Shown here: positions 1 to 64,000 of the stretch, piece by piece
Position numbering within the stretch: position 1 is the first letter of the stretch
How the letters are laid out: each line of letters opens with the position of its first letter
DNA from: a virus
DNA: 64,000 nucleotides
Virus record (IMG/VR): IMGVR_UViG_3300032326_000853
Span: 9,456 to 73,455 of that record
Reading direction: 5' to 3' (one strand)
The notes under the pieces: generated by a model
The model's input: only the letters and a program-made list of their open reading frames with translations
What the model was told of the DNA's origin: nothing
Database searches by the model: none
Position numbers and translations under genes: made by a program

Positions 1-1316
1 GCCCACAAGGCGCACAAGGCGTTGCTGGTCCAGTTGGTCCACAGGGCTTACAAGGACTAGCTGGTGCTACTGGCGCCCAGGGTGTAGCCGGACCAAAGGG
101 TGATACAGGTGAAGTTGGACCGCAAGGCGTAGCTGGTCCACAAGGTTTACAAGGACCCGCTGGCCCTAAAGGTGACACAGGTGCAGACAGTACTGTTCCA
201 GGTCCACAAGGCTTGCAAGGTATTCAGGGTCCTAAGGGCGACAAAGGTGACACAGGTGCAGACAGTACTGTTCCAGGTCCACAAGGTGCAACTGGCCCGC
301 AAGGTTTACAAGGTGTAGCTGGCCCGCAGGGTCCACAAGGTGTTCCGGGTCCAGCAGGCGCAACTGGTACAAGTTACAGCATTAATGGCGTAGCAGATGA
401 AGTTCAAGTTTATGGACTGTCAGCTACCACACAAGCCGGCTATGATCTAGAAGTTGATGTTGCTAATCGTGCAAACAAATTAACAACTGCTCGTAATATT
501 ACTTTAAGTGGTAAAGTAACTGGTTTGACAAGTTTTGACGGCAGTGGTAACGTTAACATGATAACTGCGTTAAACGGTGTAACTACTAGTGAAGTTGCTG
601 AAGGCACAAACAAATATTTCACTGATGCCAGATCACGTGCCGCATTAAGCGCAAGTACAGGTCTAAGCTATAACAGCACAACAGGTGTTATGGCATTAAA
701 TGCCAACAGTGATCAGATCACTGAAGGTTCCAACAACCTATACTTTACCAACAACAGATTTGACAACAGATTAGGTCAAAGTACATTAGCACAGTTTTCT
801 GACGTTTCTAACACAAGCCCAACAACAGGTCAAGCACTTGTATGGAACGGTAGTGCTTGGGCGCCAAGCACTGTAAGCGGTGGCGGAAGTGGTGGCTTAT
901 CAGGTGGTGGAAGTGGCGTATTCAAGGCAACGGCACAAGTTGACTATGATGCAAACGGTAACCTTACTAATGTAAGTATTCTCAACGGTGGCATCAGTGC
1001 AGTTATTACAACTGCTACTTCTACTACTGCCACTGTGACATTTACATTTACAGGTAGCACATGTACTCCATTAGGCATTCAAGTGTATGGTTATCAACGT
1101 GCAAACAACGTGTATGTTACTCGTGCCTTGGCCAGTGACTTCCCAACAAGAACTATTGCTGCCGGCGGCACAAGTGGTAGCCCAACAACATTTAATGCGT
1201 TTGATTCAAGTGCAAACACTATGACTATCAGCTTGACAAAAGCTGTTACGGGTGCCAATGCCGCAATTGGTCAAACAACACATTGCGTATTGCAATTTTT
1301 ATTGAGCTCAATTTAA
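1..1316 (+). CDS. Collagen-like tail fibre protein, 5'-partial. Gly-X-Y repeats run in from before the window, then phage tail-fibre repeats ('GSNNLYFT').
   Basis: Frame 3 translates from base 3 as [15 protein letters not shown]... with no stop, so the gene starts upstream of the window. The ORF-track start at 213 is only an internal TTG. C-terminal part has YFTDARSR...[13 protein letters not shown] fibre repeats. Confidence 0.7.
168..284 (+). repeat. 43/44-bp near-perfect direct repeat within the collagen-like coding region
   Basis: aaggtgacacaggtgcagacagtactgttccaggtccacaagg at 168-211 and 241-284. Confidence 0.8.
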
Positions 1317-1324
1317 GGAATACA

Positions 1325-3310
1325 ATGACAATTCACGCATGGAAAACTAACTTTATTGGCTTAAACAAACCAGCAAAGGTAATGGCAGGAACTGCTAATT
1401 CATTTGTTGGTGTAGACTTATGGCCGTATGCTAATGGCGTGGATGATCCTTATTGGTCTGGTGGCCCTAACCCACAGTTTTATCGCTGGCGTGTTACATT
1501 TACAGTTAACGAGCGCCTACATGGCAGTCACTTGACTCGTACTCCATTTCGCTTTGATGCACAGGATATCGAAGTAGGTGACTTTGTTGCTGGCGCACAA
1601 GACGGCAAAGTATGTCAAATCATGAGTGTTGAGTCTAAGACCAACAGCGAAGTAGTTGCTATTGTAGAAGATAGACTACGTTATAATACATTCCGTGATC
1701 CAGCAGGCTTTGGCTTGTTTGCGGCACCTGGACAAGTTATTTTCTTCCAAATTAACGAACTTGGATATCCAATGTTGGATCCTGTTCCAGGTGAAGCGGC
1801 TGTAGACTTTGCCAGTAACGTGATGAGTCGCTTTCAGTATTTGAATCCGCTTATCAACTATTTGCTGGAAAAAGAAAACAACGGCTTTGAACAAGGCGAT
1901 GCAATTTGTATTGAAGATGAAGAATTTGTTCTAAGTGATGCTGATAACGTTAATAAGTTTATTGGTACAGTGGTACATCCAGGGCCCGGTCCACATCAAT
2001 TTATTCTACGTCCAGCCAACGGTGTTATTGATTTTGTGCCCAACTTACCGGGTATTGTAGGCGATTACATTTATCCAAGCATGGACGGCTCTGGTGATTT
2101 GACAACCAGTGACGCAAGTCGACGTCCAATTTACATGAAGGTTGCAGCCGCAATTACCAGTTCAACAACAGGTACCTCAGTGGACCCGACAGGTAATGAT
2201 GGTGATGTGGTTGAGTTTAATCGTGTACAAATGACCTTGAGCAGTGGCAATGGAACATATGACTTAGATGATGCTATTGCTACATTTAATGCTAACACTA
2301 ATCTACATCACATAACTGCAATTAAAGTTGGCGCAGCCAACATTGTTGAATCTGATGTTGCCGCAATTGGCAGTGCATACGGCATTGTTGCTGGTTACAG
2401 TCCTTTTAGTGCCACTATCAATGGTGAGCTTGTAACATTTACTACAACAACTAGTGGTAGTGTTGCCTACGGCGATCCAGCAATTGCTGATGTAAACGAC
2501 ATGGTAATAGATATTAATCAAGCTGCCATCCCTGATATTGTTGCAAGCGTTTCCAATGGTAGCAACTTGCAATTAACAAATACTGCTGGTCAGAATATTG
2601 TTATTGTTAACGTAACACCTGATGCCAACGGCAACAACTTTGCTGGCCCGGGATCTATATCAAGTTTACCGTTGCTGACTGTAGCAAGTGGTACAACATA
2701 TACTCTAAGACTAGAAAGACAAGATGGCGGTCCAATTACAATACGTGACATTCAAGGATCGTTCCTAAGTGACGTAGGTGTAATGAGCGGGCAAACTGGT
2801 CGTTATGCCTTGGGCTTAAACATTGAACAAGGCTTACGTTCAAGTACAACAACAGTAGTACCTGACCTAGGTGCTCGTGAAGCATTGTACGCACTTGTTG
2901 GCGATCAAGCACATGTGTTAGACGACGGCAATGGTGAATGGGCGTTGTTCTTATTCAACGGCGTTGACTGGATCAAGATTGGCGGGGAACGAAGCGTTGC
3001 TGTTGATGCACGAACAATTGAACGAGCAATTGCATTGCCTAGCACAACCACTACAATTGGCACAGTAAGCGAAGATCGTAGAATCTTAAACGTATCAGTA
3101 ACTGTACTACAAGACTTGGTTGGTGCACCAGACTTTGCTGTCAATGTTGGCAGCAATACTGTTTGGCAGTTCAGTCAGCATGGTTCAAGTAAAGCAGGTA
3201 CATACACAGTAGATACAGATTTAATTACTGCAATTCGAGAAGATGTAGTTGTTAACATACCAAGCAGTACTGCTACAGGCAATATTAGAGTTGAGGTATC
3301 ATACATATAA
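1325..3310 (+). CDS. Hypothetical structural (tail/fibre-associated) protein
   Basis: Long ORF with AAGGAA RBS before the ATG at 1325. Lies between two fibre genes. Ser/Thr/Gly/Asn-rich beta-type composition. No recognisable catalytic motif. Confidence 0.4.
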   Translation: MTIHAWKTNFIGLNKPAKVMAGTANSFVGVDLWPYANGVDDPYWSGGPNPQFYRWRVTFTVNERLHGSHLTRTPFRFDAQDIEVGDFVAGAQDGKVCQIMSVESKTNSEVVAIVEDRLRYNTFRDPAGFGLFAAPGQVIFFQINELGYPMLDPVPGEAAVDFASNVMSRFQYLNPLINYLLEKENNGFEQGDAICIEDEEFVLSDADNVNKFIGTVVHPGPGPHQFILRPANGVIDFVPNLPGIVGDYIYPSMDGSGDLTTSDASRRPIYMKVAAAITSSTTGTSVDPTGNDGDVVEFNRVQMTLSSGNGTYDLDDAIATFNANTNLHHITAIKVGAANIVESDVAAIGSAYGIVAGYSPFSATINGELVTFTTTTSGSVAYGDPAIADVNDMVIDINQAAIPDIVASVSNGSNLQLTNTAGQNIVIVNVTPDANGNNFAGPGSISSLPLLTVASGTTYTLRLERQDGGPITIRDIQGSFLSDVGVMSGQTGRYALGLNIEQGLRSSTTTVVPDLGAREALYALVGDQAHVLDDGNGEWALFLFNGVDWIKIGGERSVAVDARTIERAIALPSTTTTIGTVSEDRRILNVSVTVLQDLVGAPDFAVNVGSNTVWQFSQHGSSKAGTYTVDTDLITAIREDVVVNIPSSTATGNIRVEVSYI

Positions 3311-3687
3311 TGAAAACATATAATAACGCCGCAGGAACTACATCAAGTGATTTTGCATTAGGTCAAGGAACCGGCCACGAAGTTCGTCAGTACACATTGA
3401 GCCGTACTGATGCTGGTATTGCAACAGACAGAACTGGCAGTCAAATTACTATTGCTGGTGTAGAATTTTATGATGCCAAGGTGCTGGCCAAGAGCACAGG
3501 TGGCATTGTCGCGAAACAACTACGCGGCACTGTAAACGGAACAACAGTTACTCGAATTGAGGATGTTTTTCAAGAAGATATTGTGGCAGATGTCAATGTA
3601 ACATCTGATGGCACAACACTAAGCGTAAATTGTACAGGCACAGGAAACTTTACAATTTATATAACACTAACAAGGGTAGCTGAATAA
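3310..3687 (+). CDS. Hypothetical small structural protein
   Basis: ORF overlapping neighbours by ATGA/TAATG. Thr/Gly-rich. Confidence 0.35.
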   Translation: MKTYNNAAGTTSSDFALGQGTGHEVRQYTLSRTDAGIATDRTGSQITIAGVEFYDAKVLAKSTGGIVAKQLRGTVNGTTVTRIEDVFQEDIVADVNVTSDGTTLSVNCTGTGNFTIYITLTRVAE

Positions 3688-5786
3688 TGGCACAAGAATA
3701 TGTTAAAATTTCCGAGCTAGATCCTACAACTAGCTTTGGTACCGCAGATCAATTTGTAATTGTACAAGATGAAGAAACTGTAAAAATTGATGGGGCGTCA
3801 TTGGTTGAAAGCCTGGCTACACTAACAAACTTAGCAACACGTTCATATGTTGATGCAGTTGTTGACTCGGCACCAGGTACACTAGACACATTGCGAGAAT
3901 TGGCAGCGGCATTAAATGATAATGAAAACTTTGGTGCCACCATCACAAACTTGATCAATGAAAAGCTACCTACCAGCAACTTTGGTTTAGAATTTTGGAA
4001 TCAACTTGCAACAGTAAACACCTATCACATTCAAGAGGGCAGTAACTTATACTGGACGCAAGAAAGATTTGATGCGGCATTAGCGTCAAAGAACACATAC
4101 CATCTAGTAGAAGGTAGCAATTTATATTTTACAGAACAGCGTGTTCTTGATGTTGTAACACCGCTTATTCCAAATAGTATTTTTGATTTAGGTGTCCCAG
4201 ACGTTGGTACGCCCGAAAACATTCCTGGATATCTTTATTACAATGGCAACAGCCTAAGTTGGCAACCAGGCGGTAGCTACTCACTGCCAACTGCATCAAC
4301 ATCTGTACTTGGTGGTGTTAAAGTTGATGGCAATACTATTGTAATTGATAGCTATGGTACAATTACTGCTGTAGCTGGTGGCGAGATGAGTCCAGATCCA
4401 GTATTCAACTCAGTAACCGCAACACAATTAAATGTTCAAAATGTAACATTTACAGGCACAGGCGCCGTAAACATTTTTAGTGGCAATGATTTAAACTTGT
4501 CAGCAGTGGGTAATGTTACAGTCAACGGACAGAATTTTGTTGCATTCAGTGGCAACTACAATGATCTAATAGACAAGCCAACAAATCCAACATACAACTC
4601 AGTTATTGTTTCTGGTCCTATAACAAATCCAAGTCACGCAACAACCAAAGCCTATGTTGATTGGAAAGTAAGTTCCATACCTACTCCATCATGGAACAAC
4701 ATAGCCAATATTAGCAATCAATTTGGTCCAACACGAATTGCACTTGGTCGTAATGCAGGTGGCGCTACTGATGCTGATGGTTATGGTGGCTACGGAGCCT
4801 ACGGTGGTGGCAGTAGTCCATACGCCGTTGCTATTGGTAATAGCTCAGGTAAAACAAATCAAGGTGGTGCGGCAGTTGCAGTTGGTGTTGCTACTGGCTA
4901 CACTGACCAAGGAGAAAATGCAGTTGCCATTGGCTTTACAGCTGGTAACGAGTATCAAGGCACTGCGGCAGTTGCAGTTGGTCCAAATGCAGGTAAGATA
5001 TATCAAGGTGTAAATGCTGTGGCAGTTGGTAACCTAGCAGGCTATTCAAGTCAAGGTACAAACGCAATTGCTATTGGTAGCATGGCTGGCAAAACAAATC
5101 AACCAGCTGGCTCCATTGTAATCAACGCAAGCGAAAATGAATTAAATGGTAGTGTTGCTGGATTGTATATTGATCCAATCAGAAGTGCAGATGCAACAGA
5201 TTATGTAGCTTACTACAACCCAACAACAAAAGAAGTAACATACGGACTAGCGCCTACAGGCGGCGGCGCAATGAGCCCAGATCCTATTTTTAATAGTGTA
5301 ACAGCCACAGACTTAAATGTTCAAAATGTAACATTTACCGGAACTGGTGCAGTTACAATTAACAGTAACAATGACTTAAACTTGGTAGCGGCTGGCACAA
5401 TTAAATTTAACGGTAGTGAGATTGTAGAAAAAACTACAGGGTCTTGGACACTGGCAGCTGGTGCTAACACAGTAAGTCTTACAGTACCGGGGCCAGGCAC
5501 TTACTCGATATGGGTCAATGGTAACATTCCTAATGGTATTGTTACATATACAGCCACAGTGGTGGTTACAAATAATAATGTACCAGTAGTTGGTAGCAGT
5601 TATGGATGGTATTATGCGGCAGGCAATGCGCTAGTGCTTACAGCAATACCTAATCAAGTTGTTGGATCTCCAAATACTATTAGTACCGCTGTGGTCTCTA
5701 CTATAACTGCCAATGTGTTTACCTTTGGCATTACCAACAACAGTGGCGCTAGTCAAGTGGTCAACTGGGGTTATAGCAAACTCTAA
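3687..5786 (+). CDS. Tail fibre protein with phage fibre repeats and an internal duplication
   Basis: Repeats 'YHIQEGSNLYWTQERF' and 'YHLVEGSNLYFTEQRV'. About six repeats of 'NAVAIG..AG...QG..AVAVG'. Duplicated segment GG(E/A)MSPDP(V/I)FNSVTAT.LNVQNVTFTGTGAV. Confidence 0.7.
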   Translation: MAQEYVKISELDPTTSFGTADQFVIVQDEETVKIDGASLVESLATLTNLATRSYVDAVVDSAPGTLDTLRELAAALNDNENFGATITNLINEKLPTSNFGLEFWNQLATVNTYHIQEGSNLYWTQERFDAALASKNTYHLVEGSNLYFTEQRVLDVVTPLIPNSIFDLGVPDVGTPENIPGYLYYNGNSLSWQPGGSYSLPTASTSVLGGVKVDGNTIVIDSYGTITAVAGGEMSPDPVFNSVTATQLNVQNVTFTGTGAVNIFSGNDLNLSAVGNVTVNGQNFVAFSGNYNDLIDKPTNPTYNSVIVSGPITNPSHATTKAYVDWKVSSIPTPSWNNIANISNQFGPTRIALGRNAGGATDADGYGGYGAYGGGSSPYAVAIGNSSGKTNQGGAAVAVGVATGYTDQGENAVAIGFTAGNEYQGTAAVAVGPNAGKIYQGVNAVAVGNLAGYSSQGTNAIAIGSMAGKTNQPAGSIVINASENELNGSVAGLYIDPIRSADATDYVAYYNPTTKEVTYGLAPTGGGAMSPDPIFNSVTATDLNVQNVTFTGTGAVTINSNNDLNLVAAGTIKFNGSEIVEKTTGSWTLAAGANTVSLTVPGPGTYSIWVNGNIPNGIVTYTATVVVTNNNVPVVGSSYGWYYAAGNALVLTAIPNQVVGSPNTISTAVVSTITANVFTFGITNNSGASQVVNWGYSKL

Positions 5787-5807
5787 TCTAAAAATAAGGA
5801 ATAACAA

Positions 5808-7328
5808 ATGGAATACATTGTAACAGTTAAAGACCCATTAGTGTGGGATACACTTTGGAGTGAGTTAACAGTCAACGGATTAGGCGACAACTTTATCCCG
5901 GATCGCGCAGTACCTGTAATTAACGAGCGTCCTTTTAATGACTACTCAGCACACTTTGATTTGACCGACGAAGAAGCTGAACAACTGCGCCAGGACTCGC
6001 GTATCGCCGCAGTAGAGCTACAAGCTGATCAACAGCCTGGCGTTGAAAAACGATTCTATGGTCAGCGTCCCGGCAATTACGATCGCAATCCTTATTCAAC
6101 TACAGCGTCAATGAAGAACTGGGGGCTAATGCGTTGCACCCATAGAGACGATCCATATGGTGTCCAAACCAGTCTCAACACCAACTTTAACTACAACTTG
6201 GATGGCACAGGTGTAGATATTATTTTCCTTGATTCAGGAATCGAAGCTGATCATCCAGAGTTTGCTGTTAACCCTGATGGTACAGGCGGTAGCCGTGTAA
6301 TTGATTTTAACTGGCACAGCTTAGGTGTTCCTGGCGTACAACCTTCTTCATATTATGGTGGCTACTTGGGCGACAGCGACGGTCATGGCAGTAACTGTGC
6401 TTCAATTGCCGCAGGAAATACTTGCGGTTGGGCACCAAGCGCCCGCATCTACTCTATTAGAATTTTTGGGGGAAACAGTATTCGTACTGGTCAATATTTG
6501 AACGCTATCCCTTCTGACTTTGCGTTTGATTTAGTTCGTGCATTTCATTTAAAGAAGATTGCCGAAGGCAATACTCGTCCTACAATTTGCTCTAACTCAT
6601 GGGGCTACTATTCTAGCTATTCTGGTATGACGTCAACTACCTATCGTGGACAAACATATCCGACTAGTTCTTTTAACAGCAATTACGGACAAGTAACGTC
6701 TATACATGGTGCTCGAATAACATACGTTGACTCTTCTGTTGAAAACTGTGGGGCCGCCGGTGTTATACTTGTAGGTGCGGCCGGAAACTATCGACACAAA
6801 ATTGATGTACCTGGCGGCATTGACTACAACAACTACTGGTCGGGCTCATGGGGTCAAACTTACTATCACAGGGGCTCAAGTCCAACAGCAACACCTTGCA
6901 TGATCAATGTGGGTGCAACTGACAGCATCTTAACAAATCCACCAATTGAACGTAAGGCTTACTTTAGTGAGACTGGGCCACGAGTTGATGTGTATGCCCC
7001 TGGTACAATGATCATGGGTGCCTATGCCAATAAGCCGTATCAAACCATGGCTGTACCCGATCCACGCAAGGCTGGCTATTACCTTAATAAACTTTCAGGA
7101 ACCAGTATGGCCTGTCCACAGGTGTCAGGCTACATTGCATGTTTGTTACAACTGCGTCCAGGCTCAACAGTCAACAACATCAAGACGTTTATTGCTGAAA
7201 CTAGCAACAAAAACAAATTAGACGAAGGTGCTCTAAGTTGGACTAACTTGTACAGTTTACAAGGTGGTGTTAACAATTACCTTTACACACCGTTTACTAA
7301 TCCAAGTCGTGGTAGCATAACAAGTTAA
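5808..7328 (+). CDS. Subtilisin-like serine protease (peptidase S8)
   Basis: Catalytic triad motifs in order: FLDSGIEADHPEF (Asp), DGHGSNCASIAAG (His), LSGTSMACPQVSGY (Ser). Confidence 0.8.
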   Translation: MEYIVTVKDPLVWDTLWSELTVNGLGDNFIPDRAVPVINERPFNDYSAHFDLTDEEAEQLRQDSRIAAVELQADQQPGVEKRFYGQRPGNYDRNPYSTTASMKNWGLMRCTHRDDPYGVQTSLNTNFNYNLDGTGVDIIFLDSGIEADHPEFAVNPDGTGGSRVIDFNWHSLGVPGVQPSSYYGGYLGDSDGHGSNCASIAAGNTCGWAPSARIYSIRIFGGNSIRTGQYLNAIPSDFAFDLVRAFHLKKIAEGNTRPTICSNSWGYYSSYSGMTSTTYRGQTYPTSSFNSNYGQVTSIHGARITYVDSSVENCGAAGVILVGAAGNYRHKIDVPGGIDYNNYWSGSWGQTYYHRGSSPTATPCMINVGATDSILTNPPIERKAYFSETGPRVDVYAPGTMIMGAYANKPYQTMAVPDPRKAGYYLNKLSGTSMACPQVSGYIACLLQLRPGSTVNNIKTFIAETSNKNKLDEGALSWTNLYSLQGGVNNYLYTPFTNPSRGSITS

Positions 7329-7331
7329 TGT

Positions 7332-8189
7332 TTGCTGGTAAGTACAACGATGACACCTTTGACACCTTACCAGCAACGTTACGGTCTTCCCGTTCCAACT
7401 CCTGAAGCAACAGCCAATGGATTTATAACGAATCTTTTAAAAAGAACTTCGTGTCGTAAGTTCCAGAATAGACCACTTGAACCAGGAGTGCTAGAATTAT
7501 TAATCGCTGCCGCACAAAGCGCACCTACCAGTGGTATGTTGCAAACATGGAGTGTAATTGCATTAACGACTCCCGAAGAAAAAGCCAAGCTGTTCAATTT
7601 TAAGAACAATGATCTAGTCATTGGCAATATTGATAGTCACAACACTGTTGCAATCAATTCATCGTCGGTGACTCTGATCTGGCTTGCTGACTTATCTAGA
7701 TTAGATCTAGTATTAAAAAACGTTGAAGCGTCTGACAAAATAAAAGCACAAGTTACGCGAGCAGAATATCATCTTAAAGCAATAATTGATGCAACTATTG
7801 CGGCACAAACCTTCTTTATGGCTGCAGAGACCATGGGCATCGAAGGTACATACTGTGGAGCAATAAGACAACTTCCAATAGAATTTTTTGAGCGTGAGTT
7901 TAATTTACCAAAGTATACATTTCCAGTATTTGGAACAGTACACGGGTATTCGGATAATGCAAAAACTATTGTTAAACCAAGACTACCATCAGAAATTGTA
8001 CTACATCATGGTACATACAATAAAATGGAAGACCTGAGTCAGCTCGATGAATACAACAAAGTACACACACAGAGATCAAAACCTGATCAAGGCACGTTCG
8101 AAAAGCGAGTAGTTGAAAGATTGAGACCAACTCTAAGTAAAGAAAGTGTAGGTGACGCATTGCGCCACATGGGCTTTGACTTTAAATAA
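7332..8189 (+). CDS. Oxygen-insensitive NADPH nitroreductase, NfsA-like
   Basis: LLKRTSCRKF N-terminal motif. The C-terminal stretch 'LPKYTFPVFGTVHGYSDNAKTIVKPRLPSEIVLHHGTY' aligns with NfsA 'LPQHVLPLFGLCLGWPADNPDLKPRLPASILVHENSY'. Confidence 0.75.
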   Translation: MLVSTTMTPLTPYQQRYGLPVPTPEATANGFITNLLKRTSCRKFQNRPLEPGVLELLIAAAQSAPTSGMLQTWSVIALTTPEEKAKLFNFKNNDLVIGNIDSHNTVAINSSSVTLIWLADLSRLDLVLKNVEASDKIKAQVTRAEYHLKAIIDATIAAQTFFMAAETMGIEGTYCGAIRQLPIEFFEREFNLPKYTFPVFGTVHGYSDNAKTIVKPRLPSEIVLHHGTYNKMEDLSQLDEYNKVHTQRSKPDQGTFEKRVVERLRPTLSKESVGDALRHMGFDFK

Positions 8190-8198
8190 GGAATTATA

Positions 8199-8564
8199 AT
8201 GGAAACGCAAGAACCAAAACACTTCATACGCTTCTGTGTTGAACGAGAATTAACTGATAGCGAATTTGAAGACATGACTGAAATTGTTGACGATGAAATC
8301 GGTGATTTAGTTGCCGCTGACGAAGTATTTGAGCATCCTGGACCAGATGACACAATTTGCTATATGTTTCAATTGACTCGCGACATAGACGTTACAGATG
8401 GTGACATTGTGAGTTATGAAATATCAAACGCCTGGCCCGAATCTTTACAGTGGGAATTGGAAGCAAGTCATTCAGATCTAGACCTAGACGTTGCTGATGA
8501 TGCAACACCCGAGCAGGTTGAAGAAGCTGCCATCAATTACTTTCGCAATATCCTTAAAGGGTAA
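8199..8564 (+). CDS. Hypothetical acidic protein
   Basis: ORF with RBS. Asp/Glu-rich. Confidence 0.35.
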   Translation: METQEPKHFIRFCVERELTDSEFEDMTEIVDDEIGDLVAADEVFEHPGPDDTICYMFQLTRDIDVTDGDIVSYEISNAWPESLQWELEASHSDLDLDVADDATPEQVEEAAINYFRNILKG

Positions 8565-9022
8565 TGAAGTACACGCCTGCATCATTGCGCTTGTTGGGCT
8601 ACACAAGGCGGAGTTCGCACTGGCAAGACTTTGTGACCAAGACCATGGCAACATGGTACAGGTTCAGTCCAGATCACTCTGTTAGCCATTTTGCTTGGGT
8701 CAATAATCCGCACCATAGAAACACACAAGGCACTACCCATGGCGGCGCACTAATGACCTACATGGACTATTGTATGAGCGCACATGTGTGGGACTTGTCA
8801 GGGGGCAAGGCTGCATACACCATGGAGTTAAACAATAGGTTCATTCGTCCTGCACGTATCACACGTTGGCTCTTTGCTGAAGTTCGACACGTTATGGTTG
8901 CAGATGTAATTGAACTAGCAGGCACAGTGAGAGCCAATGATCCAACTGGTATGCTGGTGTTAGAAAGTTTTGGGCGTTTTACTTTGCCAAAAGAGTTAAA
9001 AATCATTGACGACGACGAATAA
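8564..9022 (+). CDS. Hotdog-fold thioesterase (PaaI / 4HBT-like)
   Basis: 'THGGALMTYMDY' matches the HGG motif of PaaI-type thioesterases. Size about 150 aa. Confidence 0.55.
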   Translation: MKYTPASLRLLGYTRRSSHWQDFVTKTMATWYRFSPDHSVSHFAWVNNPHHRNTQGTTHGGALMTYMDYCMSAHVWDLSGGKAAYTMELNNRFIRPARITRWLFAEVRHVMVADVIELAGTVRANDPTGMLVLESFGRFTLPKELKIIDDDE

Positions 9023-9034
9023 GAGTGCTATACT
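9006..9034 (+). promoter_or_regulatory. Sigma70-type promoter TTGACG-17-TATACT (extended TGcTATACT)
   Basis: ttgacg at 9006-9011, 17-bp spacer, tatact at 9029-9034. Upstream of the gene at 9070. Confidence 0.5.
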
Positions 9035-9069
9035 AGTCACATACGCTAACAACAGCAACAAGGAATAAT

Positions 9070-9648
9070 ATGAAAATCAATCTACGCAAGGCCAGTGTGG
9101 TCCAGCAAACAATCTTAGACGAAATCAAGCGCCTAGGTACCGAGAGCAACACTCTCAAAGTGAGTCTATTTGAAACAGACATTGAAGCCAGACTCAACGA
9201 GCAATTGGCTCGGGTCCGTGAGAACCATGGCAAAGCAGGTAGACTGTTGAATGCAAACAAGTTCTTGCGAGCAGTTGTGGCCAAAAAGAACGCCGAAGTT
9301 GGTATCACTGACTACTTGGCTGAAGAAGCAATGTTGGCCAGTGCAGAAGCTCGCTTGAAAGCATTTAGCGAAGCCGAAGTTCGTCCAAACCTAGATGCCT
9401 TAAAGGCCGAAATCGAAAGCCGCAAAGCCAACAGCAACAGCGAACGCATGAGCATTTACGGTCGAGACTACAGCGTTGATGTCAATGTTGTACCTGTAGA
9501 GGCTGTAGAAACAGCCAAGAAAGAGCTCGAAGGCATCCGCAAGCGTCGACGCAAGATCAAGGACGAGATGGTCTCCATCAACGTTCGTACCGAGTTTGAA
9601 GTACCCGAACAGGTAGCACTTGTGCTAACTGAACTTGGGCTAGACTAA
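9070..9648 (+). CDS. Hypothetical coiled-coil protein
   Basis: AAGGAA RBS. Charged alpha-helical composition. Confidence 0.4.
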   Translation: MKINLRKASVVQQTILDEIKRLGTESNTLKVSLFETDIEARLNEQLARVRENHGKAGRLLNANKFLRAVVAKKNAEVGITDYLAEEAMLASAEARLKAFSEAEVRPNLDALKAEIESRKANSNSERMSIYGRDYSVDVNVVPVEAVETAKKELEGIRKRRRKIKDEMVSINVRTEFEVPEQVALVLTELGLD

Positions 9649-9744
9649 GACTGCCACACTTAGTCCAAGGGACCAAGGCGAAAATACATTATCGCGTTTG
9701 CGATAAACAATACTGAATTAGTCTTGAAAACTAACTCAACTAGC

Positions 9745-9797
9745 TTTGCTCAGATATAAAACAATTAAATTGATGTTTGATGATATATCTGAGCAAA
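9745..9797. promoter_or_regulatory. 13-bp perfect inverted repeat (TTTGCTCAGATAT ... ATATCTGAGCAAA) in a 180-bp intergenic region
   Basis: Arms at 9745-9757 and 9785-9797. Also a smaller hairpin TTATCGC/GCGATAA at about 9689-9708. Lies between operons. Confidence 0.5.
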
Positions 9798-9885
9798 AAG
9801 CGTATGTTTGATTTTAGATATTTGACGTTTGCTATTTGACTATTTTCGTTTCCCTTGCTTCGTGGCAATACTAAATATCTGTATG

Positions 9886-11472
9886 GCACAAATTATTATA
9901 TGCGCAGGTATTTCTTTTATAGCAACAATGCGACCCGTGGGTGCGTTTCAAATCGCAGCCGTACTCCGCAAACAAGGATACACTGTACAAGTTATTGACA
10001 ACTGGCCGCACATTGCTAAACGCGGCCCTGAAGTTGTAAAAAAAGTTCTTGATCACTTTACTACAAAAGATACACTATGGATAGGATTCAGTTCCACCTG
10101 GTTTAAAAAACTAGTTGATAGTGAAAAGGGACAACCTTACAGTCTAGCTGGCCAAGCCAGCAGTATGTATAAAAACGTAGACGATTTACTGACCAACACC
10201 TACATCTTTGATGATGCTGAACTAGCAGAGATAAAAGAATCAGTTAGATCTAAAAGTCCCAAGTGCCAATTTGTATTAGGTGGAGGCCGCGCCCCTCTTG
10301 GTAGATTGGTCAGACGACCTGGTTTCATTGACTGCTTTATCGAAGGCTTTGCTGATACCACAGCAGTAGAGTACACAAAATACATTGAGGGCAAGAATCC
10401 GTTTTTGCCCTATGTGAAAAATTCAGACGGCAGTATCAGTATTACACATGACCACAAAGCGTCAAGATTTGATTACAACAATGACAAATTTTCGTGGCAT
10501 GAAAATGATCTAGTGCGTCAGGGCGAAGCACTGCCAATGGAGATTGCACGTGGTTGTATCTTTAACTGTAATTTTTGTGCATATCCCTTAAACGGTCGTA
10601 AGAAGCTGGACTATCTTAAAGACCCTGCAATTATTCGAGCGCAGTTTGAAGAAAACTACGACAGATTCAAAACCACTCACTACTGGCTACTAGACGACAC
10701 ATTCAACGACAGTCCTGAGAAACTTCAAATTTTATATGATGAAGTATTTTCAAAGCTGTCATTTAAAATAAACTTCAATGCATTTATGCGCTTGGACCTT
10801 ATGGCAGCGCATCCGCACACAATTGATCTAATTGCCGCTAGCGGAGCAGGTGGTCTCAGCTTTGGTATTGAAACCTTAAACTACGAAGCAAATAAAAGTA
10901 TTGGTAAGGGTATCACTAAAGAAAAAATTATTGATACACTACACAAGATCAACGCCAAGATGCCGGAAGGATCCTTGATCGATTCTCAATTCATTATTGG
11001 CTTACCTTACGAGACTCCGGACACTGCTAGGGAATGGATCACAGAAGTTACTTCACCTGAGTTCCCTTTAGGCAATGCAAAGATTCATTTGCTTTCAATG
11101 CACCCGTTCAAGGGCCTTGAAAATGTTTGGATCAGTAACTTTGAAAAGTATCCAGAAAAATATGGATACACTTTTCCTAATAAGAATTTCCCATTCTCGT
11201 GGGTCAACAACATGGGATTCTCTGTCAAGCAAGCATTTGACTTGCACACTGAAATGTATGATAAAATCATGTCAAAGGAAATGGATGCATGGTTATCGTA
11301 TGCTGGTTGGCTGAATTTGGGTCTTAGCGAAGAACAGGCCAGAGAGCTGGTTTCTATCAACAAGGCCCGAAGAACCGAAAGCAGTTTGGCGGCCAGCACA
11401 AATGCATTCCATATACACGAAGCTTTTATCGACAACTATATTAATCAATTGTTAAATCTTGATCCTCAATGA
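9886..11472 (+). CDS. B12-binding-domain radical SAM enzyme (paralog of 56501..57991)
   Basis: CxxxCxxC motif 'GCIFNCNFCAYP'. N-terminal region aligns with the paralog (..YTVQVIDNW.. vs ..YNTQVIDHL..). Start chosen at 'MAQIII' by alignment. The ORF track starts earlier, at 9829. Confidence 0.7.
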   Translation, partial: AQIIICAGISFIATMRPVGAFQIAAVLRKQGYTVQVIDNWPHIAKRGPEVVKKVLDHFTTKDTLWIGFSSTWFKKLVDSEKGQPYSLAGQASSMYKNVDDLLTNTYIFDDAELAEIKESVRSKSPKCQFVLGGGRAPLGRLVRRPGFIDCFIEGFADTTAVEYTKYIEGKNPFLPYVKNSDGSISITHDHKASRFDYNNDKFSWHENDLVRQGEALPMEIARGCIFNCNFCAYPLNGRKKLDYLKDPAIIRAQFEENYDRFKTTHYWLLDDTFNDSPEKLQILYDEVFSKLSFKINFNAFMRLDLMAAHPHTIDLIAASGAGGLSFGIETLNYEANKSIGKGITKEKIIDTLHKINAKMPEGSLIDSQFIIGLPYETPDTAREWITEVTSPEFPLGNAKIHLLSMHPFKGLENVWISNFEKYPEKYGYTFPNKNFPFSWVNNMGFSVKQAFDLHTEMYDKIMSKEMDAWLSYAGWLNLGLSEEQARELVSINKARRTESSLAASTNAFHIHEAFIDNYINQLLNLDPQ

Positions 11473-12200
11473 ATGTTTGTTTTGACTTAAACTGTATCAG
11501 CGTTAAATTAACATTACCTGCTGATACTGATTATAAGAATCAACTGTTGATACAAAATGGTTATTTCGGACTATCACAGCACGCCACCAACGATGCCATA
11601 ATCGAAGCAGCCGTTAAAAACTATACCCCAATACTGGAAAGGTCATTAAAATACTTTCCAGACTTGGGTGATGTTACAGTATTAGATATAGGCAGTGGTA
11701 ATTCTATTATAGACCTGGCACTTGCAAAAATCTATCCCAACACTAGATTTATCTTGCTTGACGGCAACGAATGGAATGACAATCCCAATTTGCACAGCAC
11801 ACAGTTTAGACCCTACAACCGTTGGAGTCATGTCAATGACTCTATTAGACTCAATCAATTAGATCCCAGTCGATTTAAATTTGTAGGCTTAGACTATGAT
11901 TTCGGAGATTCAGTGCAGTATGTACTAAGCTATGGTAGTTGCGGATTGCATTATCCAGTCAACACTTATATTAATCAAATTTATAGCGCATTAGATACAA
12001 ACGGAATAATGGCACTTGGACCAATACTCAACGTTGGTTCTCAACTTGAAATCATAAACACCTTGTTTGAACCAATGGAAATTTTAGAAATAAATGGGTT
12101 TGCCAGCAGAGAACGCAATCAAATGTCAATTTGGTCCAAGTATTTCCCCAAAGACTTTGCTGGTCCATTTGCACATGCTGGAGTTTGGCGTAAATTATGA
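11469..12200 (+). CDS. Class I SAM-dependent methyltransferase
   Basis: Motif I 'VLDIGSGNS'. Overlaps the upstream stop (ATGA). Confidence 0.55.
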   Translation: MNVCFDLNCISVKLTLPADTDYKNQLLIQNGYFGLSQHATNDAIIEAAVKNYTPILERSLKYFPDLGDVTVLDIGSGNSIIDLALAKIYPNTRFILLDGNEWNDNPNLHSTQFRPYNRWSHVNDSIRLNQLDPSRFKFVGLDYDFGDSVQYVLSYGSCGLHYPVNTYINQIYSALDTNGIMALGPILNVGSQLEIINTLFEPMEILEINGFASRERNQMSIWSKYFPKDFAGPFAHAGVWRKL

Positions 12201-12363
12201 AAAAGTATTGGAGACTTGTGGCCCTGGCCCTAGGTAAAAAATCTGGCGATTCGGACAAAGAAGCTGACCAAATCGCTTGCATTAGGCTAGCAATTGTGTT
12301 AACATACATTATTACAAACTGTTTCATTGTCGCTGGAGTGATCCGGCATTGGTAGGAGCCAAT

Positions 12364-13377
12364 ATGGGTCGAGTGGGTTTTTGTTGCAAGTGGATAAATG
12401 ATCCTAGTGAAGTAGCTGGCATGAAAGTCAGTGCTGTAGACCGAGATCTAAACGGACGCTCGACTACCATGCGCTGGCTACGTGAGCACAAGGCCGAAGC
12501 CGAACAGCGTCAGTGGGACATTATGAATCACAATGCTCGTGCGGCTCTGCTGTTAGTTGAGCGTGTTGGCACACTACCCGAACATCGTCGTATGGTACGC
12601 CTGGGTTCAGAAATGCTACAAGGCTACACACACGAAGACTGGATTCCGTTTTGGAAGCAACAGGACGTACAAGATCACTGTGCAAAGATCTTTACTCCTG
12701 TAGGTGAAGCCGCACGCCGTTTAGGTGTGCGTTTGAGTTTTCACCCTGGACAGTTTTGTGTACTGGCCAGTGCCAATGAAGGCATTGTAGAGCGCAGTAT
12801 TCTAGAATTTGAATACCATGCTGATCTGGCACGTTGGATGGGCTATGGTAAGAGCTTTCAAGACTTTAAGATCAATGTACACATTTCAGGACAACAAGGA
12901 CCCGAAGGTATTAGGCGAGCATACAATCGGTTGTCACCAGAGGCTCGCAATTGCATAACTATTGAAAATGAAGAAAACTCACACAACCTTGAAACTTGCC
13001 TTGAACTTGCGGACCTTGTTCCAATCGTTCTGGACGTCCATCACCACTGGATCAATTCGGGAGAGTATATCAATCCTGACGATGTACGTGTTCAACGGGT
13101 TATTGACAGTTGGCGTGGTGTCCGCCCTGCTATGCATTACAGTGTTTCTCGCGAAGATGTACTCGTTGATCATGCCCGAGATGCCAGACCAGATATGGCC
13201 AATCTTTTATCGCTAGGCTATAAAAAGCAAAAGCTACGAGCACATTCAGACTTTTACTGGAACACAGCAGTAAATGATTGGGTGGCCACATTTGCTGATA
13301 GCTTTGATATTCAGTGTGAAAGCAAGGGCAAGAATCTTGCCAGTGGTGAATTTGCAAAATTAGTGAGTGGCCACTAA
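12364..13377 (+). CDS. uvdE: UV damage endonuclease UvdE/UVDE family
   Basis: Block matches to Bacillus UvsE: RLSFHPGQF (RTSFHPNQF), INVHISGQQGPEG (INIHIGGAYGNKD), ITIENEE (LENDDKT), VLDVHHHW (VFDFHHFY), AMHYSVS (KVHLSSP). Confidence 0.7.
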   Translation: MGRVGFCCKWINDPSEVAGMKVSAVDRDLNGRSTTMRWLREHKAEAEQRQWDIMNHNARAALLLVERVGTLPEHRRMVRLGSEMLQGYTHEDWIPFWKQQDVQDHCAKIFTPVGEAARRLGVRLSFHPGQFCVLASANEGIVERSILEFEYHADLARWMGYGKSFQDFKINVHISGQQGPEGIRRAYNRLSPEARNCITIENEENSHNLETCLELADLVPIVLDVHHHWINSGEYINPDDVRVQRVIDSWRGVRPAMHYSVSREDVLVDHARDARPDMANLLSLGYKKQKLRAHSDFYWNTAVNDWVATFADSFDIQCESKGKNLASGEFAKLVSGH

Positions 13378-13413
13378 TCTCCTTTAAAACCGTTAAAACG
13401 GGTTACATTGATG

Positions 13414-13442
13414 TTGCACCGCAACATATATAGTGTTATACT
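13414..13442 (+). promoter_or_regulatory. Promoter TTGCAC-17-TATACT with flanking small hairpins
   Basis: ttgcac at 13414-19, tatact at 13437-42. Hairpins gaaacact/agtgtttc and atgttgc/gcaacat nearby. Precedes a strong RBS 'AAAGGAGAAATAAGCATG'. Confidence 0.45.
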
Positions 13443-13528
13443 AGTGAAAACACTGATAGTGTTTCTACTAGTGATAGTGCTCATTAGAGGCTATCAAAAA
13501 CTCGCTTAACATTAAAGGAGAAATAAGC

Positions 13529-13753
13529 ATGTTCACAGAAATCACAAAAACTTTCGAAGCAAACCAAAAACTGGCCAAGGAATTGACCGCACAGTTGACA
13601 ACCGCTTCAACAGAATTCACAAAAACAATCGTAGACGTTAACACACGTTTAGCAGAAACTTTCAAAACACAAGCCGCAGAAGCTTACAAGAACTTAGAAG
13701 CATTTAAAGTTCCTGGTTTTGATGCATACACTGCAAAGTCAAGCAAGAAGTAA
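13529..13753 (+). CDS. Small helical protein (phasin/histone-like composition), probably highly expressed
   Basis: Strong SD AAAGGAG. Ala/Lys/Glu/Thr-rich, 74 aa. Confidence 0.45.
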   Translation: MFTEITKTFEANQKLAKELTAQLTTASTEFTKTIVDVNTRLAETFKTQAAEAYKNLEAFKVPGFDAYTAKSSKK

Positions 13754-14035
13754 TATCATGTGGGCTAGAATCAAAAAATTCTTTGCCTCTATGACTCGCC
13801 AGTCCTCCATGGACTGGTGGGAAGAGCAATACCTAAACGCGGCACAAAATGTCGCTGATTTAGAGTATCGCCAAAGACAACTCTCACAAGGGTTTTCTAG
13901 ATCAAAGGGATATTAAAATGAAAACATTTTTAAATGCAGTATGGGAAGTTTTGACTGAAATTGGTCGTACCAGAGCTGCCATTGCGGCAGCACGAGCCGG
14001 GCAATTTGATATAGCCAAAGCATTAATGAAATAAT

Positions 14036-14584
14036 ATGTCGGCTGTTCGCAAGGTCTTAGTTAGCGAATATCCAAAGTACCGCAAACATTTAAAAGCACT
14101 TGACGCAGAAAGCAAGTATCTGCGTTTTGGGCACCCTATTAGGGACGAAATGATTGATCAATTGTGCGATCAATTTGAAGCAGATGCAGACAAGAACATT
14201 TTATTTTGCGTAGAAAATGACAATTTGGACTTTGTCGCAGTGGGTCACATTGCACTACAAGACGAGATGGAATTGGCTTTTAGTGTATTAAAAGCCTATC
14301 AAGGGCATGGACTGGGCAACCAGCTATTCCGACGTGTTATACAATGGTGCAGGACACACAACCGACTAAAAGGTAACATGGTTTGTTTAAGCACTAATAG
14401 CGTGGTCAAGCATCTTTGTACCAAGTATGGCATACGTATGAAAAACGATGGCGGCGAAACACTTGCTTCAATTGAACTAGATCATCCCGATATCGCTACT
14501 TACTTTACCGAAGCCACTGATAGTAATCTAGCTGTTATGGATTACTTAGGCAAGCGTTTTGTACATAAACTCAAACAACACTAA
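14036..14584 (+). CDS. GNAT-family N-acetyltransferase (putative)
   Basis: 'QGHGLGNQLFRRVIQW' resembles the GNAT motif A (Q/RxxGxG/A). Confidence 0.4.
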   Translation: MSAVRKVLVSEYPKYRKHLKALDAESKYLRFGHPIRDEMIDQLCDQFEADADKNILFCVENDNLDFVAVGHIALQDEMELAFSVLKAYQGHGLGNQLFRRVIQWCRTHNRLKGNMVCLSTNSVVKHLCTKYGIRMKNDGGETLASIELDHPDIATYFTEATDSNLAVMDYLGKRFVHKLKQH

Positions 14585-14619
14585 TCAAAGCCTTCGCTAA
14601 ATACAGTGAGGGCTTTTTC

Positions 14620-14814
14620 ATGAAGATTAGAGAATTAACAGAAGCATCGGGTTATATTGCCAGAAATGCCAAAGAAGCAAAAGATCCGCGCTGGAGTACA
14701 AGTTTAACAGTTGATGTTAAAACTGATACAATGCGTAAGCAATTGTCTGCGTTCTTTCCTACATCTGCACCCGAAGACGGCCAAACACAAATTAAAGAGA
14801 ACAGTTCAAAATGA
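14620..14814 (+). CDS. Small protein with N-terminal MKIRELTE motif
   Basis: RBS present. The N-terminal motif is shared with other proteins in the window. Confidence 0.4.
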   Translation: MKIRELTEASGYIARNAKEAKDPRWSTSLTVDVKTDTMRKQLSAFFPTSAPEDGQTQIKENSSK

Positions 14815-15212
14815 GCAAACAATTAAACGAAGGCTTGGGTAGCCTTAACGTAGAAGAACAATATGACGTTAGTCGTATTCAGCAGTTGGCAGGTATTGCC
14901 AATGCTTCAACTGTAGCAGGTACTCCTGTTGCTGAAGATATCAATGACGATATCAGCAATGAAGAAGCTCGTGAACTTGCTGGTCAATTAGAGACGCTAG
15001 TGCATGCCTTGGACAACGCCTTAGGCGATATTGAACATTTAATTCGTACCAAGCTGCCAAGAGAATATCGTTCATTAGAACACTACACATTAGCACATAT
15101 CAAGGCTGGCATTGGCGGCTATGGCTATGCTGAAAACCGTATGGCAAAATCCTTGCATGGTTTGGTAGAAGATTTAATTGACTACAGCGAAGGCGACGAA
15201 GATACATTATGA
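14811..15212 (+). CDS. Hypothetical acidic protein
   Basis: Overlapping ATGA start. Asp/Glu-rich. Confidence 0.4.
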   Translation: MSKQLNEGLGSLNVEEQYDVSRIQQLAGIANASTVAGTPVAEDINDDISNEEARELAGQLETLVHALDNALGDIEHLIRTKLPREYRSLEHYTLAHIKAGIGGYGYAENRMAKSLHGLVEDLIDYSEGDEDTL

Positions 15213-15496
15213 AACAGTACCGCGTCACTTCTGAAATGATCAACCCCAAGGGCAATGATCCAACAGTGCCTGATGCGTATATAGATCCTGATGAGCTGGC
15301 AAGGATCACGGCCCTGTCAGGTATTCCCAACCTGTGGTCAGCTAATGTTCCCGAATCCTCTAGCCCAGTTGATGGTTCAGTAGGCACTGAAAAAGGCAAG
15401 TATCAACGTGATAACAATATAACACCAGGATCAGCTGCCTGGTTTAGACTTTGGTTTAGTTTACCTTTCTTAACAGGAGAGAAGTCGCGTGAATAA
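15209..15496 (+). CDS. Hypothetical protein
   Basis: Overlapping start (ATGA). Confidence 0.35.
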   Translation: MKQYRVTSEMINPKGNDPTVPDAYIDPDELARITALSGIPNLWSANVPESSSPVDGSVGTEKGKYQRDNNITPGSAAWFRLWFSLPFLTGEKSRE

Positions 15497-15658
15497 ATGT
15501 AAGCCTGGTTGCCCTTGTGGCTGCGAGCTTGATGGCCGCGAATGTAGATGCCACGATGTTGAGCCCTTAAAAGAGCCGGAACCAAATCCCAATCAGTATC
15601 CAGTCTACCCCGAAGATGACGGGTATGATCTTCCTAGAAATCCCTACAGCCAAGTGTA
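15488..15658 (+). CDS. Small Cys-rich peptide (CKPGCPCGCELDGRECRCH), GTG start
   Basis: 56-codon ORF not in the ORF track. GGAGAG lies 7 nt upstream of the GTG. Eight Cys in the first 22 residues. Fills the gap to the next gene exactly. Confidence 0.3.
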
Positions 15659-15661
15659 AAA

Positions 15662-16300
15662 ATGCTCAAGCATTGCAACAGTCAATTTGACAAAAACGGT
15701 TATTGGTGCCAACCCATTGCAAAGCTAACATATTTGCCAACCTTAGAAGACGTTGAGCTGTTTGATCAAAATGGTTATGATTTGACCAGGATTGAACAAC
15801 ACTATGCCAGCAGTAACCAAACAGACTTTGCACATCATAGAAGCCACATTGTGGCACTCAAGAAGCCTTGGTTCAAACACCCAAATGATCCCATTGAAGG
15901 TGCTGTACTAAATCACAGTTTGTTATTTGAACGCAAGGGTTACTCAGGCGAAGCATTACGGCAACTCAGTTACTGGGCTCGCCAGCTTCCTTTGTTACAT
16001 AAAATTATAGCCATGCGTCCCAAATGGGGCTTGGACTTTAGCATGGACTATGTTGACCGCGATGGCAATGCATTTGAAGTCTTACACTGGGAGTGGGACA
16101 GTTTTGACTACGATGAGATCGACGCTGTTCGCAAAATTATAGAGCCTACACTGGGATCCATAGACTGGGATGATGCTGGTAAAGAAATCTTAAAACAAAA
16201 GGACAAATGGCACCACTTGGACTTTTTTGCACAAAGCAATTGGAAGTGCCAGTATTTTGGCATACCTAAAGAACGTTTCAAAATGGTAATTTGGAACTAA
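15662..16300 (+). CDS. Hypothetical protein
   Basis: 212-aa ORF. No recognisable motif. Confidence 0.4.
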   Translation: MLKHCNSQFDKNGYWCQPIAKLTYLPTLEDVELFDQNGYDLTRIEQHYASSNQTDFAHHRSHIVALKKPWFKHPNDPIEGAVLNHSLLFERKGYSGEALRQLSYWARQLPLLHKIIAMRPKWGLDFSMDYVDRDGNAFEVLHWEWDSFDYDEIDAVRKIIEPTLGSIDWDDAGKEILKQKDKWHHLDFFAQSNWKCQYFGIPKERFKMVIWN

Positions 16301-16382
16301 TGATCGTTTGGCAATATTGCCACCTCTAGACACAGCTAACTAATGCACTAGGCTTATTAGAGCCTTTAATTTAGAGGAAAAA

Positions 16383-17294
16383 ATGAAAAAACTCATTTCA
16401 ATCTTTCTTATGGCCTTGGCATTTGGTGCACAGGCTAAAGAAACAATCACTATCGTTTATGCATGGGGTCCAGGTGACTCTGTTGCCAACTACCATCGTA
16501 CTATTGCTAACGAAGCAAACAAGATCCAAGACAAGTACAACTTTATCTTTGATACCAAACCAGGTGCTGGTGGCGCGATTGCCGCTAACCATGTTTTAAA
16601 TACACCAGCAAACATTTTGGCACACAGCACAGCATTCTTTGTTCGTCCTGTTGTATTCCCAAATGAAAGCTATGACTTGACCAAGTACAAAGAGCAGTAT
16701 GTTCACTGTATGGCTCCTATGGCTGTGACATCTACCAAGTACAAGACTGTCAAAGACGTACCTGCCAACGCTTCTGTTGGTATTAGTGGATTGGGTGTTA
16801 CAACTCACTTGGCCGCTATTGAATTACAAAAGCGTTACCCACAGTTGAACATTGTCCCTTTTAAGTCAACAAACGATAGTATGTTGAGCATGGTATCTGG
16901 ACAGACTGATTTGCACATTGGCTTTATTTCAGAAGCCGAACAGTGGAGCAAAGAAAATGCCCGTGCAGAGCGTAAAGTCACTGTACTAGGTATTACAGGT
17001 AACAAAGTTGTTAATGGATATACACCATTGGTACGCCAGGGTTTTGATGCCAGTTTTGCTGACATGAACGTTGGCCATCATATGTTGTTGCCAGTCACAG
17101 TTGACGAAGCCAAGCGCAAAGAATTCCACGAAATCTTTGCTCGTGCAGCCAAGACCGATGCAGTACGTGCGGCCTATGCTGTTGACTATTGCGAGCCACA
17201 AACTATTGCTTATGATGGATTAGACAAGTTCTTTGCTTTCCACACAGCATACTGGAAGAAATTGGCTTCTGCTGTCAAGCTGGATACTAAATAA
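16383..17294 (+). CDS. Periplasmic solute-binding protein, Bug/TctC-like (tripartite tricarboxylate receptor family), with signal peptide
   Basis: Signal peptide MKKLISIFLMALAFGAQA. 'KPGAGGAIAANHV' matches TctC 'MPGGVGAVAYNAI'. About 300 aa. Paralog of the next gene. Confidence 0.45.
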   Translation: MKKLISIFLMALAFGAQAKETITIVYAWGPGDSVANYHRTIANEANKIQDKYNFIFDTKPGAGGAIAANHVLNTPANILAHSTAFFVRPVVFPNESYDLTKYKEQYVHCMAPMAVTSTKYKTVKDVPANASVGISGLGVTTHLAAIELQKRYPQLNIVPFKSTNDSMLSMVSGQTDLHIGFISEAEQWSKENARAERKVTVLGITGNKVVNGYTPLVRQGFDASFADMNVGHHMLLPVTVDEAKRKEFHEIFARAAKTDAVRAAYAVDYCEPQTIAYDGLDKFFAFHTAYWKKLASAVKLDTK

Positions 17295-17491
17295 TTTTAG
17301 TAAAGAACCCACCTTAGGGCCGTTTGTCGCTACGGAAAAAGGCGTCCGCGCAATTGAACTGCACCGCGTAGTGTGCGCCGTATAAAGTAAGCGGCACCTA
17401 CTAAACTACCACTAAAGTGCTATACTAACAAAAAGTATAGTTCATAAATTACTATGAGCAACATTAGTTGCAATTTTAAATTAGGTAATTT

Positions 17492-18412
17492 ATGAAGAAA
17501 ATTATTTCTATGTTGTTGCTTTTGGCTTGCATGTCAAGTGCATGGGCTAAAGAAACAATTACAGTAGTATATGCATTTACTGTAAGTGATACTATGGCAA
17601 ATTATAGCAGAACGCTAATTGAAGAAGCCAACAAAGCACAAGACAAATATGTTTTTGTATTAGAAGCAAAACCAGGCGCTGGTGGTAGTATTGCGTCCCG
17701 ACATGTTGCAAACACACCAAATACTATTTTAGCAACGTCTGGTGCGTTTTTTGTACGCCCAAACTTCTTTCCAAATGAAAGTCACAAATTAGAAGACTTT
17801 AGAGAGTTGTTGGTTCAAAGTTCTGCTCCAATGAGTGCTTCCAGTGTAAAGTACAAGTCGTGGAAAGAAATCCCAGCTGATGCCCCCATTAACATTGGTG
17901 TAAGCGGCCTTGGTGTTGTTAGTCACTTGTCTGCTGTGCAAATTAAAACCAAATTCCCAAATGCAACAATTGTTCCATTTAAATCAACCACAGACGCATT
18001 GTTATCTATGTTAGGCGGCAACTTAGACATTGCAATCGGCTTTATGGGCGAGCAAGAAAAATGGTCTGACCAAAAAACTCCAGATGGTAAGAGTGTGACA
18101 ATTTTAGGTATCACTGGTCCCAAGAGTGTTAACGGTCGCCCAACTTATGTAAGTGCTGGTTTCCCGCAAGTGTTTACTAAAATGAATAACCCTAATCATT
18201 TAGTTGTTCCCAAGACAATGCCAGAAGCACAGTTCAAAGAGTTGCGAGAGATCCTTTACAAAGCTTCTAAGGCTAAAACAGTGACACAATCATATGAAGT
18301 TGACTTTGGATCTGCAGCCGACGTATCAACTGCCAAATTGGACGCTTGGTATGCTGAACAAGCCGAACACTGGGCAAAAGTAAGTGAGGTAGCCAAGGCA
18401 CAAATGAAATAA
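17492..18412 (+). CDS. Second Bug/TctC-like solute-binding protein (tandem paralog)
   Basis: Signal peptide MKKIISMLLLLACMSSAWA. Shared 'KETIT(I/V)VYA', 'KPGAGG(A/S)IA..HV', 'VPFKST.D' with 16383..17294. Confidence 0.45.
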   Translation: MKKIISMLLLLACMSSAWAKETITVVYAFTVSDTMANYSRTLIEEANKAQDKYVFVLEAKPGAGGSIASRHVANTPNTILATSGAFFVRPNFFPNESHKLEDFRELLVQSSAPMSASSVKYKSWKEIPADAPINIGVSGLGVVSHLSAVQIKTKFPNATIVPFKSTTDALLSMLGGNLDIAIGFMGEQEKWSDQKTPDGKSVTILGITGPKSVNGRPTYVSAGFPQVFTKMNNPNHLVVPKTMPEAQFKELREILYKASKAKTVTQSYEVDFGSAADVSTAKLDAWYAEQAEHWAKVSEVAKAQMK

Positions 18413-18562
18413 AATGTGCCCCAATTATACCAGTGTTTTAAACAACATATAAACGGCTAAATATTGGGCAAACTACAGGGAGTTTCTCTGTAGTTAAGCT
18501 AAATATATACGAGCCGAATGCTCACAACTTAGCTGAATGCTAATAAAAAGGAAATTTTTGTC

Positions 18563-19507
18563 ATGACAACAAAATTAACTTGGGTTCTAGCCCACGAGCC
18601 GTACGATCTATTCTTACGTGCCGCTGAAAAATTCTCAAAAGAAGTCAGCGAAAAAACTAACGGTGCTTTCGAAATCGAAATTCTTGGTATCCAAGAATAT
18701 GCTGCCAAGTACAACGGTGGCGTAGCTATTGATAACCGTTTTGGTCTATTAGACCTATTGGAGAGCGGTGCTGTTCAAATGAGCCAAATGTACACAACTA
18801 CATTGGGTCAATTGAGCCAGGACATGTTCGTCCTAGACTTGCCTTTCTTGTTTGAAGGCCACGACCACGCTGAGCGTGTGTTAGACGGTGCAGTTGGTCA
18901 ACAACTATTCGCTAAACTAGCCGAAGAGTCAAATGTTAAGGGCTTGGCCTTTACATACTCTGGTGGTTTCCGTATCATCCCAGCAACAGAAGCAGTTGAG
19001 AACTTAGAGTCTCTACGTGGCATGCGTGTTCGCGTTCCAGCATCTCCAGTTGCCAAGGACACATTCGAAGCTATCGGTGCAGTTCCAGTTGAAATGGCTA
19101 TTGAAGATCTAGCTGGTGCTTTGGCTGCTAAGACAGTTGACGCTGGTGAATCTACATACCCACGTATCTATGGTATGCAACAAGCTCAACACGCTGCCAG
19201 CATCGCTCACAGCGAGCACAGCTTGTTCTTGACATCATTGATCATCAACAAGACATTGTGGAACAGTTTAGACACAGCTACTCAGCAAGTTTTTGCTGAC
19301 GCCGCTTTGGCTGCTGCTCGTATCGAGCGTCAAGAGTCTATCGAAGACATCGCATTGACACAAGCTCGTGCTGTTAACGAAGGTATCAACGTTGTTCACT
19401 TCTCCGCAGAAGACAAGGCAGCTTTCAAAGCCGCTACTGCTCCTTTGCATGTTAAGTACGATAGCGTATTCACTTCTGGCCTAATCGGTCAAATCAAATC
19501 TGCTTAA
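18563..19507 (+). CDS. TRAP-transporter DctP-like solute-binding protein lacking a signal peptide
   Basis: 'KLTWVLAHEPYDLFLRAAEKFSKEVSEKTNGAFEIEI' matches the DctP N-terminal consensus (..LAH..P......AAEKFAELV.EKTNG...I.V). Begins MTTKLTW with no hydrophobic leader. Confidence 0.5.
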   Translation: MTTKLTWVLAHEPYDLFLRAAEKFSKEVSEKTNGAFEIEILGIQEYAAKYNGGVAIDNRFGLLDLLESGAVQMSQMYTTTLGQLSQDMFVLDLPFLFEGHDHAERVLDGAVGQQLFAKLAEESNVKGLAFTYSGGFRIIPATEAVENLESLRGMRVRVPASPVAKDTFEAIGAVPVEMAIEDLAGALAAKTVDAGESTYPRIYGMQQAQHAASIAHSEHSLFLTSLIINKTLWNSLDTATQQVFADAALAAARIERQESIEDIALTQARAVNEGINVVHFSAEDKAAFKAATAPLHVKYDSVFTSGLIGQIKSA

Positions 19508-19523
19508 TTTTTAAGTAAGTTAA

Positions 19524-19552
19524 GGGTACAACTTCGGTTGTACCCTTTTTTC
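19524..19552 (+). terminator. Rho-independent terminator (GGGTACAAC-TTCG-GTTGTACCC-TTTTTT)
   Basis: Perfect 9-bp stem, 4-nt loop, T6 tail directly after the stop at 19507. Confidence 0.8.
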
Positions 19553-19572
19553 TTGGCCGCTTAAATAGGCGT

Positions 19573-19866
19573 ATGAGCACAGAACAATTTAGATGGATTG
19601 ACGATAACCCCGAAACAGACTCATGTGAATACTGTAGTGTATGCATTGTTGGGGATAGGATTGATATCGCATCACAACCAAACGATACCACAATTGGTGT
19701 AGTGGTTGGCGCTTTGGACTTTGATTCAGCTTGGGCCACTGTACAAATAAGCGGCAGGGTTGAAGTCTATAGGTCCAACTTTAAACCCAGGTCCTGGATC
19801 TTATTGCGAGAAAACACAAAAACAGGTCCACATGGTCCAATTGATGAATACTTTATTAGGTCTTGA
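19573..19866 (+). CDS. Hypothetical protein
   Basis: 97-aa ORF. Confidence 0.3.
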   Translation: MSTEQFRWIDDNPETDSCEYCSVCIVGDRIDIASQPNDTTIGVVVGALDFDSAWATVQISGRVEVYRSNFKPRSWILLRENTKTGPHGPIDEYFIRS

Positions 19867-19891
19867 CAAGTGCTCAAAATGGTGCTATACT
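19863..19891 (+). promoter_or_regulatory. Consensus sigma70 promoter TTGACA-17-TATACT (extended -10 TGcTATACT)
   Basis: ttgaca at 19863-68, 17-nt spacer, tatact at 19886-91. The gene with a GAGG RBS follows at 19924. Confidence 0.6.
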
Positions 19892-19923
19892 ATGCTTATC
19901 GTGACTAACATTCGAGGTCCAAG

Positions 19924-20313
19924 ATGAGTATGCATTTAGAAGGTCCATGGCTCAGTACCACTGGCAAGCGCAAAGGCAAGAAAAAGTTTGCAAGTGCAGA
20001 GCAAGCAAGAAAGGCCCGTGAACTAGATGCTGAGTGGCTGGAACTACAAAAGCGTTGGGGAGTAGACGCAGACGATAAAAAGCGCCGACGTGCCCTTGCC
20101 GCAGAGCCGTATATTGCCCCTAAACCCATGCATCGTGGTGCTGAACAGGCTCGTATCCCAAGTTTAAATAGTGGTGCCGGAGTTGCAACAGTGGCGGCTC
20201 CGAAGGTATATACAGGTACAATGGTAAAAGGTATTGCTACAATGCACAAGTCAAATGCTGTTCCTGTTTTCAGTGATGAGCAGGCTGTAGATATTAGCAG
20301 GATGCGTAGATAA
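19924..20313 (+). CDS. Hypothetical basic protein
   Basis: Lys/Arg-rich N-terminus (GKRKGKKKF). Confidence 0.4.
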   Translation: MSMHLEGPWLSTTGKRKGKKKFASAEQARKARELDAEWLELQKRWGVDADDKKRRRALAAEPYIAPKPMHRGAEQARIPSLNSGAGVATVAAPKVYTGTMVKGIATMHKSNAVPVFSDEQAVDISRMRR

Positions 20314-20460
20314 TGAGAGATATGGTAATCAAGGAATGTCATCGTTTAGCGGCATTGTTAGGCGAGGAACTTGATTCTAATTGGAACAATGTAAGCAATC
20401 AAGAGTTGCTGACGATTTATGGTGATTTACGAATTGAACTTGAAACTGAGGAGTATGACG

Positions 20461-20772
20461 ATGAAAACTAAACTTTTAATTGCTGTGGTTGCGCTGTTGG
20501 CCTTGAGTGGATGTGCTACTCGTACAGGCACTGCAATTGTAGCAGGCACTGCTGGCATGGTCATTGGTAACGCAATGGCTCAACCCCGAGCAGTTGTTGT
20601 ACGTGAAGTTCCAGTTGTTGCACCTGAGCGAGTAATTATTGTCAACAATGCATGTGCCCAATACCATACTCACAGCGAGAGAAGTGCGTGTGAACGTGGT
20701 ACTCGTCAACGCTACTACGAAGAACAGCGTCGTCGAGAAAATGAAGCATATAGGCAGGGTTATGGTAGGTAA
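20461..20772 (+). CDS. Small lipoprotein
   Basis: MKTKLLIAVVALLALSGCAT contains a lipobox (LSGC). Confidence 0.5.
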   Translation: MKTKLLIAVVALLALSGCATRTGTAIVAGTAGMVIGNAMAQPRAVVVREVPVVAPERVIIVNNACAQYHTHSERSACERGTRQRYYEEQRRRENEAYRQGYGR

Positions 20773-21592
20773 GAATATTTTTGACACCTGGGGTATTGAA
20801 TACAATATCACCTTTGAGCAATTACTTGCACAAGAAAAAGCCACTTGGCAACGCATTTTAGTTGATCGTGGACTTATTGTGTTCCGCGGCCTTGGTCCCA
20901 ATTTGACCGATGCAGAATATCACTCCATTGGTGAAAAGTTTGGTCGTGTGTGGACTCAAGAAGACTACAAGCGCACCCCTACTGATACCACGATTAAACA
21001 TCGAGACACTACGCCTGTCAGCTATTTTCAAACCAACAACATGTGGGGCGCCAGGGACATGAAGTATCATGCTGACATGGCACATGTTGGAGAGAACAGT
21101 TTTCCGGCCCGAGCACTTTATATGGTGCGTGGCGCACAGAATCGCAGTGGTGAAACTTCTTGGTTAAACTTAGAAGCGGCTTGGGCACAGTTTACTCGTG
21201 AAGAAAAAGAACAGTTTAAAAACCATTTTATTGTACAACAAGACATGTACAAGCCAGGTACCAATTTGGTTAGATATCCTTTTCTAAAAGCCAATCCCAA
21301 AAGCGGAAAGTTTAGTCCGCGAGTCAACTGCTATGTCACACCTGGCAAAAATCAAGTTGCTTGGGTTCACCACGTTGAACACGATGACACGCCCGTAGAG
21401 GATTCGGGTGCATTTATTGAATCTGTGTATCAACTATGCGAAAGCAAACTCAATACTGTATATTCGCACACCTGGGATGATGGCGATTTGATTGTTTATG
21501 ATAATTGGAATTCGGTTCACAAGCGTACTGAAGTTAAACTGGCGCCTGGAGAATCTGATCGCTTGCTTAAACGATTAACTTTCAATATTTAA
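20763..21592 (+). CDS. Fe(II)/2-oxoglutarate dioxygenase, TauD/TfdA family
   Basis: 'YHADMAHVGENSFPARALYMVRGAQNRSGETSWLN' fits the TauD 'WHTD.TF...PP.G.IL.........GG.T.W'. C-terminal 'GDLIVYDNWNSVHKR' fits 'GDLVIWDNR..LH.A'. Start is ambiguous between 20742 and 20763. Confidence 0.65.
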
Positions 21593-21910
21593 AATATCGT
21601 AATCCAGCAAACCAATGGTATTGTGTGTTTCTCGAATACCATTGGCGTTATTGTATGCCATCCTGTCCCGGACATTCATTGATGTTACTGGATTTGAAAG
21701 CCAATTCTGATAATCTTCTATGGTAGGGAAAAGCAGGGTTCTTATTCTAACCAAACCATCTGTGAAGTTTCTTTCGCCAACCACTGCTGGTGGCCCATAA
21801 GTACGCAGAGCATTTTTTACCGATTCGGGCGCGGCATAAAAAGGCACATTGACATTGGGCCTAACTTGCTTGATAATCAATAATTGGCAGGACATTGTGT
21901 ATATATTCAA
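21575..21910 (-). CDS. Hypothetical protein (paralog of 21985..22308)
   Basis: Shares 'L(L/V)IKQ.RP...V.F', 'GERN..(D/G)GL..IRTL.F' and 'NANGI.E.H' with the adjacent minus-strand gene. Confidence 0.45.
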   Translation of the reverse strand: MNIYTMSCQLLIIKQVRPNVNVPFYAAPESVKNALRTYGPPAVVGERNFTDGLVRIRTLLFPTIEDYQNWLSNPVTSMNVRDRMAYNNANGIRETHNTIGLLDYDILNIES

Positions 21911-21935
21911 AATGACATTGTCAGACTAGCCAAAA

Positions 21936-21960
21936 AGAAACCCGGGAATCCCGGGTTTCT
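21936..21960 (-). terminator. Perfect palindromic hairpin AAACCCGGG-AAT-CCCGGGTTT between the two minus-strand paralogs
   Basis: 9-bp arms. A-run on one side and T-run on the other. Potentially a bidirectional terminator. Confidence 0.6.
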
Positions 21961-21984
21961 AATAATCCAAAGTCTATAATTAAA

Positions 21985-22308
21985 TTATAGAACAGGTGCT
22001 TTAAATGGATTGTAGTTTGGCATATCAACAGTGTGAATTTCTTCAACAATGCCATTGGCTGCATTATGTGCATTACGTGCGGCAACGTTAGCTTGAATTG
22101 GTGCAGAAGCTTGCCAATCAATATAAGATTGTGCAGTTGTAAAAAATAATGTACGGATTTTCTTTAATCCGCCATCAATATTGCGCTCACCAGCAACAAT
22201 AGGAATTGGTTCAGCTCGCATTGAAGCCTTGGCTTCTACTGTAGGAGTAAAGAATGCAACATCTAGTGATGGGCGAGTTTGTTTAATAACTAATAATTTT
22301 GCGGCCAT
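21985..22308 (-). CDS. Hypothetical protein (paralog of 21575..21910)
   Basis: See paralog. Confidence 0.45.
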   Translation of the reverse strand: MAAKLLVIKQTRPSLDVAFFTPTVEAKASMRAEPIPIVAGERNIDGGLKKIRTLFFTTAQSYIDWQASAPIQANVAARNAHNAANGIVEEIHTVDMPNYNPFKAPVL

Positions 22309-22379
22309 TTTAGGCTCCTTTAAGTTTTGGCAAAGTCATCTGCCAAGTTTATTTAGTTAAAATAGGGCTTTTAAACTGG

Positions 22380-22517
22380 GTTTTTGTTGCTAAAATGCAA
22401 CAGTCTAAGTGTTGCTAAAATACAACAAAAGTACACAAAAAATAGCCCAAAAACGCCCAAAAATCTGGCCCAAAACACCAAAAAATGGTTGACTTCTGGT
22501 CCAGATCGCAGTATAAT
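22380..22517 (+). promoter_or_regulatory. Promoter-operator cassette, copy A. It has TTGTTGC-N6-GCAACA inverted repeats (x2) and A-rich 'AGCCCAAAA' boxes. It has TTGACT-17-TATAAT with a TCTGGtCCAGA palindrome in the spacer.
   Basis: ttgact at 22489-94 and tataat at 22512-17. Near-identical architecture recurs at 30526..30627. Confidence 0.6.
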
Positions 22518-22523
22518 AATAAC

Positions 22524-22856
22524 ATGAACTGCAAAAACACCCCAACACAACGCAAGCGCCGTACAGATCGTAACCATGCAATTTACGAACTGTTTTGCGA
22601 AGCAACAGGTGAAAGCTACATTGGTATCACTGTAGTTGATGGGACTGCATTGGGTTCTGTTCGTGGACGTTTTAACCGTCACTTGAGCCGTGCTAAGACA
22701 GAAAGCAAGAACTGGAACTTGTGCGAAGCACTTCGTACATATGGCCGTGAAGGCTTTACTCCCTACTTGTTGGAAGTGGTTCGTGGTAAGACAGCGGCTC
22801 ATGCTCGCGAACGTGAATTGATTGCAATTATGCAACCTGCTCTTAACTCTCTTTAA
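22524..22856 (+). CDS. GIY-YIG nuclease-domain protein (homing-endonuclease-like catalytic domain only)
   Basis: 'IYELF...GESYIGIT' (GIY-YIG variant), 'RFNRH', and downstream Glu/Asn residues. The ATG lies 6 nt after the -10, so the mRNA may be leaderless. The ORF-track start at 22485 lies inside the -35. Confidence 0.45.
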   Translation: MNCKNTPTQRKRRTDRNHAIYELFCEATGESYIGITVVDGTALGSVRGRFNRHLSRAKTESKNWNLCEALRTYGREGFTPYLLEVVRGKTAAHARERELIAIMQPALNSL

Positions 22857-22867
22857 AAGGAAACACC

Positions 22868-23077
22868 ATGAGTGATTATGCTATGTTCTCTGATGCTGGC
22901 GATGCCGCAGTTCAAGATATTGTGGGCCTGGCCAAACGTCAAGGCCTGTCTTGGAAAATCACATACAGCCTGCTGATGGCTCTGAGTGAAGACGAGCGTT
23001 TTGGTGAAGCCACTGACACCGCAGTTCGTGAATGCGTTTACAGTGCCTGTGGTTACAATACCCCTTTTTACATTTAA
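22868..23077 (+). CDS. Hypothetical small protein
   Basis: AAAGGAAACACCATG RBS. Confidence 0.4.
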   Translation: MSDYAMFSDAGDAAVQDIVGLAKRQGLSWKITYSLLMALSEDERFGEATDTAVRECVYSACGYNTPFYI

Positions 23078-23086
23078 GGACTCATC

Positions 23087-23329
23087 ATGTTTGAAACAGA
23101 ATACGAAGTGGAATTTAACGGTATCAAGTATGTCCAAAAACACGGCAACCCGTTTGATCGTGGCTCAGCTGACAGTTACTACCATCGTGAAATTAATCCT
23201 CACTACTGGCCCGAAGGCACTGGCCATGGCACAATGGTCGAGGGCAAGGATATGACTCCTGCAGAGATTGTGGCCTACATGGCCGGTTACGAATGGAACG
23301 AAAAGTTCGGCGACAAGAAAGAATGGTAA
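23087..23329 (+). CDS. Hypothetical small protein
   Basis: AGGACTCATCATG RBS. Confidence 0.4.
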   Translation: MFETEYEVEFNGIKYVQKHGNPFDRGSADSYYHREINPHYWPEGTGHGTMVEGKDMTPAEIVAYMAGYEWNEKFGDKKEW

Positions 23330-23528
23330 ATGGTCCGCGAGTATCAAGTTATCAATGCAACATACGATGAATTCCATCGTCGTGTGGCAGAGTTGATTGC
23401 AGAAGGATGGCAACCTCAGGGTGGTGTTGCCATCATTCGAGAATACTTGACAGAGCCAACCACTTATTACTTTCAGGCATTCGTTAGGTAAATCTTACTT
23501 AAATTTGTAAATCTTGTTTACATTTTGC

Positions 23529-23573
23529 TTGACAAAGTTGTAAAAAGACTATACACTTATCTACATTGTATAG
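23529..23573 (+). promoter_or_regulatory. Promoter TTGACA-17-TACACT overlapped by a 7-bp inverted repeat CTATACA-N11-TGTATAG (candidate LuxR-family operator)
   Basis: AT-rich 230-bp intergenic region upstream of two LuxR-type genes. IR arms at 23549-55 and 23567-73. Confidence 0.45.
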
Positions 23574-23708
23574 TAATAAATTTTATAATTTTATAACAAT
23601 GCAATAAAGGGTAGTGGTAAGTGAAAGTCTAATACTGAAGTTGCTTGTAGTACTAGAGCAGGTATATTGATGCGTTCCCCCACTGTAAGTACTATACAGG
23701 GAACAAAT

Positions 23709-24398
23709 ATGAAACGAACAATTTATTTTGATACAGTAAGCAGTCAGTTCAGCGTAGACGCTAAGATTGCAATCAGTGACATTACCAACAGCACCATTGA
23801 CACTGTTGATTCGTGGCCAGCTCTTATGAGCCTGCTTTGCCAAGAATTGTGTCATGGTGAGGCGTCTGAAAATGATATTACATTAGTAATCTTTAATAAA
23901 GATACACTGTCATTTCCGGGTACTACAGTAAATGAAATTGTAGATGCACTAACAACAATTTCAACTATAGCAGGACCAAAAAAAGTAAGTGTAGGAATTT
24001 TAGTAAATGACAAATGCGAACAAAAGTTTATACAAGATTTAAAGAAAAGCAACATAAGCGGCATCGTACCAAACTATAAGAGTTTTGGAGATGCCGATTT
24101 CTTTGACGCCTTGAATACCTTACTGTCTGGAACTACGCACTGGCCCGAAGCATACATTGTGCCTAGAGTAAAGTTATCTACTAGAGCCACAGTGGAATAT
24201 GGTATTAGACTAACTGGGCGCCAAAGAGAAATCTTAGCCTTGGTGGCCAATCGCGGTTTGAGCAACAAAAAGATTGCACAGATTTTAAATATCAGCGAAA
24301 GCACTGTGAAAGTGCATATCAGTTCTATCCTAAAAGCATATGGAGTACGGAATAGGACACAGTTGGCCTTAGCCGGAAACAAAGGATTGCATGCGTGA
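23709..24398 (+). CDS. LuxR/FixJ-family HTH transcriptional regulator with uncharacterised N-terminal domain
   Basis: C-terminal GerE-type HTH 'LTGRQREILALVANRGLSNKKIAQILNISESTVKVHISSILKAYGVRNRTQLA'. The N-terminal 170 aa lack receiver-domain acid-pocket residues. Confidence 0.75.
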   Translation: MKRTIYFDTVSSQFSVDAKIAISDITNSTIDTVDSWPALMSLLCQELCHGEASENDITLVIFNKDTLSFPGTTVNEIVDALTTISTIAGPKKVSVGILVNDKCEQKFIQDLKKSNISGIVPNYKSFGDADFFDALNTLLSGTTHWPEAYIVPRVKLSTRATVEYGIRLTGRQREILALVANRGLSNKKIAQILNISESTVKVHISSILKAYGVRNRTQLALAGNKGLHA

Positions 24399-25101
24399 AA
24401 CACTGTCAGATATAGTTTATTTTTGCCCTTGGGTTTCATCTACAAAAAGTAAAAATTCACAAGCCAACGAGTTAAAGTCAATTGTCAGTGTAGCCGACAA
24501 CTTGAAACAGTTGTCAAATATTGAAGTTACTATTGCCCCAACTTGGGCCGCGCTTATTGAGCTCATGCAAGACAACAACCGAAATAACATGTTGGTGGTA
24601 TTTCGATTGGACTTCTTGGAGCGTGAAAATATGATGCTAGGCGAAGTGCTGACCATGCTGAGTTCACTGACCAAATTTGTATCCACAAAGACCATTAACA
24701 TTGCAGTGGTTGTACCCAGTGCATGTGACGCTGATTTGATTGCACAATTAAAAAGAAATGAAGTACTGGGTATTATTCCGGGCATGCGATTCTTTGATCA
24801 CAGTGACACAGTTGAAGCCTACGAGCGACTGCGTCGTGGACAAAGTCATTGGCCAGCTGTGGCAATTGAAGCACCAATGAAGCGATACGTTCGTAAGAAA
24901 AAAGGTGTAGACTTGACCAAGCGCCAAAGTGAAATCTTTGTTTTAATTGCCAAGCGTGGACTAAGCAATGCCAAGATTGCTGAGATATTGAAAATCAGCG
25001 AGTACACTGTCAAGATTCATGTTAGTGCAATTTTACGAAGGTACGGTGTTAAAAATAGAACACAACTTGCCCTGGCCAACACAACAGGCCCTATAACATA
25101 A
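24391..25101 (+). CDS. Second LuxR-family HTH regulator (tandem paralog)
   Basis: 'LTKRQSEIFVLIAKRGLSNAKIAEILKISEYTVKIHVSAILRRYGVKNRTQLALA'. Same architecture as the upstream gene. Confidence 0.75.
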   Translation: MRETLSDIVYFCPWVSSTKSKNSQANELKSIVSVADNLKQLSNIEVTIAPTWAALIELMQDNNRNNMLVVFRLDFLERENMMLGEVLTMLSSLTKFVSTKTINIAVVVPSACDADLIAQLKRNEVLGIIPGMRFFDHSDTVEAYERLRRGQSHWPAVAIEAPMKRYVRKKKGVDLTKRQSEIFVLIAKRGLSNAKIAEILKISEYTVKIHVSAILRRYGVKNRTQLALANTTGPIT

Positions 25102-25102
25102 A

Positions 25103-25127
25103 ATATCCCGGAAGGGATATTTTTTTG
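25103..25127 (+). terminator. Rho-independent terminator ATATCCC-GGAA-GGGATAT-TTTTTTT
   Basis: 7-bp stem plus T7 immediately after the stop at 25101. Confidence 0.75.
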
Positions 25128-25279
25128 ACTCTAGTACTGACGCACACCCTACTACTTTTGCTACAAGCAAATCGGCACTTTTTCCTTTAACTAATTTTGT
25201 ACAGCGGCAGAATCGAATCTACTGCTTACAATCCTAGGCAAACATACAGCCTAGAATTTTACTTTAAAGGAAAAATAAA

Positions 25280-25834
25280 ATGGCTGATATGCTAACAACC
25301 GATCCCTTCTTCAATTTGACAAACCAGGTGGCTGGTGTCCGTGAAAAGGTTTCTGACTCAATTTTCGAAAACTACAAACTACAAGTTGCTCAAACCAACG
25401 ACATCAACAACCGTGCCATGCAAGTTGCATTACACGACTCTAGCGAACTAGCTAACATCAAGCAAGAAATTGCCAACAGCACACTACAAACAATGTTGGC
25501 CGCTGCTCGTACAGACGCACAGATCGGTGCCACAAGTTCCGCTCAACAACGTTTGGTAATGGAACAAGCAGAAGCTACTCGTCGTTTAATCGTGGACTTG
25601 AACACACAAAACTTGAACACAGCATTGATCAACACAAACACAGCATTGACTGGTTTGGGCGTTCAATTCGGTGGTTTAGGTCTTGCATATGGTGGCGCTG
25701 TTAGTGCTTACCAAAGTGCTAACCAAGTAAGCGCAGTAAACGCATTACAAAGCGCAATCTCTAGCCAAGGTCTAGTTAACACAGGTACTATGACAGGTAC
25801 CACACAAACTTCTACACCTACTAGCATCAATTAA
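25280..25834 (+). CDS. Hypothetical protein (Ala/Gln/Thr-rich; C-terminal motif shared with 26125..26295)
   Basis: AAAGGAAAAATAAAATG RBS. C-terminus 'SAISSQGLVNTGTMTGTTQTSTPTSIN'. Confidence 0.45.
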   Translation: MADMLTTDPFFNLTNQVAGVREKVSDSIFENYKLQVAQTNDINNRAMQVALHDSSELANIKQEIANSTLQTMLAAARTDAQIGATSSAQQRLVMEQAEATRRLIVDLNTQNLNTALINTNTALTGLGVQFGGLGLAYGGAVSAYQSANQVSAVNALQSAISSQGLVNTGTMTGTTQTSTPTSIN

Positions 25835-25849
25835 TAGGAGGACTCTATT

Positions 25850-26071
25850 ATGTATAGATCCGGTATTATTGGTCTTGGATACGGTCGAGGTTACATGGGC
25901 GCAGGTATTGGTTATCCCTACGGCGCTTATGCAGGCATTGGTGGCTTTGGCTACCCAGGCTATGGCTTTGGGGGCATTGGCTTAGGCCTAGGCGGTTATG
26001 GTTATGGCTATGGTTACCCAGGCTATGGCTATGGCGGCTACTACGGTGGTATTTCAGGCGGCTTGTTATAA
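25850..26071 (+). CDS. Gly/Tyr-rich low-complexity structural protein (GYGYGYPGYGYGGYYGG)
   Basis: AGGAGG RBS. 73 aa, more than 45% Gly, about 20% Tyr. Followed by a terminator-like hairpin. Confidence 0.5.
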   Translation: MYRSGIIGLGYGRGYMGAGIGYPYGAYAGIGGFGYPGYGFGGIGLGLGGYGYGYGYPGYGYGGYYGGISGGLL

Positions 26072-26080
26072 AATGAGCAC

Positions 26081-26113
26081 AATGGGTTGGCTCACAAGGT
26101 CGACCCATTTTTT
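26081..26113 (+). terminator. Putative terminator (AATGGGT...ACCCATT + T6)
   Basis: 7-bp stem with a large loop and a TTTTTT tail after the stop at 26071. Confidence 0.4.
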
Positions 26114-26124
26114 AAGGAGTAAAA

Positions 26125-26295
26125 ATGTTTTCAGGTTATTATTATCCATACTATAGAAGTTTTATGTACCCCGTGAATCCATGGAGTTATAACACCAGCA
26201 ATGTTATTGGCAGTGCAATATCCAACCAAGGCTTTGTAAACACAGGTACCGCAGTGGGGGTGAATCAAATTTCAACCCCAACAGTTATATGGTGA
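26125..26295 (+). CDS. Small aromatic-rich protein sharing a C-terminal motif with 25280..25834
   Basis: Not in the ORF track (56 aa). AAGGAG RBS. 'MFSGYYYPYYRSFMYP...SAISNQGFVNTGTAVGVNQISTPTVIW'. Confidence 0.35.
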   Translation: MFSGYYYPYYRSFMYPVNPWSYNTSNVIGSAISNQGFVNTGTAVGVNQISTPTVIW

Positions 26296-26299
26296 TTAG

Positions 26300-26968
26300 A
26301 TGTACACAGTGACACACACTATCACTAAAGAACAATATGTTAATGGCCGATTGGTCAAGCCCATGGCCAGCGAATCTCTGCCAGTGGTGGTCATTAACGA
26401 AAAAACTATGACGTTTCGCATGGACAATCGTACACTATGGACACGTTATAGTTTGGGCATGATTAACTTTTCAGTTGCGCTGTATGGCAATGTGGACAGT
26501 GAAAATGTTCTAGAAAATTTAAAAAAGGCAGCGGCAGCTTGTGGTGAATATTTTGCACCATATTATGGCTTTAATGCTGCCAAAAAGGTCAGCAGTCTCT
26601 TAGCAGTCATTGTGGTCAATGGCAGCAAGGTTGCAGAGGCACTTAAGGCCAAAAGAGACATTGTGGCTTACGAAACAATTTGGGACAAACAAATTGATGA
26701 ACTTGCAAACTATCTCAATGAGCTTAATCCCAATTATTGGCCCAAGGACACACTCAACGAAATGTTCATTAACCTGACAGCACTGTGGACTGATGACTTT
26801 AAGGCCAGGCTGATCAAGGACTTTGTAGCAGATTCAATTGCACTTGATAACATTGTAAAAGTTGCAGTGTCGGGTATTCCCAATCATATCAACAAGGGTT
26901 ATACCAGCATTGCTGATACCATTAGCAAAGGAATTATTGCACAGTCACCATTGGAGTTTACAAACTAA
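26300..26968 (+). CDS. Hypothetical protein (paralog of 29177..29824)
   Basis: Shared N-terminus 'MY..THTI..E' and a shared 'NYW..D' motif with 29177..29824. Confidence 0.45.
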   Translation: MYTVTHTITKEQYVNGRLVKPMASESLPVVVINEKTMTFRMDNRTLWTRYSLGMINFSVALYGNVDSENVLENLKKAAAACGEYFAPYYGFNAAKKVSSLLAVIVVNGSKVAEALKAKRDIVAYETIWDKQIDELANYLNELNPNYWPKDTLNEMFINLTALWTDDFKARLIKDFVADSIALDNIVKVAVSGIPNHINKGYTSIADTISKGIIAQSPLEFTN

Positions 26969-26972
26969 CATC

Positions 26973-27215
26973 ATGGCAGTACTGAGTTCAAATAAAGATA
27001 TAGAATTAACTGACTTAGAAACGCATGTTGCGTTATGTGCTCAACGCCGACGAGCACTTGAACTTCGCTTAGATAATGTAGAGCGCAAGATTTCACAAGC
27101 AGATGAAAGATCAGATCGAATTAAAATCTTGGTACTGGGAGGATTAGTTTCTCTTGCTGTTGGCATAGCCGGAACTATATTTGCAGTGCTATTAAAACAC
27201 GGAGTACTGCAATGA
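26973..27215 (+). CDS. Small membrane-anchored coiled-coil protein
   Basis: C-terminal TM 'ILVLGGLVSLAVGIAGTIFAVLL'. Start inferred at the ATG just after the upstream stop. Confidence 0.35.
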   Translation: MAVLSSNKDIELTDLETHVALCAQRRRALELRLDNVERKISQADERSDRIKILVLGGLVSLAVGIAGTIFAVLLKHGVLQ

Positions 27216-27754
27216 ACAATCAACAACTGGCAGAACAACGCCGCTTAGAAGAAATATTAAAACTTGCTAGAATGCAACTCAATGAAGAGTACATGAAGAA
27301 GCACTCGGCTGCACATACTGCTTGGTTAACTGGTGCAAGAACAGCATGGAACAGCAGTGGGATTCTACTGCCATTTGCCACCAAATTTGTCTACCCGTCT
27401 GAAGAAGAAGTAGTGGCACGTGGAGTTGAGATTTACAATACACTAACACCAAAGACTGCAACAGCGCCTGTAACACCTGCCACAATTATCGAACAGCCGC
27501 AGACTATGGAAGAAGTTGTAATTGAACCCACAGTTGAATTACTGCAAGCAGGCGGGGATTTTGTATTAGCAGAAGTTGTTGAAGAAGAATCGCCGGTGGA
27601 AGAAGTTGTGCCGCTTGCAGTCGAAGAAGATATTACAGACGTTGAAGTAAAAGAAGAAACTCCCAATGTCCCAGAACCAACTGTGACTGATTCTCTAATA
27701 GAGAACCGATTTAAAAGCCTATTCACCAAGTGGGGCGGCCGTGGTAATTTTTAA
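27212..27754 (+). CDS. Hypothetical acidic protein (EEVV repeats)
   Basis: Glu/Val-rich C-terminal half. Confidence 0.4.
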   Translation: MNNQQLAEQRRLEEILKLARMQLNEEYMKKHSAAHTAWLTGARTAWNSSGILLPFATKFVYPSEEEVVARGVEIYNTLTPKTATAPVTPATIIEQPQTMEEVVIEPTVELLQAGGDFVLAEVVEEESPVEEVVPLAVEEDITDVEVKEETPNVPEPTVTDSLIENRFKSLFTKWGGRGNF

Positions 27755-27766
27755 GGAAAACAAAAC

Positions 27767-28252
27767 ATGATGTTTAACAATTTAGGCCTGTATTCGTACT
27801 GGCAGTATCGCAGACGCAGACCCGGACGTAGTAGCCCACGGCCCCTGGCTCGCAGGGGAGGCTTTCCGCTTATTCAACAAATTGGCGGTGCTGGCCAAGA
27901 CTTTTTTATCAATGGCGGCACGGGACCTGCGGGACCGCCTGGCCCTCCGGGACCACCTGGTACTCCTGGCCTGGTGCCTGTGACCATTGTTACAACTACA
28001 CCATTTACGCCCACGCTGACAAATTATCTATTGGATATAAATGTAGCAGGACCTTCCAGTGTGGTGCTTCCTGTAAGCCCAACTGGCACAGTTTTTATTG
28101 TCAAAGACTTTAGCGGTAATGCTTCTACTAATCCCATTACAATAACAGCCGTTGGCGGAACGTTATTTGACGGTAATGCAAATGCCACTATCAATGCGGA
28201 CTACGGTGCTTTGCAATTGGTATTCAATGGAACAGAATGGAGTATAGTGTAA
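27767..28252 (+). CDS. Short collagen-like protein with conserved C-terminal beta domain (family member 1 of 3)
   Basis: 'GPAGPPGPPGPPGTPG', then 'LP.SPTGTVFIVKDFSGNAS.NPITI...GG.L.DGNANATI.A.YGALQLVF.G.EW'. Confidence 0.5.
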   Translation: MMFNNLGLYSYWQYRRRRPGRSSPRPLARRGGFPLIQQIGGAGQDFFINGGTGPAGPPGPPGPPGTPGLVPVTIVTTTPFTPTLTNYLLDINVAGPSSVVLPVSPTGTVFIVKDFSGNASTNPITITAVGGTLFDGNANATINADYGALQLVFNGTEWSIV

Positions 28253-28284
28253 GATACACTATCAATTTTTAAAGGAAGACAACT

Positions 28285-28683
28285 ATGTCATATACAAACA
28301 ATCCAACTTCAATACTTGCAGGAACAGGTATTACAGTTACACCCACAACTGGCACCGGTGCCAACACTATTACTATTGCTGCCACTGGCGTAGTAATCAC
28401 AGCAATTAGAATTGCCATAGCGACCCCCGTAGTAGTAGCACCTACAGATGCAGCCGTTAGTGTACAAGTTCCAGGACCTGTACCTGTGGCTGTTACATTG
28501 CCGATTGGCGTAACTGGCCAAACTTTTATCATCAAAGATGGTCTAGGCTTGGCTAGTGTTGCAACACCTATTACTATTACACCCGCCGCAGGTAGTATTG
28601 ATGGCGCTATCACAGCTACAATTACAGCACCTTATGGTTCATTGACAATGATCTATGACGGTGTACAGTGGTTACTAACTTAA
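28285..28683 (+). CDS. Fibre-like protein sharing the C-terminal domain (family member 2)
   Basis: 'LPIGVTGQTFIIKDGLGLAS..TPITI....GSIDGAITATI.APYGSLTMIYDGVQW'. Confidence 0.5.
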   Translation: MSYTNNPTSILAGTGITVTPTTGTGANTITIAATGVVITAIRIAIATPVVVAPTDAAVSVQVPGPVPVAVTLPIGVTGQTFIIKDGLGLASVATPITITPAAGSIDGAITATITAPYGSLTMIYDGVQWLLT

Positions 28684-28689
28684 TCAATT

Positions 28690-29163
28690 ATGGCCTACAA
28701 TAGACAACCACAAACAGTATTAGCGGGGATGGCGCTAAAGCAAAATCCTCCTCCAACCATCTTACAACCTGCCGGAATTGTTGCAGTGACATTAGATGCT
28801 GACATAGCAACTACCGCCAGCCTGGGCGTAGTCCAAATTGGCAGTGGCTTGTCTATTACTCCCGGCGGTGTATTGTCAGCAACAGGAAGCAGTAGTGGCT
28901 TACTCAACGTAAAATTAACATCCATTGACTATACTGCTACAGTATCTGATTATTACATTGGTGCTACTAAGAAAGACATTGAAATAACTTTACCTTTAGG
29001 AGTAACCGGTAAAGTTTATATTGCCAAAAATCAAGTCAGCGGAAATATCAAGGTTAAAGCATCAGGTGGACAAAAAATAGACACGGCATCTGATGTAAAT
29101 CTGGGCACAAATAACAGCATTGTTGTTGTGTTTGACGGTACACGATGGAACGTCATTGAATAA
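28690..29163 (+). CDS. Fibre-like protein sharing the C-terminal domain (family member 3)
   Basis: 'LPLGVTGKVYIAKNQVSGNIKV.ASGGQKID......LG.N.SIVVVFDGTRW'. Confidence 0.5.
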   Translation: MAYNRQPQTVLAGMALKQNPPPTILQPAGIVAVTLDADIATTASLGVVQIGSGLSITPGGVLSATGSSSGLLNVKLTSIDYTATVSDYYIGATKKDIEITLPLGVTGKVYIAKNQVSGNIKVKASGGQKIDTASDVNLGTNNSIVVVFDGTRWNVIE

Positions 29164-29176
29164 AAGGAAATAAATC

Positions 29177-29824
29177 ATGTATAAAAAAATTACACATACC
29201 ATTGTCGAAGAGCACTTCGATCATCCCATGGGCGTTGGCATTGCAGCCAACGTAGGCCTACCCAAATTGGGGCGCCACACAATTGCCGAAGTTATGTCAA
29301 GTGGTCAATTCAAGACCTACGTTGACAACTATTTTATGGAAACAGAAGACAAGCTGGTTGAATTTGCTAACGCAACATTTGACGAGAATCTTGATTTCCA
29401 GTCTGCTATTGCCAATGCTATGAATTACGAATCTCTAGGCAACACCTTGGGCAAATATTACGATGTTGAATTCCAGGAACGCTTTAATCAGAACATGGGC
29501 ATTTGGATTATGCAATTGTTGTACTACTGGAGAAACTCTATTCGTAAACTTGACAACAAAGAGACCCTAGCAAGACTAAAGACTCAAGCCTGGGCCATGT
29601 CACAAATAATGAATCAGTACAACAACTACTGGGACAGAGATATTCTAAGAGCACTACTAGACGACTTCCTTGGAGAGTTCGTAAACTTAGGCAATGCTAA
29701 ATTGGCAAAAAACAAGGCCAACGAAACTGCTTCCTTGGATCGCATTGCAGCCGCTGGTTCAAAACTATCCAACTATCTTGCCAATGGTGTTATACAACAG
29801 CACCCCGAGTTGTTTAGTGTCTAA
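29177..29824 (+). CDS. Hypothetical protein (paralog of 26300..26968)
   Basis: See 26300..26968. Confidence 0.45.
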   Translation: MYKKITHTIVEEHFDHPMGVGIAANVGLPKLGRHTIAEVMSSGQFKTYVDNYFMETEDKLVEFANATFDENLDFQSAIANAMNYESLGNTLGKYYDVEFQERFNQNMGIWIMQLLYYWRNSIRKLDNKETLARLKTQAWAMSQIMNQYNNYWDRDILRALLDDFLGEFVNLGNAKLAKNKANETASLDRIAAAGSKLSNYLANGVIQQHPELFSV

Positions 29825-30501
29825 TGCCCAAACAAGCAGTTGACCTTAGAGAATGGGCCAGTCCCGTTGAAGAACAATGGCAACTGGGTAGTTGCACTGC
29901 ACAGGCAGTAATCGGTGCTTATGAATTATTGACTAAGATGCACTACCCAGACCAATTTGTTGATCTAAGTAGATTGTTTTTGTACTACAATGCTAGAAAA
30001 ATTGCAGGCGACGTAGAAGAAGATGTTGGGGCGTATGTTTCAACTGCTTTGACGGCAATTGAGTTATACGGACTTTGTAGGGAAGATCTATGGCCATATG
30101 ATGCTGGCCGATTCAAAGTTGAACCTGGATATAAATGCTATCGCGATGCCAAAATGCGATCTATAACCAACGTTCGTGAAGTTACTTCACATGACATGAT
30201 CATTGACATGCTTGATCGTCAGTATCCAGTTGTAGTTGGTGTTGCTGTTTATTCAGGATTTGACTCTATTGACAATCAAACAACAACTTTAAAAATGCCT
30301 ATGACTGCTGAGGAGCCCATTGGTAGTCATGCCATGTGCATTGTTGGATACAATGATGCCCGGCAAGCATTTTTAGTAAGAAACAGCTTTGGTGACGACT
30401 GGGGCGAAGGCGGATATTTTTGGGTTCCCTTTGTGTACGCAGACGAAAATTTTTCAGATATGTGGACTTTTGATGTGAAATTAAACGGTATAAACAGTTA
30501 A
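29824..30501 (+). CDS. Papain-like cysteine protease (peptidase C1 family)
   Basis: 'EEQWQLGSCTAQAV' (the QxxxGSCWA Cys motif). 'GSHAMCIVGYND' (His) and 'FLVRNSFGDDWGEGGYFWV' (the Asn-Ser-Trp-Gly motif). Confidence 0.65.
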   Translation: MPKQAVDLREWASPVEEQWQLGSCTAQAVIGAYELLTKMHYPDQFVDLSRLFLYYNARKIAGDVEEDVGAYVSTALTAIELYGLCREDLWPYDAGRFKVEPGYKCYRDAKMRSITNVREVTSHDMIIDMLDRQYPVVVGVAVYSGFDSIDNQTTTLKMPMTAEEPIGSHAMCIVGYNDARQAFLVRNSFGDDWGEGGYFWVPFVYADENFSDMWTFDVKLNGINS

Positions 30502-30525
30502 AAACAGTTAATACCCAAGTATTAC

Positions 30526-30627
30526 CTTTTTGTTGCTAAAAAACAACACTTTTTGACCAAAAAAAGCTCAAAAAACAGCCCAAAATGCCAGAAAAAGGTT
30601 GACCATCTGGACCAGAACCAGTATAAT
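30526..30627 (+). promoter_or_regulatory. Promoter-operator cassette, copy B: TTGTTGC..CAACA IR, 'CAGCCCAAAATGCC' box. It has TTGACC-17-TATAAT with a TCTGGaCCAGA palindrome in the spacer.
   Basis: ttgacc at 30599-604 and tataat at 30622-27. Gene with AGGAG RBS at 30661. Confidence 0.6.
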
Positions 30628-30660
30628 ACATACATAGCGAAACAAAACAGGAGTTAGAAG

Positions 30661-30888
30661 ATGACAGAATTTGAAAGCAAGTGCTACGGAATGTCCGAAG
30701 CTCAAATCCGCGAAGAGTACATGAACAGCATCACTGCTAAGTTTAGCGGACTTGAAATGGTTGCTATGGGTGTGTTGTCAGACTCCCAAGAATTGCTTGC
30801 AATGGGTCGCAACGAACAAGCCCGTAAACAAATCAACATTGCCAAATTCATCCTGTCAGAAATGATGGATGCACGAGTTTCAGCTTAA
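30661..30888 (+). CDS. Hypothetical small protein
   Basis: AGGAG RBS. Downstream of repeated promoter B. Confidence 0.45.
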   Translation: MTEFESKCYGMSEAQIREEYMNSITAKFSGLEMVAMGVLSDSQELLAMGRNEQARKQINIAKFILSEMMDARVSA

Positions 30889-30903
30889 CTTAAGGAGATC
30901 ACA

Positions 30904-31182
30904 ATGAGCTATGTAATCGTCTCTAAAGGCACTGGCCTTATTGTTACTGATGGTCCTAACAAGACCCGTGCTTACAAAACTTTTGGTGCCGCTAAGGCGA
31001 CCCGTACTCGTCTCTGCAACAAAGCAGGTTGGAGCGAAAACGAATTGCACATTGTTGCTCGCGACACTTACCAGGCTCCCAAGATCACTGTTAAGAATCT
31101 TATGAGCGGCAAGAATGTTGTTATCGATGCAGACACTCCTTGGTGTTGCAACCCTGCCAGCGAAACTTATTGGTCAATGTAA
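30904..31182 (+). CDS. Hypothetical small protein
   Basis: AAGGAGATCACAATG. Confidence 0.45.
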   Translation: MSYVIVSKGTGLIVTDGPNKTRAYKTFGAAKATRTRLCNKAGWSENELHIVARDTYQAPKITVKNLMSGKNVVIDADTPWCCNPASETYWSM

Positions 31183-31197
31183 TAAAGGAATTTAATT

Positions 31198-31422
31198 ATG
31201 AATGCAAATGTAGAAAACCTTATCAACAAATACTCAGAGATTCTGGACCGAAATCCCTTGGATCAAATGGAAGATACTCAAAGTATCTTGACTAAATTTA
31301 CACAGGCCTTGGCCACAGAACTAGGTGAGATTCTAGTAGCAAGTCCTTACAACGAGGGAGTTCAGATGTACTTTGACGAGAAGATTGCTCGCTACGAAGT
31401 TAAAAAAGCTGTTGGACTATAA
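31198..31422 (+). CDS. Hypothetical small protein
   Basis: AAAGGAATTTAATTATG. Confidence 0.45.
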   Translation: MNANVENLINKYSEILDRNPLDQMEDTQSILTKFTQALATELGEILVASPYNEGVQMYFDEKIARYEVKKAVGL

Positions 31423-31425
31423 AAT

Positions 31426-31600
31426 GATTCGAATAATTTTCTTTTGGTTGATCCTATTTGCCCTGTTCTTTTTTGGCATAAAATTTCTTAGAAGTTTGTC
31501 CGGAAGCGAAGCATGGGCATTGACAAAGCTAGTGACCTATGCTATACTTTGCTCACTGCTAACAACAGCATTCTTAATTTTTATTGTCATTCTTTTTTAA
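31426..31600 (+). CDS. Small two-TM membrane protein
   Basis: MIRIIFFWLILFALFFFGIKF ... AILCSLLTTAFLIFIVILF. Confidence 0.35.
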
Positions 31601-31609
31601 AGGTTCACT

Positions 31610-32404
31610 ATGAAACGCATTGCAACTCTTTCCCTTATTGCGGCCGCTGTCTTGGCCACTGGCTGTACTCGAATCGAAACCGGTGAGGTTGGTGTTCGTG
31701 TTGGATTTGACAAGCAGGTTCAGCCTGGCGAATTGCTACCAGGTTCTTTCAATCAAGTCTTGATTGGTGATGTGCTTACATTCCCTATCAAGGATGTCAA
31801 TGTTGCACTTAACGACATGACTCCCGTGGCCGCAGACAACAGCACAATGAAAGACTTTGATGCTGTGGTTGTTTATAACATCAACCCTCAACAGGTAGCA
31901 GAACTGTACAGTACCAAGAACAAGGCATTCCATGCTGAGATGAAGGGTGACACTTATGTAATGTACAACTACATTGTTCAAAATGCTCGTAATGCTATCT
32001 ACAAGGCCGCACGTAAGTATGAAGCCTTGGACATGGCCGACAAGCGAAGCGAAATGGAAAAGTTTATCCAAGATGAAATCGTTCGCAATTTGGCAGAAGA
32101 AAAACTAGACGGTACTATCATGATCAGTCAAGTCTTGATTCGTAATGTTGTGCCAGCAGATTCAGTTGTTGAAAGTGCCAACGCACTGGTCCGTGCCAAG
32201 AACGAACTCAAGCAAAAGGAAGTTGAAGTTAAAACTGCCGAAGCTGAAAGCCGTCGTATGGCCGCATTGGCAAATAACAGTGCCAGCTCAATTGCGTTTA
32301 TGCAAGCACAGGCCATGTTAAATATCTCAGAAGGTATTAAAGCAGGCAAAGTGCAGACTATTGTTGTTCCCAGTAACTTTAACGCACTCATGATGCCCAA
32401 ATAA
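31610..32404 (+). CDS. SPFH/band-7 domain lipoprotein
   Basis: Lipobox 'VLATGCT'. Band-7-like 'EVGVRVGFDKQVQPGEL ... VKTAEAESRRMAALA' C-terminal Ala/Glu-rich helix. Confidence 0.55.
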   Translation: MKRIATLSLIAAAVLATGCTRIETGEVGVRVGFDKQVQPGELLPGSFNQVLIGDVLTFPIKDVNVALNDMTPVAADNSTMKDFDAVVVYNINPQQVAELYSTKNKAFHAEMKGDTYVMYNYIVQNARNAIYKAARKYEALDMADKRSEMEKFIQDEIVRNLAEEKLDGTIMISQVLIRNVVPADSVVESANALVRAKNELKQKEVEVKTAEAESRRMAALANNSASSIAFMQAQAMLNISEGIKAGKVQTIVVPSNFNALMMPK

Positions 32405-32722
32405 ATGGGCAAGATGACACCTGAAGAGTTAGAAGAACTTTGGAAGTTTGTCTTGACACCTAAAATTAAAAAACCTATCAAGAGTGTAGTGCCAACCGAA
32501 CTACACTATGACCTAATGGGGCGGGAGTTCAAAGAAGGCCAGTACGTTGCAGTCAGTGACGGTGGCCTTTATATTGCTCAGGTAAAACGCTTCACTCCTA
32601 AAATGGTCGAAGTAGAAAAGGTTGGTAGCAAGTATCGTAGCAAGCGATTAAAGTACGCAAGCGATATGGTTATTCTTGATGGGCCCGATGTGTTTATGTG
32701 GGTGCTGGCCAATGGACTTTAA
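32405..32722 (+). CDS. Hypothetical protein
   Basis: ATGGGC overlapping the upstream stop. Confidence 0.4.
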   Translation: MGKMTPEELEELWKFVLTPKIKKPIKSVVPTELHYDLMGREFKEGQYVAVSDGGLYIAQVKRFTPKMVEVEKVGSKYRSKRLKYASDMVILDGPDVFMWVLANGL

Positions 32723-32957
32723 AAACAAAGATGACGCACATGACTTCTTGGTAAAAATTGGTGCCATTCGTCCCAATGAGCGTACCTTGCAAGGGCAAGA
32801 AAAAGAAGAGATGATGCTTATCTTAAAGATCCTTACTCCCACACACTCAACAAACAATCAACGGTTCATCAACGAGCACTACAGGTATGGCAATTTTGAA
32901 TATTCAGTTACATTTTTTGATGAATCCGAATACGAAATCATTGAGATTGAATCATAA
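32712..32957 (+). CDS. Hypothetical protein
   Basis: ORF with start near 32712. The ORF track gives 32676. Confidence 0.3.
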   Translation: MDFKNKDDAHDFLVKIGAIRPNERTLQGQEKEEMMLILKILTPTHSTNNQRFINEHYRYGNFEYSVTFFDESEYEIIEIES

Positions 32958-32993
32958 CTCATAATTACATAATAGTTTTAAAGGAAACCAAGA

Positions 32994-33194
32994 ATGGCAG
33001 ATATTATCGATGACGCACAAGAAGCAATGGAAGCGGCCGAAGAACTTCGACGAGCCACTGCAAAGGCATTCAAGCCAATTCGTACGGGCTTTTGCCTTGA
33101 GTGCGAAGAACCAACAGAGTTTACATTCTGTTGTGTAGATTGCAGGGACTCCCACGAAAAACGAGAGAAGATGAAGGCCATCAACGGCAAATGA
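32994..33194 (+). CDS. Small zinc-ribbon protein (CxxC...CxxC)
   Basis: 'CLECEEPTEFTFCCVDC'. AAAGGAAACCAAGAATG RBS. Confidence 0.4.
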   Translation: MADIIDDAQEAMEAAEELRRATAKAFKPIRTGFCLECEEPTEFTFCCVDCRDSHEKREKMKAINGK

Positions 33195-33231
33195 TGTAGT
33201 TACCGTAAAATGCAGTTCAGGTAAATATCTG

Positions 33232-34455
33232 ATGCGTTTACGTGAACTATTATCAGAAGTCAAAATTGACAACAAAGACGGGGCAGGTGCAGTTCCTTTT
33301 AATCAAGACATTGATTACTTTGGACTACGCACCACAATGCGTCCAAGTACATTCTTGCGATTGGCTGCTCCGCTGGGACAAGAACACAGCGCCAAGCTAG
33401 AAAAATACATTGCTGACGGTGGTGCAATTGGCGCCCCATTCTTAGACATTAAAATCCCCCAGGAATGGGACGACGGCGACTTTTCTAAGCCTGCACAAGT
33501 TGCGGGACATGAAGGTCGCAATCGCATGACTGCTATTAAAAAGCTAGAAGGCGATGCGCCTGTTGAAGTACATATTTTACCACGTGGCGGATATCGTGCT
33601 AGAGACATTACTCCAGAATTCAAAGCCGCCCTGGCCAAGAGCTTGTATGCAGAAAAAAGTACATCGTTAGTGACAGGCCCGCTATTTGAAGATGAACTAG
33701 AAGAAGGATGGAAAGACACTATGGCCAACTTGGCCATTGCTGGTGGCATTGCTGCCGGTGGTATAGGAGGCATGGCTGCAAAACAGGCGGCGCAAGATTA
33801 CTTTAAAGAGCCTACTGCGGCAGTAGCTCAGGCAACAACAAAAGCACCAGAAGTTCCAAAGACATTTGCACAAGCCAAATCTGCACCAAGTGCGCCTGCT
33901 GCCGTTAAAGCAGAGCCCAAACCTGAAGTACAGAAAAAACTCAATGTACAACCTATTACTGGCAATCCTTTGGAAGCTACGTTATTAAAAGTTGCCAAAT
34001 CTTCTGGCCTACAAGGTTCCGAACTTGCGGCATTTATGGCTCAATGTGCTCATGAAACCTTGGACTTTAAACGTCTGGTAGAATTTGGCGGTAGCTTAGA
34101 CTTCCGCAAATATGATCCAAAATATGCACCCAAGAAAGCCAAGGCCCTAGGCAACAAGCAAGTGGGAGATGGTGCCAAATACAAAGGTCGTGGCTTTATT
34201 CAAATCACTGGCCGTTACAATTACAAACGTGCAGGGGAAGCACTGGGCTTAGATTTAGTAAATCATCCAGAATTAGCCGAAGATCCAGCAACAGCAGCCA
34301 AGATTGCTGTTTGGTTTTGGAAGCATAGAGTGCAACCCAACGTAGACAACTTTAAAAATACCACTGATGTTACCAAGCAAATTAACCCCGGCATGCGAGG
34401 ATTAGAACAGCGCAAGGATAACTTTGCTGATTACATGCAAGTTGCCATGCGATAA
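33232..34455 (+). CDS. Glycoside hydrolase family 19 (chitinase/lysozyme-like) peptidoglycan hydrolase. It has a 250-aa N-terminal extension and an internal Ala/Gly-rich hydrophobic segment.
   Basis: GH19 motifs 'FMAQCAHETLDF', 'YKGRGFIQITGRYNY', 'AVWFWKHR'. N-terminal MRLRELL motif. Segment 'MANLAIAGGIAAGGIGGMAAKQAA'. Confidence 0.7.
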   Translation: MRLRELLSEVKIDNKDGAGAVPFNQDIDYFGLRTTMRPSTFLRLAAPLGQEHSAKLEKYIADGGAIGAPFLDIKIPQEWDDGDFSKPAQVAGHEGRNRMTAIKKLEGDAPVEVHILPRGGYRARDITPEFKAALAKSLYAEKSTSLVTGPLFEDELEEGWKDTMANLAIAGGIAAGGIGGMAAKQAAQDYFKEPTAAVAQATTKAPEVPKTFAQAKSAPSAPAAVKAEPKPEVQKKLNVQPITGNPLEATLLKVAKSSGLQGSELAAFMAQCAHETLDFKRLVEFGGSLDFRKYDPKYAPKKAKALGNKQVGDGAKYKGRGFIQITGRYNYKRAGEALGLDLVNHPELAEDPATAAKIAVWFWKHRVQPNVDNFKNTTDVTKQINPGMRGLEQRKDNFADYMQVAMR

Positions 34456-34547
34456 CGGTATATTTTGAACTAGCTCAAGTCTAGCCAAAAAACTAAATAT
34501 AATACACGGTTGTAGAAGACCCTACAACTACAATTAAAGGAAAAGAA

Positions 34548-34853
34548 ATGTTATCATTTTTAAAGAAGCTGTTTGGTTTTGGTAGCACACCAGCCTCAGA
34601 AGCACCATACAAGGTTGAAGTTACACAGCAAGGGGTTATTGCCGTAGGCGAGCCGCCAGCAACAGTAGCAATTCCAGTTGCAGGATTAATGTTGCCAGTT
34701 GAAGGTGCAGGCGCAGTTGAAGTTGTACCAGTTGCAGACGCTACAGTTCCAGTTGTTGCTGAAAAGAAGCCACGTGCCAAAAAGCCAGCCGCTGAAAAGA
34801 AACCAGCCGCTGAAAAGAAACCACGTGCCAAGAAAGCTCCCAAGGCTGAATAA
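34548..34853 (+). CDS. Small basic protein with histone-H1-like (KPAAEKK)n C-terminal repeats
   Basis: 'AEKKPRAKKPAAEKKPAAEKKPRAKKAPKAE'. AAAGGAAAAGAAATG RBS. Confidence 0.5.
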   Translation: MLSFLKKLFGFGSTPASEAPYKVEVTQQGVIAVGEPPATVAIPVAGLMLPVEGAGAVEVVPVADATVPVVAEKKPRAKKPAAEKKPAAEKKPRAKKAPKAE

Positions 34854-35668
34854 TGTTTTTGTCTGACATCACTCCACGTGTAACTGTATATGAATCCCTG
34901 CAACAGGTGAATGGCCGCTGGGCCCGCGTCAATACAGAAACAAATACCGTGGTAGAAATGTATCATGGAGCCAAGGATATTATTCTAGAGGGTGGCAATG
35001 TATTCAAAGATGCAGAAGGTAAGGAACTAACACAGCGTATCAATCAAGCTGATGTAGAACCAACTATTCGCTTCTTGGAAAAGATCACTGGTATCCCGCA
35101 TTTTGAACATGCACTAGGTACAACTGGCAAGACTCCCACAAGCGGAGACTTGGATATTGGTATTCCGCCTGGTATCACCAAAGAAGAATTGGTCAACAAA
35201 CTAAGTCAATGGTGCAGTCAACACGGTGAAGATTCCAAGGCCTTTATTAGAAAGTCTGGTATTAGCGTACACTTCAAAGCACCTATTGGTGGCAGTCCTG
35301 AGCGTGGTTATGTACAAACTGACTTTATGTTTGTGCCCAACTTAGACTTTGCAAAGTTTGCTATGGCAGCAGACCCACACAGTAAGTTCCGTGGCGCCCA
35401 TAAACAAATTTTGCTAAGTAGCATTGCTAAAGTAAAAGGCTATACTTGGAATCCAACAACCGGTCTCATTGATCGTGCCACTAAAAAATTAGTAGACAAT
35501 GGAGACAATCCAGATCATGTATCTGAATTGTTGTTTGGTCCAGGATTTGATCGTACTAGTCTGACCAGTGTTGAAGCTGTACTTAAAGCACTGGAAAATA
35601 ATCCCCAGCGTGAAGAGTTATTAGCCGATGCTAGAGAAACATTGGGCCGCGAAGGGGTTGAAATTTAA
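34853..35668 (+). CDS. Hypothetical protein, possible Pol-beta-superfamily nucleotidyltransferase fold
   Basis: 'LGTTGKTPTSGDLDIGI' resembles the hG[GS]x9-13DhDh signature. A possible third carboxylate lies in 'VQTDFMF'. Confidence 0.3.
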   Translation: MFLSDITPRVTVYESLQQVNGRWARVNTETNTVVEMYHGAKDIILEGGNVFKDAEGKELTQRINQADVEPTIRFLEKITGIPHFEHALGTTGKTPTSGDLDIGIPPGITKEELVNKLSQWCSQHGEDSKAFIRKSGISVHFKAPIGGSPERGYVQTDFMFVPNLDFAKFAMAADPHSKFRGAHKQILLSSIAKVKGYTWNPTTGLIDRATKKLVDNGDNPDHVSELLFGPGFDRTSLTSVEAVLKALENNPQREELLADARETLGREGVEI

Positions 35669-35669
35669 A

Positions 35670-37175
35670 ATGTTATTACGTCATATATTTGAAACTAGAA
35701 TTGAAGTACTAATCGAGGGCCGCGGTTTGGCTGCTCGACTACCTGGTGAGCAATTTAAAAATCCACAAGGTGATGTTATCACATTTCAAAGCCTAGACTT
35801 TTTCCCCGAGCGTGGTCAGTTTGCCAGTGCTGAAGAAATGCAAGTAGAAATTGATGCTCAAAAAGCTGGTAAAAATATTCATTGGACCAATAAGCAAAAT
35901 GCAGGTACCTTGGCATTTGCCATTGCTACATTTACAGATGCTGACAAAAAGGCCTATTACCTAGGTCGCTATTACAAAACAATCAGTGCTAACCGTATTC
36001 AAAACGATTGGCAACATACAGATATTCCAGGTGGCTTTAAGTACCAAAGCAAGTTGGGACAAAAAGAAAACACAGGCTACAAGCCAAGTGAGATCTTGAA
36101 ACAGTTCAAAGACAACACAGTAGATACCATTGCTAAACAAATTATCACTAAATTTGGACAAGGCAGTGACGAAGTTGTTGCGCTAAATGCGTTCTTGACT
36201 GCTAATAAGTTTCCTATTACGTTCCCCAAGGGCAACATTAACATGACTGCGTTCCGCGATTACTTCTGCGAAATGCTACAGCCAATGGCCTTGTTAATGG
36301 AAAAGCCTATTAAAGGTAATGCAGGCGAAGCCGCTGATATCTTCTTTGGTAGTGGTGGATACAAAGGCTGTACTGTTAGTTTCAATGCCGCAGTAAGTGG
36401 CGGATTGTACGACAGCTTGCTGGTCAGTCCCGAAGGCAAACAAATTAAGTTATCAAGTAAAGGTGCGTCTGGTGCAAGTGCTTCCGTTGTTAACTTGTTA
36501 AAGAGTATTAACGAATTAAAGGTTGCTCCTAAAGGACAAATCTTACTTGAAAAGCACAAAGTAGTTGTTGAAATCTTAAAAGATATTGACGCTAAAGGTC
36601 ACTTTGGTGCACCGCTAAAGTTAGCAGTAGACTACAAAATGATCACTGCTGATGACGCTACATTTGCAATGACATTAAAGAAGTACGGTCCCGATGATCA
36701 AATTGATTGGGCAGGACACTCTACACTAGAAGCATTGTACAACGGCCGCAAGGCACGTGACATGCGTGTTATTATTCCTATGGAACACATGATCAGTGCT
36801 ATTGCTTATAAAGTTGCTGACTATGTAAATGAAAATACCAATTTTGGTAAAGCGGCTTCTGACATTCTAAACCACTCTGCCTTGGTGCAGATGTACACAA
36901 ATTGTTCCGAAACCAAGGATACAATCAGCATTGATAGCTTTAATGCTGTATACCCAAGTGAAACCGTTACAGGCGTTTTACTTGATGCCAGTAAGGCTTA
37001 CATGAGCACACAGGGTAAAGGCAACTTTACATTCAAGATTCTTAAGAATGGTGCCAAAGAAGTTGATGTACCAGACGAAGCAGAAGAGCCAGTAGCGGCT
37101 CCAAAGCCTAAGAAGATTGCGCCCAAAGACAAGCCTGCTATGACTACTACTAGCACTACTCGCCAGCTAAAATAA
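35670..37175 (+). CDS. Hypothetical protein
   Basis: 515-aa ORF in the track (35628). Start likely at the ATG at 35670 right after the upstream stop. Confidence 0.45.
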   Translation: MLLRHIFETRIEVLIEGRGLAARLPGEQFKNPQGDVITFQSLDFFPERGQFASAEEMQVEIDAQKAGKNIHWTNKQNAGTLAFAIATFTDADKKAYYLGRYYKTISANRIQNDWQHTDIPGGFKYQSKLGQKENTGYKPSEILKQFKDNTVDTIAKQIITKFGQGSDEVVALNAFLTANKFPITFPKGNINMTAFRDYFCEMLQPMALLMEKPIKGNAGEAADIFFGSGGYKGCTVSFNAAVSGGLYDSLLVSPEGKQIKLSSKGASGASASVVNLLKSINELKVAPKGQILLEKHKVVVEILKDIDAKGHFGAPLKLAVDYKMITADDATFAMTLKKYGPDDQIDWAGHSTLEALYNGRKARDMRVIIPMEHMISAIAYKVADYVNENTNFGKAASDILNHSALVQMYTNCSETKDTISIDSFNAVYPSETVTGVLLDASKAYMSTQGKGNFTFKILKNGAKEVDVPDEAEEPVAAPKPKKIAPKDKPAMTTTSTTRQLK

Positions 37176-37251
37176 CATTAAGTAGCACTTTTTTAATTTT
37201 TAAAGAACTTTTAAATACTAAAGTAGAGAATTTGGTCTCTACTTTAGTAAT

Positions 37252-37731
37252 ATGAAAAAGATAACTTTAGCCTTAGCAGTGGTATTAAGTGGAGCCCCGA
37301 ATGCCGCTGAATTACAACACAATTTCAATAGTCCAGCCTTTAGTGGTGTGGGCTATTCGTCACATGTTCTAACTTTAAAACAGTTAGAAGATCAACAAAA
37401 AGACAAAAACAGACAGGCAGCAGAAGCATTAAAAGCTGCCGCTGAACGTGAGGCCGCAAATACGCCGCAAGCACGTTTTAAAGCCAGTATGGAAACTCGC
37501 ATTTATAGTGAGTTAGCCAAACGCATTAGCGATAGTCTATTTGGTTCTAGTCCAAATGCACCAACATGTACTCCAACATCAAGTGGTGGCCCATGTGGCG
37601 ATATTGACATTGGCGGTCAAAATATTACTTGGAGAATCCAAGGTACAAATATCATTGTTAGAATTTCAGAAATTGCAAATCCTAACAACTATACAGAATT
37701 AGTAATGCCTTATGCGGCATTTAACATCTAA
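37252..37731 (+). CDS. csgF: CsgF-like curli assembly protein (secreted)
   Basis: Signal peptide MKKITLALAVVLSGAPNAA. 'ELQHNFNSPAFSGVGYSSHVLTLKQLEDQ' parallels E. coli CsgF '[28 protein letters not shown]'. Size 159 aa. Confidence 0.45.
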   Translation: MKKITLALAVVLSGAPNAAELQHNFNSPAFSGVGYSSHVLTLKQLEDQQKDKNRQAAEALKAAAEREAANTPQARFKASMETRIYSELAKRISDSLFGSSPNAPTCTPTSSGGPCGDIDIGGQNITWRIQGTNIIVRISEIANPNNYTELVMPYAAFNI

Positions 37732-37741
37732 GGAAATAAAC

Positions 37742-38623
37742 ATGAAAAAAACAACATTATCCTTAGCAATATCAGCAGTAATTCTACTGTCAGGTTGTGC
37801 CACAGGTTCTGCTATACGTGAAAAAGCCACTGGCAAACAATTTGATGAGCCAGTAGTTGAGCAAAATGCATTTTTAAAAAATCAATCAGACAAGTTACTA
37901 CCACCTTCAACAGGTCCAATTCCAGTTGCTGTTTATGGATTCCAAGACAAGACTGGTCAGCGTAAGAGTATTCCTAACATTGCCAGCTTATCAAGTGCAG
38001 TTACACAAGGTGCCGAAAGCTACTTGATCAAGGCCTTACAAGACGTTGGTCAAGCCCGTTGGTTTACAGTGCTAGAGCGTGTGGGTCTAGACAACTTGAT
38101 CAAAGAGCGTCAAATGATTCGTCAAGCACGTGAGCAATATCAGGGCAAAGATGCAAAGCCATTGAACCCTATGATGTTTGCTGGCATCATTGTCGAAGGC
38201 GGCATTATTGGTTATGACAGCAATACACTAACAGGCGGATCTGGTGTTCGTTTGTTTGGCATTGGTGCAACTACTCAGTATCAAAGCGACACAGTTACAG
38301 TTAACCTACGTACAGTCAGCGTAAGCACAGGCGAAGTGTTAACCAGCGTAACAGTCACTAAAACAGTATTAAGCTATATGGACAAGTTTGGCGTATTAAA
38401 ATTTGTTGACAGCGGTACACAAAGTGTAGAAGCTGAAACAGGCGCCAGCATTAACGAAAGTATCAATAAGGCGGTAAATTTAGCTGTTCAAGCCGCTGTA
38501 GTAAACACAATTCACGAAGGTGCTCGTAAAGGACACTGGAGTTTTAAAGAAGATAAGCCAGCTAACCCAACTGTAGTAGTTCCAGCAGTTGAAGAGGTCA
38601 AGGGAGGCGCGACTGCACAATAA
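37742..38623 (+). CDS. csgG: CsgG curli secretion channel lipoprotein
   Basis: Lipobox LLSGCAT. 'VAVYGFQDKTGQ', 'VTQGAESYLIKALQDVGQARWFTVLERVGLDNLIKERQMIRQA' and 'IIVEGGIIGYDSNTLTGGSGVRLFGIGATTQYQSDTVTVNLRTVSVSTGEVLTSVTVTKTVLSY' match E. coli CsgG blocks closely. Confidence 0.85.
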   Translation: MKKTTLSLAISAVILLSGCATGSAIREKATGKQFDEPVVEQNAFLKNQSDKLLPPSTGPIPVAVYGFQDKTGQRKSIPNIASLSSAVTQGAESYLIKALQDVGQARWFTVLERVGLDNLIKERQMIRQAREQYQGKDAKPLNPMMFAGIIVEGGIIGYDSNTLTGGSGVRLFGIGATTQYQSDTVTVNLRTVSVSTGEVLTSVTVTKTVLSYMDKFGVLKFVDSGTQSVEAETGASINESINKAVNLAVQAAVVNTIHEGARKGHWSFKEDKPANPTVVVPAVEEVKGGATAQ

Positions 38624-38770
38624 GTTTAAGAAAAACCGTGCATAGATCTTGCTTGTACAGTATGTAGGTCTTGGAAAAACTTACACTCTCTGGCAAGATC
38701 ATAGAGAGTTAATTAACGGGATAAATCCCAAGGAGCTAGGCAGAGAAGAATAATCTGTTTAGGTTTTAAA

Positions 38771-39568
38771 ATGAATAGAAGTATAACAAACGTTTGCTTG
38801 CTGACAGTGGCAATGATGGCAACCAGCACAGCATGGGCGCAGGCTGCAACAGGACCCAACAAGGTCTACATTGAGCAAATTGGTAACAGCAACACAGTTA
38901 CTATTCAACAAGTAGGTGGTACTAACAACGTCGGTGGCGTTGCATTAAGTACACCAACCAGCGTTAGCGCAAGCGGCATTACTACATTTACACCAGCCGC
39001 CCCAAGTTCTTCAAACTATGCCACTATCACTGGTAGCAGTAACACAGTTGCGCTAACACAAACTGGTAACGGCAACAGTGCTCAGTATGACATGCAAGGC
39101 AACAACAACGTTTATACCAGCACTGTAACTGGTCACAGCAACATGACCAGCTTGACAATTGGTGATTCAAACAACGCAAGTAACTTGCGTAACATAGTAA
39201 CAGAAACAATCACTGGTGATACTAACTTGATTATTCAACAGTTAGTTGGTAGCGATATTACAAGTACCACTGCTGTCACAGGTAATTTAAACCAAATCAC
39301 TAAAGAATTAAAAAGCTCAAACGGTACAAGTGACATTGAAATCACTGGCAACAGCAACGTGTTAAACATTCAACAAGTTGATGCCGCAGGTGCTAACGGT
39401 CACTACTTGAAGCAAGTTATTGCTGGTAGCTTTAACAGCATCACAACTCAACAGCAAGGTACTAATGACACCACTGTTGATATCCGTGCAACAGGAAGCA
39501 ACAATACAATCACTGTAAGAACAAGTAGTAGCAGTATTGTAAATCCTGGTACAGCAATTGCGAGATAA
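38771..39568 (+). CDS. Curlin-repeat (CsgA/CsgB-like) secreted amyloid subunit
   Basis: Signal peptide. Imperfect repeats 'N.V.I.Q.G..N...' e.g. 'SNTVALTQTGNGNSAQYDMQGNNN' vs CsgA 'SIDLTQRGFGNSATLDQWNGKNS'. Confidence 0.6.
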   Translation: MNRSITNVCLLTVAMMATSTAWAQAATGPNKVYIEQIGNSNTVTIQQVGGTNNVGGVALSTPTSVSASGITTFTPAAPSSSNYATITGSSNTVALTQTGNGNSAQYDMQGNNNVYTSTVTGHSNMTSLTIGDSNNASNLRNIVTETITGDTNLIIQQLVGSDITSTTAVTGNLNQITKELKSSNGTSDIEITGNSNVLNIQQVDAAGANGHYLKQVIAGSFNSITTQQQGTNDTTVDIRATGSNNTITVRTSSSSIVNPGTAIAR

Positions 39569-39573
39569 AATCA

Positions 39574-40680
39574 ATGTGGCGTGTGCTTTTAGCCACACTT
39601 TTAACGTTAACCAATACTACCATTTTTGCCAGTGGTAGTATTGGCGTTGTGTCCGATAACAAAGGAACACAATGTGAAGTGCAACGTGGCAAGACAAAAA
39701 CCTCAGGCATAAAGGGTGCTAGTATCGAGAGCATGGATACCTACCTAACACAGGCCTGTGCCAGTAATATTACTTTTCGAGACGATACCAAGGTAAAGAT
39801 TACAGAAAATTCAAAGTTGGTCATTGACGACTTTGTGTATGATCCCAAGCAAAGCGATGCAGGTAAATTGGCCATGAAAGTCACAATGGGCACTGTGCGC
39901 TATGCGTCAGGACAGATTGCCAAAAATAATCCACAACAAGTTGCTGTTAAGACACCAACAGCCAACATTGCTGTTCGTGGCACTGACTTTTCAATGACTG
40001 TTGATGAAACAGGGCAAAGCCTTGTTGTTCTACTTCCAAGTTGCAAAGAAGAAAGCGAGCAAAAGAAATACGAGTTAGAAGAAAACCGTTGTAAGGTGGG
40101 ACAGATTGCTGTATCTAATGCCGCTGGTACGGTTGTATTAGATAAGGCATTTGAAGCCACATACATCACCAGCGCAGACATACGACCAACTGTACCAACT
40201 GTTATTAACACAGTTGAAAGCAAAATCAACAACAACCTAATTATTGTGCGCCCACATGAAGTTGAACGTGCTATTCGCGACAACACTGGCCGTACAAAAA
40301 AGGAAGAGCTTGAAGCAGAAATTGAAGCTGAGGCTGCTAGACGTTTAGCGCAACGTGTTCGAGAATCAGGTGAAGAAATTGAACGTGCTAGACTACTGGC
40401 CATGGCTGAGGCTGCTGGTAAAACTGGGTGTAATGCCAGTACAAATATTTGCGTTACATGGGCCAATCCTGACGCACAAGAAATACAAAGTCGTGGTAAA
40501 GGCATAGCATTTAGAAGCAACGAAGATCACTACGCCGAAGTAAAGACACAGGGTTACAGTAGCAACACTGCCATCACAATTGTGCATAACGATGCCAGCG
40601 CCAGCGAGCTAATTGGTGCTGGTGGCGGAGGTGGCAATAGTGTGTATATCAAACAAAACCTTGGAGTACTGCGTAGATGA
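39574..40680 (+). CDS. Secreted FecR-domain protein with C-terminal coiled coil
   Basis: Signal peptide MWRVLLATLLTLTNTTIFA. 'VAVKTPTANIAVRGTDFSMTVDETGQSLVVLLPS' fits the FecR beta-sandwich consensus. Confidence 0.4.
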   Translation: MWRVLLATLLTLTNTTIFASGSIGVVSDNKGTQCEVQRGKTKTSGIKGASIESMDTYLTQACASNITFRDDTKVKITENSKLVIDDFVYDPKQSDAGKLAMKVTMGTVRYASGQIAKNNPQQVAVKTPTANIAVRGTDFSMTVDETGQSLVVLLPSCKEESEQKKYELEENRCKVGQIAVSNAAGTVVLDKAFEATYITSADIRPTVPTVINTVESKINNNLIIVRPHEVERAIRDNTGRTKKEELEAEIEAEAARRLAQRVRESGEEIERARLLAMAEAAGKTGCNASTNICVTWANPDAQEIQSRGKGIAFRSNEDHYAEVKTQGYSSNTAITIVHNDASASELIGAGGGGGNSVYIKQNLGVLRR

Positions 40681-42590
40681 AAAAGTTTTTACTGCCCTTA
40701 TTGTTATTGTGTTCAACTGCATTTGCACAGACAAACTATAACTCTATTGCCACTGCTTACGTTACTACCACTATCAGTCAAAACGTAGTGTTCAATAGTG
40801 CTATGCAACAGGGTGGAACATTTACTTTTAGTGCATTGGCACACAATGGTGGTGGCCGTGCTGGACAAGCAGACACAGCCAACGTAAAGATACAATTCTA
40901 TGCGGCCAACGGTTCGTTGATATCCACAGTAAACTCAAATTACTCTAGTAATTTACCAAACCCAAATCAGGCTCCTGGTAATCCCTGGGCAGATCCCAGT
41001 GTACCTTGGACAGTATTAACAGTTAGTTCAACCAACTGCGGCGGAAGTTGTGCCAACGTTGCGTATGCCACAGTCAGTATGTATGGTATTGATGGCAGTT
41101 ACTGGGCTGGCGACTACGGCCCTTGGTATCGTGCTCCTACACTACAACTTAACGGTGGCGGCAACTTATTATATAACCCAGAGTTCGGTCCTGCTTATGG
41201 ATACAATGCTCAAGGATGGACAACAAACCCAGGCATGGGTGCTTGCCAAGGAGCGTGGGGTGGTAGTAATCCATGTATTGTAAACAGTTCAGGTACACCC
41301 GGTTCAAGTACAGCAGGCCTTGTTGCCAACGAGAACGGTGGTGGTCCCAGCACAACTGGTGGTACTACTAGCGGTCAAGCTGGTGGATACAACAGCACCA
41401 TGAGTGTGACCAATGCAGGGCCCGGAACAGGAACACCACAGACTCCTCCTGGACCTCCACCACCTGCTCCTACAGCAATTTACATGGATAACTCCACAGT
41501 AAAGATTATACGAGCAATACCAACCACTAACAACAGTCCTGGTGGTGAGGGTCCTAACAATGCGTTTGATAATAACCCAAATACAAAATATCTAAACTTT
41601 GATAAGAAGAACGCCGGCGTTACTGTTCAATTAAACACAGGTAAGGTTGTTACAGGATTTACTGTTACAACTGCAAATGACTTCAGTGGTCGCGATCCAA
41701 CAAGTTATAAACTGTATGGCAGTAACGATGGTTCAACATGGACTTTGATTAAACAAGATACCATTTCACTAAGTGAAAATCGTTTTACAACATCATCGAC
41801 TATTAGTGTTGCAAACACAACAGCGTATGCCTATTACTTTATGTTGTTCCCAACAACCAAAGCTGGAGATGGCTGCGGCTTAAACTGCGATAGTATGCAG
41901 GTTGCTGAAATTACATATTACTACGATGCAAATAGTACAACAACATCAACTGCCTCAAGCAACACCATTGTTGACCCTGTAACGGCTGCCAATAACACAC
42001 TATGCTGTGGAGGCAGTGCGGCTGCATTCAATGCTGATACTACCAATGCCGCAAAGGTATCAGCGTTTGTGTCCCGTACTACAAACGACAGTCGTGTTTA
42101 TATAGAACAAATTGGCAACATGAATACTATCACTGTTAACCAGTCTGGTACTAGACAAAACTATGCAGGATATACCGGCAACGGCTCTTCAAATGACATT
42201 GAAATTGTACAAAGTGGTACAGCATCTACGCAAGTAAATTATGCAAACGTTAATGTAACAGGTAACAGTAACACAGTTAATGTCACTCAACAAAGCACAG
42301 GTGGTGCAAAAGGTGCATTTGTTAATATTCAAAACAACAACAATTCTGTCATAATCCAACAAAAAGATTCAGGCAGTCACTGGGCTGATGTTACAGTAAG
42401 CGGCGGTAATAAAAACGTTGACGTGCTTCAACAAGGCAGTGCTAGCCACATGGCTCGTATTAACCTAAGTGGCTTGCCACAGGATTTAAGTTTAACACAA
42501 AGCGGTAGTACACAACAATACTACTCAATCACCAGCAATTGTGCCACAGCAGGCGGTTGCGCCAAGATCACTGTCAATCAAGGACAGTAG
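40677..42590 (+). CDS. Large secreted protein: N-terminal beta domain, F5/8-type C (discoidin) domain, C-terminal curlin repeats
   Basis: Signal peptide MKKFLLPLLLLCSTAFA. Discoidin block 'NAFDNNPNTKYLNF...VTVQLNTGKVVTGFTVTTANDFSGRDPTSYKLYGSNDGSTWTLI'. C-terminal 'RVYIEQIGNMNTITVNQSG...NSNTVNVTQQSTGG...NSVIIQQKDSG' repeats like 38771..39568. Confidence 0.6.
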   Translation: MKKFLLPLLLLCSTAFAQTNYNSIATAYVTTTISQNVVFNSAMQQGGTFTFSALAHNGGGRAGQADTANVKIQFYAANGSLISTVNSNYSSNLPNPNQAPGNPWADPSVPWTVLTVSSTNCGGSCANVAYATVSMYGIDGSYWAGDYGPWYRAPTLQLNGGGNLLYNPEFGPAYGYNAQGWTTNPGMGACQGAWGGSNPCIVNSSGTPGSSTAGLVANENGGGPSTTGGTTSGQAGGYNSTMSVTNAGPGTGTPQTPPGPPPPAPTAIYMDNSTVKIIRAIPTTNNSPGGEGPNNAFDNNPNTKYLNFDKKNAGVTVQLNTGKVVTGFTVTTANDFSGRDPTSYKLYGSNDGSTWTLIKQDTISLSENRFTTSSTISVANTTAYAYYFMLFPTTKAGDGCGLNCDSMQVAEITYYYDANSTTTSTASSNTIVDPVTAANNTLCCGGSAAAFNADTTNAAKVSAFVSRTTNDSRVYIEQIGNMNTITVNQSGTRQNYAGYTGNGSSNDIEIVQSGTASTQVNYANVNVTGNSNTVNVTQQSTGGAKGAFVNIQNNNNSVIIQQKDSGSHWADVTVSGGNKNVDVLQQGSASHMARINLSGLPQDLSLTQSGSTQQYYSITSNCATAGGCAKITVNQGQ

Positions 42591-42617
42591 TTCTAGCTAT
42601 CGTATAAATACGTTACT

Positions 42618-44612
42618 ATGAAATTACGTGACGTTAGCCCCCAAATAACCCTATTAGCTGAGCAACAGCTAGACGAAATTAACATGAGCCCGTCAAGCCT
42701 AAAGCAATTGGCTTCGAGAATCAATGCCCGTGCTGGTATGGAATTTGAAATGATTGTACCGGGCGTAAGTGAGGAAGATGGTGATTTAGAACCCAACTAC
42801 GGCGACGATCAACGCACACGTAGCTTTAGTGATATCGAAGACTTCTTTAACGATGGTGACTACAATAGCCGTAACGATGTTCAACGCTTGATCCAAAAAC
42901 TACAAGAAGCGTATTGGGAATGGGAAATGGAAAAGATCGATAACGATTGGAGCAATGACGGCGAAGATTACATTCGAGACTACATTAACAACAATGAGTG
43001 GAACCAAGACGACAAAATTCGCGAACACTTAGAAGCCATGGGCTTAGATGAAGATGCCATTGAAGCCGCAATTGAAGCTGGCAACAACGCACCAATTTAC
43101 ACAAAGTCTAGCGATCTTAAAGCCGCTCGTGAAGCAGACGAAAACTACAACAATTGGGTAGAAGCAGACCGTGCGGCTGATGATGAACTTGATGAATTAG
43201 TGTCAGAAACATGGAGCGAACAAAGCGGTGTTTATGAAGAAGCATTGGACCAGTATCGTGAAGAAAATGCAGGCACACACGATGAAGATGACTTCTTAGA
43301 AGACAATGGCCTACGTTACATGAGCGATATTTCAAATGAATATGACATCAGCTGGCCTTACTGGAGTAGTCCCGGTGGCGGTGAAGTCAATGCAGAAAGT
43401 GTTGCCGAAGACTTTGCCCAAGCAGTTGGTCGTACAGTAAAAGCCAGTGGCTCTTACCATTCGGGCAGTGTAGCTCGTCCTGACGCCAGTAACTCACACT
43501 ATGTTGTAGAACCTGACGGTAGCTTGGACCCGGACGACAGCAATGACGGTGGCTTAGAGTTTGTAAGCCCAGCATTGCCCATTGGCGAACTGCTAAGTGA
43601 CTTAGACAAAGTTGCCAAGTGGGCCGGCACGTATGGTTGCTACACTAATGAGTCAACTGGCTTGCACATCAACGTCAGCGTTGAAGGTTGGAGCGGTGAC
43701 ATGGGCAAGTTAGATTATGTCAAGTTGGCATTATTAATGGGTGACAACTATATCCTAGACAAGTTTGGTCGTGCTGGCAATACCTATTGCAAAAGTGCAA
43801 TGAACGAAATTAAAAATCGTGTAACACAACGTCCAGAAGATGCAGCCGCACTGCTAGAGAAAATGAAGTCTGGCCTAGACAGTCTTGCAAGTAAAGCAAT
43901 TCACTCGGGCGTTACCAACAAGTACACCAGTATCAATACCAAGAGTGGTTATATTGAATTCCGCTCACCTGGTGGCGACTGGTTAGGCGAGTATGCAGCC
44001 GATCCAGGATCAATTACCAATACCCTGTTGCGATTTGTTGTAGCATTAGATGCCGCAGTAGACGCAGAAAAATACAAACAAGAATACTTGAAAAAGTTGT
44101 ATGCAATCTTACAACCTAAAACTCACAACGACACTATGGCTTACTTTGCACAGTATGCCGCAGGTCAAATGCCCAAGGCCGCACTAAAGAGTTTTATTCG
44201 TCAGGCACAATTAGAGCGTCAAGGTAAGAAACCGCCGCCAGAACAAAAAGAACCAAATTGGTATATCTCAGACAAAAACACTGGACAAATAATTCAGAAG
44301 TACTATGCTGACAATGCCAGTGATGCTTATGAATACCTACAGCGTTGGAAGGCACAAAACGGCGGTGGTGATCACTTACAGTATGGTAAGATAATGCCGG
44401 GACAAGAACCTGGACAAACAGCCACGCAACGAACAGGTGGTAACGAGTGGACTGGACAATGGCTAATTAAAGACGGCAGTGGTCGAGTACTACATAGTTT
44501 TGGCGGTATAGGAAACAGCCAAAGCGATGCAAATCGTTTTGCAACTCGCTGGTTAGCACAACAAGGTTACAGTTATGGAACTGAAATTGAAGTAGTTCCA
44601 GAAATGAGATAA
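42618..44612 (+). CDS. Acidic N-terminal domain fused to an amidoligase-like domain (Amidoligase_2, GS-like fold; tentative)
   Basis: 'GGLEFVSPALPIGEL...GCYTNESTGLHINVSV' resembles the E-x-VSP and tGlHVHv signature blocks of phage amidoligases. N-terminus MKLRDV. Confidence 0.4.
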   Translation: MKLRDVSPQITLLAEQQLDEINMSPSSLKQLASRINARAGMEFEMIVPGVSEEDGDLEPNYGDDQRTRSFSDIEDFFNDGDYNSRNDVQRLIQKLQEAYWEWEMEKIDNDWSNDGEDYIRDYINNNEWNQDDKIREHLEAMGLDEDAIEAAIEAGNNAPIYTKSSDLKAAREADENYNNWVEADRAADDELDELVSETWSEQSGVYEEALDQYREENAGTHDEDDFLEDNGLRYMSDISNEYDISWPYWSSPGGGEVNAESVAEDFAQAVGRTVKASGSYHSGSVARPDASNSHYVVEPDGSLDPDDSNDGGLEFVSPALPIGELLSDLDKVAKWAGTYGCYTNESTGLHINVSVEGWSGDMGKLDYVKLALLMGDNYILDKFGRAGNTYCKSAMNEIKNRVTQRPEDAAALLEKMKSGLDSLASKAIHSGVTNKYTSINTKSGYIEFRSPGGDWLGEYAADPGSITNTLLRFVVALDAAVDAEKYKQEYLKKLYAILQPKTHNDTMAYFAQYAAGQMPKAALKSFIRQAQLERQGKKPPPEQKEPNWYISDKNTGQIIQKYYADNASDAYEYLQRWKAQNGGGDHLQYGKIMPGQEPGQTATQRTGGNEWTGQWLIKDGSGRVLHSFGGIGNSQSDANRFATRWLAQQGYSYGTEIEVVPEMR

Positions 44613-44613
44613 T

Positions 44614-45876
44614 ATGAAAATACAAGATTTAATTGAAGGTTGCAAACACGGAGAATACTATTGCTCCACAGACAAAAAGTGGAAGTGCCGTACTGGTCCT
44701 AAGCAAAGTAGAAAAGTATCCGAAGGTGACTTAAACGAATTTGCACCTGGTGCCGGCGATGGTGATGGCGACGAAGATCCATACCGATATCCCAAGCCAG
44801 AGTCGTATCGTCGTAGTATAGATTTCTTTGGAAAGTTTGAAGCTGATCATTTTGATCGAGAAGATATGAATGACGCCACTGGTGAATTCAAAGGCTATTG
44901 GGGCAAAACACAAATTGCCTATTTCAAGTTTGATAATCCAGCAAAGACTGGCAGTGATGATCCAGGCATGGGCTGGTACTATGAGCCCAACGACATCAGT
45001 GACGACGACAGTGACACTGGTGCAACACCTGCTGTTGATACATCTGCACAACGCAAGCAACAAGAATTAGGCATGATTGATGCGTTTTTAAAGTCAGGGA
45101 AAAAGCCTAATCCGGGCAGTCCAATACATGCCCTAATGAAGAAACATGGTCTGGCAGAAGGCAGTTTAGAAGAAATAGACCGTAGAGGATTCTTAAAAGG
45201 CCTTGGTGCGGCAGTGGCGGGTGCAGCCGGAGTCAGCAACGCCAAAGCGTCTGAAAAGAAGTTTTCAGACTTTATTACCGATCCTGCCGATAAAGAAAAA
45301 TATATAGAGTTAAGAAAAAAAGCCGATCGTATTTTGGCAATATCTATGGTAAATTCATCACTTAAAGTGGCCGCCTATGCCGAAATGGCCAAACTAAAGG
45401 ATTTTAAGAAAGAACTGGCCAAGAAATATAATATTGACATCAATCTTAAAGAAGAAGATATGGCGGAAGCACATCCTAACAGCAAAATCTACGACAAGTG
45501 CTGGGATGGTTATAAGAAAGTCCCGGGCAAAAAGCGTGGTGAAAAAGGCTCATGTGTAGAAGAAACTTATGATGGTGATGAGTTCTTTGAAGCCTACGGT
45601 GTATTATGGTTCAACGAAGATGAGCAGTTAGACGAAGCCGAATACCAAGGACGTAGTGTTCCACTAGGTAAGCCCATGCAAGGCGATGTTAAAAAGTTCA
45701 AAGTATATGTAAAAGATCCTTCAACTGGCAATGTTAAAAAAGTAAACTTTGGCGATCCAGACATGAAGATCAGAAAGTCTAACCCTGCGGCTCGTCGTAG
45801 CTTCCGTGCTAGACACAACTGTGACAACCCAGGTCCAAGAACCAAAGCACGTTACTGGTCCTGCCGTAAGTGGTGA
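44614..45876 (+). CDS. Hypothetical protein with 'LNEFAPGAGDGDGDED' motif and an internal twin-arginine-like signal (RRGFLKGLGAAVAGAAGVSNAKA)
   Basis: Internal Met 'MKKHGLAEGSLEEIDRRGFLKG...' would give a canonical Tat signal peptide. C-terminal Lys-rich region. Confidence 0.45.
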   Translation: MKIQDLIEGCKHGEYYCSTDKKWKCRTGPKQSRKVSEGDLNEFAPGAGDGDGDEDPYRYPKPESYRRSIDFFGKFEADHFDREDMNDATGEFKGYWGKTQIAYFKFDNPAKTGSDDPGMGWYYEPNDISDDDSDTGATPAVDTSAQRKQQELGMIDAFLKSGKKPNPGSPIHALMKKHGLAEGSLEEIDRRGFLKGLGAAVAGAAGVSNAKASEKKFSDFITDPADKEKYIELRKKADRILAISMVNSSLKVAAYAEMAKLKDFKKELAKKYNIDINLKEEDMAEAHPNSKIYDKCWDGYKKVPGKKRGEKGSCVEETYDGDEFFEAYGVLWFNEDEQLDEAEYQGRSVPLGKPMQGDVKKFKVYVKDPSTGNVKKVNFGDPDMKIRKSNPAARRSFRARHNCDNPGPRTKARYWSCRKW

Positions 45877-45895
45877 TCTAATCCATATTATGGAC

Positions 45896-45929
45896 TTGAC
45901 ACAGCCGTTAAAATGTGTTAAATTATAGT
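45896..45929 (+). promoter_or_regulatory. Promoter TTGACA-17-TAAATT(ATAGT) abutting the cyclase start codon
   Basis: ttgaca at 45896-901. ATG at 45930 with no SD, which suggests a short-leader or leaderless transcript. Confidence 0.45.
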
Positions 45930-47966
45930 ATGAAAAACTTTATTCCCGGACCATGGAGTATTGCATGGGTGGCTGTTACAGCCGTTGTACTTGTTGCACT
46001 TAAAATCTCCAACCCCTCACCTGTTGAAAGCATTCAACTAAAAGGCTTTGATGCCTTGCTGGCCACTGACACACCTGTTGATTCCGATCGTGTTGTCATT
46101 GTTGACATTGGCGAGCCCTCCATTGAACGACTAGGGCAGTGGCCTTGGCCTCGCAAGGATCTTGCTCGTGCAATTGATCGTATTCAAGAACTAGGGGCAT
46201 CAGCTATTGTAGTTCCCGTTATCATGAGCGAAGCAGATCGCCTGGGTGGTGATCGAGACTTAGTCAATACACTGAATCATACCAACAGTGTTATTACACA
46301 AGCGCCTACTACACAAAACAAACGTCCCGATGCTGTTCGTCGTGGTGTTGCTGTAATTGGTGGCGACCCGCTTGAGTGGACATTTACTTGGCCCGGTGCG
46401 CTGAGTCCATACAAGCCCTTGGCTGATGCGGCCTCTGGTGTTGGTACCAGTGTAGTTGCTCCTGAGGTAGACGGTGTTGTTCGCCGCATGCCCTTGATTG
46501 TTGCAGTGGGAGATCAAATTTACCCCAGCTTGCCCATTGAAGCACTTCGTGTTGCTACGGGACAAAAGAGTTATCAAGTCAAAATGAGTTCAGCAGGTAT
46601 TGAAAAAGTTCGTATTGCTGGACAACCAGTTGTTACCACAGACGAACATGCTAGAATTTGGCTACGCTGGAACAAGAACTTTGCACGTTACGAGCTATCA
46701 GAGATATCAAAGAAAAAAGTAGACCTTAAGGGCAAAGTTGTAGTACTGGGTCTTGGTGTAGAAGGCTTGGGCAGTATCATTGCCACACCACAAGGCGAAC
46801 GTTGGGCACATGACATCCAAGCACAAACTGTACAAACATTATTAGACGGTGACAGCCCAGTACGTCCTGCATTCGCCCGTAGTGTCGAGCTATTAGCAAT
46901 TGTACTGATAGCGTTTGTACTAATTTTCGTTATGCCACGCTTGCCATTCTGGGCAGTGGGGGCGGCCCTATTTGTCACTGTAGGCGCTGTCATTGGTGGT
47001 AGCTTTTATGCATGGCAACAGTACAGTCAGTTATGGGACATTTACTTGTTGACCTTTGCGGCTGTGGTGTTATATGGACATGCATTGTTTGCCCGCTTTG
47101 TAATTGAATTCAAACAAAAGCAACAGATCAAGAAACAGTTTGGCACATACTTGAGCCCTGCATTGGTAGCCAAGCTACAAAAGAATCCAGAAATGTTACA
47201 GCTGGGCGGTGACGAACGTGAACTATCAATTATGTTTACAGACGTTCGTGGCTTTACTACTATTAGTGAACACTATGGTAAGGACGTACAAGGACTTACC
47301 AAGATCATGAATCGTTACATGACTGCAATGACCAAGAAGATCATTGACAATAACGGCACACTTGACAAGTATATTGGCGATGCACAAATGGCATTCTGGA
47401 ATGCTCCAGTTGACGAAGCACGTCACGCACATATGGCTGTCAAGACAGCACTTGAAATGATGGGAAGTTTAGATGCATTTAATGCGGAAATTACAGCAGA
47501 AGGCGTTCCTCCCTTTGGTATGGGCCTGGGAATTAATACTGCCGCCGTTGTGGTGGGCAATATGGGCAGTGATCAACGGTTTGACTATACTTGTCTTGGC
47601 GACGGTGTTAATTTGGCGAGCCGACTCGAGGGCCAGTCTAAGCCGTATGGTGTCAAGATTGTTTTAGGACAACGTACAGCAGAATTGGTTCGAGACGAAT
47701 ACTCTGTAGTAGAGTTAGACTGTATTGCAGTTAAGGGTAAAACACAAGGCGTTAAGATTTATACGCTAGGTGAAACCAATACAACATTGCATGACACGTA
47801 CTTGACTGCATACTATCGCGGCGACTGGACTAGAGCCATCAAACAGTGCGAAAAGCTAATTGCCTTGGACAATGAACTCAAAGCATATTATGAAGCTATG
47901 TTAGAGCGCATGAACGAAGGGTTACCTCCAAATTGGGATGGTACCTATCGTGCCACAAGTAAATGA
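45930..47966 (+). CDS. Class III adenylate/guanylate cyclase with N-terminal membrane-anchored CHASE2 sensor domain
   Basis: 'LSIMFTDVRGFTTISE', 'KYIGDAQMAFWNAP', 'GLGINTAAVVVGNMGSDQRFDYTCLGDGVNLASRLEG' are cyclase catalytic blocks. N-terminal TM, about 300-aa extracytoplasmic domain, then two TMs (CHASE2 layout). Confidence 0.8.
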   Translation: MKNFIPGPWSIAWVAVTAVVLVALKISNPSPVESIQLKGFDALLATDTPVDSDRVVIVDIGEPSIERLGQWPWPRKDLARAIDRIQELGASAIVVPVIMSEADRLGGDRDLVNTLNHTNSVITQAPTTQNKRPDAVRRGVAVIGGDPLEWTFTWPGALSPYKPLADAASGVGTSVVAPEVDGVVRRMPLIVAVGDQIYPSLPIEALRVATGQKSYQVKMSSAGIEKVRIAGQPVVTTDEHARIWLRWNKNFARYELSEISKKKVDLKGKVVVLGLGVEGLGSIIATPQGERWAHDIQAQTVQTLLDGDSPVRPAFARSVELLAIVLIAFVLIFVMPRLPFWAVGAALFVTVGAVIGGSFYAWQQYSQLWDIYLLTFAAVVLYGHALFARFVIEFKQKQQIKKQFGTYLSPALVAKLQKNPEMLQLGGDERELSIMFTDVRGFTTISEHYGKDVQGLTKIMNRYMTAMTKKIIDNNGTLDKYIGDAQMAFWNAPVDEARHAHMAVKTALEMMGSLDAFNAEITAEGVPPFGMGLGINTAAVVVGNMGSDQRFDYTCLGDGVNLASRLEGQSKPYGVKIVLGQRTAELVRDEYSVVELDCIAVKGKTQGVKIYTLGETNTTLHDTYLTAYYRGDWTRAIKQCEKLIALDNELKAYYEAMLERMNEGLPPNWDGTYRATSK

Positions 47967-48622
47967 CGTATTTTTATCCCTTGGCATTGACAATTGATTC
48001 TGCAGAAAAAGAATCATTTGTCAAGAATCAATTGCCAGGCCTAAAAAACAAGTACAGTGGCACTGGGCATGGACTTGTTAATGTAGGAACTGTTACAGAG
48101 TTGTTCCCCCGCACCATTGCTCAAACTAATCAAGTGGTTGAGTCATTGGGCTTGCGTACCAGGGCAGTTACACTGTTTGCAGGTGATGCAGATTCAACAT
48201 CATATGCTATCCATGCTGACGGTGTTTATTATAATCGCAAGCCTGCATTATTAGAAGCACGACTAAGCTATTACGAATTAGCAGATGCTCCGGGTACATT
48301 GTGTTGGTGGGATCAACAAGACTTGCCCATGACCATGCAGGAATATCCAGCAACAGAATACTCACAGGCCCGCATTAACGTAATGGCCAACTGTGTAGAA
48401 GATCTACAAGCAGGTAGATTACAGTGGCACGACTTACCAGCGCCTGTATTTGAAACCGAGTCCGCAGTGCCCAGTGCTATACTTAGAACTGATCAGCCTC
48501 ATACAGTAATACAAGGTTCGGGATTTAGAATCACCATCAGTTGCCAACTGGTGTTTGCTGATGGCAACCCTCAAGGTGTGTGGCAACACATCGAAAACAA
48601 TATCAATAAATTAGGAGTTTAA
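47963..48622 (+). CDS. Hypothetical protein, possible 2OG/Fe(II) oxygenase-like (HxD...H)
   Basis: 'AIHADG' and 'QPHTVIQGSGFRITIS' are weak. Overlapping ATGA start. Confidence 0.25.
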   Translation: MTYFYPLALTIDSAEKESFVKNQLPGLKNKYSGTGHGLVNVGTVTELFPRTIAQTNQVVESLGLRTRAVTLFAGDADSTSYAIHADGVYYNRKPALLEARLSYYELADAPGTLCWWDQQDLPMTMQEYPATEYSQARINVMANCVEDLQAGRLQWHDLPAPVFETESAVPSAILRTDQPHTVIQGSGFRITISCQLVFADGNPQGVWQHIENNINKLGV

Positions 48623-48623
48623 A

Positions 48624-49034
48624 GTGTTATATTTTGCATATGGTATGAATACCAATAGTAGCGTTATGAGCAAGACCAGCCGCAGACTAGGTCCAGCAAC
48701 CTTATTGGGTTATAAATGGGAAATGCTACAGTTTGCCAATGTGTTTGAATCTAAAGGCTGCACTGCCGTAGGCATATTATGGGACATTGATGAGACGGAG
48801 TTGCAGGACTTGGATTATCGCGAAGGCTATCCTTCATTTTACGATCGCGTTAGTGCCACAGTGGAACACCAAGGTGAACAAAAGAAAGCCTGGGTATACT
48901 ACATGACTCCGCACTATAGAACCAAGCTGTCTGATTGTGAGCCAAGCCCACATTATGCTCAAATGGTCACTGAGGGCTTTGCTCAGGATGGTTTAAGTGT
49001 TGCTAATCTTACTGCACACAAGAGTTTGATATAA
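48624..49034 (+). CDS. Gamma-glutamyl cyclotransferase-like (GGCT/AIG2 fold) protein
   Basis: N-terminal 'LYFAYGMNT' (YFAYGSNL hallmark), 'GILWDIDETELQDLDYREG', 'AWVYY'. Confidence 0.6.
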   Translation: MLYFAYGMNTNSSVMSKTSRRLGPATLLGYKWEMLQFANVFESKGCTAVGILWDIDETELQDLDYREGYPSFYDRVSATVEHQGEQKKAWVYYMTPHYRTKLSDCEPSPHYAQMVTEGFAQDGLSVANLTAHKSLI

Positions 49035-49690
49035 AGCCAGCCTATATCAAATTCAAACCAACGACGACTTAGTCGAGGGTTAGCAGGATCCAAATGATGG
49101 TTATTATGAAGGCATTCGCCACCAATAATAATACCCCAAGGACTAATGTTTCTACTGTTATCTTTAGTTTGGCCATTACGATATCCCCACCAGTGACCCA
49201 AGCCGTTGATGACTCCAGCGGCCCAGAATGGTATCCATATCATTTGAATACCCCATATTAATAAGCCCGGCAAGCCAAACACCACCAGGTCTATCAATAA
49301 CATAAGCATAATACCCAAGCGGCTGTGTCGAGTATATAAATTTTGTTCAATCCAGTCGTTTGGAGTACCAACGCCGTATTGTGCAACCATCTCTGCATCT
49401 TTACTGGCACTGTGATATAGTCCTGCTCCACGAAGTAGCACACGTTTTAATCCGTATACCTGTGGACTGTGTGGGTCTCCGGGTTGTTCTGTAAATCTAT
49501 GATGCTTGCGGTGTATGGCTACCCATTGCCGAGTGACCATGCCTGTTGTTAACCATAACCAAAAGCGCATGAAGTGTGCCACAACAGGATTAAATGTGAC
49601 GCCTCTGTGCGCTTGACTGCGGTGTAGATAAAGTGTAACACACGCAATGGTAATGTGTGTTAGTATAAGAGTTGCTATTAATGTTGTCAT
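48983..49690 (-). CDS. Delta-9 acyl-lipid/acyl-CoA fatty acid desaturase
   Basis: Three His boxes: 'LHRSQAH', 'WVAIHRKHHRFTEQPGDPHSP' (cf. DesC 'WVGLHRIHHKFSDTPHDPH'), 'HNNHHLDP'. Confidence 0.75.
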   Translation of the reverse strand: MTTLIATLILTHITIACVTLYLHRSQAHRGVTFNPVVAHFMRFWLWLTTGMVTRQWVAIHRKHHRFTEQPGDPHSPQVYGLKRVLLRGAGLYHSASKDAEMVAQYGVGTPNDWIEQNLYTRHSRLGIMLMLLIDLVVFGLPGLLIWGIQMIWIPFWAAGVINGLGHWWGYRNGQTKDNSRNISPWGIIIGGECLHNNHHLDPANPRLSRRWFEFDIGWLYIKLLCAVRLATLKPS

Positions 49691-49705
49691 TAAGTAGTTA
49701 TACTC

Positions 49706-50044
49706 TTAACTTTTACTATTCTTAGCAGGTTTATCAAGGTTAACGGCATCGCGAAACTTTTCATCTGCTTCGCGGTCTACTTTTTGCTGTTCTACCACAC
49801 GCTCACCATCAATGATCTTGCCACGTAAATGTAGTACAACATCTACCTTTTGATTCAAACGAATCAAATCGTTGTCTAACATACGCACACGATCAATCAA
49901 GGCAATAAGTGTAGTAGATGCGGCACCTAATACTGGTTTAATATCTTGTGTTGCCCATTGCCATACATAGAATATCAAGTATCCCATGCCGCCAGCGGCC
50001 ACAATCGGGAAGCCGTATTTGTTAATTAAATTCGCTATATCCAT
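49706..50044 (-). CDS. Small membrane protein (paralog of 50782..51063)
   Basis: Shared 'GFPI.AA...GY..F' TM plus 'AL(I)D.RV..M..D.IR' helix. Confidence 0.45.
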   Translation of the reverse strand: MDIANLINKYGFPIVAAGGMGYLIFYVWQWATQDIKPVLGAASTTLIALIDRVRMLDNDLIRLNQKVDVVLHLRGKIIDGERVVEQQKVDREADEKFRDAVNLDKPAKNSKS

Positions 50045-50255
50045 AAGTTCGTTGTCCTGTTACTAAATCTTCATCATCATACACTGGTGTGCATACATGA
50101 CCCCATGTTTGTAAAAATTGCGCATGTTCTTCGCCTTCACTGACCCAAAATCTTGTGCGGTTTAAGTGTGCTTCAAATTTGATACGCTGAGCTCGAATCC
50201 ATTGAATAACATTCAAAAATTCTGGGTCGCGAGTGTAAATGCAATAGTGTATCAT
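50022..50255 (-). CDS. Hypothetical protein
   Basis: ORF in the minus-strand island. Confidence 0.3.
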   Translation of the reverse strand: MIHYCIYTRDPEFLNVIQWIRAQRIKFEAHLNRTRFWVSEGEEHAQFLQTWGHVCTPVYDDEDLVTGQRTYGYSEFN

Positions 50256-50369
50256 GCCAAGTATCCAATTATAAAGCCCAAGGCTGCTGACGCCGCAGCC
50301 ACAAGTGCTAGATCTCGATCAGTCCATAGCATCTTGTCTCTGTTTTTTTGCAAGTAGAAATCATATTTT

Positions 50370-50600
50370 TTAAAAATCATCTTTAAGATCCTCACCAATT
50401 TCACGAATTAATTTAATCAATGGATCTATCTTGACCAACATTGCACGACCGTTTACATTTTTAATTTGAAAACAGTCACCAGCGACCCAGCCCAATTTAT
50501 CAATATTAAGCTCGGGATCAAGTATGATTCCGTTTGGACTTAAATCCCAATCATAATCAAAATAACGCATTAATTCTTCCCAGGCCAACCTGCTGGCCAT
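50370..50600 (-). CDS. Hypothetical protein
   Basis: ORF in the minus-strand island. Confidence 0.35.
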   Translation of the reverse strand: MASRLAWEELMRYFDYDWDLSPNGIILDPELNIDKLGWVAGDCFQIKNVNGRAMLVKIDPLIKLIREIGEDLKDDF

Positions 50601-50782
50601 TTTGGATTATTATTCTTTTTTTGTTCGGCCAGCATGCGAAACCATTCTTTTTTCATTTCCACATTGTGGCGAAGATGTGTCAAGCGGTCATCCCCGTCAT
50701 CTTTGATGTAAACGTACATCAGTACAGCAAATACAGCTATACACAATACAACATACAAATTAATTGTTAATGTGTATTCCAT
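50570..50782 (-). CDS. Small membrane protein
   Basis: TM 'LYVVLCIAVFAVLMYVYI'. Confidence 0.35.
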   Translation of the reverse strand: MEYTLTINLYVVLCIAVFAVLMYVYIKDDGDDRLTHLRHNVEMKKEWFRMLAEQKKNNNPKWPAGWPGKN

Positions 50783-51063
50783 TAGTCACGTCTCGCATCG
50801 TTTTTGCCGTCGGCCCGTGCAATACGACTGGTGTCGGGCTTTAGACCTAGTGCATTTGAAACAATAGTGTCAATGCGTATAACGTCATGGTTCATTGTTT
50901 TAACACGGTTGTCAAGTGCTTCAATGATACCTTTTAAACCATTGACACTGGATGTAACACCTGCTAAAATAAACTTCAACGTTAGAAATACAAAGTACCC
51001 TGCGGCTATTGCGGCTGCAATTGGAAAGCCAACTTCGGCTACTAATTTGAAAAACTCACCCAT
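50782..51063 (-). CDS. Small membrane protein (paralog of 49706..50044)
   Basis: See paralog. Confidence 0.45.
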   Translation of the reverse strand: MGEFFKLVAEVGFPIAAAIAAGYFVFLTLKFILAGVTSSVNGLKGIIEALDNRVKTMNHDVIRIDTIVSNALGLKPDTSRIARADGKNDARRD

Positions 51064-51176
51064 CTTGGCAATCCTTTAAGTTATAGTGCTATTTATTAGA
51101 ATGACCAGAAAAGTGGTCCTATTATACTAGCGGTAAATAGAGTGAAGGTTAATGTGCAAAAACAATAAATATATCT

Positions 51177-52241
51177 ATGAAACTACGTGAATTAATTATG
51201 ATGGAAGACGGCGAAGCCGCGGTGGCAACCACGTCTAGCGACATCGCTACAGTAGCTTATCCTCTATTTGTACGTGGTCGAAACAATAAAGAAAAACGCA
51301 AAAACGCACGTGCCGCAGTTGGTCAAAAATATGTACCTGGCCCCAAGGGAATTGGCCAGGGTGTGTTTGAAAATGAGTTAACGGAAAGAGCCAGTCAGTT
51401 GCTGTCTGCACAAGACAGAAATGGTGTCATTACAGTTGTTGTACAAGCACCCGACGGTACCAAACGTTCGCTAGCAGATGAAAATCCTCGCTATATTAAC
51501 CAATGGTTAATGAAGTATGACCTAAGCCTACCAAGAAGCATTACTAGTAAATTTGTAGGTGTAGGCGAAGCACATGTACTAAATCACGATAATGTTATCT
51601 ATAGACTAGATCGTGAGAATCCCATGAGCGATACAGAAGTTGCAGTACTAGGTGGTGCAGGCCGTTATAGCTTAAAGGCATTGCGTGATAAAGCTCGCAA
51701 AGAAGCCGCCGAGTTGGCACAAGACCTAAGCATTGAGCATGGAGGCGCATTTAGACGCAGTGCCGAAAACATCAAACAGTTAACAAACACAATCAATACA
51801 ATCGTTGCTGCCTACAATGAACTGGCAAGATTAAGACGCAAAGGTGGCCGCGGTAGCCGTGGTATCACAGACGAAGACACAAACTTTATTCGCGAATGTA
51901 TTCGTGTAGTAGAACAAGCCACGCAGAATTATAGATTAATGGAAGCTCGTGCAGTGGAGCCTGATGCACAAGGTTATGCCCAGGACAGTTTAACTAGTCC
52001 CCAATACACAGTGGTAGTAAATACACCAGGTGACTTGGATTGGTACAAAATTGGCATGTACTGGCATGATAAAATAGTTGATCCCCATGAATTTGGGCAA
52101 GACGACAGTGACACTGTAATGGTGGCACAGGGACCAGAAGAATACAAAGAAATGATGGCCAAGATTAAACGAATGGGCCTAACATATAAAGAAATTGGCG
52201 GTACGACTGATCAGCCAGAAATTCACAGTAAAACTTATTAA
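51177..52241 (+). CDS. Hypothetical protein with N-terminal MKLRELIMME motif
   Basis: 354-aa ORF. N-terminal motif shared with 33232, 14620 and 42618. Confidence 0.5.
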   Translation: MKLRELIMMEDGEAAVATTSSDIATVAYPLFVRGRNNKEKRKNARAAVGQKYVPGPKGIGQGVFENELTERASQLLSAQDRNGVITVVVQAPDGTKRSLADENPRYINQWLMKYDLSLPRSITSKFVGVGEAHVLNHDNVIYRLDRENPMSDTEVAVLGGAGRYSLKALRDKARKEAAELAQDLSIEHGGAFRRSAENIKQLTNTINTIVAAYNELARLRRKGGRGSRGITDEDTNFIRECIRVVEQATQNYRLMEARAVEPDAQGYAQDSLTSPQYTVVVNTPGDLDWYKIGMYWHDKIVDPHEFGQDDSDTVMVAQGPEEYKEMMAKIKRMGLTYKEIGGTTDQPEIHSKTY

Positions 52242-52250
52242 GGGATAAAA

Positions 52251-55200
52251 ATGATTCGCATTAGACTAATCAACGAAGGTAAAGTTGTCAAGCAAATTAC
52301 CAGCCGCATACACGAAGGTGTTGTACTTGAACAAATTAAAAATTACAAGGATCCGTACGACACTATTCAAGTTGTCGAAGGTGAATTGTCAGAGGATGCC
52401 AAGAGCATGTTACAGCATGTTGCTCGTAAAATTGTACCAGCAGCCATGGCAGCAGGTGTTGCACTAAGTGGTGCAGGCAATGCTCAAGCACAAGGTAGTG
52501 CCAATCCCAACTACCCAGGTCTAAATCACTCAGTTGGTCAGCACATGGTTGACATTTTCAGTCCTAATTACAAAGAGATGATGCGTCAACGCGAACATCG
52601 TCGTAATACAGAACGTCAAGTTTGGAATGCTGAACAAGATGAAATTCGCAAGCAACGTGTGGCTGATGCTCGTGCTAGAGTAAGACCAGCACCGGGGCAA
52701 CAGCATGTGGTTTATGATCAAAGTCGTATCAGTCAAGACGGTAAGTCTTACATCATCTACGGCATGGACAACAAGGTTCGTCGTATTCCAGTAAACGGTA
52801 CAGAATATATGCCAGGTGATAGTCAACGCTTACCGCACTATATTACCAGTGGGGGCGGTGTATTTTATGTACGCCACCCACACATGAACGAAAGCATTAG
52901 AGAGTCCGCAGAGAACAAAGCCGAGCATGATAAAGGTTATAGTGATGCTAGCCAAGGTAAATCAAAGAACCCTTACAATCCTGGTAGTCCAGCGGCAGCC
53001 GCTTACGATGCGGGTCAACAAGCATACAGGCGTCACTTTTCAGAAGCACATCAGATTCCAGGCAAAGACGAACACTATGCATTGCGTAATAACATCTGGA
53101 CCTTGTATGACGGTGATGAAATAGTACATGAATACAGACCCGAGCGTGGCGAAGTTGTTGGTGCTAAAAAGTTATTGGCTCGATTCGACGATGAAGGTTA
53201 TGATGTTACTCACGTTGTAAGCCCAATGGGTGTTGCCACTTACTTGTACGGCAAACCAGAAGAAGACATGGACGAAGGCTACACAGTCACACGTGGCATT
53301 GATCGAGAGCGTTATCAAGAGCGCCCAGGTTTAGAAGGCCCATTCTCTACTCGCAGTGGTAAGGTTGTGTATTACGATCCAAAAGAAGGCAAGTATTACG
53401 ATCCCGAAACTGACTTTTACATTGGCCACGAAGACTATGCCAAAATGGACGAAGAAGCGACACCAGGTGTAGTCAAAGCAGCCGCTGGTTTAACCCTGGG
53501 TGGAATAGCAGCCGCAGGTGCTCCGGCTCTTATTGGCATATTAGGCCCAGTAGTTGGTATCCCATTTGCCGCATACGCCGCTTATAGTGCCGCCAAATTG
53601 GGCATGAAGGGTGTAGAAAAGCTATGGGACATGGCCTCTGAAAAGTTGGGTGGCGATGATAAAGTTGCACAATACGCCAACGCTAAGTTAGCTAAATTAC
53701 CGCCTGATCAGGCCAGGGCAGCCGCGGCAGTAGTTAAACAAATTGGTGAGAGCAAGCAAAGTGTAGCCGAAGGCGATCCAAATGCCACTGTGGGCACTAT
53801 TTCAAGTACAGGTACCAGTGGTGGTACAGGTCGTACACAGTTTGCACCAACAGGCAAAACAACCAACGCCAAGTTCAACAAGAACGGTCAAATTGAATTA
53901 GACACCGAACAAGAAGATGATGGTTCTGTGAACTTAGATGCTGATGCTGTTAAGCAACTACAACAAGCCGGCGTTAAAATTAAAGAAAGCGAAGACAGTC
54001 CAGTGGCCAGTGCCATTGCTCGTCGTATCATGAGCCAACGTTTAGATTTGCTACAAAATCACGGACCACAAAAAGTTATGGCTGCAATTGATGATGTTGC
54101 TGACTTTGTTGGTGACACCGAAGAAATTGGTTCTAGTGATGTAAGTGCTTGGGTAAAACAAGTTGAACAAACATTAGCTGGCATGGGCGAGTCTGTAAAC
54201 GAAGGTACTGATACCCTGGAAGGTATTCTAAGCAAGTTCAGCGCAGACTATGCCAAGTTCAAAGCAGGTGGTGACATTGATGAGAACCAAGACTTCTTTG
54301 ATGCCTTATATGAGTACTTCTTTGACGAAATGCCATATGGTGTTAAGAAAGCCCGCGATGGCGATCCTTACGAGTGGATTACTGATCGTTTAGATCAAGA
54401 GTCAGGCATTGCGCCAGTTGCAGAAGCTGAAGAAGATGAAGCTACTCCTGGTGATCAAGCTGCCGCAGATCAAAACATTATCATGCAAATTCGTAAAGCA
54501 AGTGACTATGAAAAGCCAACTAAGATTAAACTAGCAGATGGCAGTGAAAATGTTATTGCTCCAAACATTGCCAAGTTAATCCTTGCCAAGTTTGACAAAA
54601 TGAAACCAGAAAGCAAGGCCCTGCTACAAGATACACTAAACACTGAAGAAGGCTTCAAAGAAATTTTGGCTTATTTTGGTGGTGGTGTACGTGAACAAGC
54701 AGTTGCTCGTGCAAGTAAAGTCATGGCACACGCATTAGAAGAAGCTGGCTTAGCTGATATACGAGCAAGAATGGATGCAAGACGCGACCATCCCGAAAAG
54801 CAGTCCCCTAATCCAACTACTCCAATGCCTCCAGTGCCTCCATATGTTGCACCAGCAAAGCAACAGGAACTAAAGGCCGGAGACATCATTGGTTACAGAC
54901 CCAAGAATGCTAAAATGGTACCAATCAAGGCCAAGGTATTAAAGTTGCTAAGTGGCGACAGAGCCATGGTCAGTGTATCAAGCCCAACTATGATTGCTCG
55001 CAACAATGATAGCCCTGTTATTACCATTGGCCCATTGAGCGATCTTGATATTCAAAATCCATACAAAGCAATAGCGAGAGAGTCTGTTGTAAATGAAGCC
55101 GCTGCGGATTGGTTGCCAGCATATAATGGATTATTAAAAGGTGACGGCGAGCCAGCAAGGGGTGGGAGCAGCCAAAATCTTAATTGGAAAAAATCAATGG

Positions 55201-56429
55201 CCTTAGTTGCCAAAGATACTGGCATCACTGACTGGAACCAGTTGATGAATTTTGTACAACAGTATGCCTCAAATAGCCATAATAAAGCCAGCAGAGAGAA
55301 TTTGGAGAGATGGCAACAGCTTACTAATGAAATTGCTTCATTAATGAAGCAGGCTCCTACCATGGATGAAATGCGAGCCGCAATAAAGCAACAAGATGCT
55401 GACAAACATCAACAGAACTTGACTGCTATTCAACAGCAGTTAGATTTAGAAAATGCTCCGCTACAACACGAAATGTCTGTGCAGGCCCTAATAAACAAGG
55501 CTGAATTAGATAAAGCTGACCAGAAGGAGTTGTTAGAACTTGACATGGAAGCACGCCTGGCCATTATGAAAATCAAGCAGGACATGGAACTTGATGCCAA
55601 GGAACGCTTGACTCAAATTGAACGCGAAATTGAAGATCGTAAAGAACGTGAAGATGTTCGCAAGCATGAGTTGGAAATGGCACAAGCTGGCTACAAGCAT
55701 GAGCTTGCTGTTATCAATGCCTCAGCTGAAGGTGAATATAAGAAAGCTAAACTAGAAGCTGATTATCAAATTCAAATCAAACAGCTAGACAACATTGACA
55801 ATGCAGGCGAGCGTCAAAACAGACTAGATCAAATCAACACTGAAAAAGCAAAACAACTTGAAATCATTGATGCTGAAACAAAAGCTCGAGTTGAAGTAAT
55901 GCAAAAAGAAGTTGATGTTGAAAAACAACAAAGTGACATCAAGATCAACCAAGCATTCATGATGACGTTAAACCCAATTTGGGGTGCGGCATTGACTGCG
56001 GCACATGCGGCAGGTTCTACATGGAAAGCAGGTATTAACAATTTAAATAAGGCGTTAGCAATGCTATCGAAACCAGTTATGCCAACAGCACAGAAAGAAA
56101 GTCGTTATGATCGACGCGATGCTTATCAACGTGATTATGATTCAAGTGTAGCAGGTATGGGCAAGCGTCAAAGTCTAGCTTATCAACTTGACGGTGGTGC
56201 CAATGACGAAGGTTGGGATCAACCTGAACGTTCGTATCAAGTACCACAACAAACATACTATATTCGCTTCAAGGATTCTGGCAAGGTATACAAACAAAAA
56301 GGTGTACCCAAGAGCTTTGCCAACAAAGCAGCCGCGAATGCCTATGCGCTGGCCATGATCAAGAATAATCCTGCACATCAGGACAACATATTGTTGACAG
56401 TGTCCAGTGAAGACAAACCCTCAGCATAA
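52251..56429 (+). CDS. Giant (1392-aa) protein with several features. It has an N-terminal signal-like Ala/Gly segment and a central multi-pass hydrophobic block. It has a long C-terminal coiled coil. It is a candidate virion ejection or tape-measure-like protein.
   Basis: 'RKIVPAAMAAGVALSGAGNAQAQG', 'AAAGLTLGGIAAAGAPALIGILGPVVGIPFAAYAAYSAA', then a Glu/Lys/Gln-rich heptad region (aa 1050-1250). Confidence 0.45.
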   Translation: MIRIRLINEGKVVKQITSRIHEGVVLEQIKNYKDPYDTIQVVEGELSEDAKSMLQHVARKIVPAAMAAGVALSGAGNAQAQGSANPNYPGLNHSVGQHMVDIFSPNYKEMMRQREHRRNTERQVWNAEQDEIRKQRVADARARVRPAPGQQHVVYDQSRISQDGKSYIIYGMDNKVRRIPVNGTEYMPGDSQRLPHYITSGGGVFYVRHPHMNESIRESAENKAEHDKGYSDASQGKSKNPYNPGSPAAAAYDAGQQAYRRHFSEAHQIPGKDEHYALRNNIWTLYDGDEIVHEYRPERGEVVGAKKLLARFDDEGYDVTHVVSPMGVATYLYGKPEEDMDEGYTVTRGIDRERYQERPGLEGPFSTRSGKVVYYDPKEGKYYDPETDFYIGHEDYAKMDEEATPGVVKAAAGLTLGGIAAAGAPALIGILGPVVGIPFAAYAAYSAAKLGMKGVEKLWDMASEKLGGDDKVAQYANAKLAKLPPDQARAAAAVVKQIGESKQSVAEGDPNATVGTISSTGTSGGTGRTQFAPTGKTTNAKFNKNGQIELDTEQEDDGSVNLDADAVKQLQQAGVKIKESEDSPVASAIARRIMSQRLDLLQNHGPQKVMAAIDDVADFVGDTEEIGSSDVSAWVKQVEQTLAGMGESVNEGTDTLEGILSKFSADYAKFKAGGDIDENQDFFDALYEYFFDEMPYGVKKARDGDPYEWITDRLDQESGIAPVAEAEEDEATPGDQAAADQNIIMQIRKASDYEKPTKIKLADGSENVIAPNIAKLILAKFDKMKPESKALLQDTLNTEEGFKEILAYFGGGVREQAVARASKVMAHALEEAGLADIRARMDARRDHPEKQSPNPTTPMPPVPPYVAPAKQQELKAGDIIGYRPKNAKMVPIKAKVLKLLSGDRAMVSVSSPTMIARNNDSPVITIGPLSDLDIQNPYKAIARESVVNEAAADWLPAYNGLLKGDGEPARGGSSQNLNWKKSMALVAKDTGITDWNQLMNFVQQYASNSHNKASRENLERWQQLTNEIASLMKQAPTMDEMRAAIKQQDADKHQQNLTAIQQQLDLENAPLQHEMSVQALINKAELDKADQKELLELDMEARLAIMKIKQDMELDAKERLTQIEREIEDRKEREDVRKHELEMAQAGYKHELAVINASAEGEYKKAKLEADYQIQIKQLDNIDNAGERQNRLDQINTEKAKQLEIIDAETKARVEVMQKEVDVEKQQSDIKINQAFMMTLNPIWGAALTAAHAAGSTWKAGINNLNKALAMLSKPVMPTAQKESRYDRRDAYQRDYDSSVAGMGKRQSLAYQLDGGANDEGWDQPERSYQVPQQTYYIRFKDSGKVYKQKGVPKSFANKAAANAYALAMIKNNPAHQDNILLTVSSEDKPSA

Positions 56430-56447
56430 CATATAATATGCAATAAG

Positions 56448-56475
56448 AATTGCCGCGTAATGCGGCAATTTCTTT
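56448..56475 (+). terminator. Terminator hairpin AATTGCCGC-GTAAT-GCGGCAATT followed by TCTTT
   Basis: 9-bp perfect stem after the stop of the giant gene. Confidence 0.6.
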
Positions 56476-56500
56476 GACTACAGCTTGTATAAGTACACGC

Positions 56501-57991
56501 ATGGATGTAATACTTTTAAACAGTGGGCCCGAAGATCTTGGTCGAATTTCGCCTTATAGAACCTTGGGCGCATATAAAATTGCACACTACACAAGGTCTG
56601 CAGGCTACAATACTCAGGTAATAGATCATTTGATGTTCTTATCCGAGGACCAGCTGCGTGCCTGTTTGCTAAAATTTGTTACTAATGAAACCTTGGTAAT
56701 TGGCGTTAGCACAACTTTCATGAGAGACCCTTCCCGTCCCTTTAATGAACCCTCGCTGCCTGCACATGTTATTACTGTATTAAACGAAATCACTGATCAA
56801 TTTCCCAATATCAAATTGGTTTTTGGCGGTTACGGTACGTATTTGGTCACAAGTACAAGAAGCACTGACTTTATAAAGAATCCATATGCTGTTGTTCAGG
56901 AGTACGGCGAAGATACTTTTGTTGATATCCTGAATCATTTAAGCGGCACAGGTGATGAGCCTCCTTGGGTCATTGCCAAAGTAACACCCGGTGGTCCTTA
57001 TAAAAAGATGATCAAGCAATACACAGGTCCTGTTGCTGTGAGATTTAATATTGAAACTGATGCATTTCAATTTACTGCACAAGATGCAGTTATGCCCAAC
57101 GAAACTTTACCAATTGAAATCAGCAGAGGTTGTATCTTTAAATGCAAATTTTGCAACCATTTATTGTTGGGACGAGGCAAACTTGACTACCTAAGAGATT
57201 TTGAATTGGTGCGCAACGAATTGATCAACAATTACGAACGCTGGGGCACTACCAATTACTATGTCATATGTGACACATTCAATGACACAGAATATAAAAT
57301 GAAAGAATGGCACAAAATGGTCACAGCATTGCCATTCAAGATAAATTGGACTTCGTATTTGCGAGCTGACTTATTGAATAGATTTGAAGACGTACCTTAT
57401 ATGCTGGCCGAGACTGGGTTATTTTCATGCTTTCACGGCATTGAAAGTTTCGGCGAAAAAGCATCTGTTACAATTGGCAAAGGCTGGAGTGGCAAAAGCG
57501 CCCGAGAATTCCTACCAAAATTGTATCACGACATTTGGAAAAAAGAAGTATTTCAGACCTTGAGTTTTATTGTGGGCTTGCCAGGGGACACGGCCGAAAG
57601 CATACTTGACACTGGTAGATGGTTCAACAGTAATAAAATGTACAACATTGCTTGGCATACCCTGGGTATCATGCCCAACAGTCCTAGACATGCCAGCGAA
57701 TTTGAGCGCAACGCTGAAAGCTATGGCTACACATTTACTGAAAACAATAAATGGAAAAATGAACACTGGACCATGGACACGGCTGCAGAGTTTGTTAAGA
57801 CAAAATTAGGCCCGTTAAACGGTCCCAATAATGCCAAGCACGGCAGCTGGAAAATCATGCAGTTGAAGCAATTTGGGTACACACGATCTAATTTTCAAAA
57901 GGAAAACAACATATTTTGGAACATAGCCGACCAATATCAGCGGGGACAAGTGTTTATTGATCAATACGTGACTAAATTACTTGCACTTTAA
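56501..57991 (+). CDS. B12-binding-domain radical SAM enzyme (paralog of 9886..11472)
   Basis: 'GCIFKCKFCNH' CxxxCxxC. Collinear similarity with 9886..11472 throughout, e.g. 'YYVICDTFND' vs 'YWLLDDTFND' and 'SFIVGLPGDT' vs 'QFIIGLPYET'. Confidence 0.7.
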   Translation: MDVILLNSGPEDLGRISPYRTLGAYKIAHYTRSAGYNTQVIDHLMFLSEDQLRACLLKFVTNETLVIGVSTTFMRDPSRPFNEPSLPAHVITVLNEITDQFPNIKLVFGGYGTYLVTSTRSTDFIKNPYAVVQEYGEDTFVDILNHLSGTGDEPPWVIAKVTPGGPYKKMIKQYTGPVAVRFNIETDAFQFTAQDAVMPNETLPIEISRGCIFKCKFCNHLLLGRGKLDYLRDFELVRNELINNYERWGTTNYYVICDTFNDTEYKMKEWHKMVTALPFKINWTSYLRADLLNRFEDVPYMLAETGLFSCFHGIESFGEKASVTIGKGWSGKSAREFLPKLYHDIWKKEVFQTLSFIVGLPGDTAESILDTGRWFNSNKMYNIAWHTLGIMPNSPRHASEFERNAESYGYTFTENNKWKNEHWTMDTAAEFVKTKLGPLNGPNNAKHGSWKIMQLKQFGYTRSNFQKENNIFWNIADQYQRGQVFIDQYVTKLLAL

Positions 57992-58018
57992 TAAATACAT
58001 TCGATAAGGATTCATAAT

Positions 58019-59464
58019 ATGAAATTTACAGACCTAGGGGACAAGGGCCCAAATATTAAACTGGCTTTTGTTAAAGAAGCCAAGTTAAATGAATTTGCAC
58101 CTGGTGGCGGGGATGACCGCGAGCCCAATGAAGAAGAAATCTTGCGTCAATTGGCCGCACAATGGTGGAATGGCACAGAACAACAAATGGCCAAAGCACA
58201 ACGTACATTAGAAACAATGGGTTGGGAAATTGGACAAGATGAATCCGGTGATGACGATGCAGGTGTATTCTTAATACGCCCAGGTGATGTAAATGGTGAC
58301 ACATACATTGCATTTAACCACAGTGATTTAGATTTAAACGAAGGCTGGAAAGATAAGTTGGCAGCGGCTGCGTTAGCTGGAACAATGGCCCTAGGTGCCG
58401 CAGGCGCACAAGCCAGAGTTTCACCTGGTGACGATCCCAGTATCAATCGTTTAAATGGCAAACCTGTTGCTACACAAGTTGCGCCGGCTGCATCACAGGC
58501 TGTGCAACCTGGTGCTTCATTACCAGGTAAAAATCTACAAGCAGTTGATAACATAGAAGGAAACAAGGCCAATGGTTATACCATCACACAAGATGGCAAT
58601 TCCTATGATGTTAAGGTAGTGCCAAAAGGTTCTCCTACTCCCAGGGGCGGCAAAATGATGAAGGTAACTCAAGCACAAGTTGGCGAGCGCGGCATTGGAA
58701 ATTATGTAGTATATTTGCTAAACAATGGGACTGCATATCTTTATATGGGCGAAAGCGTAAATGAAGCTTCACCGCGAGTTGATTCGCTTGTAACCGACGC
58801 ACTAAAAATAATGCAGGGTTCAAGTGTAAATGATGCTGTGGCCGCACTAAAGACTGTGCTGGGCAATAGAGAATACAACAGCCGTCGTGGACATTATAAT
58901 TTCTATGTCAAGCAATTGGTTGATATGTCAGGACAGCAAGGCATGGCGGAAGCACGTGACGGCGAGGACTTTGAGCCAGCATTGTCGGGCTTGAAAAAAG
59001 AGTTTGACAAGTTCGCAAACAGTGATCGCGCAAATCGAGATGTCGCTGACAGTGACATTGACGATGAGGATGTTGCTAACGACATGGGTCAAGACAGCGG
59101 CGATGACTTAGATGAAGCAACATTGGCACAAATGCGTGACTACTTTAATCAACCAGACGACTCGATGAAAGTAAACCGTGCGCCAGGCGCACCGGGAAAG
59201 CCTGCCGCAGGTATCCCACACGAAATACAAGCCTTGGTCAACAAGATGTATCATTCAGGAAAAGTTACACCGCAAGAGTTTGAAATTTTAAGAAAGTTTC
59301 AACAGAAAACAAAAATCAATGTGGGCATTAAAGAAGCTGATAAAAATCCCTATGCCATAGGTATGGCACAGGCCATGAAAAGCACAGGCGATAAACCGCC
59401 ATTAAAGAAAAGCACTATCAACAAGGCGCATGAAATCGCCCGTGCTGTTAAAAAAGGTGAATAA
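58019..59464 (+). CDS. Hypothetical protein with 'KLNEFAPGGGDD' motif and internal Ala/Gly-rich signal-like segment
   Basis: 'KLAAAALAGTMALGAAGAQARVSPGDD'. Acidic C-terminal region. Confidence 0.5.
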   Translation: MKFTDLGDKGPNIKLAFVKEAKLNEFAPGGGDDREPNEEEILRQLAAQWWNGTEQQMAKAQRTLETMGWEIGQDESGDDDAGVFLIRPGDVNGDTYIAFNHSDLDLNEGWKDKLAAAALAGTMALGAAGAQARVSPGDDPSINRLNGKPVATQVAPAASQAVQPGASLPGKNLQAVDNIEGNKANGYTITQDGNSYDVKVVPKGSPTPRGGKMMKVTQAQVGERGIGNYVVYLLNNGTAYLYMGESVNEASPRVDSLVTDALKIMQGSSVNDAVAALKTVLGNREYNSRRGHYNFYVKQLVDMSGQQGMAEARDGEDFEPALSGLKKEFDKFANSDRANRDVADSDIDDEDVANDMGQDSGDDLDEATLAQMRDYFNQPDDSMKVNRAPGAPGKPAAGIPHEIQALVNKMYHSGKVTPQEFEILRKFQQKTKINVGIKEADKNPYAIGMAQAMKSTGDKPPLKKSTINKAHEIARAVKKGE

Positions 59465-59476
59465 CAGGAGATTACC

Positions 59477-60124
59477 GTGATTAAATTAACGCTTGAACAC
59501 TTACAGGCATGCTTGCCCGAAGCAAAAAAAGCAAACTTAGAAAAGTTTGTAGAAGGTTTAAATGAAACATTTGAGCACTTTGAAATTGACACGCCTAAAC
59601 GCATGGCCATGTTTATTGCACAAACTGCTCATGAGTCTGGCAACTTTGCAGCCACACAAGAAAACTTAAACTATTCAGCCAAGGGCTTGAGTGGTACATT
59701 TAAAAAGTATTTCCCCACAGAAGAGTCTGCTACTGCTTATGCACGTAAGCCAGAAAAGATTGCCAACAAGGTTTATGGTTCACGCATGGGCAATGGAGCC
59801 GAATCATCTGGTGATGGTTACAAGTATCGTGGTCGCGGTGTTATTCAATTAACTGGCAAAGACAACTACACTGCTTGCGGCAAGGCTCTAGGCATGGATT
59901 TATTAGCAGATCCCGATTCCGTAGCAGAAAATCCAGTTGCAGTACTAAGTGCTGGTTGGTTCTGGAACACACGTAGACTAAATGACTGGGCCGACAAAGG
60001 TGACGTATTAACTGTTACTAAAAAAATCAACGGTGGTACAATTGGTCTAGCTGATCGCAAAAAGCACTACGAGCACATTTTAGAAGTGCTTGAAGATATT
60101 GAGGGCGAAAGCGAAAGCGAATAA
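59477..60124 (+). CDS. GH19-family endolysin (lysozyme/chitinase-like), compact form
   Basis: 'MFIAQTAHESGNF', 'YRGRGVIQLTGKDNY', 'GWFWNTRRLNDWAD'. Confidence 0.75.
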   Translation: MIKLTLEHLQACLPEAKKANLEKFVEGLNETFEHFEIDTPKRMAMFIAQTAHESGNFAATQENLNYSAKGLSGTFKKYFPTEESATAYARKPEKIANKVYGSRMGNGAESSGDGYKYRGRGVIQLTGKDNYTACGKALGMDLLADPDSVAENPVAVLSAGWFWNTRRLNDWADKGDVLTVTKKINGGTIGLADRKKHYEHILEVLEDIEGESESE

Positions 60125-60221
60125 AACTAACTCAACACGGCCCCGATCGTTTGCTTAACAGGAACGCTTCGGGGTTTTTCTTGACTGCGATTTCTTTAAC
60201 TACACACATAATAAATAAAGC

Positions 60222-61496
60222 ATGAAAGAAATGATCTGGTACTGTGACCACAAGAATGATAATCCATTTGAATTACACAGCTACCTGCAACAATTTATTA
60301 CTAACGACACTGACAATATAGATCATTTTACAGTTCAGCCCTCTATTGATTTGACTATACTGCCTGAATTTGCTTCAAAAATCACAGTTCGAACATTTCC
60401 CGACTACAAAAACAATTCCAATGGTGCTGTTGTAATTGGACTACACGGTGGATGGGATCCGGTTAAACTTAAATTAATCACTGAGTGGTTTACATCAGAT
60501 CGACACAGGCTTCGTGCCTGGCAGGATCATACTTGTCGCATTGTACTTGACTACAGCATGGAAGGCTTTGGCGAAGAAGCATTTGGCGACTTGTACAATT
60601 GGAGTTGTACTCATGGCCTGCAAGATAGGCTTGTTTATGTAAGCGGGGACTTGAACATCAAAGACAACTATTGGGCATGGTGTGCTCAACATCGTGTTGG
60701 GCCTGCAATGACTGTGACCTATTATGGGTACTTTGCAGTATGGGCCAGCAGACAATTAAGAGTCACAGCACAAACCACAAGACGTCGTCGTTACATGAGT
60801 TTGAATCGTCGGCCACATTATCATCGCATCATGATGATGACCATATTAGAACGCAGAGGCTTGATCGAACATGGCACTATCAGTATGCCACGTGATTTTG
60901 TGGAACCTGACATTGGGTGGGCCGCAGATCAATGGGACCTGCGTAGATTATGGGACGAGTTAAAAGACCTGCAGGTGGGCTTTTTGGATCGTTACGAATC
61001 AGCATTTCAATCCTTGCACAGCAAACTACCGCTAATAGCCGACAGAACAGACTTTGAAACCAATCATGCACTAGACTTTAATACGGACCTATACCGCGAA
61101 CATCCTATTAACTTAGTCACAGAAACCCTGTGCTTTACCACTAGTGCATTTGCGTCGGAAAAGATCTGGAAGCCCATGGCTGCGGGACAAATATTTTTAG
61201 TACTCAGTGGCCCTTATTACTTACGTGGTTTAAAGCGCATTGGTTTCCGCACATTTGCCCCATATATAAATGAAGAATACGATGAAGAAACAGAACCAAT
61301 TGCTCGGGCTAATTTGGTAGCTCGTGAATTAAAACGTCTGATAAGTATCACAGACGAGGAATTTGAAGCAGTCTTGGCTCAATGTCAAGAAGTGATTAGA
61401 CATAATCAACAGTTGGTTACAGATCAAAATCAAATCAAAGCAACAGTTGCTCGTGACTTAGTACGCACATTAGAAGGTAAACGTGGAACCAATTAA
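60222..61496 (+). CDS. Putative glycosyltransferase, GT10 (alpha-1,3-fucosyltransferase)-like C-terminal motif
   Basis: 'LCFTTSAFASEKIWKPMAAGQIFLVLSGP' parallels GT10 'FYLAFENS...ITEKLW..A..AGSVPVVLGP'. Confidence 0.35.
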   Translation: MKEMIWYCDHKNDNPFELHSYLQQFITNDTDNIDHFTVQPSIDLTILPEFASKITVRTFPDYKNNSNGAVVIGLHGGWDPVKLKLITEWFTSDRHRLRAWQDHTCRIVLDYSMEGFGEEAFGDLYNWSCTHGLQDRLVYVSGDLNIKDNYWAWCAQHRVGPAMTVTYYGYFAVWASRQLRVTAQTTRRRRYMSLNRRPHYHRIMMMTILERRGLIEHGTISMPRDFVEPDIGWAADQWDLRRLWDELKDLQVGFLDRYESAFQSLHSKLPLIADRTDFETNHALDFNTDLYREHPINLVTETLCFTTSAFASEKIWKPMAAGQIFLVLSGPYYLRGLKRIGFRTFAPYINEEYDEETEPIARANLVARELKRLISITDEEFEAVLAQCQEVIRHNQQLVTDQNQIKATVARDLVRTLEGKRGTN

Positions 61497-62943
61497 AATT
61501 CATTTAAACAGAGTCAAACAACAACTGGATGAGGTCAGCGGCTCATACTGTGTGGCCAAATGGCAGCAAGTAACAATCCATCTTGCAACAGGCCAAACTC
61601 ACAGTTGCCATCACCCAGCCACACATCGTATTCCTTTAGAAGAGATTGCTGTCAATCCTACTGCGTTACACAATACCAAATTCAAGAAAGAACAGCGTCG
61701 AAAGATGTTGGCTGGTGAGCGTCCACCTGAATGTGATTACTGCTGGAAGGCTGAAGACTCGCCTGGACATCACTACAGCGACCGTGTGCATAAAAGTGCA
61801 GATCCTGTGTGGGGACAGCCATACTTGAAAGAGTCAGCACGGATGCCCTGGGACGCTGATGTTACACCTGCTTATGTAGAAGTATCATTCAGCAATGTGT
61901 GCAACTTTGGTTGTGCATATTGCAGTCCAGATATCAGTAGTACTATCATGCAAGAAGCCAAACGCTTTGGCCCCGTTAAACTAGACGGTGGTCGTTTTGA
62001 TCGTGACATTATCAAGTTGGAGCAACAGGGCCGCATGCCTATTCCCAACAGAGAACAAAATCCCTATATTGATGCATTTTGGGCCTGGTGGCCTACCCTG
62101 TACCCCAAGTTAAAAGTATTCCGCATCACTGGTGGCGAACCCCTGTTGGCCAAGGACACATTCAAGGTATTAGATTGGATCATTGCTCATCCCAACCCCG
62201 AACTGGATCTTGCTATCAATTCAAACTTGGGAGTAGATGAAAAACTACTAGACGAGTTTTTGGAAAAAGCCAACTACATTCAAGAAAACAATTTAGTAAA
62301 AAGCCTAAAGATCTTTACCAGCTGTGACACATGGGGCAAGCAAGCAGAATATATTCGCACTGGTTTAAATTATAATCAATGGTATCGCACACTATGGGAT
62401 ATTACACTACGTTATCCTGCGTTGAGTATCAGTGTCATGGTCACATTTAATTTGTTGAGCATTCCACGTTTTGAATCATTCCTACGTGACATGTTGACAA
62501 TACGTCAATCGCCTTCAGTGGTAGTTAACAATTCTGGCATGCGTGGAGTTGGCTTAGACTTTCCGTATCTGCGTCATCCGCGTTATTTGAGTACCTTGAT
62601 TGCTGATCCCTATATGATGGTATTGCTTGATCGTTCCATTCAGTTCATGCGTCGGAATACAGCTACCTTTCAACAAGTGGATTATCATGACGGTTTTTAT
62701 CCACACGAAATAGAAAACTTACAGCGTGTGTACAACATTGCGTCAGCTGAATGGCAAGGCAGTTTACAAAGTCAGATAAGTAGACGTGACTTTTATTTGT
62801 ACATCACTGAACATGATCGACGAAATGAAACTGACTTTAAAACAGTGTTTCCGGAAATTGGTTATTTTTACGATCAGTGTCGACGAGAATATGAAGAATC
62901 ACAGGCTGCTAGAGAAGCGGCTGAAAATAAAGACAAAGAATAA
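61483..62943 (+). CDS. Radical SAM domain protein (third in window)
   Basis: 'SNVCNFGCAYCSP' CxxxCxxC. About 480 aa. Confidence 0.55.
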   Translation: MEPIKIHLNRVKQQLDEVSGSYCVAKWQQVTIHLATGQTHSCHHPATHRIPLEEIAVNPTALHNTKFKKEQRRKMLAGERPPECDYCWKAEDSPGHHYSDRVHKSADPVWGQPYLKESARMPWDADVTPAYVEVSFSNVCNFGCAYCSPDISSTIMQEAKRFGPVKLDGGRFDRDIIKLEQQGRMPIPNREQNPYIDAFWAWWPTLYPKLKVFRITGGEPLLAKDTFKVLDWIIAHPNPELDLAINSNLGVDEKLLDEFLEKANYIQENNLVKSLKIFTSCDTWGKQAEYIRTGLNYNQWYRTLWDITLRYPALSISVMVTFNLLSIPRFESFLRDMLTIRQSPSVVVNNSGMRGVGLDFPYLRHPRYLSTLIADPYMMVLLDRSIQFMRRNTATFQQVDYHDGFYPHEIENLQRVYNIASAEWQGSLQSQISRRDFYLYITEHDRRNETDFKTVFPEIGYFYDQCRREYEESQAAREAAENKDKE

Positions 62944-62945
62944 TT

Positions 62946-64000
62946 ATGAAACGTGTAGCAATGATTGGATTAGGCAAGCTGGGCTTGCCGTGTGCAGAAG
63001 TAATGGCCGAGCATTACGATGTTTGCGGATATGATATTAACACAGTAGACCCAACACAAACTGTTGTTATCAAAGACTCTATTGCAGAAGCTGTCAAAGG
63101 CGCTGACATTATCTTTGTTGCAGTTCCTACACCCCACAATCCACAATACGGCGGTGAAACTCCTATCTCTAATATGGCTCCGTGTAACTTTGATTACACG
63201 CCAGTCATTAATGTCTTTGAACAAATTAATCCGCATGTGACACAGGATCAATTGGTAGTGTTGATCTCTACTGTATTGCCTGGCACTGTTCGAGAAGTTT
63301 TAATTCACTATTTGACTCGAGCAAGATTTATTTACAATCCATATCTCATTGCCATGGGTTCAGTAAAATGGGACATGGTCAATCCTGAGTGCTTGATTAT
63401 TGGCACAGAAGACGGTTCAACAACAGGCGATGCACAAGAGCTTATTGAATTCTACAAGCCATTGATGAAAAATGAACCACGTGTTAACGTGGGTACATGG
63501 GACGAAGCAGAAGCTATTAAGATTTTCTACAATACGTTTATTAGTGCCAAGATTGGTCTTGTGAACATGATTCAAGACGTTGCAGAAAAGAACGGCAACA
63601 TCAACGTTGACGTAGTAACAGATGCACTCAAAGCCGCAACACAGCGTATTACAGGACCACGTTACCTAACAGCAGGTTTAGGTGACGCAGGTGCATGCCA
63701 TCCACGTGACAACATTGCTTTACGTTGGCTAAGTGGCAAGTTAGATCTAGGTTACGATATGTTCCATGCTATCATGAGTGCCCGCGATAGTCAAGCTCAA
63801 GCCATGGCCAGTAAGCTAGTAAAACTTGCACAAGAAAACAATCTTCCTGTTGTGATTCATGGTAAAGCATACAAACCATATGTGCCTTACACCATTGGTA
63901 GTTATAGCTTACTAGTAGGACATTTTGTAGAACATGCTGGAGTAGAGTTACACTATGTAGATCCTCTAACAGGCGACACTGAAGCACCTGCTGGACCAGC
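62946..64000 (+). CDS. ugd: UDP-glucose/GDP-mannose 6-dehydrogenase family protein (3'-partial)
   Basis: Not in the ORF track because it runs off the window. N-terminal Rossmann 'VAMIGLGKLGLPCAEV' and catalytic Cys motif 'GLGDAGACHPRD' (cf. GFGGSCFPKD). Confidence 0.65.
   Translation, partial: MKRVAMIGLGKLGLPCAEVMAEHYDVCGYDINTVDPTQTVVIKDSIAEAVKGADIIFVAVPTPHNPQYGGETPISNMAPCNFDYTPVINVFEQINPHVTQDQLVVLISTVLPGTVREVLIHYLTRARFIYNPYLIAMGSVKWDMVNPECLIIGTEDGSTTGDAQELIEFYKPLMKNEPRVNVGTWDEAEAIKIFYNTFISAKIGLVNMIQDVAEKNGNINVDVVTDALKAATQRITGPRYLTAGLGDAGACHPRDNIALRWLSGKLDLGYDMFHAIMSARDSQAQAMASKLVKLAQENNLPVVIHGKAYKPYVPYTIGSYSLLVGHFVEHAGVELHYVDPLTGDTEAPAGP

Follow-up and report, generated by a model that had tools for sequence, protein, structure and literature searches.

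A predicted sigma70 promoter cassette with an upstream dyad and phased A-tracts occurs twice in an uncultured phage

Class I CRP-type promoters carry their activator sites at −61.5, −71.5, −82.5 and −92.5, FIS sites are combined with an UP element at rrnB P1, and IHF or curved DNA is found between upstream activator sites and their promoters. A leaderless phage mRNA is known from lambda, in which cI is transcribed from PRM. The early promoters of T4 are "uber" UP/−35/TGn/−10 promoters with extra consensus regions (Hinton 2010, PMC2988021). In T4-type phages, PeSLs consist of a sigma70 promoter, an AT-rich region and a palindrome that often lies between the −35 and −10 elements or within the AT-rich region, and they sit in hyperplastic regions (Arbiol et al. 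2010, PMC2839356; Comeau et al. 2014, PMC4122927). Here we describe two copies, A and B, of a composite promoter module in a 64-kb stretch of a virus record (hereafter the window), and compare them with these systems.

Anatomy of the two cassettes and the genes behind them

The initial annotation had recorded a promoter–operator cassette present twice, 8 kb apart, and our analysis confirmed it, with every listed element found in place. Copy A (22384–22523) and copy B (30530–30633) are predicted promoter modules that share an 18-bp dyad, TGTTGY-N6-RCAACA, five to seven A-tracts with a phase of about 11 bp, and the core promoter TTGAC(T/C)-17-TATAAT. In copy A, dyad A1 (TGTTGCTAAAATGCAACA; 22385–22402, + strand) is a perfect 6-N6-6 palindrome, with TGTTGC and GCAACA around TAAAAT, centred at approximately −130.5 relative to the predicted start. 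Dyad A2 (TGTTGCTAAAATACAACA; 22410–22427, + strand; TGTTGC and ACAACA around TAAAAT) is centred at approximately −105.5, and its central A-tract is phased with the A-tract array. The single dyad of copy B (TGTTGCTAAAAAACAACA; 30531–30548, + strand; TGTTGC and ACAACA around TAAAAA) is centred at approximately −94.5. The number of dyads agrees with the annotated TTGTTGC-N6-GCAACA repeats, two in A and one in B, but the right half-site does not, being ACAACA in two of the three dyads. A-rich boxes were also recovered in both copies, at 22427–22485 and 30549–30596. Those of copy A form an array of six helically phased A-tracts (22427–22486, + strand), centred at −60.5, −49.5, −38, −28, −15.5 and −6.5 from the −35 start, which we read as putative intrinsically bent DNA together with an extended UP element. 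Copy B has one T-tract and four phased A-tracts on the + strand, the latter centred at −37, −26.5, −15.5 and −5. The near-consensus core promoters likewise held up: core promoter A (22489–22517, + strand) comprises TTGACT (22489–22494) and TATAAT (22512–22517), and core promoter B (30599–30627, + strand) comprises TTGACC (30599–30604) and TATAAT (30622–30627). Both 17-bp spacers contain the palindrome that had been reported (TCTGGTCCAGA, 22495–22505, in A; TCTGGACCAGA, 30606–30616, in B), although its position relative to the −35 element differs by 1 nt between the copies.

The only three exact dyad matches in the 64 kb all lie in the two cassettes, the exact spacer palindrome occurs in the window at these two promoters only, and the best 21 of 12,786 70-bp segments for A-tracts with a 9.5–11.5-bp period all fall inside them. 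Since, in addition, both cassettes are kept at orthologous positions in relatives, chance can be excluded. The suggested search for more copies found none in the window beyond A and B, but it did find copies in relatives, at many genes and in many lineages. A recent duplication was rejected as the source of the likeness between A and B: orthologous copies (B and its counterpart B' in relative L003) are more similar than A is to B, which points to old paralogy.

Copy A is followed by a 110-aa single-domain GIY-YIG nuclease gene (22524–22856, + strand; length as given by gene callers). Its ATG starts 6 nt past TATAAT, at the predicted +1, and the copy A mRNA is predicted to be leaderless because of this coincidence. 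The gene has no Shine-Dalgarno sequence, its upstream neighbour is divergent, and the ATG lies exactly 6 nt past TATAAT in all GIY-YIG orthologues seen. This leaderless layout recurs at 50 of 119 dyad-bearing promoters, against a chance expectation of 1.6%. A conserved A-T-(G/A) stands 7 nt past the −10 hexamer in the cassettes, and the start motif Y-A-T-R (A in 85%, T in 89%) is conserved across the family's promoters; the predicted +1 of copy B, A30634, falls inside it. Operon B has a Shine-Dalgarno sequence, AGGAG (30649–30653, + strand), ahead of its first gene, which encodes 75 aa (30661–30888, + strand) and belongs to a family of 3,252 clusters. The divergent neighbour of copy A encodes 107 aa (21985–22308, − strand) and has a paralogue at 21575–21910.

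The nuclease gene next to copy A raises the idea that this enzyme recognises or cleaves the dyad, and that dyad, promoter and leaderless gene together form a homing cassette. Leaderless GIY-YIG starts, counted by a strict regex, occur at 29 of 119 dyad-bearing and 1 of 237 dyad-free promoters, and at about 37 of 119 when some eight GIY-YIG-like starts missed by the regex (RKRRTDRNQV... type) are included, counts that carry an ascertainment bias because loci were chosen by the dyad. Several GIY-YIG subfamilies in different genomic contexts all have the cassette. However, most dyads stand at promoters of unrelated genes, the 110-aa protein consists of the catalytic domain only, and its gene is stably syntenic with the 107-aa gene across relatives, at 53–100% identity. 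We therefore regard homing as improbable.

The dyad and its helical register across relatives

Copies A and B appear to be two instances of a promoter class that recurs in uncultured freshwater phages of one family. In some 2 Mb of sequence from relatives, dyad matches are about 18-fold in excess (67 versus 3.6 ± 1.7 in shuffles). N6 is the sole enriched spacing, with 50 matches versus 1–11 for other spacings in loci that were not motif-selected, and 141 versus 0–10 overall. The flanking T and A, left unconstrained in the search, are 96% and 93% conserved, and 127 dyads lie at most 160 bp upstream of 356 unique promoters, compared with 11 in an equal downstream stretch. Orthologous A and B cassettes are present in L001–L010, and loci chosen by protein similarity contain more than 20 distinct cassettes. 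A further 98 cassettes in IMG/VR loci keep the −10 element at the right spacing (chance expectation about 3%), in a large locus set of which many members were chosen by the dyad–promoter pattern itself. The dyads had been taken to imply one or two dedicated DNA-binding proteins; the strict N6 spacing, the flanking positions and the upstream placement support this for the upstream dyad, which behaves like a protein-binding site, but not for the spacer palindrome. Folding of the cassette palindromes gave no stable stem-loop or terminator (−3.1 kcal/mol, z = −0.13), and the fixed 6-N6-6 geometry and helical register are more in keeping with a protein-bound site than with an RNA hairpin. To our knowledge, the dyad matches none of the consensus sequences of CRP, FNR, FIS, NifA (TGT-N10-ACA), TyrR, LexA, FadR or parS.

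In the family, dyad and promoter are joined by phased A-tracts approximately 10.5–11 bp apart. Distances from the dyad to the −35 element fall into clusters near 27, 36, 47, 58, 68, 77 and 88 bp, with Rayleigh p = 5e-7 for 119 distances and p = 0.004 for 22 protein-selected cases, values that treat related sequences as independent. Linker indels among relatives measure 10–11 bp, the count of 10–11-bp A-tract units varies between relatives (L001 and L003 have an extra 11 bp), and a family-wide profile shows A-tract occupancy peaking at 11-bp intervals as far as −62 from the −35 element, at dyad-bearing promoters only. Slippage of the 10–11-bp A-tract units, combined with shared ancestry, could also produce such a periodicity. 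The dyad centre is itself an oriented A-tract, with about 80% A in the sense strand, and continues the phase of the array. This continuity fits a purely structural reading, in which dyad and A-tracts make up curved DNA and an extended UP element with no dedicated sequence-specific factor, as does the established activation of sigma70 promoters by upstream curved DNA and UP elements (PMC2988021). Curvature, however, does not explain the near-invariant G/C-containing half-sites TGTTG and CAACA, the strict N6 spacing or the conserved flanking T and A, nor does it account for promoter-proximal dyads that lack an A-tract array (distances of 24–37 bp). A purely structural role is thus unlikely.

Perfect versions of the spacer palindrome are confined to the window, L001, L002 and the A copies of L217, L328 and L118; the sequence is degenerate in copy B of L003, L009, L010, L217 and L328 and in copy A of L009, L010 and L213, and no hairpin was obtained on folding it. 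The palindrome was accordingly rejected as an operator, and its distribution marks it as a lineage-specific feature.

The accessory block, candidate regulators and phage context

A lineage-specific accessory block (23330–30501, + strand) separates the cassettes. Besides a promoter of its own (23529), it contains a DUF1737 gene, two LuxR/GerE regulator genes (23667–25101, + strand), small and collagen-like genes and, at its end, a C1 peptidase gene (29824–30501, + strand). The block is missing or much shorter in L003, L009, L010, L217 and L328; the cassettes are 1–3.3 kb apart in relatives versus 8 kb in the window. The 8-kb spacing is incidental and reflects this insertion of accessory genes, LuxR pair through C1 peptidase, between the cassettes.

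The family probably comprises large uncultured freshwater phages, which we take as T4-related because family loci, outside this window, hold T4-type genes (RegA, the gp33 co-activator, the gp45 clamp, gp59 and clamp loader A). The T4 type is a lytic kind of phage.

The initial annotation had proposed the tandem LuxR-family regulators, or a small repressor, as controlling proteins; the upstream dyads and the spacer palindrome would then be their operators in an early or lysogeny switch. The 18-bp dyad has the typical length of a LuxR-type box, the −35/−10 spacer of both window promoters includes a perfect 11-bp palindrome, and the LuxR pair is located between the two cassettes. Yet LuxR homologues were found in only four of more than 300 loci (L001, L002, L217 and L221), while the dyad cassette is present in dozens of lineages without LuxR. 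No co-occurrence of LuxR genes with either dyad, upstream or spacer, was detected among these loci: L221 has LuxR but no spacer palindrome, and L217 and L328 have the palindrome in A only. A DNA-binding fold was sought in the modelled neighbouring small proteins and none was seen, and gene co-occurrence singled out no candidate for the dyad-binding factor. The 107-aa protein models as an ABM-like, dimeric alpha+beta-barrel fold and is for that reason not a DNA-binding candidate, and the model of the 75-aa protein is a helical hairpin that lacks an HTH, so the models also speak against the small repressor. The dyad centres, at approximately −94 to −130, are clear of the core promoter. Given this position and the T4-type replication and late-transcription genes in family loci, a lysogeny switch was rejected, and operators for the LuxR pair or a small repressor are very improbable. 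Another part of the proposal is supported: the genes driven by A and B look like a co-expressed early set.

The variable module between the cassettes bears on a mainly evolutionary reading, in which they are PeSL-type mobile regulatory cassettes that act as recombination points, so that small genes and accessory modules of hyperplastic regions are reshuffled. The A-to-B module measures about 1, 1.4, 3.3 or 8 kb depending on the relative, the small genes p69, p74 and p80 stand behind different cassettes in different genomes, a 29-nt A-type patch lies inside the B cassette of L328, and the composition and location of published PeSLs are similar. Against it, the palindromes lack the stability of stem-loops, the LuxR-to-peptidase block does not have its left junction at a cassette, the spacers give no overall sign of concerted evolution (p = 0.26), and the 64-kb window has two copies only. 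We consider this reading possible; it is compatible with the explanation that we prefer.

Proposed function and comparison with known systems

We favour, with a probability of roughly 0.6, the interpretation that the cassettes are paralogous, family-wide sigma70 promoters of the early type, with a factor site, the dyad, on a linker of phased A-tracts. Host sigma70 RNA polymerase would bind very strongly through the hexamers, with alpha-CTD contacts to the proximal A-tracts adding to the binding, and the cassettes would act as T4-type early promoters. The phased A-tracts would form an intrinsically curved linker that keeps the dyad and a bound dimeric protein on one helix face relative to the polymerase, from where the factor, of phage or host origin, could tune early transcription at −55 to −130. 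Transcription from copy A would start (+1) at the AUG itself, giving a leaderless mRNA that covers the small GIY-YIG nuclease gene and a few further small genes, and copy B would drive a Shine-Dalgarno-led operon headed by the 75-aa helical-hairpin protein. Gene conversion probably moves sequence between the cassettes, a behaviour shared with PeSLs in the hyperplastic regions of T4-type phages.

Like T4-type early promoters, the cassettes combine sigma70 hexamers close to consensus with UP-like A-rich tracts whose centres fall near −41 and −51, they show extra conserved positions around the start, and they precede small early-type genes in a phage family whose loci hold T4-type genes. They differ in that the A-tract array covers five to seven helical turns instead of two, the 18-bp dyad is added at phased distances that reach about −130, no TGn extended −10 is present in the window copies, and many transcripts are predicted to be leaderless. 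With PeSLs they share a repeated composite of strong sigma70 promoter, AT-rich upstream region and palindrome, a location in variable regions rich in small and accessory genes, indels at their borders and recombination with one another. In contrast to PeSLs, their palindromes are short with an A/T-rich centre and form no stable stem-loops or terminators, and the upstream dyad keeps to one geometry, 6-N6-6, and to a helical register. As at CRP-, FIS- and IHF-type promoters, the dyad occupies helically periodic upstream positions and predicted bent DNA separates it from the promoter; sister clades carry a match to the IHF consensus (AAATCAACAACTTAC) in the linker about 30 bp upstream of −35. Unlike those promoters, the cassettes may need no activation, because their core already comes close to consensus. 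Copy A resembles lambda cI at PRM in its predicted AUG at the start, 7 nt downstream of the −10 element, and in the absence of a Shine-Dalgarno sequence, whereas its promoter is strong and of the early type, its product is a GIY-YIG nuclease, and the leaderless layout recurs at about one quarter of the strong promoters in the phage family.

Two promoter cassettes in the window

Both cassettes contain every element that the initial annotation had listed. Cassette A (22384–22523) carries two 18-bp dyads of the form TGTTGY-N6-RCAACA, namely A1 (TGTTGC-TAAAAT-GCAACA, 22385–22402) and A2 (TGTTGC-TAAAAT-ACAACA, 22410–22427), followed by A-rich boxes that reach 22485 and by a core promoter comprising TTGACT at 22489, the 11-bp spacer palindrome TCTGGTCCAGA at 22495–22505, and TATAAT at 22512–22517. 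Cassette B (30530–30633) has a single dyad (30531–30548), and its core promoter consists of TTGACC at 30599, the palindrome TCTGGACCAGA at 30606–30616, and TATAAT at 30622–30627. Across the two cassettes, dyad positions range from −94 to −130. The hexamers of each copy match the sigma70 consensus at 11 of 12 positions across a 17-bp spacer; the proposed near-consensus sigma70 promoter is thus present twice, with a −35 close to TTGACA, a −10 identical to TATAAT, and a spacer within 17 ± 1 bp. The UP-element region of A and B contains A-tracts centred at about −41 and −51 from +1, and the family-wide profile is alike. The TGn extended −10 is absent from the window copies (CAG-TATAAT); TGC-TATAAT occurs in many relatives.

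Neither the exact dyad nor the exact spacer palindrome occurs in the 64 kb beyond the two cassettes, and in a scan of the window for A-tracts repeating at 9.5–11.5 bp, the best 21 of 12,786 scanned windows all fall within them. The resemblance between A and B is therefore not due to chance. A recent local duplication, the other explanation raised initially, would account for the likeness but is contradicted by the many substitutions and indels that separate A from B and by the closer orthologues that both possess in other genomes.

The palindromes were also considered as terminators or hairpins and rejected as such: the dyad hairpin has a predicted energy of −3.1 kcal/mol (z = −0.13), and no fold is predicted for the spacer palindromes. 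Directly 3′ of the dyad, the logo shows three positions (18–20) that are A-rich, not T-rich. A sigma54 promoter was rejected by eye for the spacers and for the hairpin at 22326–22347, where the arrangement is GG-N8 or GG-N11-GC, not N10.

The cassette across a family of freshwater phages

An exact-protein look-up with the 75-aa gene at the head of operon B (30661–30888) retrieved two freshwater metagenome contigs of identical gene order (related loci L001 and L002) and a diverged relative (L003). IMG/VR contains 268 relatives of its protein, on contigs of up to 231 kb, and a large protein collection contains 3,252 clusters, on contigs of up to 361 kb. Bacterial genome collections yielded the gene on three MAG contigs only, from discordant phyla, which point to no host. 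Neither at the DNA nor at the protein level did the region, a 515-aa protein, or the 75-aa protein match GenBank phages; the Rfam search of 21.5–31.5 kb of the window found nothing, and no tRNA genes were found in the window. The family is a very abundant, uncultured group of freshwater phages; this marker gene has more than 3,000 clusters, and relatives' contigs reach about 350 kb.

Pfam searches of 120 common proteins from the family loci identified T4 hallmarks, comprising RegA (1.7e-47), the gp33 late co-activator, the gp45 clamp, gp59, and clamp loader A; these T4-type genes come from the family loci, and none lies in this window. The window itself carries cargo of cellular type, including a subtilase, three radical-SAM proteins, UvdE, a CHASE2-cyclase, a fatty-acid desaturase, DctP, TctC, CsgF, CsgG, a C1 peptidase, and a chitinase-type lysin. 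Because of the hallmarks in the family loci, and on the strength of those loci rather than of the window itself, we take the window to be part of a large, probably T4-related freshwater phage, namely one of its variable regions rich in cargo.

Part of this cargo forms a curli-type module (37252–44612), in which CsgF (37252–37731) and CsgG (37712–38623) are followed by four large genes with IEQIGNSNTVTIQQVG repeats (repeat family D4), which we take to be curlin-like. The two LuxR/GerE proteins (23667–25101), with a receiver-like N-terminal part, may be CsgD-like regulators of this curli cargo. Phage curli clusters are known from pelagimyophages (PMC7029224). The CHASE2 domain is fused to an adenylate/guanylate cyclase domain in a phage membrane sensor (45915–47966). 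A 73-aa protein (25850–26071) consists almost wholly of Gly, Tyr, and Pro (GYGYGYPGYGYGG), and collagen-like G-X-Y repeats occur in a 161-aa protein (27767–28252) and in the first ORFs of the window (1–1316). The radical-SAM proteins are encoded at 9829–11472, 56450–57991, and 61483–62943; the first two genes have a conserved DNA stretch in common (repeat family D15), which suggests that they are paralogues within the cargo region.

In nearly every relative, a near-consensus promoter lies upstream of the 75-aa gene, about 35 nt from its start codon. In 1.14 Mb of loci chosen by protein similarity, GTTGY-N6-RCAAC occurs 67 times, as compared with 3.6 ± 1.7 times in shuffled sequences, and among the spacings N0–N12 only N6 is enriched (50 unique sites versus 1–11 for the others; 141 versus 0–10 over all family loci). 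A first broad scan of IMG/VR for the dyad returned mostly unrelated matches. A scan of IMG/VR that required GGTTGAC after the dyad brought up at least 120 loci, and 98 of the matches have a −10 hexamer at the right spacing, for which the chance expectation is about 3%. Of the unique TTGAC-17-TAYAMT promoters across the family loci, 356 in all, 119 possess a dyad within 160 bp upstream, with 127 dyads upstream versus 11 in an equal downstream stretch. The dyad logo reads T(96%)-GTTG-Y, an A/T-rich hexamer (with A at about 80% on the sense strand), and R-CAAC-A(93%), the outer T and A being outside the search pattern.

The distance from the dyad to the −35 clusters at about 27, 36, 47, 58, 68, 77, and 88 bp. 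This periodicity is significant by the Rayleigh test (p = 5e-7, n = 119; p = 0.004 for 22 protein-selected cases), the sequences being kin by descent. The sites thus fall at integral helical turns relative to the promoter, in clusters every 10–10.5 bp, as do class I-type activator sites. Linker indels between orthologues measure 10 or 11 bp, and slippage of 10–11-bp units alone would preserve the helical phase in related sequences. In promoters with a dyad, A-tract occupancy peaks every 11 bp up to −62 from the −35, whereas dyad-less promoters display the proximal peak only. The cassette is present twice in the 64 kb of the window and up to three times per 10 kb in relatives.

A perfect palindrome with the same half-sites at a different spacing, ATGTTGC-N3-GCAACAT, is located at 13411–13427, where it overlaps the −35 of a promoter (TTGCAC-17-TATACT); a second inverted repeat lies at about 13440–13475. 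The N3 palindrome is kept, with a varying 3-nt centre, in L003, L010, L213, L220, L221, L255, and L319, and a long inverted repeat (TAGTGAAAACACT..AGTGTTTCTACTA), likewise conserved, comes after it.

Candidate regulators and the genes behind the cassettes

The initial interpretation is supported as far as a promoter cassette with a conserved upstream dyad is concerned; control by LuxR or a small repressor, a lysogeny switch, and an operator function of the spacer palindrome found no support. The tandem LuxR proteins had been suggested as candidate regulators, but homologues are found in four loci only, while the dyads occur in dozens of lineages without LuxR. Across the family loci, LuxR presence tracks neither the dyad nor the spacer palindrome, and these nearby genes belong to the cargo rather than to a switch. 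Perfect forms of the spacer palindrome are confined to a few close lineages, and even there often to copy A, which argues against an operator. As for a small repressor encoded nearby, the predicted folds exclude both neighbouring candidates as binders: the 107-aa protein divergent from cassette A (21985–22308, minus strand) and its paralogue are modelled as ABM-like alpha+beta barrels (pLDDT 93), and the 75-aa protein, for which no structural match was significant, as a two-helix hairpin (pLDDT 84). An immunity switch of the cI/Cro type would have operators overlapping divergent core promoters beside an HTH repressor gene. Here the dyads sit between −94 and −130, and the predicted products are an ABM-like protein for the divergent gene and a helical hairpin for the first gene of operon B.

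Gene co-occurrence with the dyad, confounded by phylogeny and partial loci, gave no HTH candidate, and no HTH regulator was obvious among the families listed in the Pfam scans of the 120 common family proteins. A putative dyad-binding factor may come from the host or from a gene in another part of these large genomes. To our knowledge, the dyad fits, in sequence and spacing, none of the consensus sites of CRP, FNR, FIS, NifA, TyrR, LexA, Zur, parS, KorB, or the MotA box, and the spacer palindrome does not fit that of FadR. The literature search for TGTTGC/GCAACA returned primers and unrelated sites only.

In cassette A, TATAAT is followed after exactly 6 nt, at the expected +1, by the start codon ATG for a 110-aa GIY-YIG protein (Pfam 1.7e-05), the stretch from hexamer to ATG spanning 22512–22526, and no Shine-Dalgarno sequence is present. 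Because the upstream gene is divergent, read-through into the GIY-YIG gene is unlikely, and its mRNA is predicted to be leaderless. The layout TATAAT-six bases-ATGAAC recurs in L001, L003, L009, L010, L209–L215, and dozens of IMG/VR loci, with differing upstream parts. An ATG 6 nt after the −10 is found in all GIY-YIG orthologues and in 85 of the 356 family promoters (chance 1.6%), and the start motif Y-A-T-R is conserved at the predicted +1 even where the promoter has a leader. A strict regular expression identified leaderless GIY-YIG starts at 29 of 119 dyad-bearing versus 1 of 237 dyad-less promoters; it missed about eight more GIY-YIG-like starts, which brings the total to roughly 37 of the 119. 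The cassette may reveal the way in which small nuclease genes lacking a ribosome-binding site are expressed. Cassette B is followed by a 26-nt leader with AGGAG and by genes of 75, 92, and 74 aa.

Most of the predicted leaderless genes encode small GIY-YIG nucleases of several subfamilies; others encode a recurrent 77-aa membrane protein (MKLD.NE.LQWAG...) and a homologue of a 69-aa gene. The 107-aa gene and its paralogue (21575–21910) are arranged in tandem, are 38% identical, share the predicted dimeric barrel fold, and are confined to this phage clade (43 clusters), always beside the GIY-YIG cassette and a TauD-like dioxygenase. In the minus-strand 5′ leader of the 107-aa gene, the Shine-Dalgarno sequence is closely preceded by TTGGCA-N8-TGCCAA (22326–22347), a hairpin or dyad that is kept with changes in L003, L213, and L217.

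The distance between A and B is about 1 kb in L328, 1.4 kb in L003, L009, and L010, and 3.3 kb in L217; the window shares its 8-kb distance with L001 and L002. The extra block between the cassettes (about 23330–30501) contains its own promoter, the two LuxR/GerE regulators, small and collagen-like genes, and the C1 peptidase, of which only the last codons remain in L003, L009, and L010, just upstream of cassette B. Cassette B forms the right border of this variable module, the left border lying away from any cassette, and the small genes p69, p74, and p80 follow different cassettes in different genomes. On the reverse strand of L328 (about 3380–3450), a 29-nt A-type patch (CCAAAAATCTGGCTCAAAACACCAAAAAA) sits between a B-type dyad and a B-type core, with one mismatch to 22458–22486, the proximal A-tract array of cassette A in the window. 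This A-type patch within a B cassette points to gene conversion between the paralogous cassettes in L328. Within genomes, the spacers of A and B gave no significant sign of concerted evolution in a general test (p = 0.26).

Proposed mechanism and relation to known systems

At the level of sequence, the comparison establishes a near-consensus promoter, phased A-tracts, a dyad at fixed spacing in helical register and, in A, an ATG at the predicted +1. In the mechanism that we propose, host sigma70 polymerase would be recruited strongly, with its alpha-CTD on the proximal A-tracts; alpha-CTD/UP contacts have been described for T4 early promoters (PMC2988021). Intrinsic curvature would present a dyad-bound dimer to the polymerase from one helix face, and leaderless translation would either keep nuclease output low or free the cassette from a ribosome-binding site.

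In sister clades, 22 instances of a linker motif, AAATCAACAACTTAC, occur 21–51 bp (mode 30) upstream of the −35, at L014, L022, L024, L026, L030, L053, L056, L062, L072, L080, L086, and L087. The motif matches the IHF consensus WATCAANNNNTTR; it is often preceded by a terminator (AACCCTAC...GTAGGGTT-TTTT) and takes the place that the A-tract array has in the window's clade. L018, L062, and L087 combine the dyad, the motif, and A-tracts. The IHF-type motif in sister-clade linkers and these three combined loci suggest, as a lead, that protein-induced and intrinsic bends are interchangeable in these promoters.

Detailed knowledge of early-promoter architecture is limited to a few cultured phages. 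The most far-reaching reading, tentative at a probability of roughly 0.3, is that uncultured, globally common, probably T4-related freshwater phages run early genes from enhancer-like sigma70 promoters. In these promoters, an intrinsically curved A-tract linker (an IHF-type site in sister clades) would keep the 18-bp dyad, as the site of a putative factor, in helical register at distances of up to about 130 bp upstream; about a quarter of the promoters would start leaderless mRNAs, chiefly from self-contained cassettes of a promoter and a GIY-YIG nuclease. The analysis as a whole yields a clear and testable cis-regulatory grammar for the family, consisting of dyad, phased bend, near-consensus promoter, and frequent leaderless start. 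The cassette could also be used for annotating early genes in metagenomic phage genomes and would constitute a compact natural model of bend-assisted, face-of-helix control at sigma70 promoters.

By co-occurrence, position, and predicted folds, the cassette is neither a LuxR box nor an immunity switch. It would work like a T4-type early promoter. With the promoter-early stem-loop (PeSL) cassettes of T4-type phages (PMC2839356; PMC4122927), it shares its composition, including a strong sigma70-like promoter with an AT-rich upstream region, and probably also placement in variable regions and recombination, but it lacks their stable terminator/attenuator stem-loop. To these known elements, the cassette adds an upstream dyad of fixed geometry in helical register and frequent, predicted leaderless starts.

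Follow-up and report, generated by a model that had tools for sequence, protein, structure and literature searches.

Outside the module described below, the XD1-type fold is known from tailspike, baseplate and capsid-spike proteins of phages, and the closest known systems include the gp10/gp9-like XD adaptors (T4 gp9 and gp10, CBA120 TSP4/TSP2, G7C gp66 and the N-terminus of T4-like gp34). Tyr-rich cement and coat systems are known from the Bacillus spore coat, where CotC/CotU occur with the collagen-like BclA, the coat-processing protease YabG and the regulator GerE; other Tyr-rich cement or matrix proteins are the high-Gly/Tyr keratin-associated proteins and the mussel foot protein Mfp-3. 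Short trimeric capsid fibres or spikes include Pa223 gp52 and the phi29 head fibres, with T4 Hoc and fibritin as functional analogues; the Pa223 spike is anchored via an N-terminus of about 40 residues (10.1101/2025.06.11.659172). Xylellain (PDB 3OIS; Pfam Peptidase_C1) typifies a group of bacterial papain-like proteases, and amyloid-signalling pairs such as HET-s/NWD2 and Bell/BASS share a short Q/N/G-rich terminal motif between adjacent genes, in the order helical domain, linker and motif.

The locus at 23.7-30.5 kb of the window (the whole 64,000-nucleotide stretch analysed) is a single accessory module, conserved within a clade of uncultured aquatic jumbo phages, and represents a previously undescribed, tightly conserved kind of gene cluster (Table 1). 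All open reading frames named in a sequence-only reading of this DNA are present where it placed them, on the plus strand, and its observations on the sequence were borne out by ORF, composition and homology checks. That reading had called the module self-contained, and the same genes do travel together: synteny is kept in five close relative contigs and in UFOVP71, a 332-kb jumbo-phage genome, and 64 viral contigs, with lengths reaching 400 kb, hold the core at about 30% identity. This recurrent core comprises a GerE-type regulator, the tagged helical protein, one to four fibre proteins and the C1 peptidase, together with a Tyr-rich micro-protein, a Tyr-rich tagged micro-protein and a small protein with a C-terminal transmembrane (TM) helix; at one distant locus (L100), the gene set occurs in rearranged order at about 30% identity. 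Genes for fibre proteins with the shared C-terminal domain (CTD) lie immediately 3' of the tagged gene in 58 of the 64 distant loci, and of 50 non-redundant loci, 30 encode a C-terminal-TM protein, 26 have a Tyr-rich ORF and 25 have a small tagged Tyr-rich ORF. The family is confined to phages; most members have no match in Pfam, PHROG, NCBIfam, PDB, cultured phages or the literature, and none of the cultured phages searched carries the module. Its surroundings are accessory and metabolic genes, with no structural cluster. Conserved members beyond those listed in the sequence-only reading are the upstream GerE/LuxR-type regulators, the small C-terminal-TM protein and an acidic PEV-rich protein.

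Table 1. Features of the module, with window coordinates
Feature	Position	Strand	Evidence
GerE/LuxR-type HTH regulator 1, atypical NarL/FixJ-like	23667..24398	+	Pfam GerE 3e-16
GerE/LuxR-type HTH regulator 2, length and layout similar to regulator 1	24391..25101	+	Pfam GerE 1e-14
Intrinsic terminator hairpin then U-tract, 3' of regulator genes	25100..25128	+	dG -11.9 kcal/mol, z -2.75
Non-coding leader/promoter region of g25280, highly conserved	25129..25279	+	7-locus alignment including UFOVP71
Tagged helical protein (g25280), 184 aa	25280..25834	+	homology, codon bias, tag alignment
Gly/Tyr-rich micro-protein, 73 aa, Gly-expanded variant of the Tyr-rich micro-protein family	25850..26071	+	composition, dN/dS
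Intrinsic terminator ending the g25280-g25850 bicistronic unit (predicted)	26081..26112	+	dG -16.3 kcal/mol, z -4.2, then U6
Tyr-rich micro-protein, 56 aa, g25280-type C-terminal tag	26125..26295	+	tag similarity z=16.4
Helical-bundle protein, paralog A, 222 aa	26300..26968	+	
Small coiled/helical protein, 80 aa, C-terminal TM helix	26973..27215	+	hydrophobicity, orthologs
Acidic protein, 180 aa	27212..27754	+	composition; UFOVP71 ortholog
Collagen-like short fibre protein, 161 aa, XD1-type CTD	27767..28252	+	GXY triplets, PHROG, paralogy
Short fibre protein 2, 132 aa, XD1-type CTD	28285..28683	+	E 8e-18 to 27767; PHROG hits
Short fibre protein 3, 157 aa, XD1-type CTD	28690..29163	+	
Helical-bundle protein, paralog B of 26300, 215 aa	29177..29824	+	E 6e-6, z 8.8
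Papain-family (C1A) cysteine peptidase, 225 aa	29824..30501	+	Pfam, PDB 3OIS

The three tandem fibre genes share their C-terminal domain, as had been noticed (pairwise E 8e-18, 4e-8 and 5e-8), and the first carries the collagen triplets also reported, six Gly-X-Y in number (GTG PAG PPG PPG PPG TPG), with a Pfam Collagen score of 13.7, under the cut-off of 27.2. Between 5 and 39 GXY triplets occur in 49 of the 90 distinct CTD proteins of the relatives, and the third protein of the trio has a G-x-V-x-V-G-S-G-L fibre repeat with its XD1-type domain at residues ~73-157. The shared domain had been guessed to be TNF/C1q-like; that guess does not hold, and the domain is an XD1-type (T4 gp9/gp10-like) beta-sandwich of about 85 residues, the confidence of the model being only moderate (pLDDT 73-85 within the domain and 58 for the whole protein). 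PHROG baseplate and tail-fibre families match 27767 at 1e-5. A fibre-type identity of the trio, with collagen or beta-repeat stalks and an XD1-type end domain, is supported by homology and structural models. In contrast to the XD adaptors, these proteins are very small (132-161 aa here, at most 291 aa in relatives), carry the domain at the C-terminus and lack an enzymatic or receptor-binding head; their genes stand outside a tail or baseplate cluster, and the Tyr-rich micro-proteins, tagged helical protein and protease have no counterpart in those systems. The short trimeric capsid fibres show no sequence homology with the module; the Pa223 knob has a TNF fold, g25280 is without a coiled-coil heptad pattern, and capsid attachment of the module proteins would be hypothetical.

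The reading that we favour, tentatively, is that the module may build a separately regulated, accessory, virion-associated structure of fibres plus cement. In its favour are the coherence of the gene set across loci, the signs of abundance of g25280, the Cys content of the micro-proteins, the restriction of the family to phages and the precedent of the Pa223 capsid spike. On the particle, the XD1 proteins would serve as trimers, either short fibres or adaptors, and the shared tag would be a small beta-prone docking or oligomerisation unit, recruiting the abundant helical protein and a Tyr-rich micro-protein to one assembly. The micro-proteins, rich in Tyr, Arg, Pro, Gly and Cys, might hold the structure together as a cement or adhesive, by way of pi-cation contacts, disulfides or dityrosine; trimming or maturation of components, in the cytoplasm or on the particle, would fall to the protease, and the TM protein may tether the assembly to the inner membrane. 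Several features speak against a virion structure: structural genes of virions do not usually include one for a membrane-anchored protein or come with a response-regulator-like transcription factor of their own, the neighbourhood is accessory and metabolic, the g25280 N-domain gives no heptad signal, a dityrosine-making oxidase is missing from the conserved set, and the CTD model is of moderate confidence.

The TM protein, whose start is placed at 26910 by gene callers, is alone in the module in having a hydrophobic segment of TM grade (KD19 2.35) and has orthologs in UFOVP71 (75 aa) and L100 (140 aa); signal peptides are absent from every module protein. Both observations, like the dedicated regulators, the accessory-gene setting and the signs of very high expression, would fit a non-virion intracellular structure, either a membrane-tethered scaffold or a condensate-like compartment, nucleated by sticky Tyr-rich micro-proteins and the tagged helical protein, with the XD1 proteins as clients or repurposed adaptors and the protease as a remodelling factor. 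Gly/Tyr/Arg-rich low-complexity sequences are classic self-associating 'stickers'. We consider such a structure rather unlikely, since the only recognisable folds besides the peptidase and regulators belong to virion fibre and baseplate families, and collagen stalks and Cys-rich members better suit an extracellular, oxidising site.

Next to the TM gene, the acidic protein combines a helical N-domain, a Pro/Glu/Val-rich linker and a conserved C-terminal FKSLFTKWGGRG, and its L100 counterpart bears PEPV repeats. The genes described as bracketing the set encode full-length paralogs (19.6% identity, E 6e-6, z=8.8). The first ~30 aa of 26300 are disordered, with a conserved MYKKITHxIxEEH-type start, and its model matches in Foldseek a 218-aa UFOVP protein (TM 0.73), which is probably the 29177 ortholog, its length being that of L008:15032-15688. 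A search for enzymatic folds in 26300 and 29177 returned generic helical bundles; because neither shows an enzymatic fold, the structural interpretation outlives the objection its author had raised, that the paralogs might be enzymes. With presence in 5 of the 64 distant loci only, they are a lineage-specific addition to the module.

The tagged helical protein comprises an amphipathic helical N-domain (~1-125), a Gly-rich linker and a Q/N/G/T-rich C-terminal tag (residues ~154-184, nt 25739-25831), and has no match in Pfam, PHROG, NCBIfam or PDB. Its N-domain gives no heptad coiled-coil signal and is therefore not a fibritin-like shaft. The tag had been seen to recur in 26125, and the likeness is solid (63% identity over 30 aa, E 4e-9; local score 92 against 23±4 for shuffles, z=16.4); it is the best-conserved segment across a family of 184-360-aa proteins, with an invariant Q..N.G......Q. 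Identity of g25280 reaches 96% in five relatives, against 55-91% for adjoining genes, with a dN/dS of 0.06-0.08 and a dS of 0.33-0.43, against about 0.9-3 for most adjoining module genes; its 772 homologs form just 26 clusters at 50% identity, and codon usage is strongly biased (ENC 34.0 vs 46.6±4.7). The leader holds a ACTGACGC..CTAnTACT block, an invariant CCTTTAACTAAT at 25184-25195 that occurs once in the window, and a CTAGG/CCTAG hairpin immediately ahead of the RBS; no Rfam family matches this region. The terminator upstream of the leader is preserved in relatives through compensatory changes. Codon bias, low dS, flanking terminators and the conserved leader are signs of high expression, and g25280 is predicted to be abundant; judged from sequence, it is co-transcribed with the Gly/Tyr peptide gene as a bicistronic unit between two terminators. 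The genes 3' of this unit are closely spaced. Further upstream, regulator 1 has a probable ATG start at 23706, and its NCBIfam matches (ErdR, CsgD, FimZ, BglJ) reach the receiver-like region, all far under cut-offs; a GerE gene lies immediately 5' of the tagged gene in UFOVP71 and in all five distant loci sampled.

Adjacent genes with a common Q/N/G-rich terminal motif of ~30 aa and an invariant Q..N.G......Q, the order helical N-domain, Gly-rich linker and motif, and an acidic residue at position 3 (MAD) of the helical protein, a feature of Bell and HeLo N-termini (10.1101/2020.01.06.895854), would also fit a prion-like amyloid-templating signal that switches the helical protein to an active, e.g. 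membrane-damaging, state and times lysis or cell death. This is very unlikely: unlike in HET-s/NWD2 and Bell/BASS, the motif is on no NLR/STAND partner and stands at the C-terminus in both copies, a hydrophobic N-terminal helix and a HeLo-type Pfam match are lacking, and the setting is a phage. Very high expression is unexpected for a death effector, and fibre genes and a protease are constant neighbours of the gene that carries the motif.

The product of 25850 had been called nearly all Gly/Tyr; both residues dominate (Gly 44%, Tyr 22%), but their sum of 66% makes the wording a slight overstatement. The gene is real and under purifying selection, being kept in 7 loci with conserved N- and C-termini, a repeat core whose length differs by in-frame indels only, a dN/dS of 0.14-0.23 and a strong RBS. 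Its family has 31 distinct members averaging 34% Tyr, 24 of them with at least two Cys and several of these with C-x8-C spacing; together with the Cys clusters that flank the L100 collagen run, this hints at an extracellular location. Orthologs of 26125 are present in all close loci. As in the Tyr-rich coat systems, proteins of 40-75 aa with 22-45% Tyr plus Gly, Arg, Pro and Cys co-occur with collagen-like fibres, a cysteine protease and a GerE-family regulator. The likeness lies in composition and organisation only, homology being undetectable, and the module differs in having no crosslinking enzyme: no peroxidase, laccase or other dityrosine-forming oxidase was found within the conserved gene set, nor a tyrosinase or transglutaminase in the module. 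That micro-proteins of 42-72 aa with conserved Cys pairs adjoin a cysteine protease, and that several radical-SAM genes lie elsewhere in the window, might suggest precursor peptides of a ribosomally made natural product, released by the C1 peptidase. We regard this as highly improbable, given a conserved module free of modifying enzymes, conservation along the whole peptide length with no leader/core split, and a tag that one micro-protein shares with the family of 184-360-aa proteins.

The papain-like protease reported at 29824 is a C1 peptidase (Peptidase_C1 58.3 bits, cut-off 20.7) with intact catalytic motifs. It aligns with 3OIS over ~200 residues (E 1e-29), keeping the Gln/Cys/His/Asn motifs, with GSCTA, GSHAM and RNSFG in register; compared with Xylellain-type enzymes, it begins roughly at the mature domain, with neither propeptide nor signal peptide, and is encoded within a fibre module. 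The start codon of its gene and the 29177 stop codon overlap, and it adjoins CTD genes in 38 of the 64 distant loci, which makes it an integral member and no chance neighbour. Lone homologs outside the module occur in Burkholderia phage FLC9 and a 595-kb uncultured phage. A protease in the module, high abundance and one terminal tag on otherwise unrelated proteins would be compatible with a capsid-targeting peptide, the tagged helical protein and Tyr-rich peptides being packaged internal head proteins, like T4 internal proteins or the phiKZ inner body, matured by the C1 peptidase. The common N-terminal MYKKITHxIxEE of the helical paralogs even contains IxE, the T4 gp21-type cleavage context. 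This remains clearly improbable: the tagged gene is accompanied most constantly by genes for external-type fibre proteins, no known-family prohead protease, portal or capsid gene lies nearby, no C1 peptidase is known to act in head maturation, and the tag is C-terminal, in contrast to the T4 targeting sequence.

About 7 kb 3' of the module lies a gene for the curli channel CsgG (37712-38623, Pfam 8.5e-53). No substrate is known for the CsgG/CsgF channels of phages (PMC7029224, PMC9004378), a gap that the Q/N-rich tagged proteins and Gly/Tyr peptides could fill as curli-like substrates; the regulator's CsgD-like NCBIfam similarity and a loosely curlin-like tag (S..Q.G..N..Q) point the same way. 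We disfavour this reading as barely plausible. Sec signal peptides and Curlin_rpt matches are both lacking in these proteins, the motif is single-copy with different spacing, and the CsgD match (51 bits, cut-off 250) is of the generic kind that NarL/FixJ-type proteins give. At the 46 CsgG loci compared, CsgG is constantly accompanied by other genes, and those of the module stand close by only in the nearest relatives. UFOVP71 carries the module but no CsgG gene in the 10 kb around it; the CsgG cluster is an independent module. At the 5' end of the window, the tail-fibre genes from which the module had been set apart were recovered as well, with collagen and tail-fibre PHROGs at 213-1316 and tail-fibre PHROGs at 3687-5786.

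The module at 23.7-30.5 kb of the window, which runs from two GerE/LuxR-type regulators to a C1 peptidase, is a co-inherited gene set under purifying selection with a regulator of its own, all of its genes showing dN/dS values between 0.05 and 0.35. All ORFs named in the sequence-only reading were recovered on the + strand, at the coordinates given there. The same genes occur in the same order in five IMG/VR contigs with 76-91% identity, an identical module was found on a 41.5-kb ENA metagenome scaffold, and homologs of the module proteins are carried by contigs of up to 367 kb, one of which is the 332-kb LR797824, "uncultured Caudovirales phage UFOVP71". In UFOVP71, a GerE regulator is followed by a 188-aa tagged protein, a 56-aa Gly/Tyr peptide, a Tyr-rich tagged peptide, a helical protein, a 75-aa C-terminal-TM protein, an acidic protein, five fibre-type proteins, a helical paralog and a Peptidase_C1 protein. 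Neither megablast nor tblastn matched the module in 50,697 phage records, cultured phages being devoid of it, and the window has no nucleotide match among these deposited genomes. The source is accordingly taken to be a jumbo phage, uncultured and aquatic.

The tagged helical protein g25280 (184 aa) belongs to a narrow family of 772 homologs that forms 26 clusters at 50% identity in an exhaustive search of 1.84 billion representatives. Through a distant branch of this family (25-30% identity), in which mainly the C-terminal third is kept and the end reads RQGMVNFGTMAGVGQSSTSNNVR, 64 additional viral loci were reached, the longest of their contigs measuring 400 kb; these were retrieved with a distant sub-alignment, the whole-family alignment having no sufficient conserved stretches. 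A fibre gene with the C-terminal domain described below lies directly downstream of the tagged gene in 58 of these 64 loci, and a C1 peptidase is found in 38/64. Among the 50 non-redundant ones, 30 have a small C-terminal-TM protein, 26 an untagged Tyr-rich micro-ORF and 25 a small Tyr-rich tagged ORF, while a GerE-type regulator is the gene directly upstream of the tagged gene in all five loci sampled. The helical-bundle paralogs occur in only 5/64 and are thus a lineage-specific addition. One distant locus, L100, has every member of the set, differently arranged; among them are a PEPV-repeat protein and a 46-aa peptide that is about 45% Tyr. A psbD (photosystem II D2)-like ORF is located 0.7 kb from this module version (L100 6350-7210, minus strand), and L100 therefore probably comes from a cyanophage, so that some module carriers are cyanophage-like. 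The tagged family is essentially absent from cellular genomes: its sole cellular matches come from a Chitinophagales MAG, into which two short contigs with module genes, probably phage DNA, were binned. The hosts of the clade are probably diverse, Chitinophagales and cyanobacteria being candidates. Two phages, Burkholderia phage FLC9 and an uncultured one of 595 kb, have the peptidase alone, without the module.

Within the module, g25280 and the adjacent Gly/Tyr gene constitute a highly expressed pair bounded by two good intrinsic terminators. The tagged helical protein is 96% identical among relatives, against 55-91% for neighbouring genes, and its synonymous divergence is suppressed (dS 0.33-0.43, compared with about 0.9-3 in most of the module genes around it). 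Its codon usage gives an ENC of 34.0 (against 46.6 ± 4.7), one of the window's lowest values. Because of this identity, the low dS and ENC, the flanking terminators and a conserved leader, g25280 has the features expected of a product made in very large amounts. The non-coding leader, which is conserved even in the distant UFOVP71, comprises a ACTGACGC..CTAnTACT block, an invariant CCTTTAACTAAT that has no second copy in the window, and, immediately ahead of the RBS, a CTAGG/CCTAG hairpin. For the GerE-type regulators next to it, the leader thus offers candidate operator, promoter and mRNA elements. The conserved motifs do not recur elsewhere in the window, and no Rfam family matches the leader or any other part of it. 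A weaker ACTGAAG..GTAGTACT copy is found upstream of the first regulator gene. As in NarL/FixJ-type response regulators, both regulators possess a C-terminal GerE/LuxR HTH (Pfam GerE, 3e-16 and 1e-14); as for the receiver domain with the phospho-acceptor Asp that is canonical in that class, neither has a Pfam Response_reg match, and alignments with NCBIfam ErdR, CsgD and FimZ are confined to the end of the receiver region.

The two small ORFs that follow g25280 are, judging from their conservation, genes. The product of 25850-26071, described in the sequence-only reading as nearly all Gly/Tyr, does have 73 aa, with 44% Gly and 22% Tyr, so that these two residues make up much of it and "nearly all" is a slight overstatement. 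Across seven loci, its N-terminus MYRSGI.GLG..RGY.GAGIGYPYG and its C-terminus GYGYGGYYGGISGGLL are kept, and its GYGYP-type repeat core changes in length through in-frame indels only; the Tyr-rich tagged ORF (g26125) follows the same pattern, with termini kept and in-frame length variation. The wider family of Tyr-rich micro-proteins comprises 31 distinct sequences of 42-72 aa with a mean composition of 34% Tyr, 13% Gly, 11% Pro, 10% Arg and 4% Cys. At least two Cys are present in 24 of the 31, often as GC.PYY.RYCPYY, and a C-x8-C motif is conserved. The Gly/Tyr protein of the window is a Gly-expanded variant, tied to the other Tyr-rich micro-proteins through intermediate sequences. In size and composition, these peptides are mussel-foot-protein-like.

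The tagged helical protein consists of an amphipathic helical N-domain, with a hydrophobicity power of 40 at period 3.6 and 0 at 3.5, followed by a Gly-rich linker and the tag. Its heptad score does not exceed that of shuffled sequences, 75% of which reach it, and with no heptad signal a fibritin-like coiled coil was ruled out. The C-terminal tag common to g25280 and g26125 extends over 30 residues with 63% identity (local score 92 versus 23 ± 4 for shuffled sequences, z=16.4), bearing out the sequence-only reading, and has the invariant pattern Q..N.G......Q. It would form a beta-prone unit of strand, N-x-G turn and strand, through which the abundant helical protein and the Tyr-rich peptide could dock or co-oligomerise into one assembly. 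A short terminal motif common to adjacent genes also recalls the Bell/BASS and HeLo/HET-s amyloid-signalling systems, in which a pair requires an NLR/STAND partner with an N-terminal motif and an effector with a hydrophobic N-terminal helix. This candidate was rejected: both copies are C-terminal, no such NLR/STAND partner was found in the module at any locus examined, the maximum N-terminal hydropathy of g25280 is 0.52 with no hydrophobic N-terminal helix, and no HeLo-type Pfam match was found. Prion-like templating through the tag is, in our estimate, very improbable. The tag might also be a C-terminal targeting signal for internal proteins packaged into the particle, which we consider unlikely.

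The three short fibre proteins (the trio 27767, 28285 and 28690) have a C-terminal domain in common, as the sequence-only reading had proposed, with pairwise E-values of 8e-18 to 5e-8. The same reading had guessed at a TNF/C1q-like head, that is, a jelly-roll of about 130 residues and ten strands like C1q, TNF or BclA, and this did not hold: the domain is a beta-sandwich in the range of 80-95 residues that is superposable on the XD1 domain of T4 gp9 or gp10 or of TSP4, a sandwich known from phage fibre and baseplate adaptors. In the AlphaFold model of 28690, this domain is all-beta (about 85 residues, pLDDT 73-85) and the N-terminal half is disordered, as would be expected for a monomer of a trimeric fibre. 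The trio has no sequence match in the PDB, and its weak PHROG matches (phrog_20556 "baseplate protein", 1e-5; phrog_972 and phrog_967, about 2e-3) and weak tblastn match to the HVTV-1 "gp9/gp10-like baseplate protein" (6e-3) agree with the all-beta model. The collagen triplets noticed in 27767 amount to six Gly-X-Y units in an uninterrupted, Pro-rich run (GTG PAG PPG PPG PPG TPG), which is too short for the protein to reach the gathering score of Pfam collagen (PF01391; 13.7 bits versus a cut-off of 27.2). Among relatives, 49 of 90 distinct proteins with this C-terminal domain carry triplet runs of 5-39.

The fibre-type XD1 proteins and a papain-type protease with intact motifs belong to a packed downstream gene set. 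The peptidase, correctly recognised as a C1 protease from the sequence alone (Pfam Peptidase_C1, 58.3 bits versus a cut-off of 20.7), has the bacterial C1A protease 3OIS as its closest solved relative (E 1e-29). Its motifs QLGSCTA, GSHAMCIVGY and RNSFGDDWGE align with the matching motifs of 3OIS and cathepsins, and the catalytic Cys and His, the oxyanion Gln and the orienting Asn are all present. It has no propeptide, the alignment beginning at phage residue 14 and 3OIS residue 68, and no N-terminal hydrophobic segment that could serve as a signal peptide. From its sequence, it qualifies as a cytoplasmic papain-type enzyme with intact catalytic motifs. None of the module proteins has a signal peptide, and the only transmembrane-grade segment of the module is in the 80-aa protein encoded at 26973-27215. 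As an alternative to a place on the virion, the module might build a scaffold or condensate inside the cell, which we regard as rather unlikely. The genes 26300 and 29177 are paralogs over their full length, as claimed (19.6% identity, E 6e-6, z=8.8). The 26300 model is a confident up-down helical bundle (pLDDT 86) in which no enzymatic fold is seen; its structural neighbours are generic, namely rhodopsins and designed bundles with 6-11% identity, plus its own uncharacterised family in BFVD. A further match of the model is a 209-aa protein of Bodo saltans virus that carries the label "glycosyl transferase" (Foldseek E 1e-4, TM 0.73-0.77, 12% identity).

These features could be accommodated by a virion-associated fibre-plus-cement module, a reading that we adopt tentatively and that falls somewhat short of probable. 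On the particle, the XD1 proteins would act as short trimeric fibres or as adaptors, the Tyr/Arg/Pro/Gly/Cys-rich peptides would serve as cement or adhesive, the protease would mature components, and the TM protein may tether the assembly at the membrane. A more elaborate version, which is speculative and in our judgement doubtful, is that jumbo phages encode a self-assembling composite material. There, the shared tag, possibly cross-beta or templating, would link the abundant helical protein to Tyr-rich micro-proteins, with Cys-containing micro-proteins (up to about 45% Tyr) as cement, collagen-like XD1 fibres attached, maturation by the papain-like protease and a dedicated response-regulator-like factor as the switch. 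The product would be a sticky coat or "hair", placed on the particle or else on or inside the infected cell, for adhesion in dilute aquatic habitats. Tyr-rich small proteins are combined with collagen-like fibres in the spore coat/exosporium, in keratin/KAP and in mussel byssus, and the spore coat additionally has a cysteine protease and a GerE-type regulator. The organisation of the module resembles these systems by analogy only, and the composite material might be regarded as a viral counterpart of their chemistry. What probability remains beyond the readings weighed in this text goes to something not considered.

Known protein families account for the XD1 proteins, the peptidase and the regulators. 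For the tag, the tagged helical family, the Tyr-rich micro-proteins, the TM and acidic proteins and the helical paralogs, none of the libraries searched contains an annotated relative, and searches by sequence or profile against Pfam, PHROGs, NCBIfam, PADLOC and the PDB returned no named homolog for these proteins. The PADLOC defence models gave just generic HTH-level matches, from the two regulators, and a known anti-phage defence system was dismissed accordingly. No description of such a module was found in the full-text literature, and we would class it as a phage accessory fibre system with unprecedented partners. If the module is what it seems, it represents a new layer of phage particle architecture, combining accessory fibres, Tyr-rich cement, a dedicated protease and a regulator, in widespread, uncultured 200-400-kb aquatic phages, cyanophage-like ones included. 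The families newly defined here (the tagged helical proteins, the Tyr-rich micro-proteins with their C-x8-C and the 30-residue tag) are abundant in metagenomes and good markers for this phage clade, and the Tyr-rich peptides and short tag may be of interest for biomaterials and protein assembly.

The window also encodes a CsgG (Pfam 8.5e-53), and for the CsgG/CsgF channels of phages no substrate is known (PMC7029224, PMC9004378). That the Q/N-rich tagged proteins and Gly/Tyr peptides would be these missing substrates is hardly credible. The module proteins have no Sec signal peptide; no Curlin_rpt match was found at E<=0.1, and the motif is present just once, its Q-N-Q residues being spaced differently; and the two gene sets occur independently of each other, since module genes lie within 10 kb of CsgG only in the closest relatives among 46 CsgG loci, and UFOVP71 has the module and no CsgG within 10 kb. 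The CsgD-like NCBIfam match of the regulator is generic for NarL/FixJ-type proteins (51 bits versus a cut-off of 250). The idea was rejected on these grounds, and the module proteins are not the missing substrates. In the 46 viral loci, the constant partners of CsgG are a 159-aa upstream ORF in the CsgF position (phrog_35372), a 265-aa ORF, a FecR-domain protein, an F5/8 type C protein and a "cyclase" of 683 aa, for which Melnitz and HTVC008M (41% identity) have the annotation "adenylate/guanylate cyclase". The phage "curli operon" that lacks a substrate, known from pelagimyophages, is thereby extended to this jumbo-phage clade.

Positions of the module genes and of other features in the window
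Feature	Position	Strand	Remarks
Tail-fibre-like genes	213-5786		
S8 subtilase	5808-7328		Pfam 2.8e-32; phrog_9158 3e-68
Nitroreductase	7332-8189		
B12-binding radical-SAM protein	9829-11472		
UvdE UV-damage endonuclease	12349-13377		5e-30
TctC- and DctP-type periplasmic solute-binding proteins and TauD dioxygenase (first stretch)	17492-19507		precomputed Pfam matches on scaffold L001
The same three genes (second stretch)	20639-21592		precomputed Pfam match on scaffold L001
Weaker copy of leader motif	23634-23654		
Non-coding leader of g25280	25129-25279		
Gly/Tyr micro-protein	25850-26071	+	
Helical-bundle paralog 26300	26300-26968	+	
TM protein	26973-27215		
C1 peptidase	29824-30501	+	
Lipoprotein-like protein	31610-32404		phrog_200 "lipoprotein"; N-terminal signal/lipobox-like sequence
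407-aa protein with C-terminal GH19 chitinase/endolysin domain	33232-34455		phrog_181 8e-40
CsgG cluster	37252-42590 and 45915-47966		CsgG and constant partner set
CsgG	37712-38623		
Amidoligase	42618-44612		
Only minus-strand gene block	48983-51063	-	235-aa multi-TM protein, then several small membrane proteins
1392-aa ORF	52251-56429		no family match apart from residues 337-395
Radical-SAM protein	56450-57991		
Radical-SAM protein	61483-62943		
Sigma-70-type promoters	13378-13528, 17295-17491, 19867-19923, 30599-30627, 45877-45929, 51080-51176		intergenic

Elsewhere in the window, the tail-fibre-like genes reported at the 5' end are real, and the S8 subtilase directly after them may be a fibre-maturation protease. 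The load of nitroreductase, radical-SAM and amidoligase genes is unusual and may serve peptide or nucleotide modification. A peptide natural product as the explanation of the module is highly improbable. The auxiliary genes concern UV damage, solute binding and a dioxygenase. The lipoprotein-like protein and the GH19-domain protein probably delineate a lysis region between the fibre module and the CsgG cluster. Generic scans of the window for sigma-70 promoters and terminators did not exceed chance, and T4-type late promoters were discarded, with one TATAAATA in the window, below chance. The sigma-70-type promoters seen in intergenic regions, some with an extended -10 of the TGnTATACT type and one a near-perfect TTGACC-17-TATAAT at 30599, are probably early promoters for the host RNAP. 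The 235-aa multi-TM protein has histidine-box-like HRKHH and HNNHH motifs resembling those of membrane desaturases, and the 59 residues singled out in the 1392-aa ORF share 47% identity with a small hypothetical protein that KVP40-like Vibrio phages encode (phrog_13298).

Follow-up and report, generated by a model that had tools for sequence, protein, structure and literature searches.

Large mosaic proteins of an uncultured phage contain four Ala/Gly-rich, signal-like segments at internal positions. Such segments are kept in hundreds of metagenomic phage proteins, and divergent homologs retain their character. They may be export or membrane-targeting signals held internal and inactive in head-packaged precursor polyproteins and unmasked by a prohead protease, a reading that we favor tentatively and to which we give slightly less than an even chance. 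All four strings quoted in a preliminary description of the 64,000-nt stretch of DNA analyzed here (the window) are present as exact matches, with residue numbers 0–3 off. In 2000 residue shuffles per protein, a comparable uncharged hydrophobic run arose by chance at a rate of 0.5–4.5%, the 13-residue uncharged run of protein 44614 falling under the run criterion of this test. The segments are more than a product of chance.

The modular design proposed in that description (a prodomain followed by a SAR-like segment or cryptic signal and then an effector, the segment being preceded by an LxE site) is strongly supported by the portability of the cassettes, a near-invariant Glu, and leaders resembling the T4 capsid-targeting sequence (CTS) at the start of every variable upstream part. 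The two motifs said to mark the prodomains fared less evenly. LNEFAPG is present in 44614 (aa 40–46) and 58019 (aa 23–29), but it opens another cassette and is no mark of a prodomain. MK[LI]REL is matched only approximately by the observed N-termini, MRLRELLSE (33232), MKIQDLIE (44614), MKFTDLGDK (58019), and MIRIRLINEG (52251), the last protein having neither motif; genuine MKLREL/MKLRD starts belong to the neighboring mosaic proteins 51177 and 42618.

Signal Types and Predicted Structure

The segments are of three types: GWK followed by an Ala/Gly-rich core and AxA (Sec-like); (D/I)xxRRGFLKG followed by a core and AxA (Tat-like); and GWK with a Gly/Ala core lacking AxA (SAR- or anchor-like), found ahead of GH19. 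The 58019, 52251, and 44614 types have AxA behind the core. Core hydrophobicity is 1.67, as against 2.51 in the ordinary N-terminal signal peptides of the same phage (p=0.001), and the cores are richer in Ala/Gly, properties that fit post-translational or Tat/SAR-type use. Structures predicted with AlphaFold2 (AF2) resemble beads on a string. Burial of the segments as core helices, which the preliminary description had named as grounds for rejecting its proposal, is not what the models predict: aa 156–233 of 33232 and aa 113–170 of 58019 have pLDDT <50, with confident domains on either side.

The Four Proteins

Protein 33232 (ORF 33232–34455) carries MANLAIAGGIAAGGIGGMAAKQAA at aa 164–187, nt 33721–33792 (previously numbered 165–188), in the following arrangement.

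33232..33258, + strand: leader MRLRELLSE, like the T4 capsid-targeting sequence, with terminal L-S-E
33259..33696, + strand: prodomain, aa 10–155, predicted as a confident globular fold (AF2 pLDDT 80–94)
33697..33705, + strand: L-E-E junction (P3–P1), putative Glu-specific protease site, E158 invariant
33706..33792, + strand: GWKD and Ala/Gly-rich segment, aa 159–187, SAR-/signal-anchor-like, without AxA site (pLDDT ~30–38)
33793..33948, + strand: Ala/Pro/Lys/Gln low-complexity linker (pLDDT <50)
33949..34452, + strand: GH19 muramidase/chitinase-fold cargo (PF00182, phrog_181 endolysin, Foldseek)

The GH19 assignment, already made in the preliminary description, is borne out by Pfam (PF00182, E=1.9e-16) and by Foldseek matches to GH19 endolysins. 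A second, leaderless GH19 gene at 59477–60124 is more likely than 33232 to encode the lysis enzyme. E158 is invariant across 43 divergent proteins, and both leader E9 (alignment A1) and W160 are at least 90% conserved. The prodomain gave no match in a Pfam search; it is ParB/Srx-like at a guess, from its GHEGRNR motif, and is matched in tblastn by a standalone 165-aa protein of RsoM2USA. In homologs of 33232, its position is taken by unrelated domains or by nothing.

Protein 44614 (ORF 44614–45876) contains RRGFLKGLGAAVAGAAGVSNAKA at aa 190–212, nt 45181–45249 (previously 187–210).

44614..44739, + strand: leader MKIQDLIE.. and first segment, to L-N-E42, at an FAPG cassette start (P1=E in 65/79)
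44740..45162, + strand: module B (FAPG..DPYRYPKPE..GMGWYYEP..MKKHGLAEG), a shared cassette found on many IMG/VR contigs with varying neighbors
45166..45174, + strand: L-E-E junction ahead of the Tat-like segment, Glu 2–3 residues before RR
45175..45249, + strand: twin-arginine signal-like segment IDRRGFLKGLGAAVAGAAGVSNAKA, aa 188–212 (TIGR01409, Pfam TAT_signal)
45250..45468, + strand: Tat-led cargo, aa 213–285, with M-A-E end and a single close homolog

The twin-arginine character reported earlier for this segment holds up: it scores 21.2 bits against NCBIfam TIGR01409 (curated cut-off 16.7) and 22.4 against Pfam TAT_signal PF10518 (cut-off 22.7), and IDRRGFLKGLGAAVAGAAGVSNAKA combines the S/T-R-R-x-F-L-K consensus with a moderately hydrophobic core and an AxA c-region. 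Four other cassettes pass the TIGR01409 cut-off together with the window protein, every one of them internal. As translated, the segment begins at aa 188 of 420 rather than at the N-terminus, and the 1.9 Mb of related DNA examined contains eight distinct Tat-like contexts, all of them 159–1112 residues past the first Met; an N-terminal position would be gained only through the putative cut. Glu stands 2–3 residues ahead of RR in 8/8 of these contexts, compared with 18% of 630 RR sites (p ~1e-6). The sole close homolog found of the Tat-led cargo, P0388, is likewise preceded by GVAE/DLSRRGFLKG (a slash marks a putative cut here and below, in the Sec-type grammar the one after AxA).

Protein 58019 (ORF 58019–59464) has KLAAAALAGTMALGAAGAQA at aa 113–132 (previously 113–134), and the giant protein 52251 (ORF 52251–56429) has RKIVPAAMAAGVALSGAGNAQAQG at aa 59–82 (previously 57–80).

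58019..58093, + strand: leader MKFTDLGDK.. to L-N-E25 (pLDDT <50, aa 1–33)
58094..58342, + strand: module A, acidic domain (FAPGGGDDREP..WWNGTEQQ..GWEIGQDESGDDD..DLDLNE; pLDDT 77–95)
58343..58414, + strand: Sec-type signal-like segment GWKDKLAAAALAGTMALGAAGAQA, aa 109–132, h-region identical in homologs of 63–85% overall identity
58415..58765, + strand: cargo with conserved RVxPGxxDPxINRLxGKPxATQ and a beta-rich domain (pLDDT 87–95, aa 171–245), V-N-E249 end
52251..52394, + strand: N-terminal 48 aa of 52251, to L-S-E48, kept in five homologs
52395..52490, + strand: Sec-type signal-like segment DAKSMLQHVARKIVPAAMAAGVALSGAGNAQA, aa 49–80, with n-h-AxA grammar
53478..53594, + strand: Gly-zipper-like double hydrophobic hairpin cassette, aa 410–448, found in some homologs and missing from others, its boundaries ending in Glu

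By inspection, the Sec-type grammar (basic n-region, hydrophobic core, small residues at −1/−3) reads GWKDK-LAAAALAGTMALGAAG-AQA/R in 58019 and ..HVARK-IVPAAMAAGVALSGAG-NAQA/Q in 52251, and it recurs in the L026, L050, L099, L116, L165, and P02xx proteins. As translated, these segments begin at aa 109 and aa 49, respectively, and thus not at an N-terminus. Downstream of module A the sequence differs from phage to phage. The leader of 52251 is a variant rather than canonical. Its conserved double hydrophobic hairpin (aa 410–448) is absent from the preliminary description.

Portable Cassettes and Glutamate Junctions

The cassette of GWK, signal, and GH19 sits behind the guessed ParB-like domain, a 418-aa multidomain part, a 1350-aa polyprotein, or a leader of only 11–20 aa. 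The GWK-signal unit of the 58019 type is similarly mobile: among the 191 cluster representatives that contain it, which measure 101–1648 aa, its position ranges from 2 to 1323. It precedes unrelated cargo at 60–78% identity in >100 clusters. Only 5 of 201 related GWK-signal segments lie <10 aa from the annotated start, and all five retain xxE ahead of GWK; a true N-terminus without an xxE junction was found in 0/201. The shortest cassette proteins keep an acidic, T4-CTS-like leader of 8–27 aa (MRxxEF/I..E), minimal forms reading MRINEIIIESELDE/GWKEK.. or MRAHEILTEEQLNE/LDWRK...

Junction logos were built from contexts defined by their downstream residues alone. P1 is Glu in 67/67, 140/155, and 65/79 contexts, with L/V/I/M at P3 in ~85–90%; the signal-cassette contexts account for the 140/155 with P1=E, and 140/155 of them have an aliphatic P3. 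As a sequence motif, the aliphatic-x-Glu junction is the T4 gp21-type cleavage pattern. The same junction borders the AHPNSK and FAPG cassettes, which have no hydrophobic segment, and this points to a general processing site.

Leaders and a Possible Link to Head Processing

The leader consensus, M-(K/R)-x-x-E-(L/F/I)-(L/I)-x-E, resembles T4 MKTYQEFIAE. T4-like leaders (MRLRELLSE, MKLRELIMME, MKIQDLIE, MKLRD..) occur in 5/42 window ORFs, all encoding mosaic proteins, and in 278/486 retrieved relatives. Two neighboring genes share the trait.

42618..44612, + strand: mosaic polyprotein of this class, having an MKLRD.. leader and an amidoligase domain but no signal-like segment
51177..52241, + strand: mosaic protein with MKLRELIMME.. 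leader, homologs of which are fused to module B elsewhere (L056, L061)

What ties these proteins to a gp21-type enzyme is the resemblance of their leaders and motifs, together with observations in other phage clades. RsoM2USA_385 (L001), a standalone protein homologous to the 33232 prodomain, begins MQTFKQFLSE and adjoins gp21 and gp23 homologs. Locus L212 has gp20-, gp21-, and gp23-like genes and, 3.4 kb on, MKLQELIQLSEEQLDE/GMWRNLIAAATFMLGSSHLMA with an SLT transglycosylase; it is the only locus to combine a signal cassette with a gp21 homolog, none being found at the other 79 MCP loci. Cassettes are also shared by T4-like pelagimyophages, whose leaders are similar. Searches covering the window, the window-like contigs, and the 10 kb past them turned up no gene for a prohead protease, capsid, or portal, nor did the window, the 186 loci related to it, or the next 10 kb yield a homolog of gp20, 21, 22, 23, or 24; the genomes are incomplete. 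The head proteases of T4, phiKZ, 201phi2-1, and SPN3US all cut after Glu (PMC5694885).

Relation to Known Phage Systems

SAR endolysins such as P1 Lyz and phage 21 R bear a weakly hydrophobic, Gly/Ala-rich membrane segment directly upstream of the muralytic domain, without a signal-peptidase site. In those enzymes, which are produced late to bring about lysis, the SAR domain forms the actual N-terminus and has a basic n-region. The 33232 segment resembles theirs in its composition, missing AxA, and GH19 cargo, but is preceded by 163 residues, or by an acidic leader. Podovirus ejection proteins (T7 gp14/15/16, P22 gp7/16/20, N4) are membrane-active internal virion proteins expelled into the envelope. 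Unlike the window proteins, they have no protease-unmasked signal or Sec/Tat grammar, and they are essential structural channel builders, whereas the window cassettes are shuffled accessories.

In T4, IPI–III and Alt carry a 10–19-aa leader (MKTYQEFIAE) with an aliphatic-x-Glu end that is removed by prohead protease gp21, and the internal proteins are cargo that travels in the head and enters the host by ejection; this cargo varies in an arms-race-like manner (PMC9026906). The window leaders follow the same pattern. The T4 proteins, however, are single small soluble cytoplasmic effectors; here the cargoes are joined in polyproteins that reach 1392 aa and contain many Glu junctions, and some mature fragments would begin with export signals. 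Polyvalent proteins are multidomain, head-packaged, injected effector arrays that include ParB-like–lysozyme fusions (Iyer et al. 2017, PMC5512222), and the multi-cassette mosaic architecture agrees with their definition in placing several unrelated effector domains on one polypeptide. Their proposed proteolytic domain release is ascribed to an embedded zincin peptidase (PMC5512222), in contrast to the Glu junctions between cassettes here; signal peptides, transmembrane segments, and the periplasm have zero occurrences each in that paper (PMC5512222).

SPN3US gp47 may be taken by analogy as a partial precedent. Prohead protease gp245 cuts it at ALE-111, which puts a predicted transmembrane helix at the N-terminus of the mature form; the protein is head-associated, and its ejection and contact with the host membrane have been deduced (PMC5694885). 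The likeness, by architecture alone, is that of an xxE junction followed by a membrane-type segment. Unlike the window proteins, gp47 is a single protein rather than a portable cassette and has Ala at P3 instead of Leu/Val/Ile, and neither Sec (AxA)/Tat (RR) grammar nor muralytic cargo is reported for it. Cleavage was established by mass spectrometry in gp47, whereas in the window proteins we infer it.

Alternative Explanations

Processing and packaging could proceed as proposed, but the ejected hydrophobic N-termini might then enter the inner membrane directly, either at the tail tip or from its periplasmic face, without Sec or Tat; there they would help to form or anchor a DNA-entry conduit and put the muramidase beside peptidoglycan. 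This we regard as somewhat unlikely, although SPN3US gp47 has been interpreted so (PMC5694885). Such insertion would suit the two muralytic cargoes, GH19 and SLT (L212), the Gly-zipper-like GxxxG runs in the cores, the conserved hydrophobic hairpin of 52251, and the GH19 type without a signal-peptidase site, but it accounts neither for the regular AxA behind the core nor for the five cassettes whose twin-arginine consensus scores above the cut-off of a curated Tat model. Podovirus ejection proteins count in its favor, forming a trans-envelope channel in which one member (T7 gp16) has a transglycosylase domain; the cargoes here, however, are diverse small domains, unlike channel proteins. An improbable alternative dispenses with the phage protease step and places the action in the producing cell, where the segments would be internal signal-anchors or signals, the upstream domains cytoplasmic, and the cargo translocated and, where AxA is present, freed by signal peptidase I for late roles such as lysis, envelope remodeling, or superinfection exclusion. 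Certain membrane proteins of bacteria, such as actinobacterial Rieske proteins, have Tat-dependent segments at internal positions, the window phage is rich in envelope functions (curli-like CsgF/CsgG genes, lipoproteins, secreted proteins), and the GH19 domain requires periplasmic access. Yet the near-invariant Glu, the aliphatic P3, and the obligatory acidic leader of minimal proteins would have no role, acidic residues on the cytoplasmic side run contrary to the positive-inside rule, the Glu junction also borders the AHPNSK and FAPG cassettes without a hydrophobic segment, and the ordinary exported proteins of this phage have normal, Leu-rich N-terminal signals.

That the segments are functionless now, either flexible Ala/Gly-rich linkers or relict signal peptides from fused exported-protein genes, is quite doubtful. 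They do fall in low-confidence, linker-like regions of the models, and the proteins are plainly mosaics assembled from small captured genes, which other phages carry singly, but physicochemical character persists in distant homologs despite sequence divergence, RR consensus and AxA are kept in independent cassettes, and the identity of the GWK-signal unit ahead of unrelated cargo is contrary to decay. Least credible, to the point of near-dismissal, is the idea that the long ORFs are annotation artifacts and the segments ordinary N-terminal signals of genes with internal starts, an objection anticipated in the preliminary description. Three of the four proteins do have an in-frame Met a short way ahead of the segment (M164, M175, M53), but no properly spaced Shine-Dalgarno-like sequence or RBS accompanies it. 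M164 of 33232 is Leu, Ile, or Thr in homologs, M53 of 52251 is Ile in one L056 homolog, and M175 is part of module B, which is also found without a Tat segment behind it. Moreover, 58019 has no Met or plausible start ahead of its segment, and the frames are open across hundreds of homologs.

Proposed Unmasking of Signals in the Prohead

On the favored reading, from sequence we infer cleavage, packaging, ejection, and Sec/Tat export or membrane insertion of precursors ordered as T4-CTS-like leader, prodomain cassette or cassettes, aliphatic-x-Glu junction, and signal-opened cassette with cargo. Acidic upstream parts would hold the precursor in the cytoplasm and the leader would bring it into the prohead, where a Glu-specific, T4 gp21-type protease would cut the junctions, leaving mature fragments that begin with the signal and are kept in the head. 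At the next infection, the fragments would be ejected along with the DNA. GFP packaged in T4 refolds once ejected (PMC9026906), which suggests that ejected proteins arrive unfolded and suits Sec. Counting against the export reading are its passage of periplasmic proteins through the cytoplasm, the lack of AxA in the GH19 type, the absence of a canonical leader from 52251, and, in many GWK-type cassettes, Arg at +1 past the AxA site. Arg at +1 is not ideal for Sec export. The exposed signals may nevertheless direct the cargo joined to them to the periplasm or into the inner membrane, the AxA type via Sec, the RR type via Tat, and the muramidase via a releasable anchor; such Sec/Tat grammar and cassette portability appear to be previously undescribed.

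Gene content of the window

The window DNA is phage-like, at 41-46% GC and with nearly all genes on the + strand. A megablast search with a 13 kb query turned up nothing closely related in 50,697 deposited phage genomes, and tblastn against phage records returned matches at the domain level only. Gene content includes tail-fibre-like proteins, a subtilase, a CsgF/CsgG/curlin curli-like set, a CHASE2-cyclase, two radical-SAM-like proteins, and two GH19 enzymes, together with six large, consecutive-looking acidic mosaic proteins named here by their starts (33232, 42618, 44614, 51177, 52251, and 58019).

Selected genes and domains of the window
5808-7328, subtilase S8 protease (PF00082)
37252-42590, set of curli-like (type VIII secretion) genes carried by the phage: CsgF-like (PF10614), CsgG-like lipoprotein (PF03783, E=8.5e-53), curlin-repeat-like secreted protein, FecR-domain protein, and a secreted protein of 637 aa that combines an F5/8 type C domain with curlin-like repeats at its C-terminus
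42618-44612, amidoligase_2 domain within a mosaic protein
45915-47966, adenylate/guanylate cyclase with a CHASE2 sensor and three hydrophobic segments, ~41% identical to homologs of pelagimyophage HTVC008M and Methylophilales phage Melnitz
56450-57991 and 61483-62943, two radical-SAM-like proteins
59477-60124, second GH19 enzyme, 215 aa, lacking a leader, a junction, and a hydrophobic segment

This second GH19 enzyme is probably the actual lysis endolysin, so the GH19 protein 33232 would have a separate function, likely virion-associated.

Internal signal-like segments

The preliminary description quoted four internal Ala/Gly-rich segments, all of which match the window proteins letter for letter, with residue numbers shifted by 0-3.

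Positions of the signal-like segments
33232, aa 164-187
44614, aa 190-212 (twin-arginine)
52251, aa 59-82
58019, aa 113-132

The twin-arginine segment of 44614 scores 21.2 bits against NCBIfam TIGR01409, above the curated cut-off of 16.7, and 22.4 bits against a Pfam gathering score of 22.7, just short of it. Per-protein shuffling produced a comparable uncharged hydrophobic run in only 0.5-4.5% of trials; the 44614 segment, with an uncharged run of 13 residues, lies below the run criterion of this test. Protein 52251 contains a second hydrophobic feature that had been missed, a 39-residue hairpin (window 53478-53594, aa 410-448). This Gly-zipper-like double hydrophobic cassette has Glu-ended boundaries, is conserved in several homologs, and is cleanly missing from two retrieved loci (L181 and L182).

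The segments of 58019, 52251, and 44614 share a basic n-region, an Ala/Gly-rich core, and an AxA site. The GH19 type has no AxA and looks like a SAR or signal-anchor domain. Internal cores are ~50% Ala+Gly and are less hydrophobic than the N-terminal signal peptides of the same phage (mean best 11-residue Kyte-Doolittle score of 1.67 versus 2.51 for the CsgF, CsgG, curlin-like, and lipoprotein genes; p=0.001). Weakly hydrophobic cores are typically seen in Tat and SAR proteins and in proteins exported post-translationally, and would suit proteins that need to stay soluble until release.

Portable cassettes

Scanning of IMG/VR and two protein collections retrieved hundreds of relatives, and their comparison reveals the window proteins as mosaics of freely recombining cassettes. 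The GH19 cassette is made up of GW(K/R)xx, an Ala/Gly-rich core, a low-complexity linker, and the GH19 domain, preceded by widely differing N-terminal parts that include the 33232 prodomain, other enzymes, and a 1350-residue polyprotein. Its shortest forms retain only a leader of 11-20 residues, as in MRAQEFIIEEQLDE followed, across the putative cut, by GWREQLANLAMAGTIAATGTGALMAKQA, and MRLHEITDLEE followed by GWKSTLAGIGTSAALALSPSQ. In the relative from locus L161, a Tat-like segment is substituted before GH19, with RTNE preceding the cut and DLDRRGFLKGLGGAAVAAAGLSA plus GH19 after it. Tat-like segments, invariably internal, occur in five or more different cassettes; one such cassette, in locus L062, is cleanly inserted between two Glu-ended junctions when compared with L067.

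The signal unit of 58019 is similarly mobile. It consists of xxE before the putative cut, GWKxK, a core, A(Q/H/N/S)A, and, after a second putative cut, RVxPGxxDPxINRLTGKP. Exhaustive searching recovered this unit from 191 cluster representatives, which are 101-1648 residues long and have it at positions 2-1323, often preceding unrelated cargo. The conserved stretch RVxPG(D/Q)xDPxINRL(T/N)GKP(I/V)(A/T)TQ directly behind the putative signal-peptidase site (window 58415-58486; 58019 aa 133-156) has no family match and is kept before unrelated cargo in >100 cluster representatives.

A very widespread mini-cassette, AH(P/G)NSKxYDKCWxGYKKVPGKKRGExGSC (window 45469-45570; 44614 aa 286-319), recurs in many retrieved proteins and is often an entire small protein behind an 8-aa leader (MKIFEITE, then AHGNSK). 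Two highly conserved acidic modules with an FAPG start (window 58094-58342 and 44740-45162) have L(N/D)E sites on both sides and are found in hundreds of mosaic proteins, on contigs up to 360 kb, without a family match. Pfam searches with the 33232 prodomain, with these two modules (A and B, respectively), and with the cargo domains likewise gave no match; "ParB-like" for 33232 aa 10-155 is therefore only our own reading of a GHEGRNR motif.

A glutamate junction before most cassettes

Cassettes are mostly preceded by a junction of the form aliphatic-x-Glu, with Glu at P1. For the counts below, cassette starts were defined from downstream residues alone.

Contexts with Glu at P1
AHPNSK mini-cassette, 67/67 distinct contexts
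W(K/R) + core, 140/155
FAPG modules, 65/79

Position P3, two residues ahead of the Glu, is occupied by Leu, Val, Ile, or Met in ~85-90% of contexts. When 43 divergent GH19-cassette proteins are aligned, E158 does not vary, and every other invariant column falls within the C-terminal half, where the GH19 domain is located. A Glu also stands 2-3 residues before RR in 8/8 distinct Tat-like contexts versus 18% of 630 other RR sites (p about 1e-6, with contexts that are not fully independent). An unanchored scan for internal hydrophobic runs rich in Ala/Gly gave only a modest enrichment of [LIVMA]xE (20/60 versus 17%, p=0.0015); it was noisy, catching real membrane proteins, the cores of enzymes, and spurious frames as well, and motif-anchored logos took its place. 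Since cassettes without a hydrophobic segment are bounded by the same junction, it is a general feature of the polyproteins rather than of the signals.

Leaders and T4-type heads

In the retrieved proteins, none of the signal-like segments sits at a true N-terminus. Only 5/201 segments of the W(K/R) + core type are no more than 10 residues away from the annotated start, and in all five xxE still precedes GWK; several of these resemble truncated gene calls. Minimal proteins in every case have an acidic leader of 8-27 residues before the putative cut, for example MRINEIIIESELDE, MRAHEILTEEQLNE, or MKIFEITE. The leader consensus, M-(K/R)-x-x-E-(L/F/I)-(L/I)-x-E, closely resembles the T4 capsid-targeting sequence MKTYQEFIAE, which steers internal proteins into the prohead and is then cut off by the gp21 protease, the mature proteins being ejected into the host (PMC9026906). 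Cleavage after Glu is common to the head proteases of T4, phiKZ, 201phi2-1, and SPN3US (PMC5694885). In the window, 5/42 ORFs have the leader, and all five are mosaic proteins.

Several relatives connect these proteins to T4-type heads. In Ralstonia jumbo phage RsoM2USA, a homolog of the 33232 prodomain stands alone as a protein of 165 residues; it starts MQTFKQFLSE and adjoins gp21- and gp23-like genes. Retrieved locus L212 (IMGVR_UViG_3300037471_000945) codes for gp20-, gp21-, and gp23-like proteins and, 3.4 kb past the capsid gene, for a protein in which MKLQELIQLSEEQLDE is followed across the putative cut by GMWRNLIAAATFMLGSSHLMA and then an SLT lytic transglycosylase.

Feature of locus L212
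13381-14454, T4-CTS-like leader, LDE junction, hydrophobic segment, and SLT domain, near gp20/gp21/gp23-like head genes

This protein shares its design with the GH19 protein 33232 of the window, with another muralytic enzyme. Cassettes are also common to the window proteins and the T4-like pelagimyophages HTVC008M and Melnitz, with similar leaders. A phmmer search with T4 gp19-24 across all loci matched RsoM2USA alone; no head genes were found in the window itself, in any of 186 loci related to it, or along the 10 kb that follow its end on sister contigs. A capsid-based scan yielded 80 jumbo-phage loci with gp20/21/23 sets, among them no window-like contig and only one protein combining leader, xxE, hydrophobic segment, and muralytic domain (L212/L215). 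As part of this search for the phage's own head genes, which did not find them, a look-up of encoding contigs returned only an 18-kb contig.

Proposed mechanism and alternatives

The cassette anatomy motivates a mechanism in which the leader and acidic prodomains would hold the precursor in the cytoplasm and take it into the prohead, where a Glu-specific head protease would cleave at the junctions. The head would then store fragments that now start with an export or membrane signal; these would be ejected unfolded into the next host, and their signals would route cargo to the membrane or periplasm. It is possible, if rather doubtful, that a large clade of uncultured aquatic phages stores Sec/Tat substrates in the capsid, uncaged by the head protease, injected, and exported by the host Sec/Tat machinery. 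Acidic polyprotein "cages" would be stripped by the protease to leave mature fragments that start with export signals, and pre-made effectors (a muramidase and small domains) could arrive in the periplasm or envelope only seconds after infection, ahead of any phage gene expression, as a route to immediate envelope take-over or superinfection exclusion. The architecture set out in the preliminary description, a propeptide followed by a cryptic signal and an effector, is supported by the cassette, junction, and leader comparisons; its functional counterpart, delivery by these signals, is a plausible proposal.

The main rival retains every step through ejection, after which the hydrophobic N-termini would enter the membrane directly. 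The same idea has been put forward speculatively for SPN3US gp47, whose cleavage at ALE-111 gives a mature fragment starting with a predicted transmembrane helix (PMC5694885). Direct insertion leaves the RR consensus and the AxA sites without explanation. Neither an uncleaved internal signal-anchor working in the producer cell nor a functionless linker or fossil signal fits well with what the junctions and leaders show. Separate genes that start internally share this poor fit and are rejected on further grounds: the in-frame Met codons that lie ahead of three of the segments lack a suitably spaced Shine-Dalgarno-like sequence, the 58019 segment has no candidate start before it at all, and the Met codons are not conserved. 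Met164 of 33232 is replaced by Leu, Ile, or Thr in close homologs and Met53 of 52251 by Ile in one homolog, while Met175 of 44614 sits in a module that is also found with no Tat segment behind it. Buried core helices are rejected on AlphaFold2 models built with homolog alignments, in which 33232 has confident domains at aa 9-155 and 240-407 joined by a stretch with pLDDT <50 (aa 156-233) and 58019 resembles beads on a string (pLDDT 32-47 at aa 113-170). Both explanations that the preliminary description had set against its own reading thus fall away.

The preferred design, capsid storage of masked export signals, brings together elements already described: capsid targeting and processing as in T4, polyvalent proteins packaged in the head, SAR-like domains, and Sec and Tat signals. 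Polyvalent proteins include ParB-lysozyme fusions, and their survey makes no mention of signal peptides, transmembrane segments, or the periplasm (PMC5512222). Literature searches on ejected or internal head proteins brought up no direct account of signal peptides, or of export signals on proteins packaged in the head, apart from the transmembrane-helix remark on gp47.

Implications

The pattern recurs widely, follows simple rules, and can be tested directly. Inner-membrane entry of myovirus-like jumbo phages is poorly understood, and even without Sec/Tat use the cassettes flag candidate membrane-active ejection proteins of these phages. If the mechanism is correct, its sequence rules (leader M(K/R)xxE(F/L/I); junction (L/V/I/M)-x-E; cassette starts GWK, xxRRGFLKG, FAPG, and AHPNSK) would serve to annotate thousands of "hypothetical" mosaic proteins of aquatic viromes and to predict their mature products. 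It would also provide a natural case of a signal peptide silenced by an upstream mask and activated conditionally by proteolysis, a design usable for conditional export. The T4 paradigm of capsid targeting and prohead proteolysis would widen from a handful of soluble internal proteins to a vast repertoire of shuffling polyprotein cassettes, with the host envelope as a new compartment reached by head-packaged effectors.
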